Shown: positions 1-64,000 of the stretch, piece by piece
Layout of the letters: every line of letters starts with the position of its first letter
Numbering within the stretch: the first letter of the stretch is position 1
Source of the DNA: Ostreococcus lucimarinus
Taxonomy: Eukaryota
DNA length: 64,000 bases
Reading direction: 5' to 3' (one strand)
Assembly: GCA_000092065.1 (NCBI GenBank)
Contig: CP000582.1
Translations under genes and position numbers: made by a program
Notes under the pieces: generated by a model
The model's input: the letters and a program-made list of their open reading frames with translations, nothing else
Databases searched by the model: none
What the model was told of the DNA's origin: nothing

Positions 1-967
1 CTCAGTAAGTTGCATCAAGTTCAGGTCTGTGTTGTTCTCAATCTTGGATTCCGATTGTTGACTTTGTTTTATAGCACTTGCGAGAGTCTTTACTACAACG
101 AATTGTTCCTCCACTCATCACAATGTTGAACGCTGAACCTGAAATTCAGTATGTCGCGTTGACGAGTATAAGTGAAATCATGGATGCCTTTGTATTTCCG
201 TTTTTGCACAGTTACAAGGTAAAATGTTCGATTAATGGTCAGTCTAGGAACTGATGTGTGTTTAGGCATTTTTCTGCAAATACAATGACCCGTCGTATGT
301 GAAACATGAAAAGCTGAATATTCTCGTCAAAATTACGAATGAGAACAACGTTGGCGATATTTTACTCGAGCTCAAAGAATATTCTGGTGAAGTGGACATC
401 GAGTTCGCACGAAAAGCCATTCGCTCGATCGGTATATGTGCTCTATCTGTGCCTGAATATTCACAGGGGTGCGTTAGTGCACTTATGTGCATTATTGACA
501 CGAAAGTTAACTATGCCGTTCAAGAGGCGCTAGTTGTTTTAAAGGACATATTCCGGTGTTACCCAGATCGGTATGAGAGTGTGATATCGCGTTTATGTCA
601 ATCACTCGTGAGTTTGGATGAACCAGAAGCAAAGAAGTCTTTCATTTGGATTCTTGGCGAGTACGCTGATCGCATCGAAAATGTTATCGATTTATTGCGA
701 ACGTTTATTGATGGTGTCGATGATGAACCTGTCGTTGTACAGCTCCAATTACTTACATCGACAGTTAAGCTATTTCTTAAACGTCCGAGCGAAGAGTCAA
801 AATCCCTCGTTCAGCAGATGTTGATGTTTGCTACCCATGAAAGTGAGCACCCTGATCTTCGGGATCGGGCATATGTATACTGGCGGCTTTTAAGCCATGG
901 AGGCGATAAAGTGGCGAGTGTTGTCACCTCACACATGCCCGCCCCACAATGCAACCCTTCCTCGTAG
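1..967 (+). CDS. Beta-adaptin (AP complex beta large subunit), 5'-partial. Window starts inside the gene; one short intron at about 230..263. ORF ends at 967, at the trunk/hinge boundary.
   Basis: Translation of exons matches the AP-1/AP-2 beta trunk: EPEIQYVAL, FFCKYNDPSYVKHEKLNIL, LKEYSGEVDIEF, VNYAVQEALVVLKDIFRCYP, PDLRDRAYVYWRLLS. GTAAAAT..TTAG intron restores the frame. A convergent gene ends at 1044, so no room remains for hinge or ear. Confidence 0.8.
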
Positions 968-1043
968 TTGGCCTTTGTCAATACAAGCATGAAACTACTG
1001 TAGATCACATGATGGGGTATTCGCACACGCAGGTACTTTCGCA

Positions 1044-2501
1044 TCAAGTGACCGATATCAATAACTTGTTTTTTTTTCCAGCGGCAAGCAGTAGTAGCCT
1101 ACCGTCGACAATGTCTGCCATGCTCACGGTAGCTTCATCTGACAAGACTTTGATGTTGTTAAGTCGCAAACCTCCACCTTGAATCAACCGCTTGGTGGCG
1201 CCTTTGCTTGGCTGTAATCCTACGTCAACAGCCAGTTGGACTAGACTGATGCCTAACACCTGTTGCATAGGGAGTGTTGCGCTCGGTACGATACCTTCGA
1301 GAGCAGTCAACGCGGTCACATCTAAATCAGTGTCCGCCCCTGGTTTCAGCACAGAGGTAGCAGCCTGCGCTTCTTCCAACCCTTGCACTCCGTGAACAAA
1401 TCGCGTTACTTCCTCAGCGAGACGCCTTTGGACAGTGTTTACTATGTAGCTAGGCTGACTCATGTGACGTTCATACTCTAAAACTTCAGCCAACGGTACA
1501 AACGTCAGCATCTTCAGGAGTCGAATGACGTCAGCGTCATCTACGTTCAGGAAATATTGATAGAACTTGTAAGGTGACAATCTCGAAGTAGAAAGCCAAA
1601 TCGCGCCTTGCTCAGATTTTCCAAATTTTGTGCCATCTGACTTTAGTAGAAGTGGAAAGGTAAGCCCAGATACGTCAGCAGAAGGTTCAAGTCTGCGTAT
1701 AAGGTCGGTCCCAGCGGTGATATTCCCCCACTGGTCACTCCCACCGACTTGCACAGACACTTGTTGTGATCGGAGAAGATGAACGAAATCATAACCTTGC
1801 AAAAGCTGATATGCAAACTCGGTAAAGCTTATACCACTTTCACTTGAAAGTCGAGACTTGACACTATCTTTTGCAAGCATGGTCCCCAGGCGTGAATACT
1901 TCCCAACGTCCCGCAAGAAGTCCAAGAAACTCATGTCAGCATACCAATCGACGTTATTGACGACTATTAGCGACGTATCAGTGGAATTATCTGTCAATAT
2001 CTTTTGGATCGTGTTGGAAATAGCCTCAGCGTTCACAGCTATTGTAGTTTCGTCCAGTATAGGTCGCTCCGAAGACTTTCCAGAAGGATCGCCCACTCTA
2101 CCTGTCGCCCCGCCAATCAGAGCGACTGGTGTGTGTCCGTACTTCTCAAACCAGGATAGTACGACTATACCTAGCAAATTGCCAATGTGCAAGGAATCCG
2201 CAGTGGGGTCAAAACCACAGTAAACTCGTAAAGAACTCCCCTCCAACACTGACTCATTCGTGCACGCCTCGACGAGGCCACGTGCGTGGAGTTCGCCATA
2301 AACACTCGATTCGTACCTTTCATCGTCCGCAAACGCCCTCAATCGTGAATTCGGCAGCGAAGTAGCTCCGTGACCGCGGTCATTCGCTTGAGTCGTAAGT
2401 CTTCGTTGAGCAGAGCAAGTGCGGTGCGTCGAGAACGCTGAGCGAGCAAATACCGCGCGAAGCATGCCCGAGCCTCTATAAATATTCGAAAGAGCCATCG
2501 T
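1044..2501 (-). CDS. Tyrosyl-tRNA synthetase, bacterial/mitochondrial type, with a C-terminal S4 domain and an N-terminal presequence.
   Basis: HIGH-like motif YCGFDPTADSLHIGNLL; KMSKS-like KFGKSEQGAIWLS; S4-like C-terminus GGLRLNNIKVLSDE. N-terminus from MALSNIYRGSGMLRAVFARSAF is Arg/Ser-rich, as expected for a mitochondrial presequence. Start chosen at ATG 2501; the ORF itself extends to 2675. Confidence 0.85.
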   Translation of the reverse strand, partial: TMALSNIYRGSGMLRAVFARSAFSTHRTCSAQRRLTTQANDRGHGATSLPNSRLRAFADDERYESSVYGELHARGLVEACTNESVLEGSSLRVYCGFDPTADSLHIGNLLGIVVLSWFEKYGHTPVALIGGATGRVGDPSGKSSERPILDETTIAVNAEAISNTIQKILTDNSTDTSLIVVNNVDWYADMSFLDFLRDVGKYSRLGTMLAKDSVKSRLSSESGISFTEFAYQLLQGYDFVHLLRSQQVSVQVGGSDQWGNITAGTDLIRRLEPSADVSGLTFPLLLKSDGTKFGKSEQGAIWLSTSRLSPYKFYQYFLNVDDADVIRLLKMLTFVPLAEVLEYERHMSQPSYIVNTVQRRLAEEVTRFVHGVQGLEEAQAATSVLKPGADTDLDVTALTALEGIVPSATLPMQQVLGISLVQLAVDVGLQPSKGATKRLIQGGGLRLNNIKVLSDEATVSMADIVDGRLLLLAAGKKNKLLISVT

Positions 2502-2810
2502 CACCGATTTGTTGCAGTTGGGTGACAAACCAGCGTCGTCAGACCTCGCTCCGGACGAGGTTTGGCACTGAGCCACTTGATTCGTCACATAAATCGCAAG
2601 ATGTGGTAATTCTGGTGGTATAGACCACTGTAATACGGAATCCTCCACTCTAACATGCTGGTATATAGATACCACATTTACACTATATATACCGAAATAG
2701 CGAAATTGGAGGTCGCCCCTGTATACATGTCATGTGATAAAAGCCAAGTCTGAGCTCTCGTCGCGAGAGAAGTCGCCGCAACCACTCAGCACACCGAGAA
2801 AGTGGACAGA

Positions 2811-4123
2811 ATGCGTAGTATGTTAGCAAGACACTGTATTGTACGGGTAGCTGGCCATTTTTACGGACATAAGTCAACTCTAGGAACGTCGCAACGATCG
2901 TCCACGCGAGTTGTTCGAGGGCCGGGGGGGGCTGCGGCTGTTCGAAGAGAAGGTAAGTCGTACTGAGATTTTGTGAATCGAGTGCCAAGTTGATATGTAT
3001 TGCAGATGTGTTGATTGCATGTCCAGACAATAACGTGACGGAGTATATATTTGAGAAAATCGGAGTTGACTTGCACCGCCGTCCAGAGCACCCACTCGGT
3101 ATCTTGAAGAATGCTATCATGGACTATTTTGATGAAACGTATGGGAAAAACGCGTTTCGAATGTTCGATGATTTGCATCCTATTGTGTCGTCGTACGAAA
3201 ACTTCGATTCAGTTTTGGTACCGGAAGATCACGTATCAAGGTCAAAAAATGACACATACTATGTTACAGCAGATACTGTTTTGCGCTGCCACACGTCGGC
3301 CCATCAACTCAGTCTGTTGAAGCAGGGTGAGAAGCGCTTCCTGGTGACCGGTGATGTCTACAGACGAGATTCGATCGACGCGACGCATTTCCCTGTCTTT
3401 CATCAGATGGAAGGAGTTCGAGTGTTCACTCAAGATGAAATCGCTGGCAGCGAACTCACGGGCGAGGAACTTGCAAGTCAGGAATTAAAAAATATGCTAG
3501 AGGGTCTTGCGCGTCATCTATTTGGAGAAGTTGAAATGCGTTGGGTAGATGCTTACTTTCCATTCACTAATCCCTCGTACGAACTTGAAATTTACTTCAA
3601 TGGTGAGTGGTTGGAAGTTTTGGGGTGCGGTGTGATGGAAACTAAAATTCTGAACGAAGCATCCCTAGTAAATGAGCGCGCGTGGGCATTTGGTTTAGGA
3701 CTTGAACGTCTTGCTATGGTTTTATTCGACATCCCTGACATCCGACTGTTCTGGACTGATGATGCACGGTTCTTGAAACAGTTCAAGCCCGGGATGTTCC
3801 GAAGTGGAGGCGTCGGGATGCAAAAATTCAAAAGTTATTCAAAATACCCCCCTTGCTACAAAGACGTTTCTTTCTGGTTACCCGACGAATCGACATTCAC
3901 TGAAAACAACCTGTGTGAAATCGTGCGTGCAACTGCCGGCGATATAGTTGAGGAAGTGAAACTGATAGATGAGTTCCGCAATCCCAAAACAGACAAGGTT
4001 TCGAACTGTTTTAGAATTTCTTATCGCTCCATGGATCGATCCCTTACCGATGATGAAATTAACGAATTGCAGGAAACCGTGCGCGAATCTCTCGTTGAAA
4101 AACTTGGTGTGACTCTTCGATAG
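2811..4123 (+). CDS. Phenylalanyl-tRNA synthetase, monomeric mitochondrial type (FARS2-like). Two exons: 2811..2952 and 3006..4123.
   Basis: Class II motifs and FARS2-like blocks: HPLGILKNAIMDYF, TSAHQLSLL, FRMFDDLHPIVSSYENFD, GLGLERLAMVLFDIPDIRLFW. Intron GTAAGT..TGCAG at 2953..3005 joins an N-terminal presequence exon (MRSMLARHCIVRVAG...) in phase. Confidence 0.85.
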
Positions 4124-4414
4124 TATGCGTAGACTTCTTCGTCACTTCGGACTTTCGTCTGGTGCGTCATCACGTATTTTAATATCAAATGACCCATATC
4201 AAGCATGATGAATCGACGTGTAAGCTAAAAGTTGGACACAATCGAGTCCCGGTCTGCCGTAGGACACATCTGCCTCACGCAGTGGTGCCATACGTGTTCT
4301 GTGGTTCGTAACGTGACGTCATCATCTGATCAGACACACTAAAATCTGACCGGTTACGCTGTAGTACAACTTGTACAGTCAGTCGTAGCTGCTTGTGATA
4401 GCTTTAGGGTAACG

Positions 4415-4701
4415 ATGTACCAGGAACCAAAATCAAGTGGCGGCGGCGGTGTGGCGTACAACTGTGGTGGTATGTATCTGTGTAATCGGCTTCATCCATG
4501 ATCTGACAGCGAAATACACCGGTAGATTGTGGCTCTGAGGTGCTCTTACGCCCGGGTGATGTTATAATCTGCCGAGAGTGTGGGTATCGCATCTTGTACA
4601 AAAAGAGGACGAAGCAAGGTATCGTGTCGTTAGTTCTACTCTATACTCGTAGTTTTTTTACAACCTTTTTACCCGCAGTCGTACAGTTTGAGGCACGATA
4701 A
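4415..4701 (+). CDS. RPB12: RNA polymerase common subunit ABC10-alpha (RPB12/RPC10), 56 aa. Three exons: 4415..4469, 4526..4618, 4679..4701.
   Basis: Spliced product is [56 protein letters not shown]. It has the CxxC...CxxC zinc ribbon and the YKKRTK..V.FEAR C-terminus of RPB12. Donors GTATGT and GTATCG; acceptors TAG and CAG. Confidence 0.75.
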
Positions 4702-4829
4702 GCTATGTCGGTCCACAAACCACACGGAGCACGTGTCACCTGGGCCAAAACCCACAAACCCTGCACAGTTTTAGCGCGTCCACGTCTTTCGAGTAGGACA
4801 CAACTGCGTCCTAAACACCACTGTATTAG

Positions 4830-5204
4830 TTACGCAACGGTGCCTGTATCCTTCCATTTGTTCCCGCAATTTATACATTGAAAGAACAAAGACATTCCCT
4901 CTGTAGTAGTCTGCGAGAAAAAGACCGCCTCTCTTGCATCACACAGTGAACACTGTACATCTTTAGAACGCGGCAGCGTTGGATCCGTTCGTACGTCGTG
5001 TATAACTGCGGTTATCTCTGACGCGGAATGGAATATCGTGCGTCTATGTACGCAATTCTCTGTCGCGGCGATCGTGTAGTCACAATTTCGACAGAAATAT
5101 ACTAGTTTCTTGTTGACACGATCCTCTTTGGGATACAGTAGATCGTTGCTGTTAGGGCAAAACCTCAGCGGTACAGCACCGCTATGTGTGTCGCTGCCAG
5201 CCAT
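4830..5204 (-). CDS. RPB9: RNA polymerase II subunit RPB9 (TFIIS-type zinc-ribbon subunit), 124 aa.
   Basis: MAGSDTHSGAVPLRFCPNSNDLLYPKEDRVNKKLVYFCRNCDY shows the N-terminal RPB9 zinc ribbon (FRFC..C.N.LYP.ED). DPTLPRS hallmark is present, and the C-terminus has a ribbon with FFSQ...FFQCINCGNKWKD. Start ATG at 5204 sits inside a longer ORF. Confidence 0.8.
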   Translation of the reverse strand: MAGSDTHSGAVPLRFCPNSNDLLYPKEDRVNKKLVYFCRNCDYTIAATENCVHRRTIFHSASEITAVIHDVRTDPTLPRSKDVQCSLCDAREAVFFSQTTTEGMSLFFQCINCGNKWKDTGTVA

Positions 5205-5617
5205 TCCGTTTCTCACTGTCGACACACGCGCTATCTTCTCACGTCGCACTCGACGTTGGTGTCCCGTTCGCGTTTGTATTTTACGGGATACGTCCCTTTT
5301 GCAGGGTATGCATACAAATGCTCGTATCCGATAGGCTACAAAAATCAAGTATATTGGTATAAAATCAGTCGATGCGATGGATAAAATTCGGTCATCGAAA
5401 CCCGTTTGCTCTTCTGTCGACACGCTCTTCACGGCTTCGTGCGCCGCTCGTCGAAGCTCTTACATCGGGCGCCTGATCAACACTGGACCTTCGTCGCTCT
5501 CCCGCTTCATTTCGAAGAAATATACTGGCGAAACACTCTATTCCCTTGGTACTGTTGTGATCAGTATAGCCAAGCTCAGCACACCTTGGGCTATTTGCTT
5601 ATTCGTTTGACCACTTG

Positions 5618-6500
5618 ATGTCTAGCGCGTTGACACCATCTACTTTGCACACACGTGATGTATGGGCGCATAATTTGGATGAAGAGTGTGCACTGATTCG
5701 TGAGGTTGTATGTAACTACCCATATGTCGCGATGGATACCGAGTTTCCTGGTGTTGTGCGTATTCTGTCTTCTTACCTTTTTCCATAATTCTCACAGTCG
5801 TCTCTAGGTCGCTCGCCCAGTTGGCTCTTTCAAACACCAAGCCGAATTTCAATACCAAACTTTACGTTGCAATGTGGACTTGCTCAAGTTGATTCAACTT
5901 GGTTTGACATTTTCAGACGGTGCTGGAAATTTACCAGTCGTCGATGGGCGGTTCTGTATATGGCAATTCAACTTCAAAGAATTCAACGTTAAAGATGAGC
6001 TCTACGCGCAAGATTCTATCGAGCTATTAAAGGAAAGTGGTATCGATTTCAATTTGCTGGAGGAACGTGGAATAGACATTGTTCAGTTTGGCGAGAAACT
6101 TATGGTTAGTGGTGTGGTTTTGAACGATGATATCCGCTGGTTAACATTTCATAGTAGTTACGACTTTGGGTACTTACTCAAGCTACTGACAAACGCTCCA
6201 CTGCCTGACAAAGAGGCTGACTTTTTTACACTTCTGCAGTGTTATTTCCCGTGTATTTATGACATCAAACACTTGATGCAGTTTGTTGGTAACATGCACG
6301 GCGGACTGAATAAACTTGCCGAATATTTACATGTAGCACGTATAGGGCCTCAGCACCAGGCCGGTAGTGATAGTTTGCTCACCGCACATACGTTTTTCAA
6401 GCTTCAGAAGTCTCACTTCTCAAATGTGAACATGCATCAGTTCGCTGGATCGTTATATGGTTTAGGTCAGGAATCTCTCAGCCAGCCCATAGCTGATTGA
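5618..6500 (+). CDS. CAF1: CCR4-NOT deadenylase subunit CAF1/POP2 (CNOT7-like). Two exons: 5618..5755 and 5808..6500.
   Basis: VWAHNLDEECALIREVV, YVAMDTEFPGVVARPVGSF, LRCNVDLLKLIQLGLTF, FHSSYDFGYLLKLLT and HQAGSDSLLTAHTFFKL are DEDD-nuclease CAF1 blocks. Intron GTGCGT..CTAG restores the frame. Confidence 0.85.
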
Positions 6501-6830
6501 TTTATGAGACTCTAAAATTTTAAACACATTGTCGGCGTATTGTCTGAATGAGAAGTTACTGCCGCATTACTATTTGTGATATTGAATGTCGACCGCCAAT
6601 GGCCTAGTCTCTGTAATATGTGAACATCGAACATTTTAAATTACTCGCAGCTGGCCCATTTTCACTTTTTATTTTTCTTCCTGTTGTAGTATATATATCT
6701 CCCTGTAAATTATTAATAACATATATTGGCATCAGTTTACAATATCAAGAAACAGTGGCGGTCATTTGCTGATCAAACTCTTAGTTTTGTGTGTGTGCTG
6801 CGTCATGTTGTGTGGGCTCACTTCGCAGCG

Positions 6831-7982
6831 ATGGCGGCGAGGCACCAGTTCGAGAACAGGTATTCTTTGTACTCGGATTGATTGTTTAATGGCCTGACGC
6901 GGAGATATAAGCAATGAAATCGGGGTATTCGCAGCATTAACAAATGCGTACTGTCTTGCAGCCGTAGGTGGCTCGGAAAACTTTTACAGGTGGGCCGTTT
7001 TCCAAAACCTCGCGTGTATTTGTGTAAACTTTCCTTGTAGCGTATTTGAAGCAGAGTTAAGTAACGAAATACCCGTTATCAAGGCAAGTTTGGCCGGGAC
7101 AAGGCTCGTTGGGCGTCTTAGTGTCGGTATGTCCAAATATCGAACGTTGGACGTGGCGTGACTGTACTCCTTTTAGGGAACAAGCACGGCTTGTTGTTAC
7201 CGACTTCAGCAACAGATCAAGGTATCCTCATCTACCGATGGTTTGGCTTTTATAACCCTTGTCCCCCGTGTAGAAGTAATGCACATAAGGAATTCCCTAC
7301 CAGATGAAGTAATAGTGCAGAGGACGGAGGAACGACTGTCAGGTATTTTGTTGGCAAACTGGGCAGCCCGAGAAATTTACCTCGCATCAGCCTTAGGCAA
7401 CTGCGTGGCTTGCAATGACCACGTTGCGCTTGTCCACCCGGACATAGATCAGGAAACTGAAGAAATCATCGCAGATGTTCTCGGCGTTGAAGTATTTCGA
7501 CAGGTACATTCGATACAATGTCAACATGGAAGAAAATATTTTTACACGAGATATAGAGCGTTGCCGGTAACGTCCTCGTTGGTAGCTTTTGTAAATTTTC
7601 GAATCGGGGTGGTATGGTTCACCCGCAGGCCTCGGTTCAAGAAGTCGATGAGCTATCATCCCTCTTGCAGGTGCGACAAAAGGCCATAGATCGAAGAGCA
7701 CGCATCTTACCTTTTCAATAATTTGTAGGTTCCGCTTGTGGCCGGCACAATAAATCGCGGCAGCGATGTGATTGGTGCTGGTCTGCTTGTGAATGACTGG
7801 ATCGCTTTCTGCGGGCTCGATACAACTTCTACGGAGATACAGGTATGGTCTCTTGTATGCGCTTTTTATCTCACTTACTCATGATTTATTCCAGGTCATA
7901 GAGAGCATTTATCAGCTCCACGGTGCAGACTCAAGCGGAGCTGTACGAGACATACGAGCCTCTCTCTTGGATACCCTCGTCT
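6831..7982 (+). CDS. EIF6: Translation initiation factor 6 (eIF6), about eight exons. First exon is about 29 nt.
   Basis: Joined exons give [35 protein letters not shown]...[69 protein letters not shown]...[27 protein letters not shown]...[46 protein letters not shown]. Every junction is GT..AG. Exon coordinates are approximate (+/-2 nt). Confidence 0.85.
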
Positions 7983-8007
7983 AGCTCATTACACTTTCAA
8001 TTAATAT

Positions 8008-9027
8008 CTAGCTATGTCGCGTCATCTCAAATCTTGCTTGATGGAATAAGGATATCAGGTACAACGTTTGATTTTTCTCAGAGCAAGCGAAACTCAGAGA
8101 GTACTCAATATCTGAAAGTCCTCTGAGCAACCGTGCTCTCGTTCCCGCCGCCATATGCAGGGTAAGCAAAGACTCAGATAGAGGCTTGACGATGTCGACC
8201 AGCGCAAAGTTCTGAGTACATTTCAGACGATTAAAATGTTCAAAAGTCCCTTGGAGTGGTTCGTTGAGGAGAAATCGCAACAGCTCGTCCACTTGGAGCT
8301 GGCCAACATGACCTGTTATCAAATGAATTGCGTCATCTGTGACAACAGATGCCGACAGACTGACACTCTGAAGTATGTTGACGGTCTTCCGCATATCACC
8401 TTCGCCAAGTTTCTGGATTGTCGCAAGTGAGTTATCAGAAATACTGAAGTTTTCGCTATTCACGATATGCCGCAGTCGCTGCAACATATCTCCTGACGCA
8501 ATTGGAGAGAATCTAAATTTCGTGCACCTGCTTTGCAGCGCTGGGATGACTTTGGAGGCGTAATTACATATCAAACAAAAGCGCGTATGCTGAGTGTACT
8601 TTTCCATAATTCTCCGCAGCGCGAACTGTGCGTCTTTGGTCATGCTGTCACACTCGTCCATAATAACGAGTTTGAATGTCGTCGAAAAGGGTCGCATGGT
8701 CGATGCAAATGATTGGATTTCATCACGAACGACATTAATACCACGCGCATCGGAGGCGTTCAGTTCAAGAACCATATTAGAAAAGTTCAATCCATAAAGC
8801 TCTTTAGCGAGCGCCAAGATTGTGGACGTCTTTCCCGTTCCCGGGGGGCCGTGGAACAGTAAGTGCGGAAGCTGGCCGCCATCCGCAAACTTGTTGATGA
8901 CATCAACTATCGCTTTATGTGCAACCACTTCACTCAAACCCACTGGCCGATATTTTTCCGTCCACGGAAGAGCTCTATTCACGCTCGGATCGTCCACACA
9001 AACCATTTCGCCTGAAGCAGGGCGCAC
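8008..9027 (-). CDS. RFC5: Replication factor C small subunit (RFC5-type, 36-38 kDa AAA+ clamp-loader subunit).
   Basis: LPWTEKYRP, Walker A LLFHGPPGTGKTST, VLELNASD, Walker B KLVIMDECDSMT, SRC motif IPALQSRCTKFRF, sensor GDMRKTVNILQS. Collinear with RFC5 over the full length. Its first roughly 155 nt (8873..9027) are duplicated at 12117..12271. Confidence 0.85.
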   Translation of the reverse strand: MRPASGEMVCVDDPSVNRALPWTEKYRPVGLSEVVAHKAIVDVINKFADGGQLPHLLFHGPPGTGKTSTILALAKELYGLNFSNMVLELNASDARGINVVRDEIQSFASTMRPFSTTFKLVIMDECDSMTKDAQFALRRIMEKYTQHTRFCLICNYASKVIPALQSRCTKFRFSPIASGDMLQRLRHIVNSENFSISDNSLATIQKLGEGDMRKTVNILQSVSLSASVVTDDAIHLITGHVGQLQVDELLRFLLNEPLQGTFEHFNRLKCTQNFALVDIVKPLSESLLTLHMAAGTRARLLRGLSDIEYSLSFACSEKNQTLYLISLFHQARFEMTRHS

Positions 9028-9640
9028 GTCGGCGTCGTTCAGATATCTCGAAAGTATGTAATCAGCCAGCCAAAATCACTTTCGTTACCTTTGTGTCTCG
9101 AGCGTCTTCGGTGTTTGCTGTTGCCAAGCAGAACGCGCACGGTATGCAGAGGCTGAGTGCACGTATTCAAAAACTTGAAACCAACGAGTCCCGCGGTCTC
9201 AGCGGGGTCTGTACGTTTAGCGGGTTTATACATATCATATCGTGTTTCTTCGCGCACGGTATGGATTTACAACTGGGGCTTTCAAGCCCCTTTCTATTAC
9301 GCGAAATTACACGATATTTCGCGAAATCATATCAACATAGGTATTCTTGTAGTATAATACGATACTCATATTATAGGAGTAGAAGGCCTAATACTTATGT
9401 GTATTATCTGACACAGTTCTAATAACTCCACGAGAAATGAGCGCGAACCTGTGTTGGCAGGGCGTTCGTCGGCGGCGGCAGTGAGACGCGATAAACGTGC
9501 TGGCGGATATGAAGGATAACATTTCGGTCGGTCTCGACAAGGGACACGCGGTGACTAAGCGCGAGCTTGCCGCGAAGCCTGGTTCGCGTAAGGGGGTGTG
9601 TATTGCTTTCTACTTTCACGGGTTTTTTCTAACTGCGTGC
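8873..9640. repeat. Source copy of a 768-bp segment duplicated at 100% identity at 12117..12885. It contains the RFC5 5' CDS, the RFC5/RPL36 bidirectional intergenic region, RPL36 exon 1 and most of intron 1.
   Basis: The ORF track shows identical ORFs at 8919..9422 and 12163..12666, 9039..9257 and 12283..12501, 9157..9357 and 12401..12601, 9419..9619 and 12663..12863. Sequence is identical base for base from GCTGGCCGCCATCCGCAAAC to CTAACTGCGTGCGT. Confidence 0.9.
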
Positions 9641-10060
9641 GTAGCGTTGTGGTAAGCGTGTTGGAATGATTCGCGGCCTCATCCGGGAAGTGGCAGGCTC
9701 AGCACCTTACGAAAAGCGTCTCGTCGAACTGCTCAAGAACGGGCGGGACAAACGTGCCCTGAAGTTGGCAAAGAGAAAGGTGCGTACCATATCATTCTTT
9801 AGGGCTTTGCGCGCGAGAAGCACCCGTCGACCCCGTTCTCGATCTGCATTCGTGGAGTGGACTTATGAATCGATAATACTCTGCAGTGCATTGTTCATGG
9901 CCGTCTATTTTCGTCGATTGCCGTGCGCGTCCGCCGACTAACGACTGAACTTTCCTGCCAACAGCTTGGGACGCACCTGCGCGCCAAGAAAAAGCGAGAG
10001 GAAATGGGAAACCTTATGCGAAAGGCTAGCCGAAAAGCGCCTGCTCCCGAGAGCAAGTAA
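9509..10060 (+). CDS. RPL36: 60S ribosomal protein L36e. Three exons: about 9509..9595, 9645..9779, 9965..10060.
   Basis: [29 protein letters not shown] | [45 protein letters not shown] | [31 protein letters not shown]. Blocks GLNKGH.VTK and REV.G.APYE...ELLK..KDKRALK match L36e. Donors GTGTGT and GTGCGT. Confidence 0.8.
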
Positions 10061-10475
10061 AACGTAAATAGATTCAAGTTCGTAACTTCAATCGATTGTA
10101 GTTCGTCATTGAAGACTTCACAACTTTACAAAAGACGATCACTACCCCGACAGCAAACAAACCACGTTCACTGTCCATCACCGGCGACTCTTCGGTAAAC
10201 TCTCTCGCTACGATGAAGTAACTGGTGACACTGGTGTTCTACTAGCTCGTACGCATTCCTGAAATCACGAAAAACTAATCCTACAGCTGCCTCGTCTAAG
10301 ATCTCAGCTAGCCCCTCGAATCTCGAGCCGGCTCCACTGCGCGTCGTTCAAAGTTGCGCGACACAAACGAAGCGCTCTTTCTACGGAATCCTATACAAAG
10401 GCATCGACATTCACTCGACTTCGTACCATCATCGTACGCAACTCCTGTTTCGCGTGTTTCTGGAACCTAGTCAAG

Positions 10476-11484
10476 ATGATTCCGGGGGAAGAAACCGGTG
10501 CTTCAGTGACAGTGGCACGTTTAGAGGACGAAACTATCATTTTCGATTTGAAAGGAGTTGATGTCAGCCTAGCAAACGCACTCAGGCGGCTAATGATAGC
10601 GGATGTCCCAACTGTTTCAATTGACTTAGTCGAGGTGATAGAAAACTCCTCTGTTCTGTGTGATGAGTTCTTGGCACACCGCTTGGGTCTGATCCCCCTT
10701 GACAGCACAAAAGCTTCAGAACTCGTGAAGCCTTACGAGTACACTGGAGACGATGATACCGCAACAGATGTGCACTTGGAACTCAATGTGCGATGTCAGA
10801 GCGACCAGACAAGGGACGTCACGAGCGACGATCTGATCTCACACGACGAAAGAGTAAAACCAGTGAGCTTTGGGGGGACAGGTGGTGGTTCTGCGAAGTC
10901 AGGCGGGATTCTGATAGCAAAACTACGCAAAAACCAGCAGTTATCGTTGAAATGTATCGCAAGAAAAGGCACTGGTAAGGATCATGCCAAGTGGTCCCCA
11001 GTCGCTACGGCCGTGTTTAAGTACACTCCCTTGATTGACATCAATCACGGCCTCCTGAACTCGCTAAATGGTAAGAGCCAGACTAGAATTCTTTACCACA
11101 ACTTTAAACGTCACAATGCAGGACCGGAAAAGGCAGCGATCGTGGAGAGCGATCCATCCAAAATGTTTAAATATGACGCCGACACGGATACTTTTACTCT
11201 CACCTCTCCAGAGTCATGTACTTACGATGGTGAAGTTATGAAGAAGGTAAGATTCAACATTCGTTTCATCTATATAAATGAACTCTTGACCTTGACAGGT
11301 AAACGAGCTCGGAAAGCCTGGATTGATTGATGTGCGGCCCGGTCTGGACTGTTTTACTTTCATCGTTGAGTCAACTGGAGTATTGAAAGTTGAGGAGGTT
11401 GTTCTACAGGCAGTGCATATTTTACAAAGTAAACTGGATACTATAGGAGTAAGTTCGTGTTTTGACAAATTAGAAATTCAATAA
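10476..11484 (+). CDS. RPAC1: RNA polymerase I/III shared subunit AC40 (RPAC1). Two exons: 10476..11246 and 11299..11484.
   Basis: LANALRRLMIADVPTVSIDLVEVIENSSVLCDEFLAHRLGLIPL, GKDHAKWSPVATA, then after a GTAAGA..ACAG intron GLIDVRPGLDCFTFIVESTGVL. Collinear with AC40/RPB3-family dimerisation and insert domains. Confidence 0.8.
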
Positions 11485-11579
11485 TTATGTGTCGTAGGGT
11501 GAACTTGAAACGATAGAAAGTGACTCATTCTAGGTTTGTAATTGTTACTGCGAACTGCCATAGGTCACACAAAAGCCAC

Positions 11580-12116
11580 TCACAGTGAGTCGTTTACTCT
11601 CGTCAAAGCATTCAAAGTTTCAACCATGTGTCTGCTTTTCATTTCTTCCGCGTATCGACGACTTTCGTGTACGTCCATTCGAAATGGGCAGAACGAGTAA
11701 CAATATTTGAATTGCAGATAAAAGACTGCAGGTAATAGTGGTGAAAGTATAAAGTCAACCACGGGGCGAACCGGAAGTAGTGGTGTCAACAGTTTGATTG
11801 CTTCACTATTCAATCGTCCCAATCCCTGCACGACTGCCGTGCGTACGATTCGACGACGATAGAATCGCTGCAAGATCTCAGAAATTTCGGACCGTGAGTT
11901 GAGTTTAGACAACATTTGTGCCAACATGTAACCATCTTCGAATGCCAGACCAGTTCCTTGACCAATGTTTGGCATAGTTGCGTGACACGAGTCTCCAAGC
12001 AAGACGACATTTCCTTTCGCCCAGCTTTTCCTTATACTTGGCGTTCGATCGAGCAAGTCACGTTGGATTATACCCCCCTCGTCCGTGGCAGCTATCAGGT
12101 TCCTTACTTCAGGTGC
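11580..12116 (-). pseudogene. 3' fragment of the zeaxanthin-epoxidase-like monooxygenase gene. It carries the original C-terminal coding sequence and the first copy of the 386-bp duplicated block. The inserted segment separates it from the rest of the gene.
   Basis: Minus ORF 11580..12056 encodes ...SWAKGNVVLLGDSCHATMPNIGQGTGLAFEDGYMLAQMLSKLNSRSEISEILQRFYRRRIVRTAVVQGLGRLNSEAIKLLTPLLPVRPVVDFILSPLLPAVFY... This is the same sequence as residues about 340-425 of the upstream ORF, then a different C-terminus. Confidence 0.6.
11730..12116. repeat. 386-bp block that is perfectly repeated at 12886..13272. The two copies flank the inserted segment.
   Basis: Identical minus ORFs at 11810..12010 and 12969..13169, and identical plus ORFs starting 11916 and 13075. 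Sequence is identical from CTGCAGGTAATAGTGGTGAAAG to CCTTACTTCAGGTGC. Confidence 0.9.
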
Positions 12117-12885
12117 TGGCCGCCATCCGCAAACTTGTTGATGACATCAACTATCGCTTTATGTGCAACCACTTCACTCAAACCCACTGGCCGATATTTT
12201 TCCGTCCACGGAAGAGCTCTATTCACGCTCGGATCGTCCACACAAACCATTTCGCCTGAAGCAGGGCGCACGTCGGCGTCGTTCAGATATCTCGAAAGTA
12301 TGTAATCAGCCAGCCAAAATCACTTTCGTTACCTTTGTGTCTCGAGCGTCTTCGGTGTTTGCTGTTGCCAAGCAGAACGCGCACGGTATGCAGAGGCTGA
12401 GTGCACGTATTCAAAAACTTGAAACCAACGAGTCCCGCGGTCTCAGCGGGGTCTGTACGTTTAGCGGGTTTATACATATCATATCGTGTTTCTTCGCGCA
12501 CGGTATGGATTTACAACTGGGGCTTTCAAGCCCCTTTCTATTACGCGAAATTACACGATATTTCGCGAAATCATATCAACATAGGTATTCTTGTAGTATA
12601 ATACGATACTCATATTATAGGAGTAGAAGGCCTAATACTTATGTGTATTATCTGACACAGTTCTAATAACTCCACGAGAAATGAGCGCGAACCTGTGTTG
12701 GCAGGGCGTTCGTCGGCGGCGGCAGTGAGACGCGATAAACGTGCTGGCGGATATGAAGGATAACATTTCGGTCGGTCTCGACAAGGGACACGCGGTGACT
12801 AAGCGCGAGCTTGCCGCGAAGCCTGGTTCGCGTAAGGGGGTGTGTATTGCTTTCTACTTTCACGGGTTTTTTCTAACTGCGTGCG
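12117..12885. repeat. Inserted duplicate of 8873..9640 (RFC5 5' end, bidirectional promoter, RPL36 exon 1), placed inside the ZEP-like gene.
   Basis: 100% identity to the source segment. Junctions are sharp: ...TACTTCAGGTGC|TGGCCGCCATCC on the left and ...AACTGCGTGCGT|GCAGGTAATAG on the right. Confidence 0.9.
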
Positions 12886-14076
12886 TGCAGGTAATAGTGG
12901 TGAAAGTATAAAGTCAACCACGGGGCGAACCGGAAGTAGTGGTGTCAACAGTTTGATTGCTTCACTATTCAATCGTCCCAATCCCTGCACGACTGCCGTG
13001 CGTACGATTCGACGACGATAGAATCGCTGCAAGATCTCAGAAATTTCGGACCGTGAGTTGAGTTTAGACAACATTTGTGCCAACATGTAACCATCTTCGA
13101 ATGCCAGACCAGTTCCTTGACCAATGTTTGGCATAGTTGCGTGACACGAGTCTCCAAGCAAGACGACATTTCCTTTCGCCCAGCTTTTCCTTATACTTGG
13201 CGTTCGATCGAGCAAGTCACGTTGGATTATACCCCCCTCGTCCGTGGCAGCTATCAGGTTCCTTACTTCAGGTGCCCAATCCTTAAAAGTGTTTGTGAGC
13301 GTTTTCTTCGATGGCGTAGACGTGGGTGTGCGAGGTAGCGCCTTTACAAATGCATACCACTGCACTCGACCAAAACGATCTGGACAAACCACAAAATAGT
13401 GATCAGGTCCAATGAAGGCACTATACCCAAGATCGAAATAATCTGAAGAGTTCGAAATCGGCAGACCGCTGTAAAGTTTGAAGCCAGTGTATGAAGCTAT
13501 CGCAAAACGATCATTAACTGTACTTGAAACTTCATCGAACATTTGCGAACGCACCGTACTCCAAATACCATCTGCGCCTATTAAGATGTCGCACGACAGT
13601 GTTTCTCCATTCTCAAGAAAAACTTCTACTCCTTTGTCTGATTCGAAGTACCTTGATACTGCAGTCCCCATTCTCACTACTTCTCTATCGGTAGAGACTC
13701 GATTTAATTCTTCTAGCAAAACGGATTGAAGATCCGATCTATCGATACAAATCGAAAACGGTAGACTGTCCTCGCATGGTATTTGTGTTATGGCATCAAA
13801 TGTAAACATCCATTCGGAGGTGATGCCGTCTCGGATCCCACTCTTTGTAGACCAAAACGGCCGACTAGCTGCTCGTATATTCTTCGCGAGTTCATCACTG
13901 ATAGCATGCGCAACACCCATGCCATTGCTAGCGAGCTGAATGGGACCACCTAACGGTTTATACTCTTTTGTTCTCTCCAGCACAGTAACGTTCATTCCCT
14001 GCTGAACGAGACATATCGCAGCAAATAGCCCCCCAAGACCTCCTCCGGCTATGATGATGTCGACATTTGCCTTCAT
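12799..14076 (-). CDS. Zeaxanthin-epoxidase-like FAD-dependent monooxygenase. The N-terminal roughly 397 aa are intact. The reading frame then runs through the second 386-bp block into the inserted segment and ends in an unrelated tail.
   Basis: Rossmann DIIIAGGGLGGLFAAICL...NVTVLER. The ZEP/salicylate-hydroxylase-type motif GDSCHATMPNIGQGTGLAFEDGYMLAQML matches plant ZEP GDS.HAMQPN.GQGGCMAIED. After ...ILSPLLPA the ORF continues as [14 protein letters not shown]..., which is translated promoter DNA of the duplicate. Confidence 0.7.
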   Translation of the reverse strand: MKANVDIIIAGGGLGGLFAAICLVQQGMNVTVLERTKEYKPLGGPIQLASNGMGVAHAISDELAKNIRAASRPFWSTKSGIRDGITSEWMFTFDAITQIPCEDSLPFSICIDRSDLQSVLLEELNRVSTDREVVRMGTAVSRYFESDKGVEVFLENGETLSCDILIGADGIWSTVRSQMFDEVSSTVNDRFAIASYTGFKLYSGLPISNSSDYFDLGYSAFIGPDHYFVVCPDRFGRVQWYAFVKALPRTPTSTPSKKTLTNTFKDWAPEVRNLIAATDEGGIIQRDLLDRTPSIRKSWAKGNVVLLGDSCHATMPNIGQGTGLAFEDGYMLAQMLSKLNSRSEISEILQRFYRRRIVRTAVVQGLGRLNSEAIKLLTPLLPVRPVVDFILSPLLPARTQLEKTRESRKQYTPPYANQASRQARA

Positions 14077-14899
14077 GTCGGTGCAAGCGCGGACGCCCGC
14101 ACGCGGGCTTTTAAAATCGCGCGGCCATCCTTTTCCGGACGACCTTTGATAACACTGGCGGCTATTTTGGTCGAGCTTCACGTGCCTCGCCACACGTGTT
14201 TTCAGCATCATGAGGCAGCAAATACTGACCAGTGCGAGATGCGAGTCCTAAAGGGGTCAGTCTACGCACAACGAAGAACTGATGTCCCTCAGTACCCACG
14301 GCGCACGCTGCCGCGTGACTTCTCGACGGTCAACCGGTGTAATATTCCCACATGCGATATCACCCATGTGAGATATTGTCCGTCGCGGTTTATGGTCGCA
14401 TTTTATACTTCAGTCCATCAGTTGATGCGGTCAATTTGTATCATAACATGGAAAAATAGAGTGAAAAATCGTGTTGGAAATGTCACAGCGGATAACGATC
14501 CACTGAGGCAGGCGATACTCGTCACAGCGAGCGCGCTTCACCTCAGACGGCCCCACGCAGACGCAAACCTATCGTACAAAATGCTTACCACGTGTTCCTT
14601 CACACGCTTCAGTGTACCGGTAGCTAGAGAGCTCTGCACTTCGCGGCGCTCCCAGCGCACCGGTTCCCGCGTTGCGCGTGCGAAACCCTCCGCCGCGTCC
14701 AACTTCGAACTAAATAACGCTATGAAAGCTACCGCAACTCTAGGTGCGTATACAGTAATTGTGGGATTTTTTTGACGTTCTTACGCCTATCCACGTGCAT
14801 TCGCACTGTGGCGACTCGGAAATCTGCGTGCCTAGTGGCTGACCGCGTTTTAATCCGATCCGAACAGTTGCGACCCTCCCGTCGCAAGCGGCGATTGCC

Positions 14900-15145
14900 A
14901 TGCCGAGCTATGACCAAGACATCATCGAGGTAGTGTTAGTTTCGATATCAATTTGGGGTTTTCTAACATTTAGCTCTAGATGACGCAGCTTGCGGGAGTT
15001 CCCACTCCGCTTTTGTATTTTGGTTTTTTGACCACTTCCCTGGTATTTGCTGCTGGCACGGTAAGGACTTGCCTCGAATCACTCCAAACCATTGACTAAT
15101 TTGAGATTACAGTACATCGCTCTCAGTAAGATCAAGTTGATTTGA
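14900..15145 (+). CDS. Small three-exon ORF for a single-pass membrane micro-protein, possibly OST4-like. Exons: 14900..14929, 14980..15060, 15113..15145.
   Basis: All splice sites canonical and all exons phase 0: MPSYDQDIIE | MTQLAGVPTPLLYFGFLTTSLVFAAGT | YIALSKIKLI. One hydrophobic helix. Exon 2 alone starts with ATG and would give a 37-aa OST4-sized product. No strong homology. Confidence 0.35.
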
Positions 15146-16979
15146 TGAGCTAAACGCTCGCTTAGATACCTCTACAATCCTCAAACCACGGTGGGCGTGG
15201 TATCGACAATAGTTTCGATGATAGAAGACTCGTATGATGCAATTCTATCATCGGCCTTTACTCACAACTTAGTATACTACGCGGCGTTAAGTGCTCGGGG
15301 AGATCACGCTCGCATCTCGCTCTACGTAATCCCCTGCGTGGCTAAAACACAAATATTTCATACATTTCCTCGTCTCACCCCTAGCCCGGGTTTGTTAACG
15401 GTTTGTTCACTCGCAAACATGCAACCTGGATAGCTTTATAGCTCAGTCGTAGACACATGAAACTGATCGGTCTAATCAGCGGCACGCTCCACGACTCTGT
15501 TATACATTCCTAACACTGACCTTTGACCGACGTTATCGCGGCGTCCCACTTCCAACTGTCAACATTCGTTAAGTCTGCAAATACTTGAGAAATCATAAGA
15601 TACCATCTCCAAGTGACCGTCTTCACGCTTCGATCGAGTGAAAAGCTTTTCGAAACAGCCCTGTGAAAGTAATAAGAATAAAACAACGAAACAATTTTAA
15701 AAAGTACCTTCGTGGAGTTGCACTGGTTTGCACTCGTCGGAAAAATGTGGGAAAGGAATTTTCTGTGCAACTTCGGGCAAATGTTCTCTAGTTGATCGCC
15801 CTGTGCAAATATTAAAACTGATAGTGGGGCGCTTTTGTAAATTCACCTTCGAAGGATGCTGCTGTCGTCGAACTGTCCACATCAGTTCAACGTCCAACTG
15901 CTGAGAACGTCCCGACAAAAGTTTAACATGTCCATGGCAAACGAACTCTGTGCCACACTGCTACAAAAGCTAAGACTCGAATGGAGAGACTCGATTGGAG
16001 AGAAATAAGCTCGCTACCTTTTTGCCGATGAGGTGACTATCGCAATATTCTGCACGGTTGCTATCTATCGTTCTGCGGTCACACAGCGCCAATAGTAAGA
16101 CACTCCTGAGAATTCGTGCTTCACAGCCCACAAAGTCTACACTCGATAGACAATTATTGACAATCAACGTTTTTCTAGCTATGATCATCGTGACAAGCCA
16201 AGTCGTATCGACCCCGAGCTAGCAGTGGATGAGTTTCAGAGACTGGGAACATAAGTATGAGAGAACTTACAATTTTTGCAACACCGAAAGCAAGATTAAT
16301 GCGACCTAAAACAATAAGTTGCTTCAGTATCTCACAAACCCCACCGTTTTCGATGTCTTCCAGCGTTACGGGCACGCGAAGAAATCTGTTGCAAATTTGT
16401 AAGGCGCGAACGTGCTTGCACATCTGTAACAGTTGAGAAAAATCCTTCTGAAAGGCTATGTGCGCCCACCTTAGAAAGCCTCTGGCCATAGTGCTGCCGC
16501 TCAAATTGATGTGAACGATGTATGGAGGTTGCCAGCGTCACAAAGGCGATGTCTCTCTTGCCTGTACAACTCGATAGAATAGAAAGTATACGAGGACTCA
16601 ACTTACTGGGCTCGCATGTTCGGACGAATTCAAATTGCCGTTCAATCGGTTCCTGGGGTCGCCCAGGTCGATTAATCATCGCGATGTCAGGTGATCGGGC
16701 GCGGCGCGCTACGGAATAAGTAACATCGTGCGGCTCACCAACTCTCCGCGTCCTCGCGCGATTCGTGCACAAGTTTTCTCCCGCCTCGGAAATTGTACAG
16801 TTCCATATATTGTCATTGAGACACCTATGTGTACGATCGCACTACTTTCCGAATCGCGGCGCTCGAGTGAAACTGCGAAAGTGTACAGCATAACCGTCAC
16901 GCGCGACGTCACCATCCGACGCGTCTTCACCAGATCCGTCTGTCGCACACCCAAACGAAAAATCTTTTGCTCTTAACTC

Positions 16980-17701
16980 ATGTCTGGTAAAGGAGCCAAG
17001 GGACTGTCCGGTAAAGGCCTTTCCGGTAAGGGGGCGAAGGGCACGATGTCGTCGAAAAAAGGTGACAAGCGCAAGCCAACTTCTCGTTCGGTCAAAGCCG
17101 GTTTACAATTCCCGGTCGGTCGTATCCACCGATTTCTGAAGGTATGTTTTTTTTTCGACGGGGCGGTGGCGCGTAGACCGCGGTCGGGACGTCGACACGG
17201 ATTTGAGGCACTGCCACTCGGCGCGCGATTCGACCGTTTAAATTTGAACGCTCTAACTCGTGTTCGATTTCCAAGAGTCATTCGTGTATACGTCTTAACT
17301 GATCGTCGTTAAACATGTACTCATTTTTATGACAGAATCGTGCTGCATCTGGTGGACGCGTCGGCGCCACTGCGGCGGTTTACTCGGCCGCCATTCTTGG
17401 TAAGTGAAAAGTGTGCAAGTGATTCTCAGAAAAATTGACTTGTAGGGCAGAGTACTTGACGGCGGAAGTGTTAGAATTGGCGGGCAACGCATCCAAAGAC
17501 TTGAAGGTAAGTTTATGATGAACAAGTCGATATGGCACCTGACGTATAGAATAGGTGAAACGTATTACTCCTCGCCACCTCCAACTTGCCATTCGTGGTG
17601 ATGAAGAGCTCGACATGCTCATCAAGGCTACCATTGCCGGTGGTGGTGTTATCCCGCACATTCACAAGTCGCTGATGAACAAGTCTGCGAAAAAAGGCGA
17701 G
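16980..17701 (+). CDS. H2A: Histone H2A. Four exons, roughly 16980..17144, 17331..17399, 17443..17507, 17552..17701. The N-terminal tail is extended and carries SGKG repeats.
   Basis: [54 protein letters not shown] | [21 protein letters not shown] | [19 protein letters not shown] | [85 protein letters not shown] and GGVIPHIH are H2A hallmarks. Confidence 0.85.
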
Positions 17702-17894
17702 TAAGCACGAGTAAACCATTTAACTATGCGAAATCTCGTCGAGATGAGCGCGATGGAGTGCCGCGCAAGTGCAACTCAGTATCAGTGTGCTGTACCATGA
17801 AGCTTTATGGGCACGTACATGGCCTACGAAAGGAGTGCCTGAGCACTGAAATGTATGAATAACAACGTCTTTTTGTCCAACCTCTAAATTACTT

Positions 17895-18284
17895 CTACAC
17901 ACTACCGCTCACGTCTCCGAGTTTACTGTCACAAGCCACGACTTTGAGCAGTTGCACTCTGACCTCCTTAGACTGGACGTCCACATCTGCGATATTCACG
18001 ATCGCATTCTCGACAATAAATGTCCAGACGTTTCCACAAAAGCGATACGTATGTAGCTGACCCTTTACGCTCGCCTTTACTTTCGAAGCTCGAAGTGACC
18101 TACACACACTTTTATCGAACTCACTAAGCACCTTCATGGCGATCGTTGGCGATAATACTCCACTGATGACCAACTCGTCTAGGGCATCAGTCAGCGCCAT
18201 TCCTAAGCTTGATCTACGATACAGTTCGAGCTAGTTACTGTTATTAGTAAAAGTTGTAAATGTGTTGCGAGTACTTACCGACAT
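17895..18284 (-). CDS. TFIIA-gamma: Transcription factor IIA small (gamma) subunit. Two exons: a 6-nt first exon (ATGTCG) at 18279..18284 and a second exon 17895..18230.
   Basis: Spliced N-terminus is MS|LELYRRSSLGMALTDALDELVISGVLSPTIAMKVLSEFDK...LHTYRFCGNVWTFIV. This matches TFIIA-gamma M..QLYRRSTLG..L.ESLDELI...QVL.QFDK...YRFCDNVWTF. The 48-nt intron is GTAAGT..CTAG. Confidence 0.8.
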
Positions 18285-18805
18285 CGTCGCTCTTTGTGGC
18301 CTTTCGTTTTCTTTGACGCGACGGGTCGGTTGCCTACGAGATATAGCCACTATTACCACGCGCTACCGTCTTCGAAATTAACGGCGACTATTCGAAAAAC
18401 CGCGACGAGTTCGCCCTTCGCTAGCCGGGGCTTTGTTGGCAGCTGGGAGGATTCTTAAAGGACCGTTTGCGTGTTTGCTATCAGGCCGACTTCAGGCCGG
18501 CAAAAGCATGTTATATATTAGCTAATTCCAATCACAGTAACATATGTGACAGAGACCGCAAAATACGCCATCTTCACGACTCCGATTCATATACATGTGA
18601 ATATATTCAAACTCATAAAGTGCCTATCAGTCCAGAGCTTATCGTTACACCGCGCTGCCATCATGACTCGTCATGTGTGTAGGTACTCTCTAAAGGGGCG
18701 ATATAAATTTTTCCGCCAGATACACGTAGCTGTCTCTTGTCTTTTGAATACTCTGCGTTCGAATTTGAACACGTCGTCAAACGACACCTCTACGCGCGCG
18801 AAAGC

Positions 18806-20959
18806 ATGGCCGATGAAGCATACACGCGAGAGCGGGAGCTTATACGAGAGTTTCTTCAGACATTCGAAGGGAGAGACGGCAGCCCACATTACCGGCGCGC
18901 GCTGCAAAAAGTTTTGGACCGCCAAAGTTGTTGCGTGGACATCGATTTGCAGGACGTGAAAGAGTTTTGCGGGGCACTTGAAGAGCGCGAGGAACTCTTA
19001 GACCGGATCACGTCGAATTGCAAACGCTACGCTACTTTATTTGCGGAAGAAATTGACGGATTGATAAAAAACCTGGCGTCTTCGAGTGCTTCACTCTCTG
19101 AAGTCGGTGAAGATGATCTAGACGTGTTTCTGCAGCGGCATTCCGATGATATTGGCGAGCGAAGCGAAAATCCAGCACCCGAAGTGTTACGACGTGCATT
19201 TGATGTTTTCTTCAAACCCCTGAAAGGAACTAAATCTCTCAAGATGCGCGACATACGGGCTAATATGATAGGGCACTATGTCACTTTCAAAGGCATGTGT
19301 ACACGGATAACTGATGTGAAGCCGCTCATCAAGGTAGCCTGCTATACATGTGAAGGTTGTGGACACGAGTACTTCCAAGAAATCAATGGCAACGAATTCA
19401 TCCCGAAGCAGTTCTGCCAATCGCAAACTTGCAACAAAAAGTTTGCACTATTCATTGAAACACGGGCGTCAAAATTTGCAAAATACCAGGAGGTCAAAGT
19501 GCAAGAAATGTCAGAAGACGTGCCGATCGGTCACGTTCCTAGGTCAATGTCGATATCACTGATCGGTGAAATGACTAGAAAGCTTGCTCCGGGAGATACA
19601 ATTGATATCAGTGGAGTTTTCCTACCACGTCCAAGTGTTGGATACTTGGGCAACTCAAGTCTTGTTTCGACCACATACTTGTATGCAATGTCGGTCACAC
19701 CGCATAAGTCGAAGACAACTAGCTCGGATGCGACTCCGGAGGTGCTGGAGAGGCTGCATAAGCTCAGAGAAACCCCAGACATATACACGCACTTAGCAAA
19801 ATCTATTGCCCCTGAAATTTATGGCCACGTTGACATAAAAAAAGCTCTTTTACTGTTGCTATGTGGTGGAGTAACGAGAACACTCCAAGATGGTGTCAAG
19901 ATTCGTGGTGATGTTCATGTTTGTCTTATGGGCGATCCCGGTGTTGCCAAATCCCAGCTGTTGAAACAGATAGTCTCTATTGCAACTCGCGGAGTTTATA
20001 CAACTGGGCGGGGCAGCAGTGGTGTAGGTCTTACAGCGTCAATTCAAAGAGATAACATTACAAGCGAATTAGTGCTAGAAGGTGGTGCGCTCGTACTAGC
20101 TGATAAAGGTATATGCTGCATAGACGAATTCGATAAAATGGAAGAAAGCGATCGAACGGCTATACATGAAGTCATGGAGCAGCAAACCGTCAGTATCGCG
20201 AAAGCTGGGATAACCACAACTCTAAATGCACGAACAACAGTCCTCGCAGCAGCAAATCCGGCATTTGGTAGATACAATACAGCTGCTACACCCCAGGAGA
20301 ATATTAATCTACCGGCGGCACTCCTAAGTAGGTTTGATTTGATGTGGCTTATTTTGGACGTTCCTGATCCCGACTCTGACATTGAACTGGCTCGCCATGT
20401 TATGAGCGTACATCGCGAAGGTCGCCCACCGTCCACAAGTTTTGATCCAGTCTCAACCTCTGAACTGCGAGCTTACATAGATGTCGCGCGGCATTTTGAC
20501 CCTTACATCCCGGAAGACCTTGCAGACGACATCGCCAGTGCATATGCCGGTATTCGTCAGGTTGAAGATGAAGCTGGAAGTGAGGCGACTGGTTATACCA
20601 CCGCTCGTACGCTACTATCTATCATTCGACTTGCAGAAGCTCTCGCACGGCTCCGTTGGGCACCTATTGTCTCCGGGAAAGATATCGAACAGGCACTCAA
20701 CCTGATGAAGATGTCGAAGGCGAGTCTAGAAATTCACAAGTCGTCAACAGCACTACGCTCGGATCCCGTCGAGAATTTGTATTTGCTTCTACGGAACTGG
20801 GCTAGTGATCACTCGAATCAATTCATAAGCGCTTCTATAGTTCGTCAGCTGGCGACGAAAAGTGGCTTATCAGGTGTCCTTGATGCTTGCATGAGTGAGT
20901 ATACGGCTCTCGGGGTGTGGGTTATGGACAGTGACAGCAACATAACGTTCGTAGACTAG
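18806..20959 (+). CDS. MCM7: DNA replication licensing factor MCM7, single exon, 717 aa.
   Basis: Zinc finger YTCEGCGHEY...QFCQSQTC, Walker A GDPGVAKSQLL, Walker B/arginine finger CCIDEFDKM...SDRTAIHEVMEQQTVSIAKAGITTTLNARTTVLAAANP, and MCM7-specific N-terminal blocks. Confidence 0.9.
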   Translation: MADEAYTRERELIREFLQTFEGRDGSPHYRRALQKVLDRQSCCVDIDLQDVKEFCGALEEREELLDRITSNCKRYATLFAEEIDGLIKNLASSSASLSEVGEDDLDVFLQRHSDDIGERSENPAPEVLRRAFDVFFKPLKGTKSLKMRDIRANMIGHYVTFKGMCTRITDVKPLIKVACYTCEGCGHEYFQEINGNEFIPKQFCQSQTCNKKFALFIETRASKFAKYQEVKVQEMSEDVPIGHVPRSMSISLIGEMTRKLAPGDTIDISGVFLPRPSVGYLGNSSLVSTTYLYAMSVTPHKSKTTSSDATPEVLERLHKLRETPDIYTHLAKSIAPEIYGHVDIKKALLLLLCGGVTRTLQDGVKIRGDVHVCLMGDPGVAKSQLLKQIVSIATRGVYTTGRGSSGVGLTASIQRDNITSELVLEGGALVLADKGICCIDEFDKMEESDRTAIHEVMEQQTVSIAKAGITTTLNARTTVLAAANPAFGRYNTAATPQENINLPAALLSRFDLMWLILDVPDPDSDIELARHVMSVHREGRPPSTSFDPVSTSELRAYIDVARHFDPYIPEDLADDIASAYAGIRQVEDEAGSEATGYTTARTLLSIIRLAEALARLRWAPIVSGKDIEQALNLMKMSKASLEIHKSSTALRSDPVENLYLLLRNWASDHSNQFISASIVRQLATKSGLSGVLDACMSEYTALGVWVMDSDSNITFVD

Positions 20960-20961
20960 TT

Positions 20962-22992
20962 CTATGCCAAATCTACTCTTAGAGAAACAATCTTCTGAGC
21001 ATCACTCTCTGATAGTTTCCACGAAGACTGATGCCTCATATCAACCAGATAATTTTCAACTTCGTTTTGAGTCTCTGCACTCAATACGACACTAAGTTGT
21101 GTAAGACGTGCAAAATTTTCTCTCACTCGAAAACTGCTCGCACCCGATAGCCCAGAAATCATTACTCGTAGTTCTCGCTCGAACTTTAAAGCACCTAAAT
21201 GATTAAAGCTTAAACGCGTTTTCACAATATTTTCCAGTCGTGTCGATAAGCCTTCGCTTGCGAGCTGGATAAAGAGCTCAGAACTTTCCTTGATCATCAC
21301 TTTTGTCGCCACGCGGAAATGGTGCAAGAGAAAGACCAATATATCACTTACCCACGATTCAGTACGCTCAACAGTCTGGTAAGCTTCTTCTGATATTATG
21401 TAGCTTCCGCGTGCGAACTGCTCACATACAGTCGATAACTGATTCAGGCGTTCACGTACCAAGTTAGACACACATGAAACATGCCAGCTGTTGAGCTCAT
21501 CATATAAAATTCTCAAACTAACAAGGCTATTCGTTAGTTCACTCGTATCAAAACCTGTCGTGAAAATCTTAGACATCATGCACTCCACATCCTTTATGAG
21601 CTCTTGTATGCGAATCGACATGGTACTTGTGGCATTCATGGCTAAGACTGCGTTGTGCACACCGGCGGTAACATTTGATGTGCTACTCATGCCCTTATTT
21701 TCGATCCAAAATACCTCTGCAATAACCTCTACACTCTGATTCAGATACACTTTCATCGTTTGTTCTGAGAAATCTGTGAGAAACTTGTTCACCGTGCGTA
21801 AAATTGTTGCGATGATATGTGGCTCTGTCAACGCAAAAGCCCGCCTTGTACTCCGACCAATAACAAAAAAAACGTCATCCAATGAAACATTTTGTGCTCC
21901 ATCATGGTGCGCGTTATACGCTTCATAGAACGTTTGCATACTCACCTTGAAGTGTTTTTCTTCAAGTTTCACATAATATTCTGCGAGCGTGTGCAGCACT
22001 GGAAAAACTTCGCGGCAGTCTTGACTAACCACCGTGTGAAGCGGCGGATTGTCATACTCCATTGTTAACGGAAACTTCACAAATATCACATGCTGTGCTT
22101 TACATATTCTGTTGACCAGGACGATATCTTCCACGGCTGTGTCTAACTGTACCAAGTTATCAAATTTTATCGTCAAATTGTCCAGAACACAAGTTTTCAA
22201 GTGGTCATCATATTCGACCAAAAATTTTTCAACTAGCGAAGACCAAGTACCGACAATCGCGGCAAAAACAAAACTAACCGCTTCAGAAGGCTTTCTTTCT
22301 TTCGAATATGTTTGCAGTTGCGACAAAAAGCTTCGGATAGTCTCGTACAAGGTATTGAGAGGCAACATGCTCACTCTCGCTGGTATTTGCCCCCTGTCCA
22401 AATTCATATTTTGCGCATTTTCGTATCTTGCAACCATAGTCTCGCGAATTGACGTAGTGACGGCATCTTCGACAACGTGATGGAGCTCTATTCTAACCAA
22501 TTTATCCACTATATGGAGAACATTCACAAGATCATCAACCACGAGTGCTGACTGACAATAACTCGACGTAGCATTCCGAACAAAGCAGTGTACACTAGTC
22601 AAGGAACTCTCAATGTCAATGTCGGTTTTTGAGCGCACGTTTGATCGCGACTTATGTAATCTAAGCAAATCTTCGTACGCATTCAACGCTTCGATTAAGT
22701 CCCCTTCGTTTGTTTTCTCTGCTAATTTCTCTGTGAGTATAAGAAGTTCCTGGTTGAATTGCAATATCTGGCGAACACGCAGTGCGTTCAAGAGTGCATT
22801 TGAGAACTTATGCAGATCTTTCGTGATAGCTTGGCCAGTACTGCTACGCTGTACATGTTTGCCTTCCCTTGTTGCGCTATGCTCAAAGTAAAGCTCGTCG
22901 AGCCACGCTGACTGGCGATCTTTCTCCATGTAGTCGTCTTGTATACTTTTAGGGTCGACGTATCCAATCTTGCGATAGATGCGTCGTCCCAA
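20962..22992 (-). CDS. COG4: Conserved oligomeric Golgi complex subunit 4 (COG4)-like.
   Basis: C-terminal RENFARLTQLSVVLSAETQNEVENYLVDMRHQSSWKLSESDAQKIVSLRVDL aligns with the COG4 C-terminal domain (RDKFARLSQMATILNLE...[20 protein letters not shown]). A long helical body lies upstream. The N-terminus may have further exons. Confidence 0.7.
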   Translation of the reverse strand: MGRRIYRKIGYVDPKSIQDDYMEKDRQSAWLDELYFEHSATREGKHVQRSSTGQAITKDLHKFSNALLNALRVRQILQFNQELLILTEKLAEKTNEGDLIEALNAYEDLLRLHKSRSNVRSKTDIDIESSLTSVHCFVRNATSSYCQSALVVDDLVNVLHIVDKLVRIELHHVVEDAVTTSIRETMVARYENAQNMNLDRGQIPARVSMLPLNTLYETIRSFLSQLQTYSKERKPSEAVSFVFAAIVGTWSSLVEKFLVEYDDHLKTCVLDNLTIKFDNLVQLDTAVEDIVLVNRICKAQHVIFVKFPLTMEYDNPPLHTVVSQDCREVFPVLHTLAEYYVKLEEKHFKVSMQTFYEAYNAHHDGAQNVSLDDVFFVIGRSTRRAFALTEPHIIATILRTVNKFLTDFSEQTMKVYLNQSVEVIAEVFWIENKGMSSTSNVTAGVHNAVLAMNATSTMSIRIQELIKDVECMMSKIFTTGFDTSELTNSLVSLRILYDELNSWHVSCVSNLVRERLNQLSTVCEQFARGSYIISEEAYQTVERTESWVSDILVFLLHHFRVATKVMIKESSELFIQLASEGLSTRLENIVKTRLSFNHLGALKFERELRVMISGLSGASSFRVRENFARLTQLSVVLSAETQNEVENYLVDMRHQSSWKLSESDAQKIVSLRVDLA

Positions 22993-23107
22993 ACTCGCGA
23001 TTGCGAGTGGAAACAGCCAGCTACTATGCTGCTATCCACCTATCCACCCGCAAAGTCAGGGTCACCGACGTACAGTCCACCGTGACTGCTCAGATATTCA
23101 GGCAGGG

Positions 23108-23114
23108 AAAAAAA
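23108..23114 (-). terminator. T7 run on the minus strand, a candidate RNA polymerase III terminator downstream of the permuted tRNA-Leu unit.
   Basis: Plus strand reads ggcagggAAAAAAAttatgc, which is TTTTTTT on the minus strand. It lies about 55 nt past the end of the 5' half. A TTTT run lies even closer. Confidence 0.35.
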
Positions 23115-23166
23115 TTATGCGGGCGCGCCATCTCTATCTATTGGAGAAAATTTTCACACAATACGA

Positions 23167-23274
23167 CTTAAATCCACCCCCTTAGACCACTCGGGCATCC
23201 TGGCGCTTTTTCCTTCTTTTTCGTCTTTCTGCCAGGAATGGGGTTCGAACCCATGCGCACATTGTACAGTGGGT
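23167..23274 (-). tRNA. tRNA-Leu(UAA): Circularly permuted tRNA-Leu(UAA) gene. The 3' half (23230..23274) precedes the 5' half (23167..23204), with a 25-nt linker.
   Basis: On the minus strand the 3' half is A-CCCAC (positions 38-43), variable arm TGTACAATGTGCGC, T-arm ATGGG-TTCGAAC-CCCAT, acceptor 3' strand TCCTGGC, discriminator A. The linker is GAAAGACGAAAAAGAAGGAAAAAGC. The 5' half is GCCAGGA TG CCC-GAGTGGTCTAA-GGG G GTGGA TTTAAG, ending at position 37 with anticodon TAA. Acceptor strands pair 7/7. T-arm and acceptor closely resemble human tRNA-Leu-TAA. No 5' half lies upstream of the 3' half, and no T-arm lies downstream of the 5' half. One A-C mismatch sits at the 31-39 pair. Confidence 0.55.
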
Positions 23275-23425
23275 AGTTCGTATTTGACGAGTCACGAAGA
23301 CAGTGCAGCCCACACACCAAAGTTGAACTATGTTGCTACGGTGTTCTTGACCCCTCCGTGCGAGGTCGCTTGTCGCCACACTGACTCCAGCGTCACTCTC
23401 CGGTGGTAGAACTTGAGGACTTGCA

Positions 23426-24430
23426 ATGAATACTTGTGGTTCACCGATAGCGAGACCACTTCACTGTAAGCATGTCTTTCATATGTCTAGACGGCCTGGG
23501 CGCCGCATGATGCTACACTCTAGCCGAGACGACGATGTCTATGTTTCACGCATTTACGAGGCCCTAAAACTGCAGTACGGCGAAACCAGCGCAAAACGCG
23601 TTCTGCAAAGTCTTTCGTTCGCGGCCGCAGGCCAAGAATACACTCGCTTCCATCCTGATAAAGGTTTGCAAAAGGCTTCGTCTTACATAACAGGACTATC
23701 AGCTGAACCCTTTCACGATGTCAGTTCACCCCATTTCACTTGGATGATGCGACTTGAAGAAGAATACTCCATCATTCGAGATGAACTAAACAGTGCGCTT
23801 CTAAACCCACGACTAACGACGCTTGGAAATCACATTTGGGCGTCGGCGGCAAGGGAGGAAGCGATTGCATACGGCCCCGACTGGAAGACCCTTGTACTAC
23901 AAGACCGCTGTGTCTGGGAAGACACAAATTGTAAGTTGTTTCCAAAGACAGTCGAACTTTTGCGGAAAAATTCTGTACCATCTGTCGAAGTGTTTTTCGC
24001 GCGACAAGCACCAGACACGGGGATAAAACCGCACACCGATAACACAAACTTCATACTCACATCGCACTTGGGCTTGGACGTTCCTGAAGGCGAATGCTGG
24101 ATGAAAGTCGGGGAGTTTAAACGTGAATGGATGAATGGTCGTGGTATGATCGCAGATACAAGTTTCATACACAGTACCGCGAATGAAAGCCGAACACAAA
24201 CACGTTACGTTCTCATAGTTCGTTTCTGGCATCCTGATCTCACTCCCGAAGAGTGCTGTGCATTGCAGTTTCTTTTTGATGCGTTGAACGAATCTTCAGA
24301 AGATGGCATCGCCAATGCAATGAAACTTGCGACCAAACGTCAGGGCAAATCGAAGCCAGTTTTGGGAAAGGCGAGCAAAAAGCGGGAGAAAGCTGGTGGT
24401 TTAGGTTTGCTAGCAAAGGGCATGAAGTAA
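23426..24430 (+). CDS. Aspartyl/asparaginyl beta-hydroxylase family protein (2OG-Fe(II) oxygenase, AspH/LpxO-like).
   Basis: Cupin core with the HxD...H iron triad in GIKPHTDNTNFILTSHLGL. Also WMMRLEEEY, CKLFPKTVELL, YVLIVRFWHPDLTPEE. The exact start codon is uncertain. Confidence 0.7.
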   Translation: MNTCGSPIARPLHCKHVFHMSRRPGRRMMLHSSRDDDVYVSRIYEALKLQYGETSAKRVLQSLSFAAAGQEYTRFHPDKGLQKASSYITGLSAEPFHDVSSPHFTWMMRLEEEYSIIRDELNSALLNPRLTTLGNHIWASAAREEAIAYGPDWKTLVLQDRCVWEDTNCKLFPKTVELLRKNSVPSVEVFFARQAPDTGIKPHTDNTNFILTSHLGLDVPEGECWMKVGEFKREWMNGRGMIADTSFIHSTANESRTQTRYVLIVRFWHPDLTPEECCALQFLFDALNESSEDGIANAMKLATKRQGKSKPVLGKASKKREKAGGLGLLAKGMK

Positions 24431-24609
24431 ACATTCGAGTTGGCCCTCACATAGAGCTATTGAAAGCTCGACGTACCGTTAAAGATTTCTTATTAACAAT
24501 TTTGCCGCTTAACAAGTCGAAGTCGCGCAGTTCGTCCCATAGATGAGAAATCGTACAGAGACAGTGATATATTTGCGAAATTATCTCTACAGCATTTCTC
24601 TTCTTGCTA

Positions 24610-25539
24610 TCACGCCTTCTTGGTGTGTTTTTTCCTGAGCTTCGCGGTGGCGATGTGCTTGGAGTAATAGAAATGTCCAAACAGCGCCAGCAGGCTAATC
24701 ATGTAAAAAAGGAGTATCTTTGACAAGAACTTCGGGTATTCTGAAAAATATGCACAGTACACGGCCTGTAACAGATTGCATAGAAATTGAAGCATCTGCA
24801 TCTGCGTCAAATGTCGACCCCACCAAAGGTACTTAACACGTTTGTCGTTGTTTTTCCCGATCAGAGCCGATAGCAGATAGTACGTGTACATGCACACGTG
24901 TACCCAAGAGTTCAGTGCTGCACTGAAGTAAGCATCCCCACCCGGAGCTCGACGTGCGATCATCCACCATATAAACGAAATAGTGCTGTGATGGTAGACA
25001 TGCAAAAAGCTTACTTGGCGTAAGTTTCTCTTCAGTAGCATTATGAATGTATCAACGAACTCATATATCTTGCTCACGTAAAAGAGGTAGATGTAAAACG
25101 CAAGCTGCTTTTCATTCACGTTGAACTTATTTCCCCATAGCTTATATCCACTTTTGTATGCTTCGACGATACAACCGATGCACATATACAAACTTAGTAA
25201 TATGAGGAATGCATTGTGGCAAATCACCGATGCTTTTAACCATGTGGGATCCCAAATCTTTGTGTTTGTTGTTGCGGATAAGACGCGGTACGATACAACG
25301 ACCGTGACCAAGTACACGAGAAGGCTGGTGATCAGAGGAGTTGGTGAGGTTATGGCGGGTAAATGTGAGGTGGTGGGGCTCAGCGGGTCGAGCTCCCAGC
25401 CTAACCAGTCAGCGCAGGAGAAAACTACTTTCGAAATGATTGAGTCCCACGCCTTCCAGTAGTGTCGCAACATCGGGTAGGTAGTTTGCTCGCTCCAATC
25501 GTCGATACGTGAAGATGAGGCGCAGGAAGAGATTGCCAC
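24610..25539 (-). CDS. Fatty acid elongase, ELO/ELOVL family.
   Basis: ELO His box LHVYHHSTISFIWW, several transmembrane helices, and a C-terminal lysine-rich ER retention-like tail KLRKKHTKKA. Confidence 0.85.
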   Translation of the reverse strand: MAISSCASSSRIDDWSEQTTYPMLRHYWKAWDSIISKVVFSCADWLGWELDPLSPTTSHLPAITSPTPLITSLLVYLVTVVVSYRVLSATTNTKIWDPTWLKASVICHNAFLILLSLYMCIGCIVEAYKSGYKLWGNKFNVNEKQLAFYIYLFYVSKIYEFVDTFIMLLKRNLRQVSFLHVYHHSTISFIWWMIARRAPGGDAYFSAALNSWVHVCMYTYYLLSALIGKNNDKRVKYLWWGRHLTQMQMLQFLCNLLQAVYCAYFSEYPKFLSKILLFYMISLLALFGHFYYSKHIATAKLRKKHTKKA

Positions 25540-25734
25540 CTACTGTCGAGAAGTTTGGAGTCGGGGGACGCTCTACGTTTCCACGATAAGCAGCGGTATC
25601 GGGTCGGCGCGTTCAGTGCCGCCGCTTGTCTTGTCTTTTGACGCACTCCGCAAAACCACATGATGTCTTCGTACTGTGCAACCGCGGTTCCCTATTTTAA
25701 TGACGTGGATTTAGCTTACTTACTGTTAACATTA

Positions 25735-25890
25735 ACAGTATCCGTATGTATTACTTTCCACGCCCTAATGTATGGGGTGTTAGCACTTCTCGATCGCCAC
25801 GCGCGCGTTGTGGCGTCGTCGCGAGTTATTAGCACTTCGACGGCGCGCACATATTAGGGACGTGGAAAGTAATACATACTGATAACATTA
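25735..25890. repeat. Imperfect inverted repeat of about 25-35 bp arms flanking a roughly 90-bp core, possibly a MITE-like element.
   Basis: Left arm ...CCGTATGTATTACTTTCCACGCCC; right arm GGGACGTGGAAAGTAATACATACTGATAACATTA. The internal region repeats TTAGCACTTC twice. It sits in the intergenic region upstream of the elongase gene. Confidence 0.35.
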
Positions 25891-26743
25891 CTAAAAGCAA
25901 TATCATATCATATGATATCGACTCAACATGCTATACAAGTATTGTCCTTGAAATTTTGTGTCCTGAGGTGTTGTGTTCGACAGTTCGACGCTGAGGGTAA
26001 CAGGCGCCGCTCGTCAACGCACACCTGTGGCAGTTCCTCTACGCCTGTGTTCTGACTATCAAACGCTACAGATAGCTCACATTTCTCGCAAGCTGGTGAT
26101 CGCTCATCTCGAGCACAGCGCATTCTTTGAATTCGTGTTGCAGTACCTCACACCAACTTCAAATGCATGCCAAGTTTGTTGTACTTGAAATACAGGCGAG
26201 CTATCTTCACGTAGCGCATCCGAAGCAGACTAATTATTATAAGTAGGGACGAATTACTCCGCACGTGACTGCCGAAAAATTCTGCAAATGCTCACTCTTA
26301 AAAGACGTACGCCGGTGTCCAGCCTCTTCTTTCACTATCTTACCCTATCGGTGTAGACAATGCTTCTAAGCGTAGGACAGCATGAAGTAATCGGTGAGTC
26401 ACTTGAAAAAGTCTCAGAATGCAAAGCTTAAAATGCAGATACAGGCAAAGAAGATCCGAAGCATAAACAATTAGTTTTACTGAAAACTAGCTGTGACGCA
26501 GCTGCAACAAGTTTCAGATTACAGGGATCAATTTCTAAACGATACAAATTTGAAACTCGCCCGAATGTAAAAATGTGACCCGGTTATTCGATTATTAGCC
26601 ATAGCTACCAGATCTCGCGGTCGATGCATGTTGACTAGGTACTAGGTACATTATGCGTGCAAAGTTGAAGTGGCTCTTTCACTTGCGAACGAGAACACTA
26701 ATATGTGGGAGTTTCTACTTTCGATGCTTTAAGTCAAAGCGAA

Positions 26744-27735
26744 AGTGTTTGCGTAAACACTTCGCCTGTATCTTTGTTGCGAGTTAAGTAGAACATTTCG
26801 ACTTTGTCACTTGTCAAATTGACACAGTCCATAGTTTTTTGTAATACTTTGCAAGCGACGGATTTTGCTTCATCTATGCTGAGCCCTTCGGTAAAATCGG
26901 TTTTCAGCATAGAACGCGCCGCTTGATGACTTGCACCAATAGCTGCTGCCTGAGAAACAGATGACGTCGTTCACGCTTGTAAAATATCTAGGCATACCTT
27001 CCAAGCACTGTAATTGCCGGATGGCTCACTATGATACAGTTGGAATCCGTTCCGCCCGTCGCTGCACTGTGTTAAGCCGTTGTGATTTAAAATCTCGAAA
27101 ACGCTTACCAACCCGCAAAGAGAAAAGCAACTCCGTACGGCCGAAGGCCACCGAATTGTGTGTATCCTTGTTTGTGATCGCTCAATTCTTGCACAAGATT
27201 CTCCACTGGGATCAATGTCCCATATCGTGCTCTGTAGCGCCCAGCAATCACTCTTTAAGGCTCGGTTAGAAGAGGAATCCAGTATTTAGACACAAATTTA
27301 CCTCGCAAAATTTATCAGAATCATCGCGTCTGCGTTCAGTCCAGCGATTGCAGCGACTATATGCTGGTCTATTTTCCAAAGTTTTTCTGGCGTACTACTT
27401 TGCTCGAGAAGCTGCATAAGACAAGCTCAACTCTTCAGACTATAAATCATGCAATCAAGATCTACCTTCGACATAATCTTTTTCTCGGAAGCAAGCAATA
27501 TGCCATTCTCTGTGTGCAGACCTATGCACGTTCCAGCATGGTTCACCGACTCGAGAGCATACTCCACCTAGTCATGCATCTGTGAACATGGTAACGTGTG
27601 ATCAGTCAAATCTAGACGAACCTGGAAAAGACGACCTTCTGGACTAAACGTTGTCGTCCGCGAGTCGTATCTAGGATCGCAGTTAATTGTATCTGTAGGC
27701 GCACAAAAGTTGCCTCTGTCTCACCTGCGAGCCAT
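26744..27735 (-). CDS. Proteasome subunit alpha, alpha-1/PSMA6-like, about seven exons.
   Basis: Joined minus-strand exons give MAR|RYDSRTTTFSPEGRLFQ|VEYALESVNHAGTCIGLHTENGILLASEKKIMSK|LLEQSSTPEKLWKIDQHIVAAIAGLNADAMILINFAR|VIAGRYRARYGTLIPVENLVQELSDHKQGYTQFGGLRPYGVAFLFAGW|CSDGRNGFQLYHSEPSGNYSAWK|AAAIGASHQAARSMLK.... TFSPEGRL.QVEYA, YTQ.GG.RP.G and the AIG.....A block match PSMA6. Confidence 0.8.
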
Positions 27736-28154
27736 TAGAATAAGAGCTGTTCGCACAAAAAGCTCGCGGCGCAAGTTGAACGCCGTGCGATGCCACTGAT
27801 CGCAAATTGTTCAAATGTTGTTGTGGCCACGCGTCGCGAAGGAATGTCGTCGAGCCTTCGGTTCCACAAGTTCGCTCGTTCTCCGACCATCGGACATTCC
27901 AACCTGCAGACCTGTGGAACCAGTCGGAAAAAAATATCCGTTTTACTCGCAACCGTGCACATATTATACTGCGTTTGGATCATATCACTGATTTACTCTT
28001 TTTTCCCGTAGAACAGCATCGAAGGGACCTTCGAACCCTGCCTAGGTCATCACGCGGCGGCGTCACCGCGCCACTTCTCGCGCCGTCTTGTACAGCGTGC
28101 GACTGAGGCGCTCTCAAGCAACTGGAAAAGTTTCATAAGTCTGCGATCGCCATA

Positions 28155-30355
28155 ATGTACGCAAGCTCACCACATATCCTCACAAAAAGCACACGAACGT
28201 TCTCAGTTCAAGGTGCCGCCGCCTCGAGCCGCGCTCAAAGGACCTTCGGTGCTGGACGCTCTGTTGACCTCTCTACCCGCAAGCTGACACCCGGCATTGA
28301 TGTGTTGAAATCTCGACGTTACTCCGCGCGCGTCGCGCGGAAGCAGTCGTTGTGTGTTCGCGCCGAAAAGGTGGTCGGTATCGATCTCGGAACTACAAAC
28401 TCAGCGGTAAGTAAGCTTTTATGCTGAACGAGCCCTGCGTTGTGTGAATGTTGAAGAGAACGTTCTACATTTTTCGCTAAATTCAAGATACTTACCGACA
28501 TATATTTTTTGTTCCACAGGTTGCCGCAATGGAAGGTGGCTCTCCCACTATAGTTACAAATGCTGAAGGCGGACGTACGACACCTTCAGTTGTTGCGTAT
28601 ACGAAGACTGGTGACCGCTTGGTCGGACAAATCGCGAAGCGACAGGGGGTCGTGAATCCTGAAAACACCTTCTTTTCTGTCAAACGTTTCATCGGTCGCA
28701 AAATGGACGAAGTAAACAGTGAGTCTAAAGAGATTCCATACTCTGTTGTCAACAGTGCCGGTAAGGTGAAAATTGAGTGCCCGGCACTTGGAAAGCAGTT
28801 TGCAGCCGAAGAAATCTCCGCTCAAGTGCTTCGCAAGTTGTGCGATGATGCGGCTAGTTTTCTTGGCGATGCAGTAACAAAAGCTGTGGTTACTGTGCCG
28901 GCGTACTTCAATGATAGTCAACGACAGGCTACTAAGGATGCTGGCCAGATTGCGGGTATTGAAGTTTTGCGAATTATCAATGAACCGACAGCAGCCTCAC
29001 TTGCTTACGGTTTTGATCGTAAGTCGAACGAGACTATTTTGATTTTCGATTTAGGAGGTGGTACGTTCGATGTATCTGTTCTTGAAGTCGGAGATGGTGT
29101 CTTCGAGGTTCTGTCAACTTCCGGCGATACTCACCTCGGCGGTGATGATTTCGACAAGCGTATCGTGGAGTGGTTGGCAGGCGACTTTGAAAAATCTGAG
29201 GGCATCGATCTCATGAGTGATAAACAAGCGTTACAAAGACTGACCGAGGCTGCTGAGAAGGCGAAAATGGAACTGTCAACCACTTCGTCAACGTCCATTT
29301 CGCTGCCTTTCATTACTGCCACGGCAGATGGACCAAAACACATCGACACTTCTCTCACCAGACCAAAATTCGAGCAACTATGCGATGATCTGATTAATCG
29401 TTGCAAAGTTCCTGTTCAGCAAGCGCTGAAAGACGCGAAGTTAAGTCTAGCGGAAGTTGACGAAGTGATTCTTGTTGGAGGCTCAACACGCATACCTGCT
29501 ATCCGCGAATTGGTCAAGAGTCTCACTAAGAAGGAACCGAACATGAGCGTAAACCCCGATGAAGTCGTAGCACTTGGCGCCGCTGTGCAAGCTGGGGTAC
29601 TCGCTGGTGAAGTCTCGGACATCGTTCTACTTGATGTGACTCCGTTATCCCTTGGCCTTGAAACGTTAGGAGGGGTGATGACAAAACTTATACCTCGAAA
29701 CACAACACTTCCCACATCGAAGTCAGAAGTGTTTTCCACGGCCGCTGACGGACAGACCAGCGTCGAAATCAATGTTTTACAAGGCGAGCGCGAATTCGTC
29801 AAAGATAACAAGAGTCTTGGAAACTTTAGACTGGACGGCATACCCTCTGCTCCTCGTGGTGTACCGCAGATTGAGGTCAAGTTCGACATAGATGCTAACG
29901 GTATCCTTTCGGTCGAAGCTTGCGACAAGGGCACGGGCAAGAAACAGGACATTAAAATCACTGGAGCTTCTACGCTTTCGTCTGATGAAGTCGATCGCAT
30001 GGTCGCCGATGCGGAAAAATTTGCAAGCGAAGATGCAGCAAAGCGCGAACAAGTCGAGGTGCGAAACAGTGCTGATTCTATGGTTTACCAAACCGAAAAA
30101 CAAGTGCAAGAACTCGATGAAAAAATACCGCAAGATGTCAAAGAAAAAGTTCTTGAAAAAGTTGCTGAGCTCAAGCAAGCCATAGCGAGTGATGACTTAG
30201 AGAAGATGAAAACCGCACAAGAAGATTTGCAACAGCAAGTTATGGCGATGGGCCAGGCGATGTATCAAGGGACTGGTTCTGAAACCGGACAAGAAGCTTC
30301 GACTGATCCTTCTCAAGATGATGTCATAGATGCAGAGTTTTCCAGCGATAAATAA
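28155..30355 (+). CDS. cpHSP70: Plastid stromal Hsp70 (DnaK-type). Two exons: 28155..28406 (transit peptide and start of the ATPase domain) and 28520..30355.
   Basis: Mature N-terminus [13 protein letters not shown]|[60 protein letters not shown] is almost identical to plant and algal chloroplast Hsc70, and differs from mitochondrial and cytosolic forms. Signatures DLGGGTFD and [13 protein letters not shown] are present. The N-terminal 70 aa are Ser/Thr/Arg-rich with no signal peptide, so a primary-plastid transit peptide. Intron GTAAGT..CACAG. Confidence 0.9.
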
Positions 30356-30659
30356 GTTCACTTCGACTTGGCGAATTTCTCCCGGTCTTGCTTCTCAGTG
30401 AAATGATTTAATGATACGCACGCCGAACATTCTTTCCGACCTCACTTCACCGCACTTCGCATTTTCTCGAGCAATGAACGTGCACTTTCTCTTGTTGCAG
30501 GGAGTTTGTCGTGAACCTAAATATGAACCATTTATTCAGTTTGTACGAAATACTCGTAGAAAGCAATCCGTACCAGGGCCTCTAATTTCCGTTCCCAGAC
30601 TGCCCGCGTGCCCTCGCCCTTGAAATGACTTGAACCATATACTTCATAATCACTCAAAT

Positions 30660-31250
30660 TCAACTCACCTCACAAATAGTCCCAAACGACTCACCGGGAA
30701 GAGAATCATTCAAATTCTGCATCAGAACGCTTCGAAAACTTGCGTTTGGATTATCAACATTTTCTAAAGACAAGTTCACAAGTGTAAGCGACAAATTAGT
30801 CGACAACGCTGCCAGTGCTTTCCTTGCTTCGACAGCCACAAATTTCTTCCCCGATGAGTTCATCTCAATCAAATTACAGAAGCATCGCTGGATCGAATCT
30901 TCATCCTTCAGTATCTTGGACGTATCGTATCCATCGATGATCTCTGTTGCGCAGAGTAGGGCTGACTTGCTTACAACACTTCGCAGGTTTCGCATTTGTT
31001 GCAATATTGAGTGCAGTGCTGGTTCAGCATGGCTCTCGAACGCATCTTTATGGAAGCGAACAAGACGTCGAATATATAGCATCGCATTGCATGATATCAT
31101 CCACTCTTTGCTACTTACCTCACTCACAACACGCGCAATCGAAGTGCCGGGTTCTTCACAAGATGAGAGTTGGTCGGAACTTACATAGAAGGACGAAACA
31201 TCCACTTGGGGAGGCTCGTCTTCTCTCGCCAACACGCCCCTCTCTGGCAT
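30660..31250 (-). CDS. ARM/HEAT-repeat (TOG-like) protein, function unknown. May have extra exons.
   Basis: The 196-aa ORF has helical-repeat character (KEWMISCNAMLYIRRLVRFHKDAFESHAEPALHSILQQMRNLRSVVSKSALLCATEII). No specific family assigned. Confidence 0.35.
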   Translation of the reverse strand: MPERGVLAREDEPPQVDVSSFYVSSDQLSSCEEPGTSIARVVSEVSSKEWMISCNAMLYIRRLVRFHKDAFESHAEPALHSILQQMRNLRSVVSKSALLCATEIIDGYDTSKILKDEDSIQRCFCNLIEMNSSGKKFVAVEARKALAALSTNLSLTLVNLSLENVDNPNASFRSVLMQNLNDSLPGESFGTICEVS

Positions 31251-31551
31251 AGCGATTCAGATTTGGATTACCGTAAAATGAGATAAGCACGAGATGAGCA
31301 GTGACGCTCGTGGACTGTAAGAGCGTCTACACGGACGCGCCCGGGCTGAGACCTGAAGTATCCCGTCGAGCTAAAATGTCTGAAGTGTCTGAATGCTTCA
31401 ATATAGATACGGGTTTTCTGCTGTTTGTACTGTATTTTGTACCGAACATCGCGGGTTGGTATTACCTAGCGTACAAACAACTGCACGTATACAATCAAAT
31501 ACGACAGAGAGCGTCACCTGTCGGAGCAGGACAGTAGGGCGTGCTGCGAAG

Positions 31552-32025
31552 ATGCAAACTCAGAATGAGATCGATGATCTAACGATGCAGATCAAGGTAT
31601 TCGTTTGAAAGCTCATCTATCTCCGACTGATTGCTTCCAAGGATCCAAGCAGAGTGCGTGGCTCTGGTTACATCCAGTTTCCACCACAGAGGCCTTTTGC
31701 TACTCCTGTTATAGTGCAACCGCCGACTATCTGTGTGCGTAATTTTGTCACCTATACCGTCTCATCGTATCCTAATCTAATTCCTAGCAATCCTCGCACG
31801 TTCGTTCATCGGTTCCACGGACCCAATCTTCAGTGGCTAGAGCACCTCAGGTGGTCACTCCACGGTGTGTGTCTACCGAAGTGCATGAATCTACGGGTAC
31901 GGGTGTGGAGTCGGTTATCAGTTCAGAGGTACGCGCAACACGGTTTTGTCTTATTTCGATCTGAGAAACTCCCTGACAGCCGGGCCTCGCAGCACCAATC
32001 ATCAGCAACCAGCCGGCTGACTTGA
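31552..32025 (+). CDS. Hypothetical multi-exon gene. First exon MQTQNEIDDLTMQIK, then GT..AG introns into ORF 31654..32025. No recognisable homology.
   Basis: ATG with canonical donor GTATTC after MQIK and an in-phase acceptor. Low-complexity product. Very tentative. Confidence 0.2.
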
Positions 32026-32152
32026 AGCTGTCGCGTTCGCAGTCAAAGAGATTACGCAAGAAGAAGCGAGATAATTCATAGTAATTTGTTGTTCACATGA
32101 AATAACATACAATATTCGAATCGATATACGTACAGCTATAGATACTAGTCAA

Positions 32153-32859
32153 CGCTGAGTTGGGCTATTTCGCCTTCCAATGACTTCAAAGTAGCCAACT
32201 GCCTGTTCAAAATGTTGACATATTTGCTCAAAGAGCTAGAGCCTTCTTGATCACTCTGTGTAATAGGTATGAACCATGTGCTGTTACCTGTGGGATAGTT
32301 CACGTACCGTTTTTTCATCGAACATGCTGCTCACGTCTTGAATTTTTTCACAGACGTCCTTCAGTTGAGCGCTCATGCTTTCTGCAAAACAAAATAGTCG
32401 GTCGTTGCGATCCAGTTGCACCGCACCCGGTCCGTGTCTGCATGACTTTTTAACCATCATATAATACACGTTCATCGGTACAAACCTGACTAATTCATGT
32501 GTATCTTCTTCAATTTTGGCGAGCGCCACCTCGAGGTCACTCTGATAGTTCTCAAGTGTCTCAAGCTGAAATTTTAACCGATATTGTGCAGCAGAAAGAC
32601 CGCATAGATCCGTCTGCGTATGTTCGCGTAAATTCACAATAGTTTGAACATGTTTACATACTTGGATCGAGTTAATAGACTTCCTTTGCCTTGATAGCGT
32701 CGTGTCGAGCGAGTTTAGCACTCGTGTCTGTCTGGAAAACGTTTCCTGTGTTTGAAGTGTAAGATTTTCCGAGAGGCAGGGAGTGAGTGCACTCACATTT
32801 GTGGCTGCTAAGCCAGACTGCCAGCCGCGGATTAAATCTTCGGTTCCTCGTGTCATCAA
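32153..32859 (-). CDS. Coiled-coil protein of unknown function. Two exons: 32284..32859 and about 32153..32252.
   Basis: The 191-aa ORF ends in frame with donor GTAACA. The downstream exon adds SDQEGSSSLSKYVNILNRQLATLKSLEGEIAQLSVD. The sequence is heptad-rich. No confident family. Confidence 0.35.
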
Positions 32860-33100
32860 CGTCGTACTATGCGCCGTCGACTGGTTGCTTCGACGTTCAC
32901 TTTCGCGGGTTGTGCTGTGATTTTGGTTTCTTAACTTAATAAAGAAAAAGAACTATTATTGGTTTAAGTATGACAACACACGCGTGCCCCAAAGAATCTT
33001 CAAAGATTTGGATTTGGGTTGCGGTTATCGCGATAAACGTTGGACACCGTTCGAAGCGCGTCACTGTCGCGTCGTTTTACGAGATCCAACTTAAGTGAAC

Positions 33101-33687
33101 ATGTCCGTTCACACGTCACTTAAAGTCATTGCCCTGCCGAAGGTTCACGCTCGCAGTGTTCGCAAGCAAGGTGCGAGAAGCGCATTATCTTACTTGATCG
33201 CGACTTGCATCCGTTCGCGATCGTTCTTCGTTTCTTTTCCTTCAGCGGCTTTACGCTCGACCGTTGCTCGTTACAAGGAGCGCCGAACATTTTCTATGAG
33301 TAACCTTTACCCTCGCCACAGCGTCTTACGTACCGACTGACTCGTATACTTCTCGAACACCGACAGGCAAGACCTTCGCGGTATCCGCGAAAGCGTCCTC
33401 AACCTCCGAAACCGTATTCAACTTCGAGAAGTATGTCCATTAAGTTGAGCTCTGTAGAAATCACATGACATCGTATGCGTAGGGTGGAGAAGGTTAAATC
33501 AAAGGCCAGCGCCGCTATGTCTGCCGCAGTTATCACGTCTATGACTTCTCCTTTGTTGGCTGAAGCCTCCGTGACGCCATCTTTGAAGAATACGTTGCTC
33601 TCCGTTGTCGCAGGTGGTGTCGTACTTGGGGCTATCGCCGCGGCTGTCATAGGGGTCTCTTCCTTTGACAAAGTCTCACGCAAATAA
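33101..33687 (+). CDS. psbX: Photosystem II reaction-centre protein PsbX precursor, nuclear-encoded. Three exons carry a bipartite stromal plus thylakoid transit sequence.
   Basis: Mature part [39 protein letters not shown] matches plant and green-algal PsbX (SPSLKNFLLSIV.GGVVL.AI.GAV.GVSNFDPVKR). The upstream sequence ends in the lumenal cleavage motif LLAEA|S. Exons 1-2 ([23 protein letters not shown]|[22 protein letters not shown]|[21 protein letters not shown]...) are Ser/Thr/Ala-rich. Nuclear psbX is expected only in the green lineage. The exact junction of exon 3 is ambiguous. Confidence 0.75.
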
Positions 33688-33910
33688 GCTCTGAAGAGCC
33701 AAGTCAAATGAAGAGGCGACTAGAGTTTATGAGGTATCGCTAACAAGTGTGCGATTATGGCAAGTTGAAGAAGATCGTGTATATGCGCAATAGTTAAATA
33801 CTTGACATACTCTAACCTCACTTAATTCTCACACCGAACCTCGCGCTAAGTGATCCGTGCCCGTCGATTTTTAATTAAAGACTAATCAATATGGAGTGCG
33901 TCGCGGTCAA

Positions 33911-35100
33911 CTATGTACTTATATCTGAGTACCCAAGTTCCACAGGCCCAGTTTGCTCATACAGATCGAGTATCCGATTTCCTATAAGCTCAGAGATTTC
34001 TGGGTCAACATTCACGGCTTCCCACCATTTCTTCGGCAGTTCGAACTTGGAGCTCAGAAATTTGGTAGCTGTTTGAACTCAGAGAAAGTTCTGATTTCAA
34101 GCGCACGCAACTTACCTAAGTAGACGACTGCTTCAGCTATATGGTTTGCACTATACTCAAGGCATAGTGATGTTCGTAGACTTGCGCATTCGTCAGAAAT
34201 GTTATAATGTCGCGCGCAGATTTCTCGTACCTATCGTTAGCGAAATTCCAAGAAACTTGCGCAAGCGTTTTTGTTGACTCTTCCTCTATTAAACCAGCCT
34301 GACTCATCCTTTTAATTACTGAAAGTAAATGCTTATACGGATGTTCTACATTGAAATCAAAGCCAAGGCGATGCAGAAGTACACGTTCAGCTCTGAGAAT
34401 TGTCTCCTTCAGCTCAACATGAAGTTCCTGTCGCCGTTTAAGGGTGATTGTTACGAGCAAAATGAACATAATACCTGCTGCGAACTTTCTAGACGCGTGG
34501 GGTCGCTTGCTTTACGCTGTAATAAGTGGGACGTACGAGCAAGGTCATTGAGAGGTTTCGGGGTTTCTTCCACCTTTCCGGCAAGAAAAAGACACGCAGT
34601 GGCCATGACCTGCAAAGCTATCAACTCGAGCATGTTTCGGTTTTTTGGTTCCTTACCGCCGTCTCAAACTGTTGTGCATTTTGACTATCGAGCTCAAAAA
34701 AACGATGACAGAACACTGCCGCGGTCGCAATAGTGAGCTGGGGCCTGTCGCAGTCTGTTCTTTAGGAAAACTCGAACTGTACTACTTCATATGCTTACAC
34801 TTTTAGCTTCATGCCCGCTTCTTTGAGAAAATCGCAGTAACGCCATCTTCGCTCAGTGCTGGCATCCTTAGCTGTGCGAATTGAGCTTGACATGGTCAGT
34901 AATGTGGGTGTTGAGCACGCGGCGGGAGCGCAGGGACTCACGTTTGTTTGTGACTGGTGGCGGTGCCGTACTTTCTTCGACTAACTCAATATACAACCAA
35001 CAAATAGAGCTATTAGCGTGCACGATTCGGGCAGCATTGCTCATGGTAATAATGTCTGCACGTGCAAGTTGCGCATCTGGCACGTACAGAAAGCCCGTGT
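33911..35100 (-). CDS. Cyclin C-like cyclin, multi-exon. Exon boundaries are not fully resolved.
   Basis: Cyclin box VMATACLFLAGKVEETPKPLNDL; ILRAERVLLHRLGFDFNVEHPYKHL matches cyclin C HILECEFYLLELMDCCLIVYHPYRPL; C-terminal exon DPEISELIGNRILDLYEQ matches cyclin C EKILEIIRVILKLYEQW. The N-terminal helix QLARADIITMSNAARIV lies near 35050. Confidence 0.65.
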
Positions 35101-35701
35101 CCGTCTGGAGCCCAGAACCGCCAGAGCAAGGTAGACGTAGGCTCGGACCGCCGACACGCCGGTCGATCGTTCCATGGACGATCTCATTGTCGTTCGTTGC
35201 AATAGAGACGTGAGCAAGTCATCACTTATCTCGCATGTCACACGGACGAGTTCTGCGTATTTTGAGACAGACGGCGTCGAGCGCGGGGAAAGGTCTCTCG
35301 GGGACCCTGGAGCTCTCGCTGATTCTGAGGTCTGGGTGCTCACGGACAACGGCCAGATGTTGAAAGTTGCGGACGTTAATCAAGTCCTACCGGTCAAACT
35401 CATTGAAACGGCGAGTGGGTACGTCGTGTATTCGCTTTTACTGTATGGTCTTGCCTACTCACGACCCCAGGGAACGTACCAGGACTGAGTGCGAGCTAAG
35501 TGAAGAGAACGTGGCGCCGGTGGAGGTAAGCTGATTTAAAACACGAATGTCCCTCAAATCATTGGAAATATAGATGGACGTGCTGCGCTTAGCTACTTGC
35601 AGCGCGACAAGTGCCACCGTCCAAACGGAATACGTGGCAGAGCTGCTGTGAGACTGGCCAAGATTTGCCTATCCCTGTTAGCATTGGAGTACCAAGCTAG
35701 T

Positions 35702-35760
35702 AGCGTATGTATGTATGTATGTATGTATGTATGTATGCATGTATGTAGGCGTGTATGCAT
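35702..35760. repeat. (TGTA)n/(TGCA) microsatellite.
   Basis: gtatgtatgtatgtatgtatgtatgtatgtatgcatgtatgtaggcgtgtatgcatgtgtg. Confidence 0.9.
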
Positions 35761-36756
35761 GTGTGTTATCGGTGTGAATCTATGTACGCGCATCGTTTAA
35801 TAGACCGTTGCACGTCGTATTTGTAATTTGTAACTAAGGTATCCACGTGTACTAGTAGTTCTAGACACCTCAAAGAGCTAATGCAGCTCTCTGGCTGTTT
35901 TAGTTGGTGCTATCAAAAATTGCGCATAGTAAGCGCGAACATTCGCCTTGTGTTTGAAGCCGCTGTTGTGTTGCTTTCGGACCGTTGCCGAGTCGTGTGT
36001 CAGGTGGGCGTTGCAGTAGTCTGAAGCGGAATATTGTTGAGGTATGTTGTACTTTTACCAACAGCGAGAAATGTGCGTACCGCAGTAATACCGTGCCATG
36101 CTGCGCCGTGTGTTCGCTCTAGTAACGAGCCTCCTGTTTCCACTTCGGAATGTGGAGTTATCCGAGCTCTTCTAGTCTTAACTCGCGTTACTCCTGCACT
36201 CCAGAACTGCAGAAGCAATGTGCCGCGCGCTCGCCCTCGCACGAGTCTCGGAATGAAGTTCTGACTCAGAACTTCTGAGTTAGCCGATTTCCGCTATCGG
36301 ATTCCTGGGTCATTACGGCCCGTAATTACGGGGAAGAATCGTATAATGTTTGTTTTATCCCATATTTGATTGAGCAAGCCAGCCTTAGCTCAGTACTTAG
36401 AACGTGCACAGTAAGTTCCAGTCCAGCTTCTAGAAGTTTGAGCTTGATCTTACAGAGCTTGATTAGCAACACACTCCGTAGAATGTCGGTGAAATAACAG
36501 CGCTATAGTATAGTAGTGATAATATGAACATGATAATATTATCATTGTTGATATTAATATCAACAATGAGTTGCGCCACGATTAAGCGTCTTGAATAAAA
36601 CGTACTCGGGACTTCTTCTCAGCTTGCATAAGGCCTTTCTCTTGGCGATACGATGAACATAATGTATAAGTTATTTCTTTATTTCGTTGTACAGAGTGAT
36701 ATACGCTACAGATGCGACACTATGGTCATATACTGAATACGAGCGATTATTTCAGG

Positions 36757-38307
36757 CTATTCCCGCTGAAGATAGCTCTTCGCGTTGATGAGCGGGGCAA
36801 GCAGACAAATTCCGACAAACGTGGCGGTGAGAAGCGCAGCGAAAAATGCGTCCCATCCGTACTGTTGCACAAGAAGAGAAAGTGGAACGCCCGCGTTGGC
36901 TGCTCCTAGATATGCAATCCACCCAAGGAATCCCTCACTCGCACCAACGGAGCGACGACCAACAATTTCGGCCCCACACAGTCCTACTAGCATTTGCGGA
37001 CCGTACAGGAAGAACCCAATCATAAAAACTATGAGAGCTTGAGTGACGGGCCAACCAGCAGGAACCATCTTGAATGCAAGTAAAGAAGCCGCAACGCCAA
37101 TAAGATATACCATCACGACTCGAATACGATTACCGACGGCTCCTCTCGTTGATTTCGCAATCAAAGAGTCACTGATCCTTCCAGCTATCAGACTACCAAG
37201 CAAACCACCAAGTTCGAGGCCAGATACTCGGACGGCCGCCGCGCCTGCGTCGATCACACCCTTTTCTTTGATAAGATAAAATACTGACCAAGAAGTGATG
37301 CCCTGACGAACGACATAGACACAAAAGTATGTGAAAGCAAGCCCCCAGATGAAAGGGTTGGAGAGAACATTATGAAGAAGATTGTTCAAAAGGCTCGGTT
37401 GTTTCGAAATGTCGGCAGCATCAGCCTTAAGTCCGCCGGCAATGCTGACGTCTATCTCGACTGGTTCGAAACCTTTATCTTCTGGAGAATCTTTCAGCGT
37501 CGAGACGATGATCACACCAACAACGACAGCTATGCAGCCAGGAGCCCACAGACCCCAGTTCCAACCAAACGTACGAGCAGCAGTTCCAGCTAAGATGGGC
37601 GCCATAAAACCTCCAAGATTATGGGCAATGTTCCACATTCCCCAGTATGTTCCACGCTCGCTAGCAGCGAACCAAGAAGTCAAAATTTTCGCACAGCTTG
37701 GCGCACCGAACCCCTGCAAGATTCCATTCATCGCCCAGAGGACACAAAAGAAAGGAAGTGTCGAGCTCGCACCAAACGCAATATTTACAAGGCCAGTCGC
37801 AATCAAACCTCCGCCAAGCATTAGACTTGGCGATAACATATCACCCACCACACCGCTGACGAACTTACTGCAGCCATAACAAAGTGGAAAGATAGAGGTG
37901 ATAACACCAATAGAAGTTATATCAAGATGTAAAGACGGAGAAGCCACCATAGCTGGAGCAGTGAACGTCAAACTGTTGCGGGTCAAGTAGTAGCACGAGT
38001 AACCGAACAAAATGCTGAAAAACACGGAAAGGCGTGTTCTTAGAAACAGACTGTCGTATGTCCTCTTTGGCTCGGAAGTAGTTGCTGAGAAACCACAAAC
38101 TGTCGACGGACGGTGCAACTTGCTTCGACAATTGCGTATATGCCGCTTCTGGGGCGTAAAGTCACGTCGCACTGCGCATTTAATCCAAGTTACACGCTTC
38201 GGACCTCTCCGAGTTGTTCGAGATCCCACGGGGCTCCCCGGCTGGGCGTTGAGTGTTGTGACGTGTGCCGAGACGAACATTTCTGCTACGAAAGCAAAGC
38301 AAACCAA
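36757..38307 (-). CDS. Major facilitator superfamily organophosphate:phosphate antiporter (glycerol-3-phosphate or hexose-phosphate transporter, GlpT/UhpC family).
   Basis: Twelve predicted TM segments. Family blocks FFSILFGYSCYYLTRNSLT, GCSKFVSGVVGDM, WFAASERGTYWGMWNIAHNLGG and GPQMLVGLCGAEIV align with GlpT (FLGIFFGYAAYYLVRKNF...[22 protein letters not shown]...GPVMLIGL). The N-terminal extension may be a targeting sequence or spurious. Confidence 0.8.
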   Translation of the reverse strand: MVCFAFVAEMFVSAHVTTLNAQPGSPVGSRTTRRGPKRVTWIKCAVRRDFTPQKRHIRNCRSKLHRPSTVCGFSATTSEPKRTYDSLFLRTRLSVFFSILFGYSCYYLTRNSLTFTAPAMVASPSLHLDITSIGVITSIFPLCYGCSKFVSGVVGDMLSPSLMLGGGLIATGLVNIAFGASSTLPFFCVLWAMNGILQGFGAPSCAKILTSWFAASERGTYWGMWNIAHNLGGFMAPILAGTAARTFGWNWGLWAPGCIAVVVGVIIVSTLKDSPEDKGFEPVEIDVSIAGGLKADAADISKQPSLLNNLLHNVLSNPFIWGLAFTYFCVYVVRQGITSWSVFYLIKEKGVIDAGAAAVRVSGLELGGLLGSLIAGRISDSLIAKSTRGAVGNRIRVVMVYLIGVAASLLAFKMVPAGWPVTQALIVFMIGFFLYGPQMLVGLCGAEIVGRRSVGASEGFLGWIAYLGAANAGVPLSLLVQQYGWDAFFAALLTATFVGICLLAPLINAKSYLQRE

Positions 38308-38579
38308 AAGAACACGGATTCAACTTCGAATCGCCTTGCTCTATGTCGCGCGACTCTCTGAAAACGGCCGTTACGTCTTCTTCTTCAACCACGCACGGGA
38401 CGTTCGGTACACGTGCAAAATCATATCAATGATGGCATATTGTAAGACAATTCTCGCGAAATAGTCCACGTCGAGTGGGTTTTCTGCCCGGCGAAAAACC
38501 GAAAAGTTGTGCGTCGGTGCGCACGTACCTCAGACGTCGCCTCAAGTACGCGGAACAGGCAACGCCCACAGAGCCTGTC

Positions 38580-39401
38580 ATGAAAGCTACTGGTTTTGAT
38601 TTTCACCGCGTGCACGCCCCCGCGCAAGATTTTCGCGCGAAAAAGACCGGTACAACGATATGTGGAGTAGTCTTCGCGGGGGGTGTTGTTCTCGGTGCAG
38701 ATACTCGGTCTACGAACGGGGAAACAGTAGCCGACAAAAACTGCGAAAAAATACATCACATAGCACCAAACATATATTGCTGCGGAGCTGGAACAGCTGC
38801 CGACACGGAGTCTCTGACTGGTAAGAGTTGCAACGTTGTCGGATTGTTCGAGATTTTGTTCCAATATTTATTCTAATAACACCACATAGGCCTGATTTCT
38901 TCCAATCTTCACCTTCACAGGGCACAAACAAATCGACAGAATTTGGTGAAGACTGCGCTCACTATGCTTAAAAGCTATCTTTTCCGTTATCAAGGTCATG
39001 TTGGCGCCGCACTAGTTTTAGGCGGCGTCGACAAGGAAGGCGCACATCTTTACACTGTCTACCCCCACGGATCCTCTGATGCTTTACCGTTCGCAGCGAT
39101 GGGTAGCGGATCTTTAGCGGCCATTGCAACGCTCGAGACGGGCTATAGTGAGGTTTTGAAGTTGGATGATGCAAAGGAGTTAGTGACACGAGCTATTCTA
39201 GCAGGTGTACTAAATGATCTCGGTTCCGGCTCTTCCGTCGACTTGTGTATAATTTCAAGGAGTGGGACAGAATATGTTAGGAATTATCGGTCTGATATGC
39301 ATCGAACTTTCAAATTGACACCTGGTTACGAATTCGGAGACGAATGCAACGAAGTGAACAGCGCCAACTTTGATACTGCCACTCGTATATTACGCAACTA
39401 A
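38580..39401 (+). CDS. PSMB7: Proteasome subunit beta type-7 (beta2, trypsin-like). Two exons: 38580..38820 and 38890..39401.
   Basis: Propeptide then [57 protein letters not shown]|[61 protein letters not shown]...MGSGSLAA. Collinear with PSMB7. Intron GTAAGA..ACATAG, phase 1. Confidence 0.85.
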
Positions 39402-39510
39402 AGAACCCAGTTGAGTGAGATATGTCACGTTTATGTCGCTAAATATTTCCTTTAAGCTTGTAAAAAGTTTTCGTCTTGTTGACTTGAATGTTCGACTTGA
39501 AAAGCCCATC

Positions 39511-41469
39511 CTATTGACTTCGCTCTTTCACAAGGGCATCCACAACGCTAGGATCAGCTAGAGTGGATATGTCACCCAACGAGTCTTCTTCTCGAGACGC
39601 TATTTTCCTCAAGATGCGTCTCATAATTTTACCACTACGCGTTTTTGGTAATCCTGGCGCCCATTGAATAGTATCAGGTGCTGCGAACGGACCGATAACA
39701 GTCCTCACACAGTTCACCAGAGCTTTCTTCGTTGCCTCCGTGAGAACACAACCTTCGCGCAACGTTACAAAAGCGTATATCGACTGACCCTTGATAGCGT
39801 GATCAATTCCCACTACAGCGGCTTCAGTACACTCCTGATGGGTGACTAATGCCGACTCGACCTCCGCAGTGCCGATACGATGACCAGACACGTTGATGAC
39901 ATCGTCAACACGTCCGGTAATCCAATAATACCCATCCGAGTCACGCTTGGCCCCATCGCCTGAAAAGTAGTACCCTTTAAACATGGAGAAGTACGCTTCT
40001 TCGTACCTTTTATGATCCGAAAAAAGTGTTCGAAACATGGATGGCCACGGTTTCTTGAAACACAAATACCCTTCGGCCTCTCCTGTCAATTCTTCTCCGG
40101 CATCGTTCAGTAATACTGGTTGAACACCAAAGAACGGGAGAGTCGCCGAACCTGGCTTCTGCTCTATCGCAAAAGGCAGTGGAGTGATCATATGCCCACC
40201 GGTTTCCGTTTGCCACCAGGTGTCTACGATCGGACAGCGTCCACCTCCGACGATCTCGGAGTACCACTGCCATGCTTCGGGGTTAATCGGTTCTCCGACT
40301 GTACCCAATATTTTCAGCGACAGCCTTTGGTGTTTGAGAACAAAGTCGTTACCGTATCGCTGCAACGCTCTTATCGCAGTTGGCGCTGTGTAGAATGCTT
40401 TCACATTATATTTGTCCACGATTTGCCAACACCGACCAGCATCTGGATGTGTCGGTACTCCCTCAAAGACAACTGAAGCGGCACCGTTTAGAAGTGGTCC
40501 ATATGTCACGTACGTATGACCTGTTATCCAGCCACAATCTGCAGTGCACCAAAATATATCACCTTGTTGCATGTTGAAAACAGAGGCGCATGTAGCTCCA
40601 GCATAAACCATGTACCCTCCGGTAGTATGGAGGACGCCCTTCGGGGAGCCTGTAGAACCAGACGTGTACAACATGAAGAGTGGATGCTCCGCATCAACCC
40701 ATTCTGTTGTGCACTCCATGGATTGTGCATGTACTGCTTGCTGCCAATGTTCATCACGACTAGTTGTGAGAAAGCCCTCCACGTCAAGCCTCTCGTTCAT
40801 GAAACATAAGCAGTGTTCAATTTTATGACCCTTTTCGGCACTGGAATCACATGCTTCGTCGACGACAGCTTTTAAATTTATGTGTTTCGAACCTCTCATC
40901 ACAGCTGAACATGTTAACACCACTTTCGCCGCCGATCCCAGAAGACGCTGCGCTAACGCCTCAGAAGAAAATCCTGCAAACACAACAGAGTGGACAGCCC
41001 CGATGCGGGCACAAGCAAGCATCGCAATAGGAAGTTCCATAATCATAGGTAAGTACAGTACAACAGCATCACCCTTAGCAACTCCGACCGATTTCAGCCA
41101 GTTTGCCAGCCGATTGACATCTGCTTGGAGCTCACTGTACGTTTTTGTCCCTTCTTCACCGACGTCATTACCTTCCCAGATTAACGCGACCTGCTCTCCA
41201 CAGCCCCTTTCAATATTTCGTTCGATGCAATTCCACGCAATGTTGGTCTTCCCGCCGGCAAACCATGAGACGTCAACTTTTCCGACGTCGGTATTGAAGT
41301 TGAAGGCGCTCACACTATCAGACCAGTCAGCACTCCAGACGAAGTCCTTGGCCAGTTTGGACCAAAATTTCTCTGGCTCAGTAACGGATTCGCGATAGAG
41401 CTCGTCGTACTGGCCACGACTCGAACAGTTTCGAAGTGTATCCATCACGTTCACGGTCGAAAGATTCAC
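39511..41469 (-). CDS. ACS: Acetyl-CoA synthetase (acetate--CoA ligase, AMP-forming), single exon.
   Basis: AMP-binding signature YTSGSTGSPKGV; TGDGAKRDSDGYYWITGRVDDVINVSGHRIGTAEVESAL; C-terminal SGKIMRRILRKIA. Full-length collinearity with ACS. Confidence 0.9.
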   Translation of the reverse strand: MNLSTVNVMDTLRNCSSRGQYDELYRESVTEPEKFWSKLAKDFVWSADWSDSVSAFNFNTDVGKVDVSWFAGGKTNIAWNCIERNIERGCGEQVALIWEGNDVGEEGTKTYSELQADVNRLANWLKSVGVAKGDAVVLYLPMIMELPIAMLACARIGAVHSVVFAGFSSEALAQRLLGSAAKVVLTCSAVMRGSKHINLKAVVDEACDSSAEKGHKIEHCLCFMNERLDVEGFLTTSRDEHWQQAVHAQSMECTTEWVDAEHPLFMLYTSGSTGSPKGVLHTTGGYMVYAGATCASVFNMQQGDIFWCTADCGWITGHTYVTYGPLLNGAASVVFEGVPTHPDAGRCWQIVDKYNVKAFYTAPTAIRALQRYGNDFVLKHQRLSLKILGTVGEPINPEAWQWYSEIVGGGRCPIVDTWWQTETGGHMITPLPFAIEQKPGSATLPFFGVQPVLLNDAGEELTGEAEGYLCFKKPWPSMFRTLFSDHKRYEEAYFSMFKGYYFSGDGAKRDSDGYYWITGRVDDVINVSGHRIGTAEVESALVTHQECTEAAVVGIDHAIKGQSIYAFVTLREGCVLTEATKKALVNCVRTVIGPFAAPDTIQWAPGLPKTRSGKIMRRILRKIASREEDSLGDISTLADPSVVDALVKERSQ

Positions 41470-41811
41470 CTACCCTTGGTTTTCGCTCTTCGTAGTGCGA
41501 CGCAATGTGGGAAAGGCAGAGGTCACGGTGCCACATTGCAAATCACATGTCTGATATAGTGATATCCTTTAAATAGTTCAAATTTCCATTTGTATATTAC
41601 TATGAAAAGAGATTTGGAAGAAAAATGGACAAAAAAAGCCACGAACTTTTCGCTTTCCCCTCAACCCCTTAACCGTAGCGAGGTTAGTGGGGTAGCGCCG
41701 CCGCACTCAGGTTCTACAAACGTGCGAAACATCCATCACTGCACGGAGCGTGTCATCATCATTCTCAGTTTATCGATATCACGACCGTATAGACTCTAAA
41801 CGTAGCTCCGC

Positions 41812-42658
41812 ATGCGTCCGCCCAATCGAGGTGGCCGTGTTCTCGACGTGCGCTCAGGCAACTCTGGTAGGACTGGTTCAAGATTTTCTAGTGCCGGCCG
41901 TGGGCGTGGGCGTGGGCGTGGCGGCCAGTTCCGTGACGAAGGCCCCCCTGCCGCAATCGAAGGTACGCTTTCTTGACGTGTCTTTTCTCGAGACTCAACG
42001 CCACTTACAGAAATTGGCACTTTTTTACACGCGTGTGAGGGCGAAATCGTATGCAAATCTACGAATAAGAAGGTAATAGCGCGCGTTTGAGAATCTACCT
42101 GTCCCGAACGTAATTACAGATACCATATTTCAACGGCGCCATCTACCTTCAAAACAAGACCCAAGTATGTCGAAATGTTTCGATATGGAGAGAACTCACT
42201 TTCTCTTTAGGTTGGCAAAATTGAAGAAATATTTGGCCCGGTGAATGAAACGGTATAGTGCTCACCTCGCATTCATGACGCCAAACTAAACATCAAACGA
42301 ATGAAGTTGTTTACAGTGAAGCTCCTCGAGAGTATCAATGCAAGCTCATACGAAAAAGGTTTACTATCCTTTTCCTTGTTCTTGTTGCACGTTTCTTACC
42401 TGTCACTCAGGTGCAATTTTCTACATAAGCCCCGACAAGCTGTTACCGGTTGAACGCTTCACGAATACAACAAGGTGACCATGAATGATTCTTCAATTGT
42501 ATACGCACTAATTTATTTGCAGTGCTGGTAAAGTTCGCGGTAGAGGTCAAGGGGGTAGATCCACGGGAGGAAGAGGTGGTCGGGGAGGTCGAGGTGGGCG
42601 GGGCGCCCAGTTTAGCGCCCGTGGCCGAAGCGGTCGAGGAGGTCGAGGTCGTTTTTAA
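41812..42658 (+). CDS. GAR1: H/ACA snoRNP protein GAR1, about seven short exons, with N- and C-terminal GAR (Gly/Arg) domains.
   Basis: Exons give MRPPNRGGRVLDVRSGNSGRTGSRFSSAGRGRGRGRGGQFRDEGPPAAIE | EIGTFLHACEGEIVCKSTNKK | IPYFNGAIYLQNKTQ | VGKIEEIFGP... | ...AIFYISPDKLLPVERF... | SAGKVRGRGQGGRSTGGRGGRGGRGGRG...GRGGRGRF. Core matches GAR1 (GEFLH.CE..IVCK..., VPYFNAPIYLENK.QIGKVDEIFG, FYIDP.KLLP..RF). Middle exon boundaries are approximate. Confidence 0.75.
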
Positions 42659-42826
42659 ACAGAGTGCAACTCCGTGTTTCTTGTGTCATGGCTCAAAGTC
42701 CATTGCCTACATCGTCAATGCTGGAAGTTTGACGCATTGTGAAGCTCAGTATTTTTTGTTCTCTACCACAAGCTCACTGGTGCATCAACTACAGTTTGTT
42801 CGCGAGACGACAAGTCTTCGCGATAC

Positions 42827-43580
42827 CTATTGATCTCGAATCTGCGATCAATGGTAATATCGATTAGTAAACCTCAAAATATGTAATAATCAACACTCAC
42901 CTTGAATCCAAATATTCTAGGTTCATACAAGTCAGTTTGTTTTGGGGTCTGCAAGTGCTTGAAGCTCATCAGAAACAAATGCGGAAACGTCGTTCCAAAG
43001 TACGCTCCGTCGGTGTTTCCTTGATATTTACTTCGAGGAAAGTATATATCCTAAAATACGGAGTTGGAAGCAAGAGATGCCAATATGGATGACGTACCTT
43101 GCACTTCGGACAGAATATTTTCACCGTCGCAGTTCGAAAGATATCCGACGTGCCGACCGGTAAGCACGGCGTATTCGCGCACATAAATCTTGGACAACGT
43201 CCAAAGTGGTTCTGTTTGTACTTCTCCAACATCAATGTCATACCTCTTTGGGTCAGTATGTATCGCGCGTGAATTAGACCATAGAGCATTTCTGCCGCCG
43301 ACTCAACAAGCTCCTGCTGCTGTTCGCTCAACGTGCTATGCCCTCTTTCTACATCAAGAATTGTGTCAAGTGCGTAATCATAATATGGAACAGAGGAGCT
43401 GAGGCCGCTCAAGTTGAAATCGTCTTGTATGTATTCTTCGTCAACTTCACAAAATAACTCATTTCCTTTCAATCCGCAAAACCACGCAATCCACGACTGT
43501 TCTGTATCTTCGATCGAATCGTCGAAGGAATCGTCGCCAGACGACGCCGTTTCGTCGCTCAAATACGCAGGTTTTTTCAT
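42827..43580 (-). CDS. CK2B: Casein kinase II regulatory subunit beta. Three exons: 43098..43580, 42901..43050, 42827..42841.
   Basis: [83 protein letters not shown], zinc finger CPKCK|[28 protein letters not shown]...RIFGFK|IRDQ. Collinear with CK2-beta. Introns GTACGT..TTTTAG and GTGAGT..CGCAG. Confidence 0.85.
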
Positions 43581-43905
43581 CTGTTTTGAACGAGCGCTAT
43601 GTGGTGATTAGTCTCAGCCAACGTGGCTTCCTTAAAGCGACCTCATAAAGGTTATATAGCCACATATAGACAGTCTTATGTTAATATATGAGAGCAAGGA
43701 CCGAGCCAGCACTTTGCAGACGTTCCCAACGAACTGCTCGGCAGGAAAGCTCAACAGTTCCCGTCGGAAGCGAAAACGAGCGGTAAATCTATTGCTCGCG
43801 TGTCACCCTCCTCGAAATTTCGACTCGGGGCCTGCGTGTTTCACATAGCAGTAGCATACTTTTCTACATCGCAAATCAAGCCGACCCGAAGCAACGAGTG
43901 AATAG

Positions 43906-44331
43906 ATGCCTACTGCGCACGAGGCTGATGCGAGCGTTGCCCGCGAGCAGGACAGATTCCTGCCCGTGGCGAATATCAACAGGATAATGAAAAAAGCACT
44001 TCCGGCGAACGCGAAAATCGCGAAGGACGCAAAGGAAACAGTTCAGGAATGCGTATCAGAGTTCATCAGCTTCATCACAAGCGAGTAAGTGTCTGTCTAG
44101 TCCAGCCTTGATTTCAACTAAGAGAAAATTAGGGCTAGTGATAAGTGCCAGCGCGAAAAGAGGAAGACTATCAATGGCGATGATTTGCTGTGGGCGATGA
44201 GCACTTTGGGCTTCGAAGAATATATCCGACCATTAAGAGTGTATCTACAGGGCTACCGGAATGTAAGTAGTATTTTTTTTCATGAACTTGTGTTTTGATG
44301 ATTTTTTGAAAAGGTTGAAGGCGAGAAATGA
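43906..44331 (+). CDS. NFYB: Nuclear transcription factor Y subunit B (NF-YB/HAP3), histone-fold. Three exons: 43906..44084, 44133..44262, 44314..44331.
   Basis: [48 protein letters not shown]|[43 protein letters not shown]|VEGEK. Near-identical to the conserved NF-YB core. Introns GTAAGT..ATTAG (phase 2) and GTAAGT..AAAAG. Confidence 0.85.
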
Positions 44332-44423
44332 TCGCTAGCGGTAAAGTACATTGGGTTGTGGACTGCAGTTTGATTGTTTTTTTTGTAAATTCGCGGTATA
44401 TGTGTGTGTACATTTGTAACCGA

Positions 44424-45475
44424 TTAAAGATTTGTCAACAGGGTAGTCACTTCTGCCGCGCTTTTCAACGTATAAGTGTTTAGCTCTACTATCGCCACTT
44501 CGCATTTGTCCGATGTGAGATCACTAGCATCTACATTCGATTCGTTTAGCGCTCTCAGTGCAATCATGATCATCTGGCCATCTACATCATTCACGGAGTA
44601 ATGCAAAGCGTACAACAAACGTACCTCGTCAACGCTGGCAGTCTCGAGGGCCTCCATATTTTTTTCAAGATATGTTCGTGCTGACTGTGACCTCCCACCT
44701 AATTCACACATCAACGTCTTATTTGGATTATTCGAATGCTTGACTGGCTCATACCTATTGCAGTGCACGACATTTGGTGAACTTCACCACTAGGACAAGT
44801 TTGGAAGATTTGACAACCGAGCTGTTCACTTGAACCAACAAGTACCAAACCGACTCCACAAGGCCGTCCTGAGCTTTTTCGCATAGAGATCTATTCAAAA
44901 CAATAAGAGAAAGCAAGTCTACCTGTGATCAATTCACCTGTAATGATTTTGAAGCTGCTGCAGCGAGCCGACCAGGGCATGCGCTTCGACCGTACACAAA
45001 CTCTTCTCTTGTACTTTCCTCGCGAAGAAGTTTTACTAACTTTGCCCCATCTGTTGAAAGACCTGACACTGCGACGCCCACTCGTGTGTTTATTGCGAAA
45101 ATCTTTTCTTGCATCGAAGATAGCTTCGATTGTTTGCGCTTCAAAGCAGCGAGCACAGCGCACTTTTTATTCTGCGATCACCATTAACAAACTTTGTAGC
45201 AAGTTTCAGAAAGTTTAGACACATACACCACAAGCTACAACGGTACTTCCTTGCTTCACGGCTTCCATCGCATCTTTTGATCATTTGAGGTCCATCACTC
45301 ATAGAAGATATGTGAAAGACTTACACTCCACCTGATGCAAGCGTCCCTGTGGACTCCATGTCAACATGTCCTGTAGGTCAACGACGTCAGCGAGAGGAAC
45401 GTCGTTCAGAGACGAGAGCGCCGTCAATTTTAGATAGTTACCTGATCATATTGATTGCGAAACATGGTGATAGCG
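44424..45475 (-). CDS. Proteasome subunit alpha, alpha-6/PSMA1-like, multi-exon.
   Basis: N-terminal exons MFRNQYDQ|DMLTWSPQGRLHQVE|YAMEAVKQGS...; middle KRKQSKLSSMQEKIFAINTRVGVAVSGLSTDGAKLVKLLREESTREEFVYGR; C-terminal RSQSARTYLEKNMEA...MIMIALRAL. Collinear with PSMA1. Start ATG at 45473..45475. Confidence 0.8.
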
Positions 45476-45776
45476 ACGAAACGCGTGACGAGTTATGACG
45501 ATCTACGACAACTCTGAACGTTGTACCACTTGATGTCGCTTGTCGCTTCATACTTTGTCGAAAACATGTTCTAATACGGGAGTCTCAAGTACAGAGTGCA
45601 CAGAGTGAAGGTGAAACACCGACAGCTGAACTATGCAGCGGCCGACGAGCTGCAACGGCCGGTCAGCAAGTTGCGGATACTGAGGTAATCGCGAGTGCAC
45701 GCTTGGCCTACGCAAACTCCACGCTCTGGCTCACAGTATCCGTCTACAAAGCTGATACACATCTACATCTACCTCG

Positions 45777-46280
45777 ATGCGCTTTCAACTTGCTGTCACG
45801 AAACTAGTTCGTCGTGCACGTCGCCTGCAGCGCATTTCTCACGTACGAATCGATTCGCAACCGTTCATCACGTTACAGTTGTCCTTTAAGGATGAGCGAG
45901 ATCACGCTCGCCCTCGTTCCATCAGCCAGAACCGGTTCAGCACTTCAGAATCGAAGGAGTACGTCTTCAACGACGTCGCAAACTGTACTTTGCAGAATAT
46001 TCTCGATAGTATTGAAGCTTTGATAGACAAGGAACGGCTGGACATGGATATATCACTCGAAACTGGCGTGTTGACTATCGATTGCGGAGAAAACGGGGTC
46101 TTTGTGTTGAATAAGCAGACCCCGAATAGACAAATTTGGCTCGCCTCACCCGTCAGCGGCCCTTTCAGATATAATTACACACCATCCGGTGAATGGTTGA
46201 GCACACGAGATGACTATTCTCTACAAAGCCGTCTAAAATATGAGTTAGAGTCTATATATAAACTGGAGGTCAATTTCTAA
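45777..46280 (+). CDS. FXN: Frataxin (CyaY family) with a mitochondrial presequence.
   Basis: VFNDVANCTLQNILDSIEAL, GVLTIDCGENGVFVLNKQTPNRQIWLASPVSGPFRYNY, EWLSTRDDYSLQSRLKYEL. Collinear with the frataxin fold. The N-terminus MRFQLAVTKLVRRARRLQRISH is Arg-rich, as expected for a mitochondrial presequence. The stop codon overlaps the 3' end of the convergent TGS1 gene. Confidence 0.8.
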   Translation: MRFQLAVTKLVRRARRLQRISHVRIDSQPFITLQLSFKDERDHARPRSISQNRFSTSESKEYVFNDVANCTLQNILDSIEALIDKERLDMDISLETGVLTIDCGENGVFVLNKQTPNRQIWLASPVSGPFRYNYTPSGEWLSTRDDYSLQSRLKYELESIYKLEVNF

Positions 46281-47215
46281 GGTCGAAAAGTATGGATTGT
46301 AAAAAGTACAACGTATTGGCTTTCACACGGCTCTTGACTTCGTGAGACTCTATCTTGGAGAAAGTGAGGGGCAAGACCACATAGTTTATAGACGCACTCA
46401 CCTGAAAGTGTCCTGTGCAGTTATTCATAATATCATCGAAGTTAATATTGCGCGGTAGGAAGCACACAGTATTGTTTGACGCTGCCAGTGATCTCGTTAT
46501 CACTTCAGTGCCTCGAAGTCCGCCAATCCATTTTTGCGAGAGCAGAAACTCTTCTCTCACGGAATAAGATGGCCCTCCCCAGGGTGGGGACAAAAATATA
46601 AAGTCTACTCGAGAACTGCTCATCAACTCCAGAAAGTTACAGCATATAAACTCGATGTTCTGATGTACTGACGTGGTTGACGCATTATGTTGAGCCTGTA
46701 TCAGTGGAATGTAAATACGCGCCAACTCAGTCGCGATTAATAACACTTACCATTTTCAACTTTTCGCTATCGATGTCGCACGCCAATACTTTACACCCGA
46801 CTTTAGCGAAGGCAATTGAGTTCCCACCCACACCGCAGAAAGCGTCCAAGACTACGGGGGGCAAGTCTGAACGCCGCTTTCGCTGGAAACATTCGACGCA
46901 CAATCTAGCTTGATGGTCGGCTATAATTATTGGAGTTGTCGAGTACCACGCTTCCGTATCCAATAGCATGCCCATTTCCCACTCAGAGAAGAGATCGTAG
47001 CGTTGTCGCCAGTATTTGGAAAGTGGGGCAGTATAAGTTTCAGTTCCAACTCGTGTTTGAACGTCGACTTCGTAAGGGATTTCACGAGAGAAGTCCATCC
47101 ACTCATTCAATACAACCAATATGTGAACTAGCGTCAGAGACAATGCGTTCAATTCATCCCCTCGAACGCGCCGTGCGTCAGACTTTGACCGGTGCGACTG
47201 CACTTCGTGTCCCAT
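46270..47215 (-). CDS. TGS1: Trimethylguanosine synthase (TGS1; snRNA/snoRNA cap hypermethylase). Two exons with an intron near 46735..46760.
   Basis: YWRQRYDLFSEWEMGMLLDTEAWYSTTPIIIADHQA, SAM-binding VVLDAFCGVGGNSIAFA, VLACDIDSEKLKM|..., FICCNF, VDFIFLSPPWGGPSY. These match TGS1 motifs I-IV. Confidence 0.75.
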
Positions 47216-47314
47216 CCTCGACTGGCGTTGACGTGCACAATACGACTAGCATGATATGATATCTGCAGAATCTGAAACGAACCAGTCACTACTCGATTCA
47301 AGATCATTAGTGGC

Positions 47315-49823
47315 ATGACTCCTACGGCGGTCACGACCTTCGAGCGAGAAACTGTGTATTGGAGTGAGAATGATTCGACAAAGTTGCGAGAGATACCGAT
47401 CACGTTTCACGACGTGGAAGAGTATTATGCAACGTTCTACACAACTCTTGTAGAGGAGGTGCGGTCAGATTTGAAAGATGCGTATGACGGTTCGATAGGT
47501 AAGACAGTACAAATTCCAACTTGCTTGAACCTGAGCTTGAACCTGTATTCAACTCGCAGCAGGACGTCGCACGTTTAGAATTTCTATCGAGCGCAAATGG
47601 ACAGAAAGTAGCTGTACATACTTAGAATTGAAGTTATGGATTGAGGAGGGTGCGCCTTCAATCGTAGAAGGTACAGTCATCTATATAAGTTCAGCTCGCG
47701 TTACGAACACAAGGCTGCATTCAGAGTTGGCACTTCTTGGAACAGTTGCTACACAAACGTTTGAAATGGGTAAACGTTGCGAAGTTCGAGTAATTCACCC
47801 CAGAGACGCTAGATGTGGTGCTGAACAACTTTTAGAAGCCATACGTCCTGGGCATTCGAAATACCTGTGGGGTGTTCCAACTTGTCGGCTATCAACACAT
47901 GTGCGTCAATTTGAAGCGCTTGCGGCAGTTTGCGATACAAATCCGGTAAGGCAAAACACACCTCTAGGATCTTGGACTTACGATGTACAGAACTTTCAAC
48001 ATTATCTTTTGAACCCGAAACGCGTCGCAGAACTTTTCATAGCGCCTCCACCTCCAACAGTGAGGCAACTGAATCTTGATAAAGCTGGTGGATTTGTTGC
48101 GCCCATGCAAGCCACGCTGAATACTCCTCAACTCGATGCTTTACTGGCTTGCGTACAGCGGATCCATAATTCAAAAAAAAGTGATCAACCTCCTTTCTCA
48201 TTAATTCAAGGTCCACCAGGGACAGGCAAAACAAAAGTGATTGTACGTACAGTTTATGTTTATATTTTGTTTCACTTACGCTTACATTTATCTATGGAAT
48301 AGTTGAGCTTAGCAAACGTCGTACATCTATTGCAGTTTCATGATTATTTCGAGAAAGTCATGTCTCTGGTAAAGGCAGGTAAAGTTGCACAGGCAGACTC
48401 GCTCAAAAGAAAGCGCCAAACGGAGCAAGACAACGCGAACACACACAACTTCAAGCCACGGATACTAATATGTGCACCCAGCAATGCGGCAGTCGATAAT
48501 ATTTTGGAACGGATAATTCGTGAAAGATTCGCACAACTGGATAATTCGCGCTATTCGCCCGACATACTACGTCTAGTATCCGGTGACGCAAACGTCTCAA
48601 CGACCGCGCAGTCTGTATCAGTTGAGCAACGCGTTAGAAACCTCATGGAGATGTCAACTTTGGATTGGAGCTCGTGGTATTCGCGTCAGTATCATACTGT
48701 CACCGTGTCTGAATTGAAGATAAAAGAACACTTACGAGATGATATCCAAGTCCTCAACTCCTCAGAGAGCAGTATCATACAACTGTATGAAGTGCGTGAC
48801 AGAGCTTTAGGTGATCTTGCTAGGCTGGAAAGACTACGCCCACTACATCATTGTACTTCAACGACACAAAACATGTGTTCATTTCGACAAATATCTGAGC
48901 ATATATCCGCTTCATTTGTCGACGAGGCGGAGATTGTATGCTGTACCCTTACCTCCATCAAACGCCACGTGCTTGCCAGTTCGCGACCTTTCAAAACAAT
49001 TATCATCGATGAAGCATGCCAGGCGAACGAATTATCGACTTTGATCCCGATGACGTTGTCTAATGCTCATTGTGTCTTGGTGGGTGACCCTAAACAACTA
49101 CCAGCCACCGTCAAATCGCTGAATGCCAAACAAGCAAAATTTGACCGTTCACTATTTGAACGGCTAATGGTCGCAGGCATGCGCTGTAACCTGCTCACTG
49201 TCCAATACAGGATGCACCCGCAAATACGGATGTTTCCATCGTCGATATTTTACTCAAATGCACTGATCGATGCTCCTGGGCTTGCCAAAATTAGAGACTT
49301 ACCTTCTCACCGTTGTTGGCCGTTTCAACCGTACATGGTTTTCGACGCAGTGGATGGACAGGAAATCCAAGCGGCAAGTTTTTCTCGATACAACCAAGTC
49401 GAAGCATCTTTTATAATCGATTTACTGGAGAAGTACTACCAACTTTTCCCTCTTGTTGACGATAGTACTCAGAAAGTTGTGGTTTTGAGTGGTTACAGGA
49501 AGCAATGCGAGCTGATACAAAACATGCTGCATCAGAAGCCCACGCTGGGTCAACTGATCTCTGTAAGTACGATTGATGCGTTCCAAGGTCAGGAAGGGGA
49601 CTTAGTTATCCTCTCGTGCGTACGAACGTCAGCAAATGACATTGGTTTCGTGTCAGATATGCGGAGATTGAATGTGGCTTTGACGAGAGCAAAATCATCG
49701 CTATGGATCGTCTGCAAATGCGAGGCGGTGTCAAAATTTAATTTTTGGAAAGCTTTGCTGAAGAACGCAAAAGAACGAGGATGTTATACAGACAACTTAC
49801 AAGATGCACTTGCATTAGAATGA
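47315..49823 (+). CDS. Superfamily-1 (UPF1-like) RNA/DNA helicase, SEN1/senataxin- or MAA3-like. At least three exons.
   Basis: Walker A SLIQGPPGTGKTK (across an intron), ILICAPSNAAVDNI, DEACQANE, CVLVGDPKQLPATV, TVQYRMHPQI, STIDAFQGQEGDLVILSCVR, LNVALTRAKSSLWIV. ORFs 47315..47578, 47628..48302 and 48303..49823 join through short introns. Confidence 0.75.
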
Positions 49824-49910
49824 TGTGATGATTCAATAAACCAAGAAACTGTGTTGAAAGACTATGAATACAAAACTTTGCGCTCAATATGGCGCTGTAT
49901 GTGCTTTTTT

Positions 49911-52193
49911 TCACCTACGTTTGCCTTTGGTACAACAAATAACGTTCAATGTACCCAAGTTATTACTCGTGGTATTGTCTAACTCACTCTGCTTTCTACT
50001 CAAATCGCGGGACATCCGTTTCAAGCACATAACGTCTATTTTCTTACTCGTCGAATTCAGCATACTTAAACTCAGTGCAAGCAAGTGTTCTAAGTGTACC
50101 GATTCTGACAAAAGCTCGAAACATGTAACGATGATTGCCTCGGCAAAACTACTCGAAGTATTTCGCATGGCAGCCATTTGCTGCGAAGTTGGCACGCGAT
50201 TTAAAATTGCCTGAAGTACAAAGGGTGTCGTCTTCAGCGCAGCTGCCAGATGTAAGGCCGACAGAAAGTCCTTACGTTGTAAGGCAGAAGCGACATTCGG
50301 CAATGATGCATCTTCAGATAGCCGAGTTGATATTTCATTTTCGTCCGCAGCAAGTCTATGAATATGAACTCCTCTCTTCGTCACAATAATGAAAACATCG
50401 GATTCTTTACTGTATGATAGAGCTCCAACAATATTCTTAGTGGGCATAGAAAGACCTACGTGCGGCAGATGTCGCTTAAGTAGAGTGTGCCGTCCGGGGT
50501 CATAGATACATATAAGTGCCGCTGACGTGCTACAAACAAGCATAGACCCAGACGGGTTGTACTGTAACGAAATGAAACTAGAATCGTCATTGAGTCGCGG
50601 AACATCTCGCGAGTAGTCCACAGTTCCCAAAAGTTGACTTCCTTCCATCTTCCAAAATGCTATTTTTTGCCCGGAGGTAGATACAGCTAATTGTTTATCA
50701 TCGCGGCGTATTGCGACTGCAATCACATCACGACTGTGTGGAATGACTTCACAGGCGAACTCTCGATGGCTCATGTCCCACAGTCGGACTGTACCATCCC
50801 AAGATCCAGACACCATGGTTGTCGTCATGCAGAAGTCCAAGGAGGAGATGATAGCGCTGTGACCAGACAGTACCTCAAGGAGTTGACCTGTGGTGAACGA
50901 CCACATCAGTATCTGAAATGTGTCTAGCGTACTTGCACATACGAGTTCCTCGCTAGCATCGACAGTAACTCTGTTGAATCTACTGTCAAATGAGGCTGTA
51001 AACGTCCGAAAAACACGCAGTCTATGTATGTCATGAGCGCGAACTGTGCCATCAAAGCTCGCGGACAAGAATCCGCCGCCGGATCGTAAGCATTCTACTG
51101 CCGAAACTAGTGCTTCGTGGTGATGAAATGTCGCCACGCATGACGAGGTCTGAATGCTCCAAACATTCACAACACCACTGTGCGTTCCAGTGATGAGTGT
51201 CTCGCCGTCGTCACTCAAAGTTGTACAGCTAACGCTTGCCGTGCTCGTACGGTGGTTCAGCCTTAAACTTTGCGAGCTTGTATCCCATACAACAATTCTT
51301 TCCGTTCCGAAAAGCGCTAAGCTCTCGCCCGTTTCATCGAAGCAGCATTTCTCTACATCAAAACCGAACGTGATCTGCCCCAGTTCTTGTGCTGTTTGCA
51401 CTGCGAACAATTGCACAAGATCGGGTGACGTGACCACCGCGACTTGATGTGCCCTATGACTAAATGTCGCGTATAACACCTCATTCACCGTGCCCAGCTT
51501 TTCTCGACGCACCAACTGCTTTTTAAACGGAGACATTGAGTCGTCATGATTTGTTACAGAGCACTCCAGTAATGTCCCAGCACGCGTTATGCTGATTATC
51601 TCATTCTTTTCACGAAACGAGACCGCAGCGATGTTTCTGTCATCAAATAGTATGCATCGATATTTGCCTGAGCACTCACGGTGGTATAGTCTGCATGTGC
51701 TACCCGCAGATACTGCGAAATGTCCATCGTCACTTTGTCCTCCAAAGCCGGTGACCGTGCCCTCAGCAATTGTTTCCCTAAATACTCGATTCATAGGTTC
51801 GGTCGGCGTGTAGCACTTGTTTTGCCATACTTCCAGTGCATGATCGTAAAGCACAACAACATTTGGCCATGTTCCACCTGCACTTGATACGAACTGCACC
51901 AAAAGCGGGAGCCCTGCCATTTTCTTGCGTTGTATCTGTGTCGCCGTGGCGATGTTGAAGATTGTGATGTAGTCGTCCCTATCTAGTGCAACCAAAATCA
52001 TCCTTTCAACACTAACATCTATTGACTTAATGCCTACGCGTTCGTTCCTGGCGATACATTTGCTGCTGGATGTTTGTACATCGACTTCAGAAACCACGTT
52101 GTCGGTTGCGACAAAAACCCTCCCTCTAGAGTAAACGACGCGGTTTGAATCGAAATCTGTATTGACGACTCCGCACGTAAGAAGTCGACTCAT
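49911..52193 (-). CDS. PWP2: WD40-repeat SSU-processome protein, periodic tryptophan protein 2 (PWP2/UTP1)-like.
   Basis: N-terminus from MSRLLTCGVVNTDFDSNRVVYSRGRVFVATDNV... resembles PWP2 (FSNLLGTVYRRGNL.F...G..V.SPVGNRV). About a dozen WD repeats (GHSAIISSLDF, WDGTVRLWD, HEALVSAVE...) and a helical Utp12-like C-terminal region. The ORF extends 5' to 52397, but homology begins at Met-69. Confidence 0.7.
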   Translation of the reverse strand: MSRLLTCGVVNTDFDSNRVVYSRGRVFVATDNVVSEVDVQTSSSKCIARNERVGIKSIDVSVERMILVALDRDDYITIFNIATATQIQRKKMAGLPLLVQFVSSAGGTWPNVVVLYDHALEVWQNKCYTPTEPMNRVFRETIAEGTVTGFGGQSDDGHFAVSAGSTCRLYHRECSGKYRCILFDDRNIAAVSFREKNEIISITRAGTLLECSVTNHDDSMSPFKKQLVRREKLGTVNEVLYATFSHRAHQVAVVTSPDLVQLFAVQTAQELGQITFGFDVEKCCFDETGESLALFGTERIVVWDTSSQSLRLNHRTSTASVSCTTLSDDGETLITGTHSGVVNVWSIQTSSCVATFHHHEALVSAVECLRSGGGFLSASFDGTVRAHDIHRLRVFRTFTASFDSRFNRVTVDASEELVCASTLDTFQILMWSFTTGQLLEVLSGHSAIISSLDFCMTTTMVSGSWDGTVRLWDMSHREFACEVIPHSRDVIAVAIRRDDKQLAVSTSGQKIAFWKMEGSQLLGTVDYSRDVPRLNDDSSFISLQYNPSGSMLVCSTSAALICIYDPGRHTLLKRHLPHVGLSMPTKNIVGALSYSKESDVFIIVTKRGVHIHRLAADENEISTRLSEDASLPNVASALQRKDFLSALHLAAALKTTPFVLQAILNRVPTSQQMAAMRNTSSSFAEAIIVTCFELLSESVHLEHLLALSLSMLNSTSKKIDVMCLKRMSRDLSRKQSELDNTTSNNLGTLNVICCTKGKRR

Positions 52194-52648
52194 ATGGCTT
52201 TGTGTTGCGTTCTGGCGCAAGTATCCGCCTTCAAAGCGCGCGCGCTCAGTTTTGCCGGCGGCGCACGTTGGCTTTCGAGCGCTCAGTGCAAACTCATTTT
52301 CATACTGACGTATCCAGCTGTATACGGGCGTATATATATTGGGTGACTTATTAGTGATACAATATGCTCGCGCGTAAACAAACCCGAACTTTGTCAAATC
52401 TCGGCCTCGCGGTAAATGTGCGGGTTCTGTTGCGTTTAGCCAGACCCTCGTTTCACGTGACAGTTGCCGGTGCTGCCCGTATCACGTTATACCCTCTGCT
52501 CTGACTTCGTCTCAAAGTTTCCGACGATTGACTGTAGTACTCGAACCCGCCGCGGCTGCACGGGCTTCCTGTGTTCGGATAAGCAGCGACGATGTGCATA
52601 TCTGCACCGCGCGTAGCCAGGCTTTCATCAAGTCAAACAGAGTTGAAG

Positions 52649-53976
52649 ATGTCCATGAGATCAGTGCGATCCAACACCCGACGTAGCAGTACGACCCAAT
52701 CTCTTTCGGTACGTTTCTAACGCCGTGAATATGAAGTCAAACTCACTCATCGACACGCACATGACACAGGGTACCAGTGCAAACTTGCTAAGCGTAGTGG
52801 CGGGAACGCAGCAGGCTCGATCTGTTGACGGTGTTCGAGTATTACAGCGTGAAGGTACTCTTGGCATTCAATATCTCGTGAGCCTCGAAGACGAGACGAG
52901 AGTATGGTGATGTCACGTACTGCTGTTTCGACTTGACACTAACACAGTTGTAGGCTGCCCAACGAATGTGTAGCCGACGATTTGAGGAGTCAGTACGGTC
53001 TAGAGTGGTGGAACGCGTGTCGACAGGTGCGTAAACCAGCCCGCAAATGATGCCAGCATTATCCTGAAAGAAACCATAACCAGGGTGACCAAGCTACCCT
53101 AGAGAAGTTCTTGAGTACAAGCTCCGGGACTTTGCTGCACTCCAAGGACTCAAAACAGAGAAGGTATATTGCTGATGGAAAAGTGAAGCGCATCTAAAAT
53201 AAATACTGTCTAGCCCCATTCATTTTCTTGCAGGGGTTGGCGACACATTCGTTCTTGACCGACTGTTGAAAGAAGGCGCAGATGTAAACGCCCAGGTATG
53301 CTGCCCATTTTAATTATTTCTAATTTGATCTCAGAATCTTAGGACGTCGATGGCTACACGGCTGCGCACCTCGCTGCTGGGTACATGAGACTCGACTCCC
53401 TACGGTGCTTACTTAGTGCAGGAGCTGATGCAGAACTCGAGGATAACACAGGTCGCTCGGTACGCTCGACACACTTAGTGCACTTTCTTGCTTCTTATCT
53501 ATTCACTCAAAGGTGCAAGGACTAGTGCAGACCCTTCTTTCGAATACGCCAGTAACAACGACGACGTATTCGCGCAGAGTGGCACTAGAGTCAATGTTAT
53601 CTGCCATAGAGGCCCATATATATGAAGAGATTGTCCCTGTCGCGCTACTTTCAAAGCGCTTGTCAAACGGCACTGCTGAATACCTGGTGAGATGGATCGA
53701 CGGTGAGGCTGCAAGCTTATATTAAACACCATGTACTAATACTAGATCAGACGTTGATGATATGTGGGTACCGGAGGGAGATATCGCGGATGATGTCATC
53801 CAGACATTCGAAGAGAACTTAGAGCTCACAAAAGGGGAGCTATTGACGCAGAAAGAAGACGAGAGTAATGGACAACGTAGGCTCATTCAGGTGAGGCTAA
53901 TTATTGTTTGGGGTTAATCAGACAAATTGATTCCTTATTTCAGTGGCATGATTCGCAAATCTTGACATGGATCTAA
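52649..53976 (+). CDS. cpSRP43: Chloroplast signal recognition particle 43-kDa protein (cpSRP43). Ankyrin repeats flanked by chromodomains; about nine exons.
   Basis: Transit peptide exon MSMRSVRSNTRRSSTTQSLS. Chromodomain 1 GTLGIQYLVSLEDETRVW; LEWWNACRQ. Ankyrin repeats GDTFVLDRLLKEGADVNAQ|DVDGYTAAHLAAGYMRLDSLRCLLSAGADAELEDNTG. Chromodomains 2 and 3 AEYLVRWID|DVDDMWVPEGDIADDVIQTFEE...|WHDSQILTWI. This CD-Ank-CD-CD architecture matches Arabidopsis cpSRP43/CAO and is specific to the green lineage. Confidence 0.8.
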
Positions 53977-54093
53977 CGTGCCAATAGACAAAGCACTAAC
54001 CTTGCCAACTTGGCACTTGAGTGCCAAGTGGCAAATATTAAAAAGCCTGTTGAGGCTCTCTTCACTTGGAAGGATATCCCAGTCACTCAGGGC

Positions 54094-54975
54094 TCAGGCA
54101 AACGATAGTGTCAACGAATGGTTCGCGTTCAATCGAAATCCTTGTAACCCATTTAGCGCAGCTACGGCATTTGCCGTGGTATCAAATTCAACCTCGCCGT
54201 CGCCTGATTCACGCGTCATAGTAGCGTCTTTGTAGCCAGAGAACTGCTGAAAGAGTAATGCCAACATGTGTGTCGTCGTTGCACCTACGATAGCGAAAAT
54301 GTAAAATATGTGTCTTCTCGGTTCAATTGAATAAAGATAGATCTTCGACCGTTTGACTTACCTGGCAGTCCCTGCACAGCTATACGTGTGCTGGGAGGGC
54401 GCTTCATACCATCCATTGCTTTTGGCTCATGTCTTGTGGCATTCTCAGCAGTTGCGTTTTTTCTACGCAAACGCTCCCGTTCTTGGTTTTCTACTTTTCT
54501 ACTCAATCGAACTGCTCCATCGCGTTCGATATGCTCGCCTCTGCGTCGGCGGATTGCGTCTGATGTGGTGTTCGCAACCACAATTTTCTTGTGAACGCGT
54601 AAGTCAAAGTCATGAAATATGGCTTGCTACGTACCATTGGTTTATCATAAAATGGGAAGCTCTGTAATGACTGCATTGCATTATTTGCATCCATGGATGT
54701 GTCGTATACAATCCAAGCTTGTCCTCGTAGTCTATATGTGTTTGCCGTTACTATGTCTAAAACCTTCCCGAATGGAGAAAATACTGCATGTAGTGCAGCT
54801 CGTAATTCTGTTAAGGAAAATGTGAGAATCGAACCGTTGACGCATTCATGATATTCCGTCCGGTGGCGCACTAGAATGCTGACGTTCCTCCATACATCGT
54901 ACCTTGCTTCGGAACTTTTTCGTTCAAGTTGTTCACATACAAGGTGTGGAATTCTTCGGAGACTTGTGACGCCAT
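54094..54975 (-). CDS. U1 snRNP A / U2 snRNP B-double-prime family protein (two RRMs), multi-exon.
   Basis: Exon 1 MASQVSEEFHTLYVNNLNEKVPKQ; RRM1 ELRAALHAVFSPFGKVLDIVTANTYRLRGQAWIVYDTSMDANNAMQSLQSFPFYDKPM|KIVVANTTSDAI...; RRM2 HIFYIFAIVGATTTHMLALLFQQFSGYKDATMTRESGDGEVEFDTTANAVAALNGLQGFRLNANHSLTLSFA. Collinear with U1A/U2B''. Confidence 0.8.
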
Positions 54976-55377
54976 CTCAATATCTCTCTTTTAAAGTAGA
55001 GCCCGCAGCGCCGTGCGACGTATTGAATATTCCGGTGTATACGTGTGTTGCGAAGTTGTCTTGATTTTTCAGGTCGAGTCGCTGCGCAAACTGGGGGGAA
55101 CATTGTTGGGTTTGTCGGTTTGTTGATTTGCCGCAGTGGCTGTGATGTATTTTGAGAAATGTACTTTCACGATACGTATACTTATGAACTTGAAACGCCT
55201 ATATATTCATTGGACGATACGAGCGCTCGAGATCCGAAGTCGCGAGGATCTCCGCTACACGCACTCGCCAGGGCACCACTTCAACGCGCGCGGCGCAGCG
55301 TACAATTGCAGCACATTTTATCTAGTTCATACACAACACGTGACCAGCTGAAATACCGTCCGGTTGCCTCCCCCAGA

Positions 55378-56283
<906 letters not shown>

Positions 56284-56433
56284 CCTTGTTTGCCGAACAG
56301 TTTCTACAACTTGATTCGGAGCCCAGTGTAGTAAGTTGTTGCACACGTGTAATACGAATACTAGTACAAGTAACCAGCACGAAATTTATACTTTCGGTGA
56401 ACGCAGAACAGTCGACGTTCGAGTCAACATCGA

Positions 56434-56754
56434 CTATTCTACACGTTGTGCATCTGTCTGTCTTTGGCTCTCAGTGTAGTGCGGTGTTGCACGCGACACA
56501 ACTAACTTTCTACCTTTCCATCTGCAATGATTGAGCACCGACATACAACGATCAATCTCACTTTCTTGTGAAACAGTCAAATCTACAAAAGCAAATCCTC
56601 GACACTGCTGCGGCTCCGTACTGAACTTGTCGAGCTTGATGTCCACAGAAACTACGTCCCCAAAAGGTGCAAGACGCCTACTGATTTCGTCCACTGTGAC
56701 ATCTGGAGCAAGCCCTCCAACATGCAGACGGCTAGAAAACTTCATACGATGCAC
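56434..56754 (-). CDS. RRM-domain RNA-binding protein, possibly one exon of a larger gene.
   Basis: RNP-like HVGGLAPDVTVDEISRRLAPFGDVVSVDI...RGFAFVDL. No specific orthologue assigned. Confidence 0.4.
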   Translation of the reverse strand: MHRMKFSSRLHVGGLAPDVTVDEISRRLAPFGDVVSVDIKLDKFSTEPQQCRGFAFVDLTVSQESEIDRCMSVLNHCRWKGRKLVVSRATPHYTESQRQTDAQRVE

Positions 56755-57051
56755 TCGTGACTCTCGTTTTCGTTCTGCGTGAACTCAGTCGCCAATAGTT
56801 TGCTTGTCGCACAGGTTTTACGTTTCTGACCACGCTTGTAATTACGTCTTCCTTCGATGAGCGCGTGCGCCACGAAATAATAGCGACAACGGCTGCGTAA
56901 AAACTCGTTTGCGACCGAGCGTGATAGTGCCGAAGCAGGGCGTAGCGCGTGCGTTCAGGCGCGCGACTTCTTATGACGAGTCAACTACGTGTTGTTCATA
57001 TAGCTACAATGTTCCACAGCTACGACGGTAGTTATTGTCGCTCCCACAGCA

Positions 57052-57145
57052 ATCAAATAGGCTCTGCCTGCGCAGGTTCGAATCCTGCCGTCCGCGCACT
57101 GAACAAATGCGGACGTGCCCGAGTGGTTAAGGGGTTTGACTCGAA
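57052..57145 (+). tRNA. tRNA-Ser(CGA): Circularly permuted tRNA-Ser(CGA) gene. The 3' half (57052..57096) precedes the 5' half (57109..57145), with a 12-nt linker.
   Basis: 3' half is A-TCAAA (positions 38-43), Ser-type variable arm TAGGC-TCT-GCCTGC, T-arm GCAGG-TTCGAAT-CCTGC, acceptor 3' strand CGTCCGC, discriminator G. Linker is CACTGAACAAAT. 5' half is GCGGACG TG CCC-GAGTGGTTAA-GGG G TTTGA CTCGAA, ending at position 37 with anticodon CGA. Acceptor strands pair 7/7, anticodon stem TTTGA/TCAAA pairs 5/5. Near-identical to human tRNA-Ser-CGA. The break lies at the canonical 37/38 intron site. Confidence 0.65.
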
Positions 57146-57407
57146 TGAATGAATAGAGGAAAACATCTGAATGTACGTGACATTCGGCGTCTGAACAGCA
57201 GCATGTATTGACAAGACAAACGCCGAATTAAATACGCTTCCGCAAGTGTGTTCGAAGCAAAACACGCGGTTACCCTTGTTTTTTTTGCACCCTTGATGGC
57301 GGCGCATCACACGCGTACAGACGCTTTCGGCCGTCCAACCCGGGTCGAATTGAAAGGAACGAAACATTCTTTCGATCGATCGAACCACGTAAGGAGCGCA
57401 TCCAACT

Positions 57408-58745
57408 ACATGGGCCAAACAGAAAAGGTTCGTTGAGTCGTATTTATAATTTTCGGCAATTGAACGCTAAGTAGGACCTGAAAATCGAACCCGAAAGTGC
57501 CAACCATACGCTCGATACGTCTGCATGGCCGCTTCTGCTAAAGAATTATGACAAGTTGATGGTACGTATCAATATTACGTGTTCTTTGCAAGTGTTCTTA
57601 GAGGGTATCTGTAGGTACGAACTGGTCACTACACTCCAATTCCGTGTGGAAGCTCTCCACTGCGACGACCACTGGCAGAGTATCTACGTTACGGGGTCAT
57701 CAATTTAGACAAGCCCGCCAATCCTTCTTCGCATGAGGTAGTTGCATGGTTGAAGCGCATCCTAAGGGTTGAAAAAACTGGACATAGTGGTACACTCGAC
57801 CCAAAAGTTACTGGTTCACTCATTGTCTGCATTGATCGTGCCACGCGCCTGGTAAAGTCTCAACAGGGTGCAGGCAAGGAGTACGTGTGCGTTTGTCGAT
57901 TGCATTCAGCGCCGACAGGTGGTAAGAGTGCTGTTGAACGCGGTATTGAAACTCTTACCGGCGCACTTTTTCAACGGCCACCGTTAATTTCAGCTGTCAA
58001 AAGACAGTTGCGCATTCGAACTATCTATGATAGTAAACTTCATGAGTTTGATGAGGCCAGGAATCTTGTTGTTTTCTGGGTATCATGTGAAGCAGGCACT
58101 TACGTTCGTACTTTATGTGTGCATCTTGGATTACTATTGGGAGTTGGTGGTCACATGCAAGAGTTACGCCGAGTTCGCTCTGGAATCTGCTCAGAGTCAA
58201 AGAACCTCGCGACCATGCACGACGTGCTAGATGCTATGTGGGTGTGTGACAACTTGAAAGATGATCATTACATTAGACGCGTTGTTATGCCGCTCGAGGT
58301 TTTGTTGACGAACTACAAGCGGGTTGTTGTGAAGGACTCCGCCATAAATGCAATTTGTTACGGTGCCAAGCTCATGATTCCTGGTTTATTAAGATATGAA
58401 GCTGGCATCGAGGTTGGGGATGAGTGCGTTCTGATGACAACGAAGGGCGAAGCTATCGCAATCGGCATAGCTGAAATGACAACTGCTGTTATGGCGACTT
58501 GCGACCATGGCAGCGTTGCTAAGGTCAAGCGAGTGGTAATGGAAAGAGACACTTATCCAAGACGTTGGGGTCTGGGTCCCAACGCGCAGAATAAGAAACA
58601 AACAAGCACCGATAAATCACAGAAATTAGGAGCGTCGATTATTGCATCCGACGGCGCAAATACGGGAAAAGAGATGATAAAGGAGAAGAAAGAGAAGAAA
58701 GAGAAGAAAGAGAAGAAAGAGAAGAAGAGAAAGCTGGACGAATAA
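57408..58745 (+). CDS. CBF5: H/ACA snoRNP pseudouridine synthase dyskerin/CBF5 (NAP57), three exons, with a lysine/glutamate-rich C-terminal repeat.
   Basis: MGQTEK|[29 protein letters not shown]|[97 protein letters not shown]...[20 protein letters not shown]...PUA domain...[20 protein letters not shown]. The C-terminus is (KEKKEK)n, encoded by a (gagaagaaa)n repeat. Confidence 0.85.
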
Positions 58746-58886
58746 TTGCTGACAGTTTTGCAGTTTTTTTGATCCGATCGAGTGTACAAATCACACTGTA
58801 CTGCGACTGTTTTTAATAATAATCATATTGGTATGTTCTAGTTTCTACTTTTGACCACCATTCAAAGTCACTATTGCAGTTCAGCT

Positions 58887-59879
58887 CTACTGCGGACAAG
58901 CTCGCCTCTTATACAAAAATATCGACTTTTGATCACACAAGACAATATTAATCCCATCCGCCGTACAGTCCGCTAAACAAGTTTCGCACAGTTCAGCTGA
59001 TTCTTGATTGTCGCGCGTCATTAGTTTGATTTCTTTAAAGCTGTTTTTATTCGCATCTGACTCCCATGCACTACACGTACCAGCTCGTGAGCCAATCACC
59101 GTGAACACACAATTTTCGCTACAACCCACACACCCAGCGAAATGTAAAGTTGTATCCAAATACTCAAGCTCATCTACATCTGATGTGAAGACAGAAACAC
59201 TACTAAGTAGCCTTCTATCAAGTGTGCCCAGAAGGATAGAGGAACTTGTAGGTGCAAATGCAAGACGTGTGATGGGTGATAGACCACTTCGTCGCAGTGT
59301 ACGAATACAACCACACGTATGGACGTCCCACAAGCGGCAGCTGCCATCATAACTGGAACTTACTAGAAATGAGCCATCTCTGGCGAATTGCACGCCCGTG
59401 ACGGGGTCTGCGTGAGCAGGTATAACAGCTACACATCCTCCAGAAGCAACGTTCCAAAGTCGAATAGTTTCATCAATCGAACCACTAGCAATTATCGTAC
59501 TCAGCGCGTTTATACAACAACATAGCACTGCAGAAACATGTCCTCTGTAAGCTTGTAAGCATGTCGCCCCCGAGGCTTGCCATAAGAGGACTAGACCGTC
59601 ATCTGAACACGTGACTACAAATTTATCATCAGTGGACCAGCAACAGTCAGCAATAGCTCTCAAGTGTCCCCTGAAATTCTCGAGTCGCTCACCCGTGCCT
59701 ATACATCGAATGCTGCAACTGCCGTTCACCAAACCTAGTACTACCCTGGGCCAATTAAATCATAATCTATTACATCGGAGTATTGAGGGATTTGCCTACC
59801 TTTTACCGTCGTTCGATATCTTCAGTGACGTTATGCCTTCACAGCTCATGGTCAGTACGCGCGCACACTTGTACTCCAT
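58887..59879 (-). CDS. WD40-repeat protein, WDR5/Swd3-like. Two exons: 59800..59879 and 58887..59755.
   Basis: MEYKCARVLTMSCEGITSLKISNDGK|RVVLGLVNGS...GHLRAIADCCWSTDDKFVVTCSDDGLVLLWQASGATCLQAYRGHVSAVLCCCINALSTIIASGSIDETIRLWNVASGGCVAVIPAHADPVTGVQFARDGSFLVSSSYDGSCRLWD. Repeat spacing and the blocks SGSFDESVRIWD...AHSDPV..V.F.RDGS..VSSSYDG.CR.WD match WDR5. Confidence 0.75.
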
Positions 59880-60343
59880 CGATCAGCGCATGTGGCCGAC
59901 GCCGTCTGTTAAACTTGCGGTTGCTTCAACAGTTTGCGTCCGCACTTGGTACCAGGTTACACTGCCGTTCGCACTGCTCGCGTCATCTTTGTGTTTAAAT
60001 TTCAACTGTACTGAAGTTCAGTTACTGAACAGTTTTTCATGCAGTTGATTTAACACCTCGGTCGGCTGCAGTTTTTTACATGTAGTAAACGCGTCGCATT
60101 AAGTGCATGATAATTTAATTTGCGTGCGATCATCGAACTTGCGTTGCGAGCGACCTCGGCAAATGTGTACTAAACGCAGTTGCCGAGGTCGCTTTGGGGC
60201 GAGAGGAACGTCAAAGTTTTGTGCACGCTGCGTCGATGTCTTCGCATAGAACCTCCCGTCGTCTCGCAGATTGTGTGACGTAAGCTGATATCCTGTACAC
60301 ATCTTGTTCAGTCATATGTGTCCAGCTGTGTTGTGAAAGCGCC

Positions 60344-61597
60344 ATGTCGGTTTGCGGAGAAAGGGAGCAACTTGGCTCCAACGCTGTAGAAAATGGAACA
60401 ATCTATAGACATCCATATTGCGCACGCTTTATCTCTTCCAAGCAAAGGTTTTGTGGATTGATGGCAAAAGCTGGGCATTCGTTCTGCGTTCACCACCTAC
60501 CCACAGAACAGTCGGAGTATATTTTTGCTTTCTGTCCAAAGTGCAAAACAAAAATTGCTAGTGATAGGGTAGACGCTCATTTAAGAAAGTGCCCCGTTCG
60601 CTTGAAAGAACAGCAGATTACAAATGAGATTTACTTTTGGAAAGATATCAACAGTGCCAAAGAGACGGTGGTAGACAAAACAGTAAGCTTGCGCGAACTC
60701 TCAGGCACGCAACTCGCTCTTCTGCTCGATAAAATTAGTCAAGCCGAACCAAAATGCTCGTCTTACTTGAGTAGACGTTCGAGCAGCTCACACGATGACG
60801 GCAAGACCATGCATAGTGTACACGTCCCACAGCGGACAAGTGAATCGGAAGCGCTACAGCGTGTCGCCATAGCAGAGGCCGTGCAAAAAGTTCGAGACGT
60901 CTTTGATCTTAGTACTAATAGTGCACTTGTTGAGCTTTGCTCCGGACGTGCGTATCTTTCAGCAGAGATCATGAAAACATGGCCGTTCTCAAAGCTATTA
61001 CTTGTCGACCGTCGTTCACATCGCTTCAAGGCGGATAGATTCCTTCGTCATCAAAGTGAGCTGAGGCGTTTGCTCATTGACATCAAGGATCTGGATTTGT
61101 ATAAAGTCTCTCTATTGAATAAATCGGAAGTGACCATCGTGGGTAAACACTTGTGCGGTGAAGCTACTGATTTCGCTTTAAAGTGTGCATTATCTTATCT
61201 GAAAGATAGTACAGTCACGTTCAGAGGATTGGCAATTGCTCCATGTTGTCACCACGCTTGTAAATGGTCTTCTTTCGTCAATACACCGTTTCTTGAAACA
61301 CTCGGCTTCAGCGAGACGGATTTTGGCTATCTCATACGTATGACGAGCTGGGCAACCACACTGTCTACTGGTTGCACGTCCCACGGATTCAGTTCTGATT
61401 TTGCGATTCACACTGAGGATATGGATGCGTGCCGAACCCTTAGTAGCAATGATAAACTACGCGTAGGGCGATACGTAAAGCTGATTCTCAACACAGCTCG
61501 TGTTCTATGGTGCAAAGAGCGCGGTTTCGACGTAAGCTTGGAGGAGTATACTAATGTTTGGGTAACGCCTGAGAATCAGCTAATACTTGTAAGATAG
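60344..61597 (+). CDS. TRM13: tRNA 2'-O-methyltransferase TRM13-like protein with N-terminal CHHC/CCCH zinc fingers.
   Basis: Zinc-finger blocks YRHPYCARFISSKQRFCGLMAKAGHSFCVHHL and FAFCPKCKTKIASDRVDAHLRKCP (zf-TRM13/U11-48K type). Methyltransferase core LVELCSGRAYLS...VGKHLCGEATDFALK...APCCHH. Confidence 0.65.
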   Translation: MSVCGEREQLGSNAVENGTIYRHPYCARFISSKQRFCGLMAKAGHSFCVHHLPTEQSEYIFAFCPKCKTKIASDRVDAHLRKCPVRLKEQQITNEIYFWKDINSAKETVVDKTVSLRELSGTQLALLLDKISQAEPKCSSYLSRRSSSSHDDGKTMHSVHVPQRTSESEALQRVAIAEAVQKVRDVFDLSTNSALVELCSGRAYLSAEIMKTWPFSKLLLVDRRSHRFKADRFLRHQSELRRLLIDIKDLDLYKVSLLNKSEVTIVGKHLCGEATDFALKCALSYLKDSTVTFRGLAIAPCCHHACKWSSFVNTPFLETLGFSETDFGYLIRMTSWATTLSTGCTSHGFSSDFAIHTEDMDACRTLSSNDKLRVGRYVKLILNTARVLWCKERGFDVSLEEYTNVWVTPENQLILVR

Positions 61598-61959
61598 ATC
61601 AGAGTGCGGAATAGTGCTGATATGCATGTTGATCGCCCCGCGTAGTATTATTCATTTTGGAGAAGGGCTTACGCGATTACGTCTGAAGAAAGACATGTAA
61701 CGTCGAAAGTTGGTGGAGTGTTCTTATATCGTTCTACTGCTCTATGTCAAAGTGATGGTCACGTTCACACGCGTTTAATTTTCGAGTATGGCATGGTAGC
61801 CGCTACCAGCGAAAGTTGCGACGTGCCAACCTGCCGCAAGTGACTCAGCCGTGCCTTTCTGGTGGTTGGTTTAGGGCCGTTCAAGTGCGCTTTTCCTGGT
61901 CTCCTGTGCAAAACCTAGACGAAATTCCAAAGCGAGAAGATTCTGGGTTAGTCCTCAGT

Positions 61960-62340
61960 TCCCCTCACGAAACGAATGAAGTAGATGCATTTTCGATTTT
62001 CGATTTTCGATCCGTTTGTGGCGATCGTTTCATCTCTGAAAACGCAGACTAAACCGTGGCACGAATGACTGTGGACGGTCTAACGCGAACGGGTGCGTAC
62101 CTTGCCACTTGCGGTAACTTTGTATCGCTTCGCTGCAGCTTTGCGGGTTTTCATTTTAGATGCCGCAACAAAAAACTGTTTTCGCTCTGGTTCACCACGC
62201 GGCTTCGCCACGACGCGTGTTCCAACAAGGGAACTGCAAAACGTAAGCGCGCGATTAGACCCTGTTTGACTCCGCGCCGTGTGCGCTGCCTTTGCGCCCG
62301 TAAGTCGCGGTATGGTTGCAGCCGACTGAAATGAAATCAT
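61960..62340 (-). CDS. rpl35: Organellar (probably plastid) ribosomal protein bL35 precursor. The first exon holds the transit peptide and the L35 N-terminus; the downstream exon is uncertain.
   Basis: MISFQSAATIPRLTGAKAAHTARSQTGSNRALTFCSSLVGTRVVAKPRGEPERKQFFVAAS|KMKTRKAAAKRYKVTASGK, then donor GTACGC. MKT.K.A.KRFKVT..GK is the bL35 signature. The continuation after the intron is K/R-rich but poorly conserved. Confidence 0.45.
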
Positions 62341-62759
62341 TGTCAGCTGTTTGAGAGTCGACAAGCGCTCGGTCGCGCGCGCTCGCGTAACGACGAAGTA
62401 GAGTGGCGCTTCAGGGTTTCCACGGATAGCGCGACACGATGATAGGGTCCCTCGCCTTTTTATGAGATGAATGATATGATATATCGTCATGATGCTTGCA
62501 TGGCGATCTAAGCAATATTGTATGGATGTAACCAAGAAATTAAAGAAATTCTCACTTTCAACAAGTTCTACAAGTTCTTGTGCGCGAGGCGCACTACTTT
62601 CATTAGGCTGCGATTGGCTTTGGAGAGAAAGTTTATATCGTCGTTTAGCATAATTCAACGGCCATCTTGATTTCGTGACTGCGACCGAGCACTTTTCTTC
62701 AAAAAAGTAGTTCATAAAATGCACTTTGTAGAACGCGTTGCCCCGTCACCCTCAGTACC

Positions 62760-64000
62760 TTAGTCTTCAAAGGGTGCAAATATAACGCAAGAATTGTGGC
62801 CACCGAAACCAAAGGAATTACTAATGGCGGCGGTAACCGTGTGCGCCTTCTTTTCGTTTGCACACGTATCGATCCCTTCAACTATCGGTTCCAGTTCGTT
62901 TTGGTTCAGAGTCGGATGCAGCATGCCAGTCTTTATCGCCATGATACAAGCGATGGCTTCCATCCCCCCTGCAGCACCGAGACAATGTCCGATCATTGAT
63001 TTGGTTGCATTCATTTTGACATTTTGTACGTCTTTGAATACCTTGCGAACAGCGTTGACTTCTGCGACGTCGCCGACAAGAGTTGAGGTGGCGTGTGCGT
63101 TGATGTAGTTTATATCTGACACGGAGATACCAGCATCCTTGATGGAAAGCTCTATGCACGTGGATACTCCAAGACCATCGGCTCGTGGATCAGTCATATG
63201 ATGCGCGTCACAGGTGATGGCTCCACCAAGATACTCTGCGTGGATGCGAGCACCACGCTTCTTTGCGCTTTCCAACGTCTCCATGATGAGGACACCAGCA
63301 CCTTCACCCATCACGAATCCATCTCTAGACTTGTCCCAGGGTCGAGAGGCCCCCTCCGGATCATCATTATTTTGGCTGAGAGCTCGACAAGCGACGAAAC
63401 CACCCAGACCAACAGGAATGATGGGTGCTTCAGAGCCACCGGCGATCATGATTTCTGCGTCGCCGTTCCTGATGTGATTGGCTGCCGCGTGAAAGGCGTA
63501 ATTTGCCGTTGCGCAGGCGGTCGAGATAGAATAATTCGGTCCCATAAAACCTTTTTCAATAGCAAGCATTGCACCGCCCATGTTTGTGATGGCATAAGGA
63601 ATGAAAAATGGAGTTATCTTCTTCGGCCCCTTCTCCACGAGTGCTTTCACACCATCCTGGAAAACAGTGAGGCCACCCATACCGCTGCCAACGAGAACAC
63701 CGACGCGTTGTTTATCGAGGTTTTCGAGTGCGGCAGCATCCAGACCTGCATCTTCCAAAGCTTTGTTACCAGACACGAGAGCATAACGAAGACAGTCGTC
63801 AAGTCGTCTATCGTTTTTCTTGTCGATGTAACCCTCGCTGTCGAAATTGCGAATTTGTGCAGCGAATTTCGTTGGAAAGTCACTCGTATCGAATCGATCG
63901 ATCGGCGCAACGCCACTTTGTCCAGAAAGAAGCTTATCGTAGTATGCGGTGTAGTCGTTACCAAACACAGAACATAACCCCATTCCCGTAATCACGACTC
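62760..64000 (-). CDS. KAS: 3-oxoacyl-[acyl-carrier-protein] synthase (KAS I/II, FabF/FabB type), 3' portion. The gene continues past the window end.
   Basis: ITGMGLCSVFG, active-site SISTACATANYAFHAAANHI, HAEYLGGAITCDAHHMTDP, NAHATSTLVGDVAEVNAV, SMIGHCLGAAGGMEAI, SNSFGFGGHNSCVIFAPF. No start codon context is visible before the window edge. Confidence 0.85.
   Translation of the reverse strand, partial: VVITGMGLCSVFGNDYTAYYDKLLSGQSGVAPIDRFDTSDFPTKFAAQIRNFDSEGYIDKKNDRRLDDCLRYALVSGNKALEDAGLDAAALENLDKQRVGVLVGSGMGGLTVFQDGVKALVEKGPKKITPFFIPYAITNMGGAMLAIEKGFMGPNYSISTACATANYAFHAAANHIRNGDAEIMIAGGSEAPIIPVGLGGFVACRALSQNNDDPEGASRPWDKSRDGFVMGEGAGVLIMETLESAKKRGARIHAEYLGGAITCDAHHMTDPRADGLGVSTCIELSIKDAGISVSDINYINAHATSTLVGDVAEVNAVRKVFKDVQNVKMNATKSMIGHCLGAAGGMEAIACIMAIKTGMLHPTLNQNELEPIVEGIDTCANEKKAHTVTAAISNSFGFGGHNSCVIFAPFED

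Follow-up and report, generated by a model that had tools for sequence, protein, structure and literature searches.

A 64-kb nuclear window of Ostreococcus lucimarinus assigned to the low-GC BOC1 region, with two circularly permuted tRNA genes

Origin of the window and assignment to BOC1

The stretch of DNA analyzed here (64 kb, called the window below) is almost certainly nuclear DNA of Ostreococcus lucimarinus CCE9901 (Mamiellophyceae) from within the low-GC region BOC1. Three of its proteins, MCM7, the chloroplast Hsp70 (cpHsp70), and the casein kinase II (CK2) beta subunit, match CCE9901 RefSeq proteins at 100% identity, and in CCE9901 all three genes lie on one 895,087-bp record. These exact identities bear out the initial annotation, which had proposed a Mamiellophyceae nuclear genome. 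The named close relatives of the window proteins are Mamiellophyceae without exception, the next by identity being O. tauri (72%), O. mediterraneus MMETSP0929 (68%), and Micromonas pusilla (56%). The comparison of MCM7 and cpHsp70 with Mamiellophyceae proteins, which had been suggested as a check, returned O. lucimarinus for both, and none of the outcomes named there as contradicting the lineage was observed.

The GC content of the window is 46.9% overall and 44-50% in each 2-kb bin, close to the value of about 48% given at first; the limits of the low-GC block thus fall beyond the window. The O. lucimarinus genome has a GC content of 0.60, with a sharp drop of 9-17% on the big outlier chromosome, which is CH02 (PMC8557840). 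From the record size of 895,087 bp, the GC content, and the literature, we infer a placement on chromosome 2. BOC1 was described as having AT-rich introns of 40-65 bp (about 1.5 per gene), housekeeping genes, and a shuffled gene order, its intron density being about 10 times that of the rest of the genome (PMC3491373). BOC1 forms one continuous block, made up chiefly of housekeeping genes, with properties unlike those of the remaining genome. The window resembles BOC1 in its GC content (about 13 points under the published genome mean), dense housekeeping genes, transposable-element polymorphism, gene order shuffled between lineages, and AT-rich introns of 45-80 nt at about 1.4 or more per gene. 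It shows no substantive difference from the BOC1 of the Mamiellales (chromosome 2 of O. lucimarinus and O. tauri, chromosome 14 of Bathycoccus, chromosome 1/2 of Micromonas). The suggestion that the window comes from a low-GC "big outlier chromosome" is upheld, as GC content, small introns, housekeeping content, and shuffled order all match the published BOC1. All these defining features have been published before for BOC1, and the region assignment itself contains nothing new.

Two other origins were weighed. The window could come from an ordinary chromosome of a Mamiellophyceae species with low GC throughout its genome and no outlier region, e.g., Bathycoccus prasinos, whose genome-wide GC content of 48% is near that of the window (PMC3491373). 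This origin is already refuted by the three proteins identical to those of O. lucimarinus CCE9901 and has a negligible probability; moreover, the window has at least 1.4 introns per gene, about 10 times the 0.15 per gene of non-BOC Bathycoccus genes (PMC3491373). The sole other low-GC chromosome of O. lucimarinus is chromosome 18, with 149 kb and 53% GC (PMC3491373). Its low GC would suit the window, but this small outlier chromosome is likewise refuted and hardly conceivable as a source, because the record bearing the window genes measures 895 kb. Furthermore, most of the genes on that chromosome are species-specific, of unknown function, and poor in introns, whereas the window is intron-rich and its genes are conserved housekeeping genes.

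Gene content and introns

With our own gene finder, 44 protein-gene models were retained in addition to two tRNA genes, the exons being incompletely captured. Because some exons were missed by the gene finder, the curated count was set at about 46-50 genes, i.e., one gene per 1.3-1.4 kb. The housekeeping genes comprise MCM7, RFC, RPB3, an RPB9-like gene, eIF6, TyrRS, PheRS, four proteasome subunit genes, and H2A, as well as TFIIA-gamma, dyskerin, Gar1, TRM13, CK2 beta, Rab, cpHsp70, psbX, cpSRP43, and KAS. The following features of the protein-coding part are referred to below:

10476..11533, plus strand: RNA polymerase II subunit RPB3; three introns (49-52 nt); exact match to the 301-aa spliced product in the protein collection; Pfam match
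18806..20959, plus strand: MCM7, single exon; 717/717 residues identical to XP_001416209.1; Pfam MCM domains
20962..22929, minus strand: COG4; Pfam COG4_C; convergent with MCM7, the stop codons being 2 nt apart
38580..39401, plus strand: proteasome beta2; one 69-nt intron; the 250-aa spliced product is found exactly in the protein collection; Pfam Proteasome
42827..43580, minus strand: casein kinase II beta; introns of 47 and 59 nt; the 215-aa product is identical to XP_001416461.1
46270..46280, plus/minus strands: 11-nt convergent overlap of the frataxin and cap-methyltransferase-like coding sequences, seen in ORFs, Pfam matches, and gene models

The density of about one gene per 1.4 kb noted earlier stands. 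The overlap of convergent coding ends claimed along with it is limited to just one case, in which the frataxin gene (45777-46280, plus strand) meets the cap-methyltransferase-like gene (46270-47215, minus strand). The remaining convergent ends are separated by 2-180 nt.

The gene models contain 62 predicted introns with a median length of 52 nt (45-80 nt, with a single exception of 113 nt), and the window as a whole has about 60-70 GT-AG spliceosomal introns, mostly of 45-80 nt. They are AT-rich, with a GC content of 0.39 vs 0.47 in the coding sequence. Seventeen introns were validated by exact or near-exact matches of the spliced proteins; 15 of them measure 47-69 nt and the other two 113 and 196 nt. 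The length range of 45-75 nt proposed at the outset therefore fits most introns but not these two, which also exceed the typical BOC1 length. That nearly every gene is interrupted was overstated: introns occur in about two thirds of the models (29/44). MCM7 certainly has no intron, and the same appears to hold for COG4, RFC, and others. The window introns have canonical GT[A/G]NG...YAG splice sites in the curated set, which was partly chosen on those motifs, whereas no detectable motifs were reported in Bathycoccus (PMC3491373).

Plastid-related genes

Three genes for plastid proteins were examined at the level of their spliced products:

28155..30355, plus strand: chloroplast Hsp70; one intron at 28407-28519 (113 nt); after splicing, the 695-aa protein equals XP_001416211.1, "Heat Shock Protein 70, chloroplast"
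33101..33687, plus strand: nuclear psbX; exons 33101-33170, 33367-33430, and 33483-33687; introns of 196 and 52 nt
52649..53976, plus strand: cpSRP43; split into nine exons by eight introns of 47-61 nt; exact match to the 303-aa spliced product in the protein collection

The N-terminal region of cpHsp70 (about 70 residues) is rich in S, T, R, and A and has no hydrophobic signal peptide, in agreement with the primary-type transit peptide read from the sequence before. The psbX product matches the Pfam PsbX model at 38/38 positions (E 7e-17), and the 112-aa precursor corresponds to the environmental 114-aa protein P0282 bar one residue. Its presequence, in which a part rich in S, T, K, and R precedes a hydrophobic stretch that ends in AEA, is by its residue composition of the bipartite type. 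A nuclear psbX with a bipartite presequence, as stated in the initial annotation, is thus corroborated.

For cpSRP43, the expected CD-Ank-CD-CD architecture was recovered in part. The protein aligns with the cpSRP43 structure PDB 3UI2 (E 2.7e-35) over a single stretch, residues 49-276, which spans CD1-Ank-CD2. Pfam gives Ank matches and a single weak Chromo match (18.6 bits). The third chromodomain, CD3, was not confirmed, as the C-terminal tail beyond CD2 has only about 25 residues.

Gene order among Ostreococcus lineages

The gene order is shuffled relative to other Ostreococcus lineages, as described for BOC1. All five Ostreococcus-type lineages examined retain MCM7 and COG4 as a pair. Around MCM7, the relative represented by L005/L006 is collinear with the window. 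In the three other lineages, MCM7-COG4 alone is kept, and the neighbors are ABC1 and AP-mu, a DEAD helicase, or Adaptin_N. Genes such as Adaptin_N stay nearby, their order differing between lineages.

Circularly permuted tRNA genes

Circularly permuted tRNA genes of Mamiellophyceae were reportedly treated by Maruyama et al. in 2010. Both tRNA genes of the window belong to this class:

23167..23274, minus strand: permuted tRNA-Leu(UAA); 3' half 23274-23230, 25-nt spacer, 5' half 23204-23167
57052..57145, plus strand: permuted tRNA-Ser(CGA); 3' half 57052-57096, 12-nt spacer, 5' half 57109-57145

In both genes, the 3' half lies upstream of the 5' half on the same strand, with the junction at 37/38. 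No tRNA in genomic order was found in the window by ARAGORN or Rfam. Once the halves are rejoined, the Ser gene gives a perfect cloverleaf of 82 nt and the Leu gene a cloverleaf of 83 nt, recognized by ARAGORN as tRNA-Ser(cga) and tRNA-Leu(taa), respectively. Four of the 44 tRNA genes of O. lucimarinus are permuted (PMC3978253), and the window holds two of these four published genes and no other tRNA genes. The published Ser(CGA) entry (type II, junction 37/38, 12-bp spacer) and the published Leu(TAA) entry (25-bp spacer) are exact matches to the window's genes (PMC3978253). The permuted state of both tRNA genes, first noticed from the sequence, is therefore confirmed by the cloverleafs of the rejoined halves and by the agreement of anticodon, junction, and spacer with the published entries.

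Such genes would presumably be matured by cleavage at a bulge-helix-bulge motif, giving a circular intermediate. Maturation through a circular RNA intermediate has been demonstrated in Cyanidioschyzon (C. merolae) only (PMC3978253). In the minimum-free-energy fold of the Leu precursor, the leader AATACGA pairs with the trailer TCGTATT beside the anticodon stem in a bulge-helix-bulge-like arrangement. The fold of the Ser(CGA) precursor has no clear leader-trailer helix.

The Leu(UAA) gene is found at the same position in L005/L006, a relative whose MCM7 is 71% identical to that of the window. Eight environmental orthologues of Ser(CGA) lie in DNA of 38-45% GC, and five of the eight contigs carry homologues of window genes in other orders. 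Published accounts of the permuted tRNAs make no mention of BOC1 as their chromosomal context (PMC3978253), as far as the literature could be searched. It is conceivable, albeit rather unlikely at present, that permuted tRNA genes are long-term residents of the Ostreococcus outlier/mating-type region and not randomly placed. If true, the rearrangement-prone and recombination-poor BOC could be where tRNA permutation originates or persists.

Relation to the mating-type locus

O. lucimarinus CCE9901 was assigned to MT-, and the region is regarded as a candidate MT- haplotype (Benites et al. 2021, PMC8557840). BOC1 as the MT- mating-type locus is treated here as a candidate, in line with its status as a hypothesis in the literature. 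In the literature view, suppressed recombination accounts for the low GC content of the region, in that the AT-biased mutation pressure would no longer be offset by GC-biased gene conversion.

The window falls within the low-GC block of the candidate MT- haplotype (PMC8557840). An MMETSP transcriptome that bears the label O. "lucimarinus" contains the PsbX protein P0283. Its mature peptide is identical to that of the window, but over the aligned part, which covers 74% of the query, the identity is only 61%. Such a strongly diverged presequence in a second "lucimarinus" strain is consistent with MT+/MT- gametologs (PMC8557840). The RWP-RK (MID-like) motif was not found in the six reading frames of the window, in which respect the window differs from the candidate MT- haplotype as a whole. 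As an RWP-RK gene has been reported from another part of the CCE9901 BOC (PMC8557840), this result is compatible with a mating-type locus.

The features of BOC1 might also have a cause other than mating type, such as a species-barrier region or a chromosomal domain that is cold for recombination or spatially insulated. No mating of Ostreococcus has ever been observed, and MT was assigned indirectly (PMC8557840). In addition, earlier work called the biological reason for BOC1 "obscure," and no sex-determination gene lies within the 64-kb window. Nevertheless, two deeply diverged haplotypes with trans-specific polymorphism were reported (PMC8557840), and the divergent psbX presequence fits this two-haplotype picture. 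A cause of this other kind is a possibility to be kept in mind, but the less probable one.

Duplication and MITE-like element

Four environmental contigs, L001-L004, are 99.3-99.99% identical to the window and represent the same haplotype, L003 being 99.99% identical over 22 kb. Against this background, two structural differences were observed:

12117..13275, no strand assigned: 1,159-bp duplicative insertion that splits an FAD-monooxygenase gene
25741..25882, no strand assigned: MITE-like element of 142 bp with perfect 19-bp terminal inverted repeats (25744-25762 and 25861-25879) and a TA target-site duplication

The segmental rearrangement suspected at 11.7-13.3 kb is real and consists of exact repeats of 772 and 390 bp: 12115-12886 is a copy of 8871-9642, and 12886-13275 is a copy of 11727-12116. 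The insertion is absent from all four environmental contigs, including the otherwise nearly identical L003, and the chimeric 470-aa ORF that it creates was found on no contig of the collection. As the duplication is missing from every environmental contig, it may be a strain-specific change or an assembly artefact.

The same observations bear on whether the window could derive from a near-identical O. lucimarinus strain or another assembly, or from the reference with a local mis-assembly at 11.7-13.3 kb. L003 would encode identical proteins, the duplication is present in the window alone, and both repeat pairs are 100% identical, as expected of a very recent event or an artefact. Another strain is opposed by the three proteins compared to named CCE9901 entries, all of which match exactly. 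These variants are together considered quite improbable, and the assignment to O. lucimarinus and BOC1 is unaffected either way.

The MITE-like insertions are polymorphic. The site at 25741..25882 is cleanly empty in L001, L002, and L004, and a second copy is present in L001/L002, at the counterpart of window position ~9236.

Lineage and chromosomal compartment

The window was initially annotated as a low-GC, small-intron outlier region of a Mamiellophyceae-like nuclear genome. Its long open reading frames are of eukaryotic nuclear type and encode TyrRS, an organellar-type PheRS, MCM7, COG4, Hsp70, an MFS transporter, acetyl-CoA synthetase, an SF1 helicase, and WD40 proteins. MCM7 is identical over 717/717 residues to XP_001416209.1 of O. 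lucimarinus CCE9901, which was found via a 90%-identity cluster. The spliced models of chloroplast Hsp70 (695 aa) and casein kinase II beta (215 aa) are likewise exact matches to the CCE9901 proteins XP_001416211.1 and XP_001416461.1, and all three accessions derive from a common record of 895,087 bp. The nearest other named MCM7 proteins are those of O. tauri (72%), O. mediterraneus MMETSP0929 (68%), and Micromonas pusilla (56%), with streptophyte proteins at about 50%. On these sequence comparisons, the exact protein identities and the Mamiellophyceae next matches settle the lineage to the species O. lucimarinus, and the strain is all but certainly CCE9901. Bathycoccus was also considered as the lineage and rejected.

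The Mamiellales genomes, except Bathycoccus, have a GC content above 59%, and each contains one big outlier chromosome with a contiguous low-GC sub-region, BOC1 (PMC3491373). BOC1 is characterized by many AT-rich introns of 40-65 bp, plentiful highly expressed housekeeping genes, and a lack of interspecies collinearity (PMC3491373). In O. lucimarinus, the genome GC is 0.60, and the big outlier (CH02) shows a sharp drop of 9-17% bounding the candidate mating-type locus; CCE9901 was assigned MT- (PMC8557840). GC in the window averages 46.9%, 13 points under the genome value (PMC8557840), and stays within 44-50% in all 2-kb bins; the genes present and the pattern of introns agree with those of BOC1. 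The small outlier chromosome of the species, chromosome 18, has 149 kb and 53% GC (PMC3491373); it was rejected because the window genes are borne on the 895-kb record. These data support the window being a segment of the chromosome 2 BOC1 of O. lucimarinus CCE9901, where the chromosome number and the place of the window in it are what we infer.

The initial observation is thus confirmed with minor corrections, and its interpretation is supported and sharpened. Reading the raw sequence alone can place a window in one very specific, unusual genomic compartment. Since the low GC, the small introns, the candidate mating-type role, and the permuted tRNAs of the chromosome 2 BOC1 are all published, no new biology follows from this main finding.

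Gene density and introns

Gene models were built with our own Viterbi procedure, using codon log-odds from 16 long open reading frames and donor and acceptor matrices from 26 curated introns. A self-training gene finder, whose output grew past 500 "introns", was discarded, and an initial intron screen demanding long stop-free flanks missed most introns. The final models rely on a fixed curated splice model in which intron length has a prior of 44-76 nt and is capped at 160 nt. In total, 44 protein-gene models were retained. With the two tRNA genes included, and with some exons missed by the models, there is about one gene every 1.3-1.4 kb, against an initial estimate of about 1.4 kb. The claim that nearly every gene is interrupted was too strong: introns were predicted in 29 of the 44 models, leaving about one third without, and MCM7 is certainly intron-less. 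Convergent coding sequences were also said to overlap at their ends, which holds for one true case in the window, at 46270-46280.

The models contain 62 introns of 45-80 nt and one of 113 nt, with a median of 52 nt; these figures are approximate because of the length prior and the 160-nt limit, which also means that the models alone cannot prove long introns absent. Intron GC is 0.39 vs. 0.47 for coding sequence. In the curated introns, a set partly picked on these motifs, donor sites read (A/C)AG|GT[A/G]NGT and acceptors YAG. Seventeen introns were validated by spliced products with exact or near-exact counterparts in public collections (cpSRP43, Hsp70, RPB3, proteasome beta2, CK2 beta, and psbX). 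Fifteen of them measure 47-69 nt. The other two, at 28407-28519 (113 nt) and 33171-33366 (196 nt), are far above the 45-80-nt class, and the 196-nt intron, with a GC of 0.51, is not AT-rich. Their lengths and this GC value suggest that two intron classes occur side by side in the region. For the predicted Rab, dyskerin, and truncated FAD-monooxygenase models, an exact search for the products in the protein collection gave no match.

Plastid-related genes

Three nuclear genes for plastid proteins had been put forward as evidence for a green-lineage nucleus with a primary plastid. Two of them are:

33101-33687, + strand, psbX (Pfam PsbX, E 7e-17 across the whole model)
52649-53976, + strand, cpSRP43 (nine exons, eight introns of 47-61 nt)

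The exons of psbX, 33101-33170, 33367-33430, and 33483-33687, are separated by introns of 196 and 52 nt, as set by P0282, a 114-aa psbX protein from an environmental collection. Models with two or three short introns in place of the 196-nt one were rejected, as P0282 shows a single intron there. In the 112-aa precursor, the N-terminal part is basic and hydroxylated and is followed by a hydrophobic stretch ending in AEA directly before the mature peptide. Judged by this layout, the presequence is bipartite, as had been claimed.

The 303-aa spliced product of cpSRP43 is present unchanged in the protein collection. Residues 49-276 align in one stretch with the solved Arabidopsis structure 3UI2 (E 2.7e-35), a span corresponding to CD1-Ank-CD2. 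This part of the proposed CD-Ank-CD-CD architecture stood. The third chromodomain could not be confirmed, as the roughly 25 residues left beyond the second are too few; it seems to be truncated or absent at the gene end (53944-53976), and cluster members of 296-322 aa exist. The third protein, annotated as chloroplast Hsp70, carries an N-terminal extension of about 70 residues rich in S/T/R/A and without a hydrophobic signal peptide, as expected for the primary-type transit peptide originally described.

Synteny and polymorphism among wild strains

Environmental contigs of a relative (L005/L006), whose MCM7 is 71% identical, share the gene order H2A, TFIIA-gamma, MCM7, COG4, Asp/Arg hydroxylase, ELO, and proteasome. 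Three other lineages, one O. tauri-like and one O. mediterraneus-like among them, retain only the convergent MCM7-COG4 pair, and their other neighbours are ABC1 with AP-mu, a DEAD helicase, or Adaptin_N. The Adaptin_N gene of the window lies 18 kb from MCM7. The GC of these related loci is 44-49% in the eight for which it was computed.

Wild contigs of the same haplotype as the window (L001-L004) show nucleotide identities of 99.3-99.99% and clean presence or absence of two MITE-like elements:

25741-25882, MITE-like element, 142 bp, terminal inverted repeats of 19 bp (perfect), TA target-site duplication
L001 14289-14557, second element, about 270 bp, insertion point at window 23093/23094, terminal inverted repeats of about 70 bp

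The 142-bp element is found in the window and in L003 and is cleanly missing in L001, L002, and L004. L001 and L002 carry an inverted copy of it (L001 1487-1644) at a site that corresponds to position ~9236 and is empty in the window. The second element occurs only in L001 and L002, and the distance between it and the permuted tRNA-Leu is about 70 bp. Two MITE families polymorphic among wild strains are a small lead.

P0283 is a PsbX protein of an MMETSP transcriptome that bears the label O. "lucimarinus". Its mature peptide is identical to that of the window psbX, its presequence is very different, and the identity over the aligned part (74% of the query) is 61%. The MMETSP0939 strain was reported to have the opposite mating type (PMC8557840). 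P0283 presumably comes from that strain and probably represents the MT+ gametolog of the window psbX.

Duplication at 11.7-13.3 kb

The segmental rearrangement first noticed here is borne out by two exact repeats. Positions 12115-12886 copy 8871-9642 (772 bp), a segment comprising the 5' end of an RFC gene and its upstream region, and 12886-13275 copy 11727-12116 (390 bp). The result is the following feature:

12117-13275, duplicative insertion, 1,159 bp, exact, adding a second partial RFC 5' end

The structure is what a tandem duplication of 8871-12116 would give if the second copy lost 9643-11726, and the junctions show 1-2 bp of microhomology. A FAD-dependent monooxygenase gene is cut by it: the open reading frame at 12799-14211 runs out into duplicated sequence, and the genuine C-terminus is encoded at 11580-12116. 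In each of the four contigs covering the site (L001-L004), 12116 is directly followed by 13276; one of these contigs matches the window at 99.99% outside the site. No contig in the collection carries the chimeric open reading frame. The duplication may have arisen very recently in this strain, or it may be an assembly artefact. A reference-only duplication of 1.16 kb truncating the FAD-monooxygenase is a small lead for those working on this genome.

Permuted tRNA genes

No tRNA in genomic order was found in the window with ARAGORN or with Rfam at gathering and E-value thresholds, as expected because the tRNA genes are permuted. A brute-force ARAGORN run over every re-join, with the threshold lowered, did not discriminate, as nearly all junctions scored. 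A T-loop motif search returned two places with, on one strand, a T arm and 3' acceptor strand, a short spacer, and then a D arm preceded by the 5' acceptor strand. The rejoined halves form perfect cloverleafs:

57052-57145, + strand, permuted tRNA-Ser(CGA), 12-nt spacer
23274-23167, - strand, permuted tRNA-Leu(UAA), 25-nt spacer

Four permuted tRNAs are tabulated for O. lucimarinus, including Leu(TAA) with a spacer of 25 bp and Ser(CGA) with one of 12 bp, both with junction 37/38 (PMC3978253). The window genes agree exactly with these entries, and both tRNA genes are permuted, as initially annotated. Overall, 4 of the 44 tRNA genes of the species are permuted (PMC3673656). Two of these four are located in these 64 kb, where they are also the only tRNAs; the other two are Ser(TGA) and Cys(GCA). 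O. tauri has six permuted tRNA genes and Bathycoccus seven.

In the literature examined on permuted tRNAs and the outlier chromosome, their placement inside the outlier region is not mentioned. This placement is a third small lead for workers on this genome, rather than a result. The permuted tRNA-Leu is kept at the same place in L005/L006 (L005 ~6900), with a spacer of 11 nt. Metagenome contigs were scanned for the permuted pattern; most matches, whose acceptor halves were not complementary, were discounted as normal tRNA genes that happen to be neighbours. Among the matches listed, at least 11 passed this filter, and at least nine of them are permuted tRNA-Ser(CGA). Eight of the nine Ser(CGA) loci listed lie in DNA of 38-45% GC (L016, L029, L038, L056, L061, L092, L105, and L121). 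Five of these eight carry homologues of window genes in other orders, namely CAF1, an RRM protein, proteasome beta2, TFIIA-gamma, cpSRP43, and CK2 beta. The remaining Ser(CGA) locus, Micromonas-like in look, sits in DNA of 63% GC.

Follow-up and report, generated by a model that had tools for sequence, protein, structure and literature searches.

A 772-bp copy of the RFC5/RPL36 start region between two 390-bp copies of a ZEP-like gene in Ostreococcus lucimarinus: a derived, private rearrangement that fits a templated-insertion cycle

We asked how a piece of the RFC5/RPL36 region came to lie inside a zeaxanthin epoxidase-like (ZEP-like) gene of Ostreococcus lucimarinus, between two copies of that gene's own coding sequence, and whether this arrangement arose in the living alga or in the course of sequencing. 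The window, i.e. the whole stretch of DNA that was analysed, is 64 kb long (64,000 nt). An initial annotation, made from the sequence alone, had described an A-B-A structure in it, and an exact-repeat comparison of the 64-kb window confirms both this structure and its gene content, with small corrections (Table 1). The A pair (390 bp) and the B pair (772 bp, in direct orientation) are maximal identical pairs without a single mismatch. They had been given as 386 and 768 bp; these sizes are a few bases short and the intervals quoted for them unequal when taken literally, but the repeats are real. The two pairs are the sole repeats of at least 30 bp in the whole window, and exact matches of such length cannot be due to chance.

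Table 1. Features of the rearranged locus and of its source region (positions in the window)
Feature	Position	Strand	Basis or remark
RFC small-subunit gene (human RFC5/yeast RFC3 type), encoding 332 aa when read from the ATG at 9006	8008..9006	-	Pfam AAA, Rep_fac_C and RFC lid domains
B0, source copy of the inserted segment	8871..9642	.	exact match to 12115-12886; single and at the same position in all population contigs covering 8871..9642
RPL36 gene (ribosomal protein eL36), exons 9509-9595, 9645-9779 and 9965-10060	9509..10060	+	spliced RNA-derived contigs L024 and L026
Orphaned ZEP-like 3' part, made up of A1 and the authentic last 48 codons with their stop codon	11580..12116	-	tail identical to P0001/P0121 and conserved in homologues
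A1, first copy of the duplicated host segment (ZEP-like codons 268-397)	11727..12116	.	exact match to 12886-13275
Duplicate RFC5 start: the copied ATG at 12250 opens 45 RFC5 codons, followed by 3 out-of-frame codons in A1 and a stop	12104..12250	-	translation
B, inserted copy of 8871-9642	12115..12886	.	exact match; missing at the site in 21 independent contigs
Duplicate 502-bp divergent RFC5/RPL36 spacer (presumed bidirectional promoter)	12251..12752	.	part of the exact copy B
Second copy of RPL36 exon 1 (12753-12839), followed by the 5' splice site and 47 intronic nt	12753..12886	+	sequence and splice mapping
Truncated ORF of the ZEP-like FAD monooxygenase; length 470 aa with the first ATG as start, 425 aa with the ATG at 14076	12799..14211	-	translation; Pfam FAD_binding_3
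A2, second copy of the 390-bp host segment	12886..13275	.	exact match to 11727-12116

At the first A/B junction the two segments overlap by 2 bp (GC, 12115-12116) and at the second B/A junction by 1 bp (T, 12886), with no untemplated filler bases and no long homology at either. The two junctions (12116/12117 and 12885/12886) are clustered, only 770 bp apart, and form one derivative structure with a net gain of 1159 bp over the collapsed form, so that the total rearrangement amounts to ∼1.16 kb. The source copy of B is intact and in place as in the population contigs, which means a copy-number gain rather than a cut-and-paste event, and A stands on both sides of B, i.e. the host segment has been re-replicated as in a templated-insertion 'cycle'. 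By our own calculation the probability of a chance overlap per junction is 0.44 for at least 1 bp and 0.16 for at least 2 bp; overlaps of 1-2 bp are not above chance and alone are no pointer to microhomology-primed synthesis. We found no hairpin-forming inverted repeats, which could stall a fork, at the four breakpoints.

What does the rearrangement do to the ZEP-like gene? Its ORF runs through the second A copy into B and then stops, as the initial annotation had stated; it consists of 397 native residues (445-aa numbering) followed by 28, and not 29, unrelated residues from B, with the stop at 12799. The authentic C-terminus was also correctly placed, as it lies only beyond the first A copy (the last 48 codons, 11726 down to 11580), but it is not a separate exon, the RNA contigs being colinear there. 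In the homologue alignment this 48-residue C-terminus, which is missing from the truncated ORF, is conserved and has a family-specific tail (F-x-LQF-x-YCYS-F/L-CP). The protein carries a group A flavoprotein monooxygenase domain (Pfam FAD_binding_3, E 8e-22; match to PDB flavoprotein monooxygenases, E 3e-27), and an identical protein has been named 'zeaxanthin epoxidase' by JGI. Plant ZEP has a C-terminal FHA domain; the Pfam scan of the ZEP-like protein found no FHA domain. 'ZEP-like' is the proper level of naming. If the rearrangement is real, the monooxygenase would lose its conserved 48-residue C-terminus. The proposed inactivation of the gene is plausible, although the flavoprotein monooxygenase core would be kept. 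A natural nonsense allele of the gene (GGA-to-TGA at codon 302, C to A at window position 13173) also segregates, which shows that the loss of the intact protein is tolerated. Partial ZEP-like proteins of 131 and 301 aa were considered as products of a split allele and rejected; they originate from this nonsense SNP and from contig ends.

The inserted segment brings the 5' ends of two divergent genes. One is the RFC small-subunit gene, for which human RFC5 is the best match in the PDB (E 2.9e-92). Its 5' end is indeed contained in B, but the copied part measures 136 nt if counted from the ATG at 9006, and 157 nt if an in-frame GTG further upstream is taken as the start, rather than the 155 nt first given. 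The other is RPL36, with splice sites taken from spliced RNA-derived contigs, introns of 49 nt and 185 nt and a spliced CDS of 105 aa (Pfam Ribosomal_L36e, E 4e-36). In agreement with the first description, B includes the entire 502-bp spacer separating the two ATGs, RPL36 exon 1 (9509-9595) and most of intron 1 (47 of the 49 nt, 9596-9644). The duplicate RFC5 start shares its strand with the ZEP-like remnant, while the duplicate RPL36 exon 1 runs antisense into the truncated ZEP-like ORF, and the GCAG at 12887-12890, made by the junction, could possibly act as a new, putative splice acceptor. No tRNA or Rfam RNA was found in or near B, including the spacer copy (12251..12752). In the population, the middle of the divergent promoter in the source copy is a hot spot of insertion/indel polymorphism. 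Active MITE-like elements are also present in the region.

By its sequence features, the window belongs to the low-GC, small-intron region of O. lucimarinus chromosome 2 (BOC1, the candidate MT- mating-type locus). A Bathycoccus origin, suggested at first by a GC of 46-48%, and a single-cell (MDA) origin were set aside once the cluster to which MCM7 belongs pointed to O. lucimarinus. Its MCM7 is identical to XP_001416209.1 of strain CCE9901, its GC content is 44-50%, its introns (besides the 185-nt RPL36 intron) measure 49-52 nt and it holds a set of housekeeping genes (RFC5, RPL36, RPB3, MCM7, TFIIA, H2A, eIF6 and HSP70). Low GC, many introns of 40-65 nt and clustered housekeeping genes are the traits described for this chromosome 2 region (PMC2367439, PMC3491373, PMC8557840, PMC7016971).

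Which of the two arrangements is ancestral? Removal of the 1159 bp restores a 445-aa ORF that is letter-for-letter identical to protein P0001, which occurs in 131 blocks of public metagenome assemblies, and longer versions of this protein (P0121 and P0125) are found on a further 19 and 94 contigs. All 24 of the 24 loci that were fetched, from 21 distinct records (21/21 independent contigs across the site), have the single-A spacing without B, and these same contigs are otherwise 99.3-100% identical to the window. The closest contigs are colinear with the window at 99.94-99.99% identity over 1580-40355 and 50344-64000, with no other structural difference in the 61 kb compared; one contig (L037) has only 2 base differences to the window over 22.5 kb and is without the rearrangement. 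Unaligned contig ends were considered as candidate junctions and rejected as Illumina adapter remnants. Since homologues at 50-66% identity also carry the uninterrupted C-terminus, the collapsed form is the ancestral one.

We then asked the reverse question: does the rearranged form occur anywhere else? The junction 24-mers TACTTCAGGTGCTGGCCGCCATCC and AACTGCGTGCGTGCAGGTAATAGT were present in 0 of the 24 fetched loci. Both junctions, as exact 34- and 36-mers, had zero matches in 241 million JGI metagenome records (contigs), and an exact k-mer scan with the first junction had zero matches in the IMG/VR and GTDB genomes. An exact look-up of five junction-specific ORF products (the 425-, 469- and 470-aa chimeric ZEP-like proteins, the 55-aa RFC5-start ORF and the 52-aa RPL36-exon-1 read-through ORF) found none among 153 billion gene positions, in a gene collection in which the 48-aa wild-type analogue of the 52-aa ORF is routinely called. 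The ZEP-like protein cluster has no NCBI member, which tells for neither arrangement, as a truncated ORF of 425 aa would equally have been annotated. On the evidence of these comparisons, made with assemblies of which none is known to be from the same clone as the window, the rearranged arrangement is derived and private to the window sequence, and the collapsed arrangement is ancestral and population-wide. Because the junctions and their products are in none of the collections searched, the allele is known from one sequence only, and an artefact would look just the same.

The structure is either a recent, one-off mutation that the sequenced clone acquired, its kind being well known, or an artefact of sequencing, and both alternatives named by the initial annotation, a recent template-switch insertion and an artefact, are still standing. 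The best explanation, to which we give an even chance, is a derived copy-and-paste rearrangement of the chromosome 2 (MT-) locus, formed in a single event in a living haploid clone as a templated-insertion cycle (a local 2-jump of the FoSTeS/MMBIR type). In its favour, the three pieces come from one 5-kb locus, in direct orientation and with 2-bp and 1-bp overlaps without filler. The sequence comparisons show the structure, its gene content and its derived, private status, whereas one event, a polymerase template switch and an origin in vivo are what we infer. A DNA polymerase copying the ZEP-like gene would have let go of its template after 12116, started again at 8871, 3.2 kb further back, with the 2-bp overlap as primer site, and copied 772 bp (the RFC5 start, the divergent spacer, and RPL36 exon 1 with intron 1). 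It would then have left at 9642 and rejoined the host template at 11727 on the 1-bp overlap, 390 bp behind its point of departure. Copying these 390 bp a second time would leave B flanked by duplicate A segments and both source copies intact.

Could the arrangement have arisen outside the alga instead? In that case a double template switch or a local recombination would have occurred in vitro or in a cloning host, with the genome itself collapsed; a strand-displacing or PCR polymerase may have been responsible while the DNA was amplified, or a plasmid or fosmid subclone may have rearranged in E. coli, and the product would have entered the consensus through thin coverage or through finishing that relied on a rearranged molecule. 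We consider such an origin possible, but less likely than one in the living clone. Template switching by amplification polymerases gives local chimeras with short junction overlaps, both copies are perfectly identical, and the allele is in no other sequence, including the contig that differs by 2 bases in 22.5 kb. The zero divergence had been read as meaning that the event is either very recent or a mis-assembly; it is confirmed, but it has almost no dating power, as ocean copies of this haplotype differ by just ∼2-4 bases per 10 kb. Both of two coordinated junctions, which bound one clean 772-bp insert, would have to reach the consensus, whereas ordinary chimeric reads are outvoted at normal coverage, and the rest of the window has no other structural oddity compared to the population contigs. 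Should the window be the finished Sanger reference of CCE9901, with which the MCM7 match is consistent without proving it, reads of ∼800 nt would reportedly span A, and clone pairs the whole structure, which argues against an artefact.

Plain mis-assembly, as the initial annotation had proposed it, is unlikely, because junctions with overlaps of 1-2 bp require reads that contain them in overlap or k-mer assemblers. There is no N run in the 64-kb window and no gap or contig end near the structure, and the overlaps are too short for a join through a shared repeat or k-mer. Random co-ligation is excluded as well, since by our own estimate the chance of drawing three fragments from the same 5-kb locus in a genome of 13 Mb is ∼1e-7. 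Therefore an artefact would have to be a rearrangement at the polymerase or clone level, and it is this form of the proposal that survives. A real but non-replicative origin is improbable in our view: a staggered double-strand break in the ZEP-like gene, with nicks ∼390 nt apart, would have captured a free 769-bp RFC5/RPL36 promoter fragment, released by excision or over-replication, and overhang fill-in and end joining would have produced the 390-bp flanking duplication, like a giant target-site duplication. The junctions are blunt-like, with overlaps at chance level and no filler, and the polymorphic middle of the source promoter may be fragile. Junctions of 1-3 bp are described as compatible with NHEJ as well as MMEJ or MMBIR (PMC5120786). 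Against this, a stagger as long as 390 nt would be needed together with a free fragment originating 3 kb away, both of them unusual, the captured fragment would have to be an extra copy as the source is intact, and one polymerase path accounts for everything; yet the final sequence itself appears to fit both routes alike and does not distinguish them. We give practically no credence to B being a transposon or a retrocopy, even though a direct duplication flanks the insert and MITE-like elements are active nearby. Transposable-element insertion was ruled out, as B has no inverted or terminal repeats (no TIR/LTR termini) and exists in just two copies, one of them the neighbouring genes themselves, while a 390-bp flanking duplication is far beyond transposon target-site duplications. 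A retrocopy was ruled out, as B combines the starts of two divergently transcribed genes with the spacer between them and an intron that is still unspliced, which no single transcript could template.

If the template-switch insertion is real, it would provide a base-pair-resolved replicative templated insertion in one of the smallest free-living eukaryotes, with the ancestral state exactly known from many environmental copies. The second copy of the divergent housekeeping spacer would point RPL36 exon 1 antisense into the truncated ZEP-like gene and the RFC5 start into the orphaned 3' part, where it is out of frame. The strong promoter and the chimeric transcripts suggested by the initial annotation are putative. 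Through the two 390-bp repeats, recombination could restore the original allele exactly. Together with the natural nonsense allele, the insertion would single out the ZEP-like gene as one that is dispensable or in decay on the MT- haplotype. Suppressed recombination in the candidate mating-type region is expected to let damaging changes persist (PMC8557840). A more far-reaching reading, which we regard as rather unlikely, is that the rearrangement is a true allele of an O. lucimarinus MT- clone, be it wild or cultured, that this allele and the codon-302 nonsense allele represent repeated, independent knockouts of the ZEP-like monooxygenase in a non-recombining haplotype, that the duplicated promoter drives antisense transcription through the remnant and that recombination between the 390-bp repeats could exactly revert the knockout. 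This would mean a very old haploid mating-type locus degenerating in real time, or a repeated advantageous loss. For users who take this sequence as a reference, the ZEP-like gene model is broken in the window sequence, a 0.77-kb RFC5/RPL36 piece is duplicated and reads from natural populations will map to the window as though they had a 1159-bp deletion; if the structure is an artefact, the value of the finding is a reference correction. The kind of event is well known whether real or artefactual, and its general interest is modest.

Finally, we compared the structure with known systems. False duplications from amplification or cloning are local, perfectly identical extra copies with short junction overlaps that are absent from independent data, all as here. 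Such chimeras usually have single junctions, are often inverted and are lost in the consensus, in contrast to the two coordinated direct-orientation junctions in an otherwise clean 64-kb sequence. Among real rearrangements, the topology matches a named, well-documented class, as 'cycles' that re-replicate a host segment are a described structural-variant topology (PMC7025897). The PCAWG cycles of templated insertion, or local 2-jumps, reported there likewise have two linked junctions, an inserted template with its source intact, a path leading back to the host chromosome, where a host segment is replicated again, one additional copy of all segments and little or no junction homology. They are somatic, come from human tumours and usually involve segments of kilobases to hundreds of kilobases, whereas here segments of 0.39 and 0.77 kb all lie within 4.4 kb in a haploid alga, in one sequence only. 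For the FoSTeS/MMBIR complex insertions of Gu et al. 2016 (PMC5120786), the model being that of Hastings et al. 2009 (PMC2621351) as cited there, the path proposed is also to leave, copy a distant interval and return at a more proximal position, and a fork that switches back in this way leaves a duplication on either side of the insert. As here, they show templated inserts hundreds of bp long and junctions of 0-3 bp; those events are human and constitutional, often interchromosomal and much larger, with a mechanism that is inferred there too, and the microhomology in our case is at chance level. In favour of an origin in the alga, the CCE9901 reference already has a suspected recent duplication chimera, chromosome 21 (PMC2367439), and culture lines of O. 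mediterraneus gain private structural variants with ∼4-nt junction microhomology (PMC13390643). Unlike the present structure, these variants are deletions, translocations and duplications of 10-240 kb that concern chiefly the small outlier chromosome and have a link to virus resistance, and in the part of PMC13390643 that we draw on no kb-scale templated insertion is described for these lines. Nevertheless, they are the same genus, private duplications and translocations arise quickly in their clonal lines with short (4-nt) or no junction homology, and chromosome 2 is among the chromosomes affected.

The duplicated piece of the ZEP-like gene (A) and the inserted copy of the RFC5/RPL36 promoter region (B) were delimited by a repeat search with base-by-base extension. 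A is an exact direct repeat of 390 bp (A1, 11727-12116; A2, 12886-13275), and B (12115-12886) is an exact direct repeat of 772 bp of its source, B0, at 8871-9642. These repeats bear out the A-B-A arrangement described in the initial annotation, which had paired the repeats correctly and had placed the interval ends a few bases short, with unequal lengths. A1 and B have the dinucleotide GC in common where they meet, and B and A2 a single T; neither junction contains filler bases, and the net gain over the collapsed form (a single A and no B) is 1159 bp. No other repeats of at least 30 bp and no N bases were found in the 64-kb window. By our own calculation, random joints overlap by at least 1 bp with P = 0.44 and by at least 2 bp with P = 0.16. 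Random joints give as much; the 1-2 bp overlaps are compatible with microhomology-primed synthesis as well as with end joining and support neither route.

Gene structures were set by two public Logan contigs, L024 and L026, which are spliced and therefore RNA-derived. Compared with window 9440-15960, both span RPL36, RPB3 and the ZEP-like gene in a single piece; L024 additionally covers an upstream multi-intron gene, and five introns lie within this contig. RPB3 and the ZEP-like gene converge, and their stop codons (11484 and 11580) lie only 95 bp from each other, so the two transcripts overlap or read through. The RNA-derived contigs also show natural expression of the ZEP-like gene in its intact form. 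B holds the 502-bp divergent spacer with, on the RFC5 side, 136 nt of CDS counted from the ATG at 9006 and, on the RPL36 side, exon 1 plus intron 1 for 47 of its 49 nt; A comprises codons 268-397 of the ZEP-like ORF. The nearest solved structure to the RFC protein is that of human RFC5 (yeast RFC3). No tRNA or Rfam family was found in the region.

Genes and elements at the rearranged locus (window coordinates unless a contig is named)
Feature	Position	Strand	Basis or remark
RFC small subunit	8008-9027	-	Pfam
RPL36 exons	9509-9595, 9645-9779, 9965-10060		spliced contigs L024/L026; L36e by Pfam
RPB3-type RNA polymerase subunit	10476	+	Pfam
RPB3 introns	11071-11121, 11247-11298		spliced contigs L024/L026
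ZEP-like gene			FAD_binding_3 monooxygenase (Pfam); intronless per L024/L026
MITE-like copy	L035 1479-1624		inserted after window ~9240

In the window, the ZEP-like ORF starts at 14211 or 14076, crosses A2 into B and, after 28 unrelated residues, reaches a stop at 12799; its authentic final 48 codons sit below A1. The truncated ORF keeps the monooxygenase core, the part alignable to flavoprotein monooxygenases of solved structure. The lost tail, which contains F-x-LQF-x-YCYS-F/L-CP and an RH-x-x-E motif, is conserved in all six aligned homologues (50-66% identity). A Pfam scan found no FHA domain in the protein, and the name 'ZEP-like' is therefore fitting. If the arrangement is real, the haploid clone would make a ZEP-like protein without its conserved tail, and the exact wild-type sequence would return on recombination between the two 390-bp copies. 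Translation from the copied RFC5 start would enter A1 out of frame and meet a stop 3 codons later; an RFC5 fusion protein is therefore not expected. The copied RPL36 exon 1 is oriented antisense into the truncated gene, and the junction creates a possible splice acceptor (GCAG, 12887-12890; predicted product 35 aa).

A nonsense allele of the same gene is present in four independent public assemblies or samples (loci L005, L006, L007 and L016). Here a plus-strand C to A change at the position of 13173 in A2 (12014 in A1) turns codon 302 of the 445-aa ORF from GGA to TGA, and in gene calls the gene appears as two products, of 301 (346 in L005) and 131 aa. The Logan contig L015 breaks exactly at the variant base, as expected for a polymorphic site, and in the window codon 302 is intact in both A1 and A2. 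This natural allele shows that loss of the intact ZEP-like protein is tolerated.

When 11727-12885 is removed, the 445-aa ORF that results matches the database protein P0001 at 100% identity along its full length. P0001 is indexed in 131 assembly blocks; the longer-start variants P0121 and P0125 add 19 and 94 further contigs, respectively. Of the proteins listed in the 90% cluster, all those extending to the C-terminus end in the authentic tail. Among 40 loci retrieved, 24 (21 distinct records from JGI, ENA and Logan, many samples) cover A and both flanks; all 24 have single-copy spacing, and none contains the 24-mers of either junction. Apart from the insertion, the window and these contigs are colinear over 1580-40355 and 50344-64000, the closest contigs being 99.94-99.99% identical, and L037, with 2 differing bases in 22.5 kb, nevertheless shows the collapsed form. 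Neither junction sequence matched JGI metagenome contigs, the first had no match in IMG/VR or GTDB genomes, and none of five junction-specific ORF products occurred among 153 billion gene positions; one of these products has a 48-aa wild-type counterpart, which gene calling picks up in most contigs. From the P0001 match, the single-A contigs and the absent junctions, we infer that the A-B-A form is derived and, judged by public assemblies, private to the window sequence. It may be a low-frequency natural allele, since it holds all wild-type k-mers shorter than 390 nt and a rare variant would be pruned in short-read assembly. Independent copies of the window haplotype show only 2-4 differences per 10 kb, so the lack of differences in 1.16 kb, read in the initial annotation as a possible sign of a very recent event, tells little of age.

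MCM7 (18806-20959) and XP_001416209.1 of Ostreococcus lucimarinus CCE9901 have identical sequences, and the window has a GC content of 44-50%, ~50-nt introns and densely clustered housekeeping genes. Such hallmarks are shown by the low-GC part of Ostreococcus chromosome 2 ('BOC1'; PMC2367439; PMC3491373), the candidate mating-type locus, for which CCE9901 is MT- and natural MT- genes are ~99.6% identical to CCE9901 (PMC8557840; PMC7016971). Judged by these sequence features, the window is this region, and its place there accounts for the nearest named relatives being only 54-72% identical. Six private SNPs in ~50 kb compared mark the window as an individual clone and could help to recognise its source. 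They lie at 6719, 18801, 37486, 50840, 53998 and 59101, each differing from all fetched contigs covering it, and one is non-synonymous (T211 for M in the 281-aa WD40 ORF 58887-59732). The G at 10325 is common to only some contigs.

The locus's most variable stretch in the population is 9178-9442, in the middle of the RFC5/RPL36 spacer: L020 is divergent and indel-rich over 9178-9250, and the L001/L002/L019 haplotype carries a MITE-like insertion there, inside B0. An apparent spacer deletion in L038 was merely a run of N. The inserted copy is 96% identical to a ~142-bp MITE-like element at 25741-25882 with ~30-bp terminal inverted repeats (GTATGTATTACTTTCCACG...), which is missing from L029, L035 and L038. 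On the strength of this presence/absence and of the spacer copy, the element appears to have been recently mobile within the MT- region. Among L029, L035, L038 and L039, 18661-18714 (54 bp) and 36390-36529 (140 bp) are present in only some haplotypes, and L035 has ~270 bp of extra DNA at ~23090. L039 (ERZ27313077 k141_377067) carries wholly different genes past 23093 (MS channel, Sfi1), owing either to structural variation or to chimerism of the contig. The independent short-read contigs L032, L033 and L034 end within 20 bp of one another at 62883-62904, where four ~68-kb P0001 contigs (the records of L001-L004) also extrapolate to end and only the 360-kb JGI contig continues; the shared end point suggests that a repeat or a site of strong polymorphism follows directly. 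Ends of public metagenome contigs resembling novel junctions (L005 1-61, L012 1-26, L013 1-38 and 794-838) were Illumina/Nextera adapter remnants.

The three pieces joined here stem from a single 5-kb locus, lie in direct orientation and leave both templates in place. That locality excludes random co-ligation of fragments. Overlap or k-mer assembly is also ruled out, because it cannot join sequences that share just 1-2 bp, and some molecule with the A/B and B/A junctions must therefore have existed. The simplest path to it is one polymerase switching templates twice: it would exit its template at 12116, copy 8871-9642 and re-enter the host template at 11727, so that A is copied twice. We give such switching in vivo an even chance. 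Capture of a free fragment by end joining at a 390-nt staggered break in vivo needs more assumptions and is unlikely, and a tandem duplication with a later insertion precisely at the joint is improbable. B failed the defining tests for a transposon and for a retrocopy, and no hairpin-forming repeats were found at the breakpoints.

An amplification reaction or a cloning host could yield the same double switch, and the allele is unique to the window sequence and missing even from near-identical contigs. In favour of an origin in vivo, the two coordinated junctions lie within otherwise clean, gap-free sequence, the gene tolerates loss of its intact product, the reference strain already has a suspected recent duplication chimera, chromosome 21 (PMC2367439), and Ostreococcus culture lines gain private structural variants (PMC13390643). 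We regard an artefact in vitro or at the clone level as possible but somewhat doubtful, and all remaining explanations together as very improbable.

The initial proposal, a recent template switch or else a mis-assembly, is upheld in part: A-B-A is either one more, fresh case of a known rearrangement class or a reference error. In FoSTeS/MMBIR insertions, synthesis returns to its template at a more proximal point, which leaves a duplication at the insertion site; 0-3 bp junctions and templated inserts measuring hundreds of bp are reported (PMC5120786). The A-B-A topology is exactly that of these insertions, and it is also that of the 'cycles of templated insertions' or local 2-jumps (PMC7025897).

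Follow-up and report, generated by a model that had tools for sequence, protein, structure and literature searches.

Sequence evidence for a circularly permuted tRNA-Leu(UAA) gene in Ostreococcus lucimarinus and for its conservation in uncultured relatives and giant viruses

Structure of the Locus

The DNA analyzed in this study was a 64-kb stretch from Ostreococcus lucimarinus, which is called the window below. The window has an average GC content of 47% and is dense in long eukaryote-type open reading frames, and the proteins encoded by its MCM7 and ELO genes match the O. lucimarinus CCE9901 proteins XP_001416209.1 and XP_001416454.1, respectively, with 100% identity. The low GC content would fit the low-GC portion of chromosome 2, which is known as the "big outlier chromosome". 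A tRNA-Leu(UAA) gene on the minus strand (23274..23167) is flanked by the genes for MCM7, a COG4-like protein, an Asp/Arg hydroxylase (AspH) and an ELO fatty-acid elongase. The codon UUA accounts for 28 of the 217 leucine codons in four neighbouring genes, so a tRNA with the anticodon UAA is needed.

The features of the locus are listed in Table 1. The original prediction had placed a 3' half, a 25-nt A-rich linker and a 5' half in this order on the minus strand, and the exact location of the strings agreed with it. The 3' half is laid out as ACCCAC-TGTACAATGTGCGC-ATGGG-TTCGAAC-CCCAT-TCCTGGC-A and runs from the 3' strand of the anticodon stem through a variable arm of 14 nt and the T arm to the 3' strand of the acceptor stem and the discriminator A73, and it does not encode CCA. 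The linker is purine-rich, with 16 A, 7 G, 2 C and no T. The 5' half, GCCAGGA-TG-CCC-GAGTGGTCTAA-GGG-G-GTGGA-TTTAAG, runs from the 5' strand of the acceptor stem through the D arm and the 5' anticodon-stem strand to the loop nucleotides U32 to G37. When the two halves were joined as 5' half plus 3' half, ARAGORN called a tRNA-Leu(taa) of 83 nt with an acceptor stem of 7/7 pairs, as had been predicted, D and T stems of 3 and 5 bp, respectively, a long variable arm and an anticodon stem of 4 bp plus A31.C39. The acceptor stem was present in all folds computed. Because the halves are reversed on the same strand and yet give a complete cloverleaf when joined, the gene can be assigned to the permuted genes of type II (junction 37/38). 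Its B-box-like sequence stands before its A-box-like sequence, and this inverted order is typical of permuted genes (review, Soma 2014, PMC3978253).

Table 1. Features of the permuted tRNA-Leu(UAA) locus and of the second permuted tRNA gene in the window
Feature	Position	Strand	Sequence or remark	Basis
3' half, tRNA positions 38-73	23230..23274	-	ACCCACTGTACAATGTGCGCATGGGTTCGAACCCCATTCCTGGCA	strand reading and exact string location
Linker (intervening sequence), A73 to G1	23205..23229	-	GAAAGACGAAAAAGAAGGAAAAAGC, 25 nt	
5' half, tRNA positions 1-37	23167..23204	-	GCCAGGATGCCCGAGTGGTCTAAGGGGGTGGATTTAAG	strand reading and exact string location
Anticodon TAA	23170..23168	-	within the 5' half	
B-box-like T-loop sequence	23241..23251	-	GGTTCGAACCC, upstream of the A box	
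A-box-like D-arm sequence	23187..23197	-	TGCCCGAGTGG	string location
Leader GAACT, -5..-1	23275..23279	-	-5..-2 motif conserved across lineages	
Leader arm AATACGA, -10..-4	23278..23284	-	7/7 complementary to the trailer arm	MFE fold, short pre-tRNA
Trailer arm TCGTATT, +1..+7	23160..23166	-	complementary to the leader arm	
T4 run, +17..+20	23147..23150	-	first downstream T run, candidate Pol III terminator	
T7 run, +53..+59	23108..23114	-	stronger candidate Pol III terminator	
Permuted tRNA-Ser(CGA)	57052..57145	+		tandem-duplication ARAGORN scan
Ser(CGA) 3' half	57052..57096	+	followed by the 12-nt linker CACTGAACAAAT	
Ser(CGA) 5' half	57109..57145	+	break 37/38, as in the Leu(UAA) gene	

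Detection, Copy Number and Controls

In the native gene order, no tRNA was called by ARAGORN anywhere in the 64-kb window, and there was no Rfam match at the gathering thresholds. Even at E ≤ 10, Rfam gave no match in 23100..23340, not so much as a partial tRNA, so there is no covariance-model support for the gene. The call on the joined halves and the absence of a call in native order are what a permuted tRNA-Leu(UAA), as originally proposed, should give. Windows of 160 nt were then duplicated in tandem and each was run through ARAGORN. This permutation scan gave 9 overlapping matches in the real window, clustered at only two loci, while the controls gave 0, 0, 0, 0 and 1 matches in five shuffles and 1 match in the reversed sequence. 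By the native run and the tandem-duplication scan together, two tRNA genes were detected in the 64-kb window, and both of them are permuted: the Leu(UAA) gene and a Ser(CGA) gene 34 kb away. The original prediction had said the same of the window; its further suggestion that the genome uses the permuted-tRNA pathway routinely was overstated, since 44 tRNA genes are given for O. lucimarinus and only 4 of these 44, a subset, are permuted (Michely et al. 2013, PMC3673656).

Even with ≤9 and ≤11 substitutions allowed, neither half recurred anywhere in the 64 kb. The absence of any further half excludes two tandem conventional genes, as had been argued from a smaller span, and the search for missing halves in conventional order beyond that span was likewise empty across the 64 kb. 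These results indicate that a permuted tRNA can be recognised from the raw sequence where ARAGORN and Rfam give no match.

Leader, Trailer and Terminators

The leader positions -5..-2 read (A/G)AAC in 13/13 lineages (described below), and position -6 and everything further upstream could not be aligned. Positions -5, -4 and -3 are able to pair with U34, U33 and U32 (G.U, A-U and A-U, respectively) as a central helix H, and C-2, U-1 and A38 are predicted to form a 3-nt bulge that bears the 3' cleavage site. The 5' cut is predicted between G37 (23167) and T+1 (23166). The elements of a possible junction motif of BHB type (hBH) are the anticodon stem, the 3-nt bulge and a helix H of 3 bp rather than 4, which is absent from the MFE folds. 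From the sequence we infer a role for the pairing of leader positions -5..-3 with U32-U34. Alternatively, the AAAC motif could be the CAA transcription-start motif of plant type, i.e., a Pol III start site. No upstream TATA box was evident at this locus when 22900..23500 was read on the minus strand. A relaxed geometry of this kind, the hBH or anticodon-intron pair, has been described for green algae (review, Soma 2014, PMC3978253).

The Ser(CGA) gene provided one comparison for this pairing. In its leader, a G at -3 faces C32 and an A at -4 faces U33, an arrangement that parallels A-3:U32 and A-4:U33 of the Leu(UAA) gene. Position 32 and leader position -3 therefore show a matching change between Leu and Ser, with n = 2, which is a single extra data point. 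In all the metagenomic loci obtained, there were no other permuted or conventional tRNAs beyond Leu(UAA) and the Ser(CGA) of the window.

The 7-bp leader-trailer helix (AAUACGA/UCGUAUU) was considered as a general processing helix and rejected, with p = 0.08 at this locus and a Fisher p of 0.52 over 13 lineages. The 7-bp complementarity is possibly lineage-specific or due to chance. The MFE of the 196-nt pre-tRNA was no more stable than that of shuffles (z = 0.29), and the global folding energy is uninformative.

There is no run of T≥4 inside the gene (23167..23274). The original prediction had found the T7 run as Pol III terminator and had missed the T4 run that precedes it. Of the 25 distinct versions of the gene from metagenomes, 20 have their first T≥4 run at +8..+21, comparable to the T4 run here. 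One lineage (L010, L018 and L047) has an 11-nt linker with TTTT inside it (CGCATGTTTTC), and because TTTT within a linker is tolerated there, the sequences suggest that T4 may be a weak Pol III terminator in these algae.

Comparative Evidence from Metagenomes

Metagenomes were scanned with a degenerate pattern of T loop plus acceptor, N{5,35}, and acceptor plus D arm. The scan gave 49 loci with 25 distinct sequences from about 13 lineages, and every one of them is this permuted tRNA-Leu(UAA) gene. No difference occurs in the 5' half among the 25 distinct versions, not even in the 20 nt that had been left free in the search. In the 3' half, variation among the 25 distinct versions is confined to three sites, and it preserves pairing at all of them: one change in the stem of the variable arm is U.G to C-G, and the other two sites form a fully compensatory change in the T stem from A49-U65 to G49-C65. 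The linkers, in contrast, range from 8 to 34 nt and are unrelated in sequence across lineages, and the flanks cannot be aligned between lineages apart from the leader motif. In the 13 lineages, conservation ends exactly at G37 and restarts exactly at A38, while +1 and -1 are variable. These edges fix the 37/38 break independently of the argument by which it had originally been predicted, and agree with it. The A31.C39 mismatch had been named as the weak point of the prediction. The mismatch is present, but it is invariant in 25/25 distinct sequences, which argues for a fixed feature rather than decay.

Two metagenome contigs (L003 and L004) are identical to the window, and a second natural haplotype (L001 and L002) has the same halves with a 26-nt linker (one extra A) and two substitutions in the trailer. 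A 276-bp MITE-like element with terminal inverted repeats of ~72 bp, which is not in the window, was observed in the haplotype of L001, L002, L014 and L044. It spans 2388..2663 of L001, and its insertion point corresponds to ~23090..23094 of the window, ~75 nt past the tRNA 5' half and just beyond the T7 run. The repeat arm of this element also occurs singly, as a 55-bp copy, at 18661..18715 of the window, just upstream of MCM7.

The gene order MCM7-COG4-permuted Leu-AspH-ELO (window 18806..25473) is kept in four lineages (L010, L031, L038 and L052), whose proteins have 67-72% identity to those of the window for MCM7 and 32-38% for COG4. COG4 evolves unusually fast among the syntenic lineages. 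It was also observed that two proteins of an NCBI MAG labelled "Euryarchaeota archaeon", MBI20072.1 and MBI20075.1, cluster at ≥90% identity with the ELO and MCM7 proteins of L010/L052 (P0060 and P0084), and that MAG is evidently contaminated or mis-binned.

By the pattern of these substitutions, purifying selection acts on both halves in their permuted order. The halves are invariant or compensatory, the linkers and flanks have diverged, and the synteny is kept; on this comparative evidence, we believe that the permuted tRNA-Leu(UAA) gene is functional and old.

Giant-Virus Copies

The same permuted Leu(UAA) gene, with the same break and the same leader motif, was found on contigs of giant viruses. 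The viral set consisted of L049 (over its full length), L054-L061, L007, L009, L012, L035 and L042. The viral versions have an 11-nt linker (CTCTTATATAA, found on eight IMG/VR contigs), a G49-C65 pair and a GC content of about 41%, and so differ from the window gene, with its 25-nt linker and an A-U pair at T-stem position 49:65. Genes for an NCLDV major capsid protein and a D5-type primase lie on L049, and L061 encodes a ribonucleotide reductase (RNR), an SNF2 helicase, a YqaJ recombinase and an RNase III. A permuted tRNA has previously been reported in the Bathycoccus prasinoviruses BpV1 and BpV2 (Michely et al. 2013, PMC3673656), and the likeness of the contigs found here fits this earlier report.

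On the minus strand of L049, a tRNA-Ile(UAU)-like, intron-containing sequence (GCTCCTATAACTCAGTTGGTCAGAGT...CTTATA, about 38 nt, then ...GGGTTCGA) begins 3-4 nt beyond G37 of the permuted Leu gene, with no T run between the two. It received no ARAGORN call and ends at the contig edge. The arrangement suggests that the Leu gene and the Ile(UAU)-like sequence may form a co-transcribed viral tRNA cluster.

Discussion

Three other explanations of the locus were weighed against a functional permuted gene. Permuted genes could plausibly arise when a tandem duplication is followed by loss, and a 3' half, a short spacer and a 5' half are the arrangement to be expected if a tandem pair of conventional tRNA-Leu genes had lost its outer halves and only inactive debris were left. 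However, such a relic should not keep halves that are invariant or compensatory only in about 13 lineages while the linker and flanks have fully diverged, nor should its conservation have edges exactly at 37 and 38. The processing-type leader motif is conserved, the synteny persists over deep divergence, no trace of outer halves is left in the 64 kb, and the gene is needed to read UUA, all of which makes a relic extremely improbable in our view. The 7-bp leader/trailer complementarity recalls the guide helices of split tRNAs, in which each half has its own transcript and the two are united in trans, the arrangement known from Nanoarchaeum, without a circular intermediate. We consider a split tRNA very unlikely, because a gap of only 25 nt separates the two halves on the same strand, the linker contains neither a T nor a terminator, a second promoter would find no space in the 8-nt linker of one relative, the leader-trailer helix does not hold as a general feature (Fisher p = 0.52), and circular intermediates are documented in green algae in the literature.

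The original prediction had itself raised the danger of a tRNA-derived repeat, and the MITE-like element that is polymorphic about 75 nt downstream might point to a mobile-element fragment. That insertion, however, is outside the gene and beyond the T7 run, the gene is a single copy in the window, and its orthologues are syntenic rather than dispersed and invariant in sequence. Chance resemblance would have to account for 9 matches clustered at two loci where shuffles gave 0-1. There is hardly any probability left for a repeat, a mobile-element fragment or a chance match. In our opinion, the window very probably contains a functional, circularly permuted nuclear tRNA-Leu(UAA) gene of type II (37/38), single-copy within the 64 kb.

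The permuted tRNA-Leu(TAA) of O. lucimarinus was reportedly first described by Maruyama et al. in 2010, in Mol Biol Evol 27:1070. In Table 1 of a later review, this species is listed with Leu(TAA), type II (37/38), with a 25-bp intervening sequence, and with Ser(CGA), type II (37/38), with 12 bp (Soma 2014, PMC3978253). The same review gives four permuted genes in total for O. lucimarinus, which are Leu(TAA), Ser(CGA), Ser(TGA) and Cys(GCA), and traces its entries for the species to Maruyama et al. 2010. Our Leu gene agrees with the published one in species, anticodon, junction and linker length and is therefore the same gene, and on these four features there is no detectable difference. Both genes in the window are therefore published O. 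lucimarinus permuted genes that were already known, and this is a re-discovery. The gene itself adds nothing new biologically, and the added value of this study is modest and comparative. The permuted order, the 37/38 break and the 4-nt leader motif are conserved both in giant viruses and in numerous relatives that have not been cultured, whereas the linker is free to change. Such a combination supports the model of an endonuclease and a circular intermediate, and the conserved features give a simple, motif-based way of finding such genes.

The DNA around the permuted Leu gene has a GC content of 39-53% over the 13 lineages, and that of the cellular loci is 44-53%. We speculated that the gene might have been fixed since ancient times in the low-GC "outlier chromosome" region of the Mamiellophyceae. 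This idea is tentative and we would sooner doubt it than adopt it. It was suggested by the fact that two of the four O. lucimarinus permuted genes lie in one window of 47% GC, that all 13 lineages have the gene in DNA of 39-53% GC, that the COG4/AspH synteny survives deep divergence, and that giant viruses captured the gene with its permuted order intact, in which case viral translation would depend on the splicing endonuclease and circularisation pathway of the host. No link between permuted genes and the outlier region was found in the literature searched.

Studies have reported circular intermediates of permuted tRNAs in red and green algae generally, and "some" of the green-algal permuted genes have been verified (review, Soma 2014, PMC3978253). 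The maturation pathway through a circular intermediate was established in Cyanidioschyzon merolae (2007, Science 318:450; Soma 2014, PMC3978253). For the Leu gene of this study, transcription as one unit, the action of endonuclease and ligase and a circular intermediate are most likely, as judged from that literature and from the features of the locus. RNA polymerase III would produce one RNA that consists of the leader, the 3' half, the 25-nt linker, the 5' half and the trailer and ends at a downstream T run. The halves would fold into a normal cloverleaf in which the linker closes the acceptor stem, while the open ends would lie in the anticodon loop and there form the anticodon stem, the 3-nt bulge (C-2, U-1 and A38) and the short helix of leader A-3/A-4/G-5 with U32-U34. 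This relaxed hBH or anticodon-intron-pair structure may be recognised by the eukaryotic tRNA splicing endonuclease, which would cut after G37 and before A38, and tRNA ligase would join G37 to A38 to give a circular RNA. In the 37/38 ligation product, the end of the 5' half (...GGAUUUAAG) would be joined to the start of the 3' half (ACCCACUG...). RNase P and tRNase Z would then excise the linker, and CCA would be added. The lack of an internal T≥4 run together with the downstream T runs, the conserved leader and the matching change in Ser(CGA) are sequence features that support such an endonuclease and circular-intermediate pathway.

The permuted genes of C. merolae are like the Leu gene in that the 3' half comes first, the intervening sequence is short, a T stretch lies downstream and no CCA is encoded, and their junction is of BHB type, as may be that of the Leu gene. 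However, their junctions are at 20/21, 37/38, 50/51 and 59/60 and some of the genes have extra introns, whereas the Leu gene described here has the 37/38 junction only and a predicted relaxed hBH. The own Leu(TAA) gene of C. merolae is of type I (20/21) with an intron, unlike that of O. lucimarinus. The conventional intron-containing pre-tRNA (37/38) is also similar, because it is cut at the sites predicted for the Leu gene, after 37 and before 38, with a 3-nt bulge at the 3' site, and the bulge is closed by a 32:-3 pair, which would be U32:A-3 in Leu and C32:G-3 in Ser(CGA). It differs in that the "intron" of the Leu gene, which consists of leader and trailer, is topologically open, so that ligation would circularise the RNA and RNase P and tRNase Z would have to open the acceptor ends.

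Follow-up and report, generated by a model that had tools for sequence, protein, structure and literature searches.

Circularly permuted tRNA genes are rare. They demonstrate that "back to front" storage of a gene can be mended at the RNA level via a circular intermediate. By 2014, 34 such genes had been catalogued from six algae and one archaeon (Soma 2014, PMC3978253). The known intervening sequences between their halves range from 1 to 74 bp. The permuted tRNAs of Cyanidioschyzon merolae (Soma et al. 2007) have the same architecture as the locus described here, with TATA-like elements upstream and a T-stretch downstream, and a pathway through a circular intermediate was proposed for them. 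Their junctions lie at positions 20/21, 37/38, 50/51 or 59/60, often with a strict bulge-helix-bulge (BHB) motif and additional introns, whereas the gene studied here has a 37/38 junction only, and that of an apparently relaxed kind.

Four permuted tRNA genes, Leu(TAA), Ser(CGA), Ser(TGA) and Cys(GCA), have been described in Ostreococcus lucimarinus (PMC3978253 Table 1, citing Maruyama et al. 2010). The Ser(CGA) entry of that table has a 37/38 junction, a 12-bp intervening sequence and no intron, while the Leu(TAA) entry has a 37/38 junction and an intervening sequence of 25 bp. Permuted genes of the same Ser(CGA) isoacceptor, likewise with a relaxed, hBH-type 37/38 junction, occur in O. tauri, Micromonas pusilla, Micromonas sp. 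RCC299 and the nucleomorph of Bigelowiella natans, but their linkers of 28, 19, 16 and 5 bp, respectively (PMC3978253), differ from the 12 nt found here. Seven permuted tRNAs are known from Bathycoccus (PMC3673656). Permuted genes are counted within minimal tRNA sets (PMC3978253, PMC3673656), and the published tRNA sets of Ostreococcus need them to read all codons (PMC3673656). As standard finders overlook permuted tRNAs, the genomes that carry them seem to lack tRNAs.

The locus found in the 64-kb stretch of O. lucimarinus DNA analysed here (the window) agrees with the published permuted Ser(CGA) gene (Maruyama et al. 2010, Mol Biol Evol 27:1070) in species, anticodon, 37/38 junction, 12-bp linker and the lack of an intron. 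No difference from that gene was found in this comparison, which was made by properties and not by coordinates, and the window locus is presumably the gene published in 2010, i.e., already known and rediscovered here. Its rediscovery from raw sequence indicates that the first-stage reading works; it brings no new biology, the gene having been published in 2010. The additions made by the present analysis are modest and comparative: conservation confined to the two halves and leader positions -3/-4, covariation of base 32 with leader base -3, and a relaxed junction motif.

Structure of the permuted tRNA-Ser(CGA) locus

The initial annotation had described a permuted tRNA-Ser(CGA) gene with the 3' half encoded upstream of the 5' half, and both its coordinates and its letters were verified (Table 1). 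On a single strand, the 3' half is followed by a 12-nt linker and then by the 5' half, and no intron is present. The 3' half starts with A38 (57052) and the 3' strand of the anticodon stem, TCAAA (57053-57057), and continues with TA, the variable arm AGGC-TCT-GCCT, GC, the T-arm GCAGG-TTCGAAT-CCTGC, the 3' strand of the acceptor stem CGTCCGC (57089-57095) and the discriminator G57096. The 5' half reads GCGGACG-TG-CCC-GAGTGGTTAA-GGG-G-TTTGA-CTCGAA, in which CTCGAA represents positions 32-37. Across the linker, the order of the locus is ...CGTCCGCG-CACTGAACAAAT-GCGGACG.... Since G73 is followed by CAC and not by CCA, the CCA end is not encoded at the locus.

[quoted passage not shown] The stems that span both halves pair perfectly, as had been claimed, with 7/7 pairs in the acceptor stem and 5/5 in the anticodon stem. 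The rejoined sequence carries U8, the GG in GAGTGGTTAAGG, U33 and TTCGAAT of the eukaryotic consensus. It had also been called almost identical to human tRNA-Ser-CGA; 66 of 82 positions (~80%) agree with a human sequence that was not taken from a database, and the two are thus similar only. Ordinary tandem tRNA genes are excluded, because neither half is complete and yet the acceptor strands pair 7/7 across the linker. The permuted order, the short linker, the canonical cloverleaf and the 37/38 junction are the structural features of type II (37/38). The assignment of the locus to the circularly permuted tRNA genes of this type is therefore supported, and the earlier interpretation holds.

Table 1. 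Features of the two permuted tRNA loci in the window (positions are those of the whole 64-kb stretch).
Feature	Position	Strand	Description
Permuted tRNA-Leu(TAA)	23167-23274	-	3' half 23274-23230; linker 25 nt 23229-23205; 5' half 23204-23167
TATA-like hexamer ATATAG	56998..57003	+	lies 54 nt ahead of the 3' half; candidate Pol III promoter element
Last four leader bases, AGCA	57048..57051	+	G57049 (-3) pairs with C32; A57048 (-4) pairs with U33
3' half of tRNA-Ser(CGA), positions 38-73	57052..57096	+	A38, anticodon-stem 3' strand, long variable arm, T-arm, acceptor 3' strand, G73
Linker, 12 nt, CACTGAACAAAT	57097..57108	+	separates the 3' half from the 5' half
5' half of tRNA-Ser(CGA), positions 1-37	57109..57145	+	acceptor 5' strand, U8, D-arm with G18G19, anticodon-stem 5' strand, loop 32-37, anticodon CGA
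Trailer to the first T-run, 133 nt	57146..57278	+	not conserved, unusually long
T8 run	57279..57286	+	first T≥4 run behind the 5' half; candidate terminator for Pol III

Detection, folding and chance controls

ARAGORN run in native order on the whole 64-kb window reported zero tRNAs, and the earlier statement that no canonically ordered tRNA-Ser is present thus holds for the window. The search against Rfam gave no match in the window at the gathering score; with permissive thresholds, the region 56950-57300 yielded a weak partial match of the 3' half to tRNA-Sec (14.5 bits) and otherwise noise. The rejoined 82-mer was called as tRNA-Ser(cga) by ARAGORN, and the circular mode of the program recovered the same tRNA across the join of the 94-mer. 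The expectation that a standard finder would miss this arrangement was therefore borne out, as the tRNA is reported only after rearrangement or in circular mode. A scan for bacterial-type promoters and terminators found nothing at the Ser locus, a scan that is irrelevant to a Pol III gene.

Folding of the rejoined sequence, a check proposed in the initial annotation, gave the class II cloverleaf as the unconstrained minimum free energy (MFE) structure (-31.5 kcal/mol, z = -2.2), with 4 of 200 shuffled sequences folding equally well. Among the 127,926 37-mers on both strands of the window, the real 5' half is alone in being fully complementary to both the acceptor strand (7/7) and the anticodon-stem strand (5/5) of the 3' half. 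With the 5' half shuffled, 3 of 500 reconstructions were still called by ARAGORN; with the 3' half shuffled, 0 of 500 were. The permuted-order pattern, defined as a T-loop followed after 28-58 nt by a Ser-type D-loop, matched the window once and none of 100 shuffles. In a brute-force junction trial at the Leu locus, ARAGORN accepted many wrong junctions, as the program is tolerant when acceptor, D and T arms are in position. For this reason, the case was rested on stem complementarity and on homologues, and not on ARAGORN alone.

Comparative analysis of permuted Ser loci

The search with the permuted-order pattern returned at least 120 metagenome loci and 17 contigs in a viral collection. The complementarity of the acceptor strands across the linker was bimodal: 60 of the 139 matches listed showed 7/7 pairs, and the remainder spread over 0-6 pairs, as is expected of ordinary tandem tRNA genes. 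Of the 7/7 set among the matches listed, 47 additionally have 5/5 pairs in the anticodon stem and yield full-length tRNAs when rejoined; these tRNAs are Ser(CGA) almost throughout, with a few Ser(AGA) and Ser(GCT). These 47 represent 26 distinct flank contexts (loci) and 25 distinct linkers of 7-32 nt, again among the matches listed. The linker is unconserved among related loci in both length and sequence.

In the 20 other independent Ser(CGA) loci, the mean identity to the window was 97% for the 3' half and 99% for the 5' half; the search pattern had fixed 23 of the 82 positions and left the remaining ones free. The flanks of the same 20 loci were identical to the window at the random level, with 22% in the leader (-30..-5) and 25% in the trailer (+1..+30). 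Likewise, BLASTN alignments between diverged loci and the window at this site start at 57048-57052 and stop at 57145-57146. Only the two halves and leader positions -3/-4 are under selection, and they are kept across many diverged relatives.

Pair counting was performed on 11 distinct rejoined sequences. All pairs were standard (100%), a value that is partly so by construction because the acceptor and anticodon stems had been selected for pairing, while the D, variable and T stems had not; both sides had changed in 16 of 24 pairs. None of 500 shuffles came close to this result, and neither did any slid register. The six metagenome contigs fetched through TRM13 belong to the same species, with 99.98% identity over 12-13 kb and an identical 94-nt core, and for this reason yielded no covariation. 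Synteny of relatives with the window was limited to L100 (identical), L112 (whose neighbouring Cbf5 gene is about 95% identical) and, weakly, L060. The remaining relatives have homologues of other genes of the window, but arranged differently.

The linker of loci L044, L047, L059 and L087, CACTGAACAAAA, is one base off that of the window, and their mature tRNA is identical; their flanks are unrelated, and there is no synteny. These loci may represent the opposite mating-type haplotype or a sister species.

The viral contigs L130 and L131 and the giant-virus MAG contigs L031, L136 and L142 show 7/7 acceptor pairing across very short linkers (TAACA, CTATAT) and were not cleanly rejoined under the simple model. 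They may be permuted prasinovirus tRNAs or mis-binned algal DNA; a permuted tRNA has been reported for the prasinovirus BpV1 (PMC3673656).

The 37/38 junction and the leader helix

The sequence of the window alone fits a junction at either 36/37 or 37/38, as leader base -1 is an A too. Among 21 Ser(CGA) loci, this base is T in 10 and C in 1, which excludes 36/37 and fixes the junction at 37/38. The break had been placed there in the initial annotation, with the 5' half ending in CTCGAA and the 3' half starting with A38, and this placement was confirmed by the homologues.

A canonical intron at 37/38 has its 3' splice site in a 3-nt bulge, and the third intron base ahead of that site is paired with base 32 (PMC3978253). 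The same elements are found at the window locus, where the leader and the trailer resemble the 3' and 5' ends of an intron: the leader ends in ...ACAGCA, base 32 pairs with base -3, and C57050, A57051 and A38 form a 3-nt bulge that contains the cleavage site. Unlike in the canonical case, the "intron" is open here and its ends are the ends of the transcript, with ligation circularising the RNA instead of joining linear exons.

Leader base -3 is G in all 21 independent Ser(CGA) loci, and base -4 is A or G in 20 of them. When all 26 permuted Ser loci are considered, bases 32 and -3 pair in 25, as C:G in 22 and as U:A in 2; the loci L109 and L119 have U32 together with A(-3), so that the 32:-3 pair covaries. 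As for the other pairs of the central helix, 34:-5 is formed in 4/26 and 35:-6 in 13/26 loci. The outer helix exceeds chance only in part across the 26 loci.

A BHB motif at the junction had been expected, and the flanks were checked for it. No strict hBHBh' motif formed at the Ser locus in free or body-constrained folding with flanks of 15-140 nt. In register, 2 of 4 pairs of the central helix (C32:G-3 and U33:A-4) and 1 of 4 pairs of the outer helix are present. What the junction has is a 2-bp helix and a 3-nt bulge next to the anticodon stem, and the expectation was thus not confirmed in its strict form: the junction appears to be a relaxed eukaryote-type motif (hBH), not a strict BHB. The junctions of green-algal permuted genes have been described as hBH (PMC3978253). 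A short candidate long-range helix between leader and trailer was also noted, at about 57036-57041 with about 57175-57180.

Transcription signals

Algal permuted tRNA genes have TATA-like or AT-rich elements upstream (PMC3978253). The internal A and B boxes are inverted in order in permuted genes, on account of which the review proposes TFIIIC-independent, TATA-dependent initiation (PMC3978253). Among the 26 independent permuted Ser loci, 12 have a TATA-like hexamer starting at -65..-30; in random 41-nt windows from the same loci, the mean was 2.3, and none of 200 replicates came to 12. In the related loci, the first run of T≥4 after the 5' half has a median position of +11 nt, versus about 117 nt from random positions on the same contigs. 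The linker contains no T4 run and no promoter-like signal.

The window locus is the extreme of the family in this respect, with its first T-run at +134, the longest distance among the 25 related loci with a T-run within 250 nt. The T8 run named in the initial annotation as a possible Pol III terminator does exist, but not at 57281-57288 as given there; its correct coordinates are those in Table 1. Given the distant T-run, either the assignment of the terminator or the length of the precursor is atypical at the window locus. The Ser precursor may be unusually long, or termination may differ here.

A second permuted gene, tRNA-Leu(TAA)

A generic scan for a T-arm followed by an acceptor strand with its complement within 90 nt gave two matches in the window, the Ser gene and a Leu(TAA) gene, versus one match in 20 shuffled windows. 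The Leu(TAA) locus on the minus strand has a Leu-type D-arm, the anticodon TAA and a TTTT run at 23150-23147. Its leader can form the pairs U32:A(-3), U33:A(-4) and U34.G(-5). There is an A31/C39 mismatch, and the MFE fold is not a cloverleaf. With this anticodon and its 25-nt linker, the locus matches the published Leu(TAA) gene of O. lucimarinus.

Proposed maturation and alternative explanations

We consider it highly probable that the locus represents the published type II (37/38) circularly permuted tRNA-Ser(CGA) gene of the O. lucimarinus nucleus, and that its product is matured by the pathway published for algae. According to the initial annotation, a ligated circle would be opened by RNase P and tRNase Z; this sequence of events agrees with the model published for permuted tRNAs of algae (PMC3978253) and is applied here by analogy. 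[quoted passage not shown]

By analogy, Pol III would make one linear precursor consisting of the leader, the 3' half, the linker, the 5' half and the trailer, with transcription probably directed by the TATA-like element upstream and ending at the T-run downstream. Within this precursor, the body would fold as a tRNA, with the linker closing the acceptor stem. The tRNA splicing endonuclease would then cut off leader and trailer at 37/38, like the two ends of a canonical intron, presumably with the mature domain and the C32:G(-3) anticodon-intron pair beside the 3-nt bulge as guides. A tRNA ligase would join A37 to A38 and so produce a circular RNA that retains the linker (CACUGAACAAAU). Finally, RNase P and tRNase Z would release the 12-nt linker, after which the tRNA would receive its CCA end.

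The same gene could in principle be matured in another order, with RNase P and tRNase Z cutting out the linker first and the paired halves then being ligated at 37/38, so that no circle is formed. The sequence does not fix the order of the steps, and a long trailer such as that of the window locus might delay the endonuclease step; the linker-retaining circles detected in both red and green algae (PMC3978253) argue against this order, and we regard it as very unlikely.

We also see very little probability in the view that the locus is a dead relic of a tandem tRNA-Ser duplication that has lost its outer halves and is neither transcribed nor matured. Tandem duplication is one origin proposed for permuted genes (PMC3978253 section 10), and the weak junction structure and the distant T-run of the window locus would fit a relic. 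Against it stand the 97-99% identity of the halves in the 20 other loci, next to flanks of 22-25% identity and linkers that vary in length and sequence, and the base G(-3), which is invariant in Ser(CGA) loci and covaries with base 32. Scars of a tandem duplication, in the form of vestigial tRNA similarity, were sought in the leader and the trailer against 1000 shuffles with a negative result, as 789 and 836 of the 1000 shuffles scored equally. In addition, the tRNA sets of Ostreococcus need permuted genes for all codons to be read (PMC3673656).

A split tRNA of the Nanoarchaeum equitans kind, whose halves would come from separate transcripts and be joined in trans, is extremely improbable. 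It is true that the halves are not contiguous in the DNA and that separate RNAs can be joined by the splicing machinery (PMC3978253). Unlike split tRNA genes of the Nanoarchaeum type, the halves of the window locus lie only 12 nt apart on one strand in permuted order, with a linker devoid of promoter-like and T-run signals; in the family, the T-run follows only the 5' half, and TATA-like elements lie only upstream of the 3' half. The algal linear precursors with both halves and the sequenced circles that retain the linker (PMC3978253) also speak against joining in trans.

A chance juxtaposition of tRNA-like fragments, for which one could cite only the permissiveness of ARAGORN once the acceptor, D and T arms are placed, has a negligible probability in view of the single fitting 37-mer, the shuffles without a pattern match, the rarely called shuffled reconstructions and the conservation across loci.

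Genomic setting

The long ORFs of the window are eukaryotic nuclear genes, encoding an MCM protein, Hsp70, a Cbf5/dyskerin-like TruB-PUA protein, TRM13 and WD40 proteins. The TRM13 ORF (60344-61597) is identical at 417 of 417 positions to the protein XP_001416220.1 of O. lucimarinus CCE9901. The G + C content of the window is 46-48% throughout, versus about 60% for Ostreococcus genomes. The candidate mating-type region is marked by a sharp GC drop of 9-17% and lies on the big outlier chromosome, which is chromosome 2 in O. lucimarinus (PMC8557840). The low GC of the window fits this region of chromosome 2. Two of the four permuted tRNA genes of O. lucimarinus, Ser(CGA) and Leu(TAA), lie 34 kb apart in the window.

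The metagenomic relatives with a nearly identical permuted Ser(CGA) gene (L007-L125, e.g., L024, L030, L044, L054 and L070) are also low in GC (0.36-0.47). They carry homologues of window genes located around 5.7-7.5, 26.8-29.9, 34, 43 and 53-56 kb, in a different order. This suggests that, whether between species or between mating-type haplotypes, the Ser(CGA) gene remains within a region that rearranges but does not recombine. A tentative and rather doubtful extension is that the Ser(CGA) and Leu(TAA) genes are long-term residents of the low-GC, non-recombining candidate mating-type region on the big outlier chromosome of the Mamiellales, in which gene order has been scrambled from one species or haplotype to another while the permuted gene and its 2-bp anticodon-leader helix have remained constant. 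If this were true, suppressed recombination might have favoured the origin or the persistence of permuted arrangements. The setting of permuted tRNA genes in a mating-type region may be absent from the literature.

The nearest genes downstream of the Ser locus encode the Cbf5/dyskerin-like pseudouridine synthase (57750-58745) and the tRNA 2'-O-methyltransferase TRM13. The position of these RNA-modification genes beside the Ser locus is probably a coincidence.
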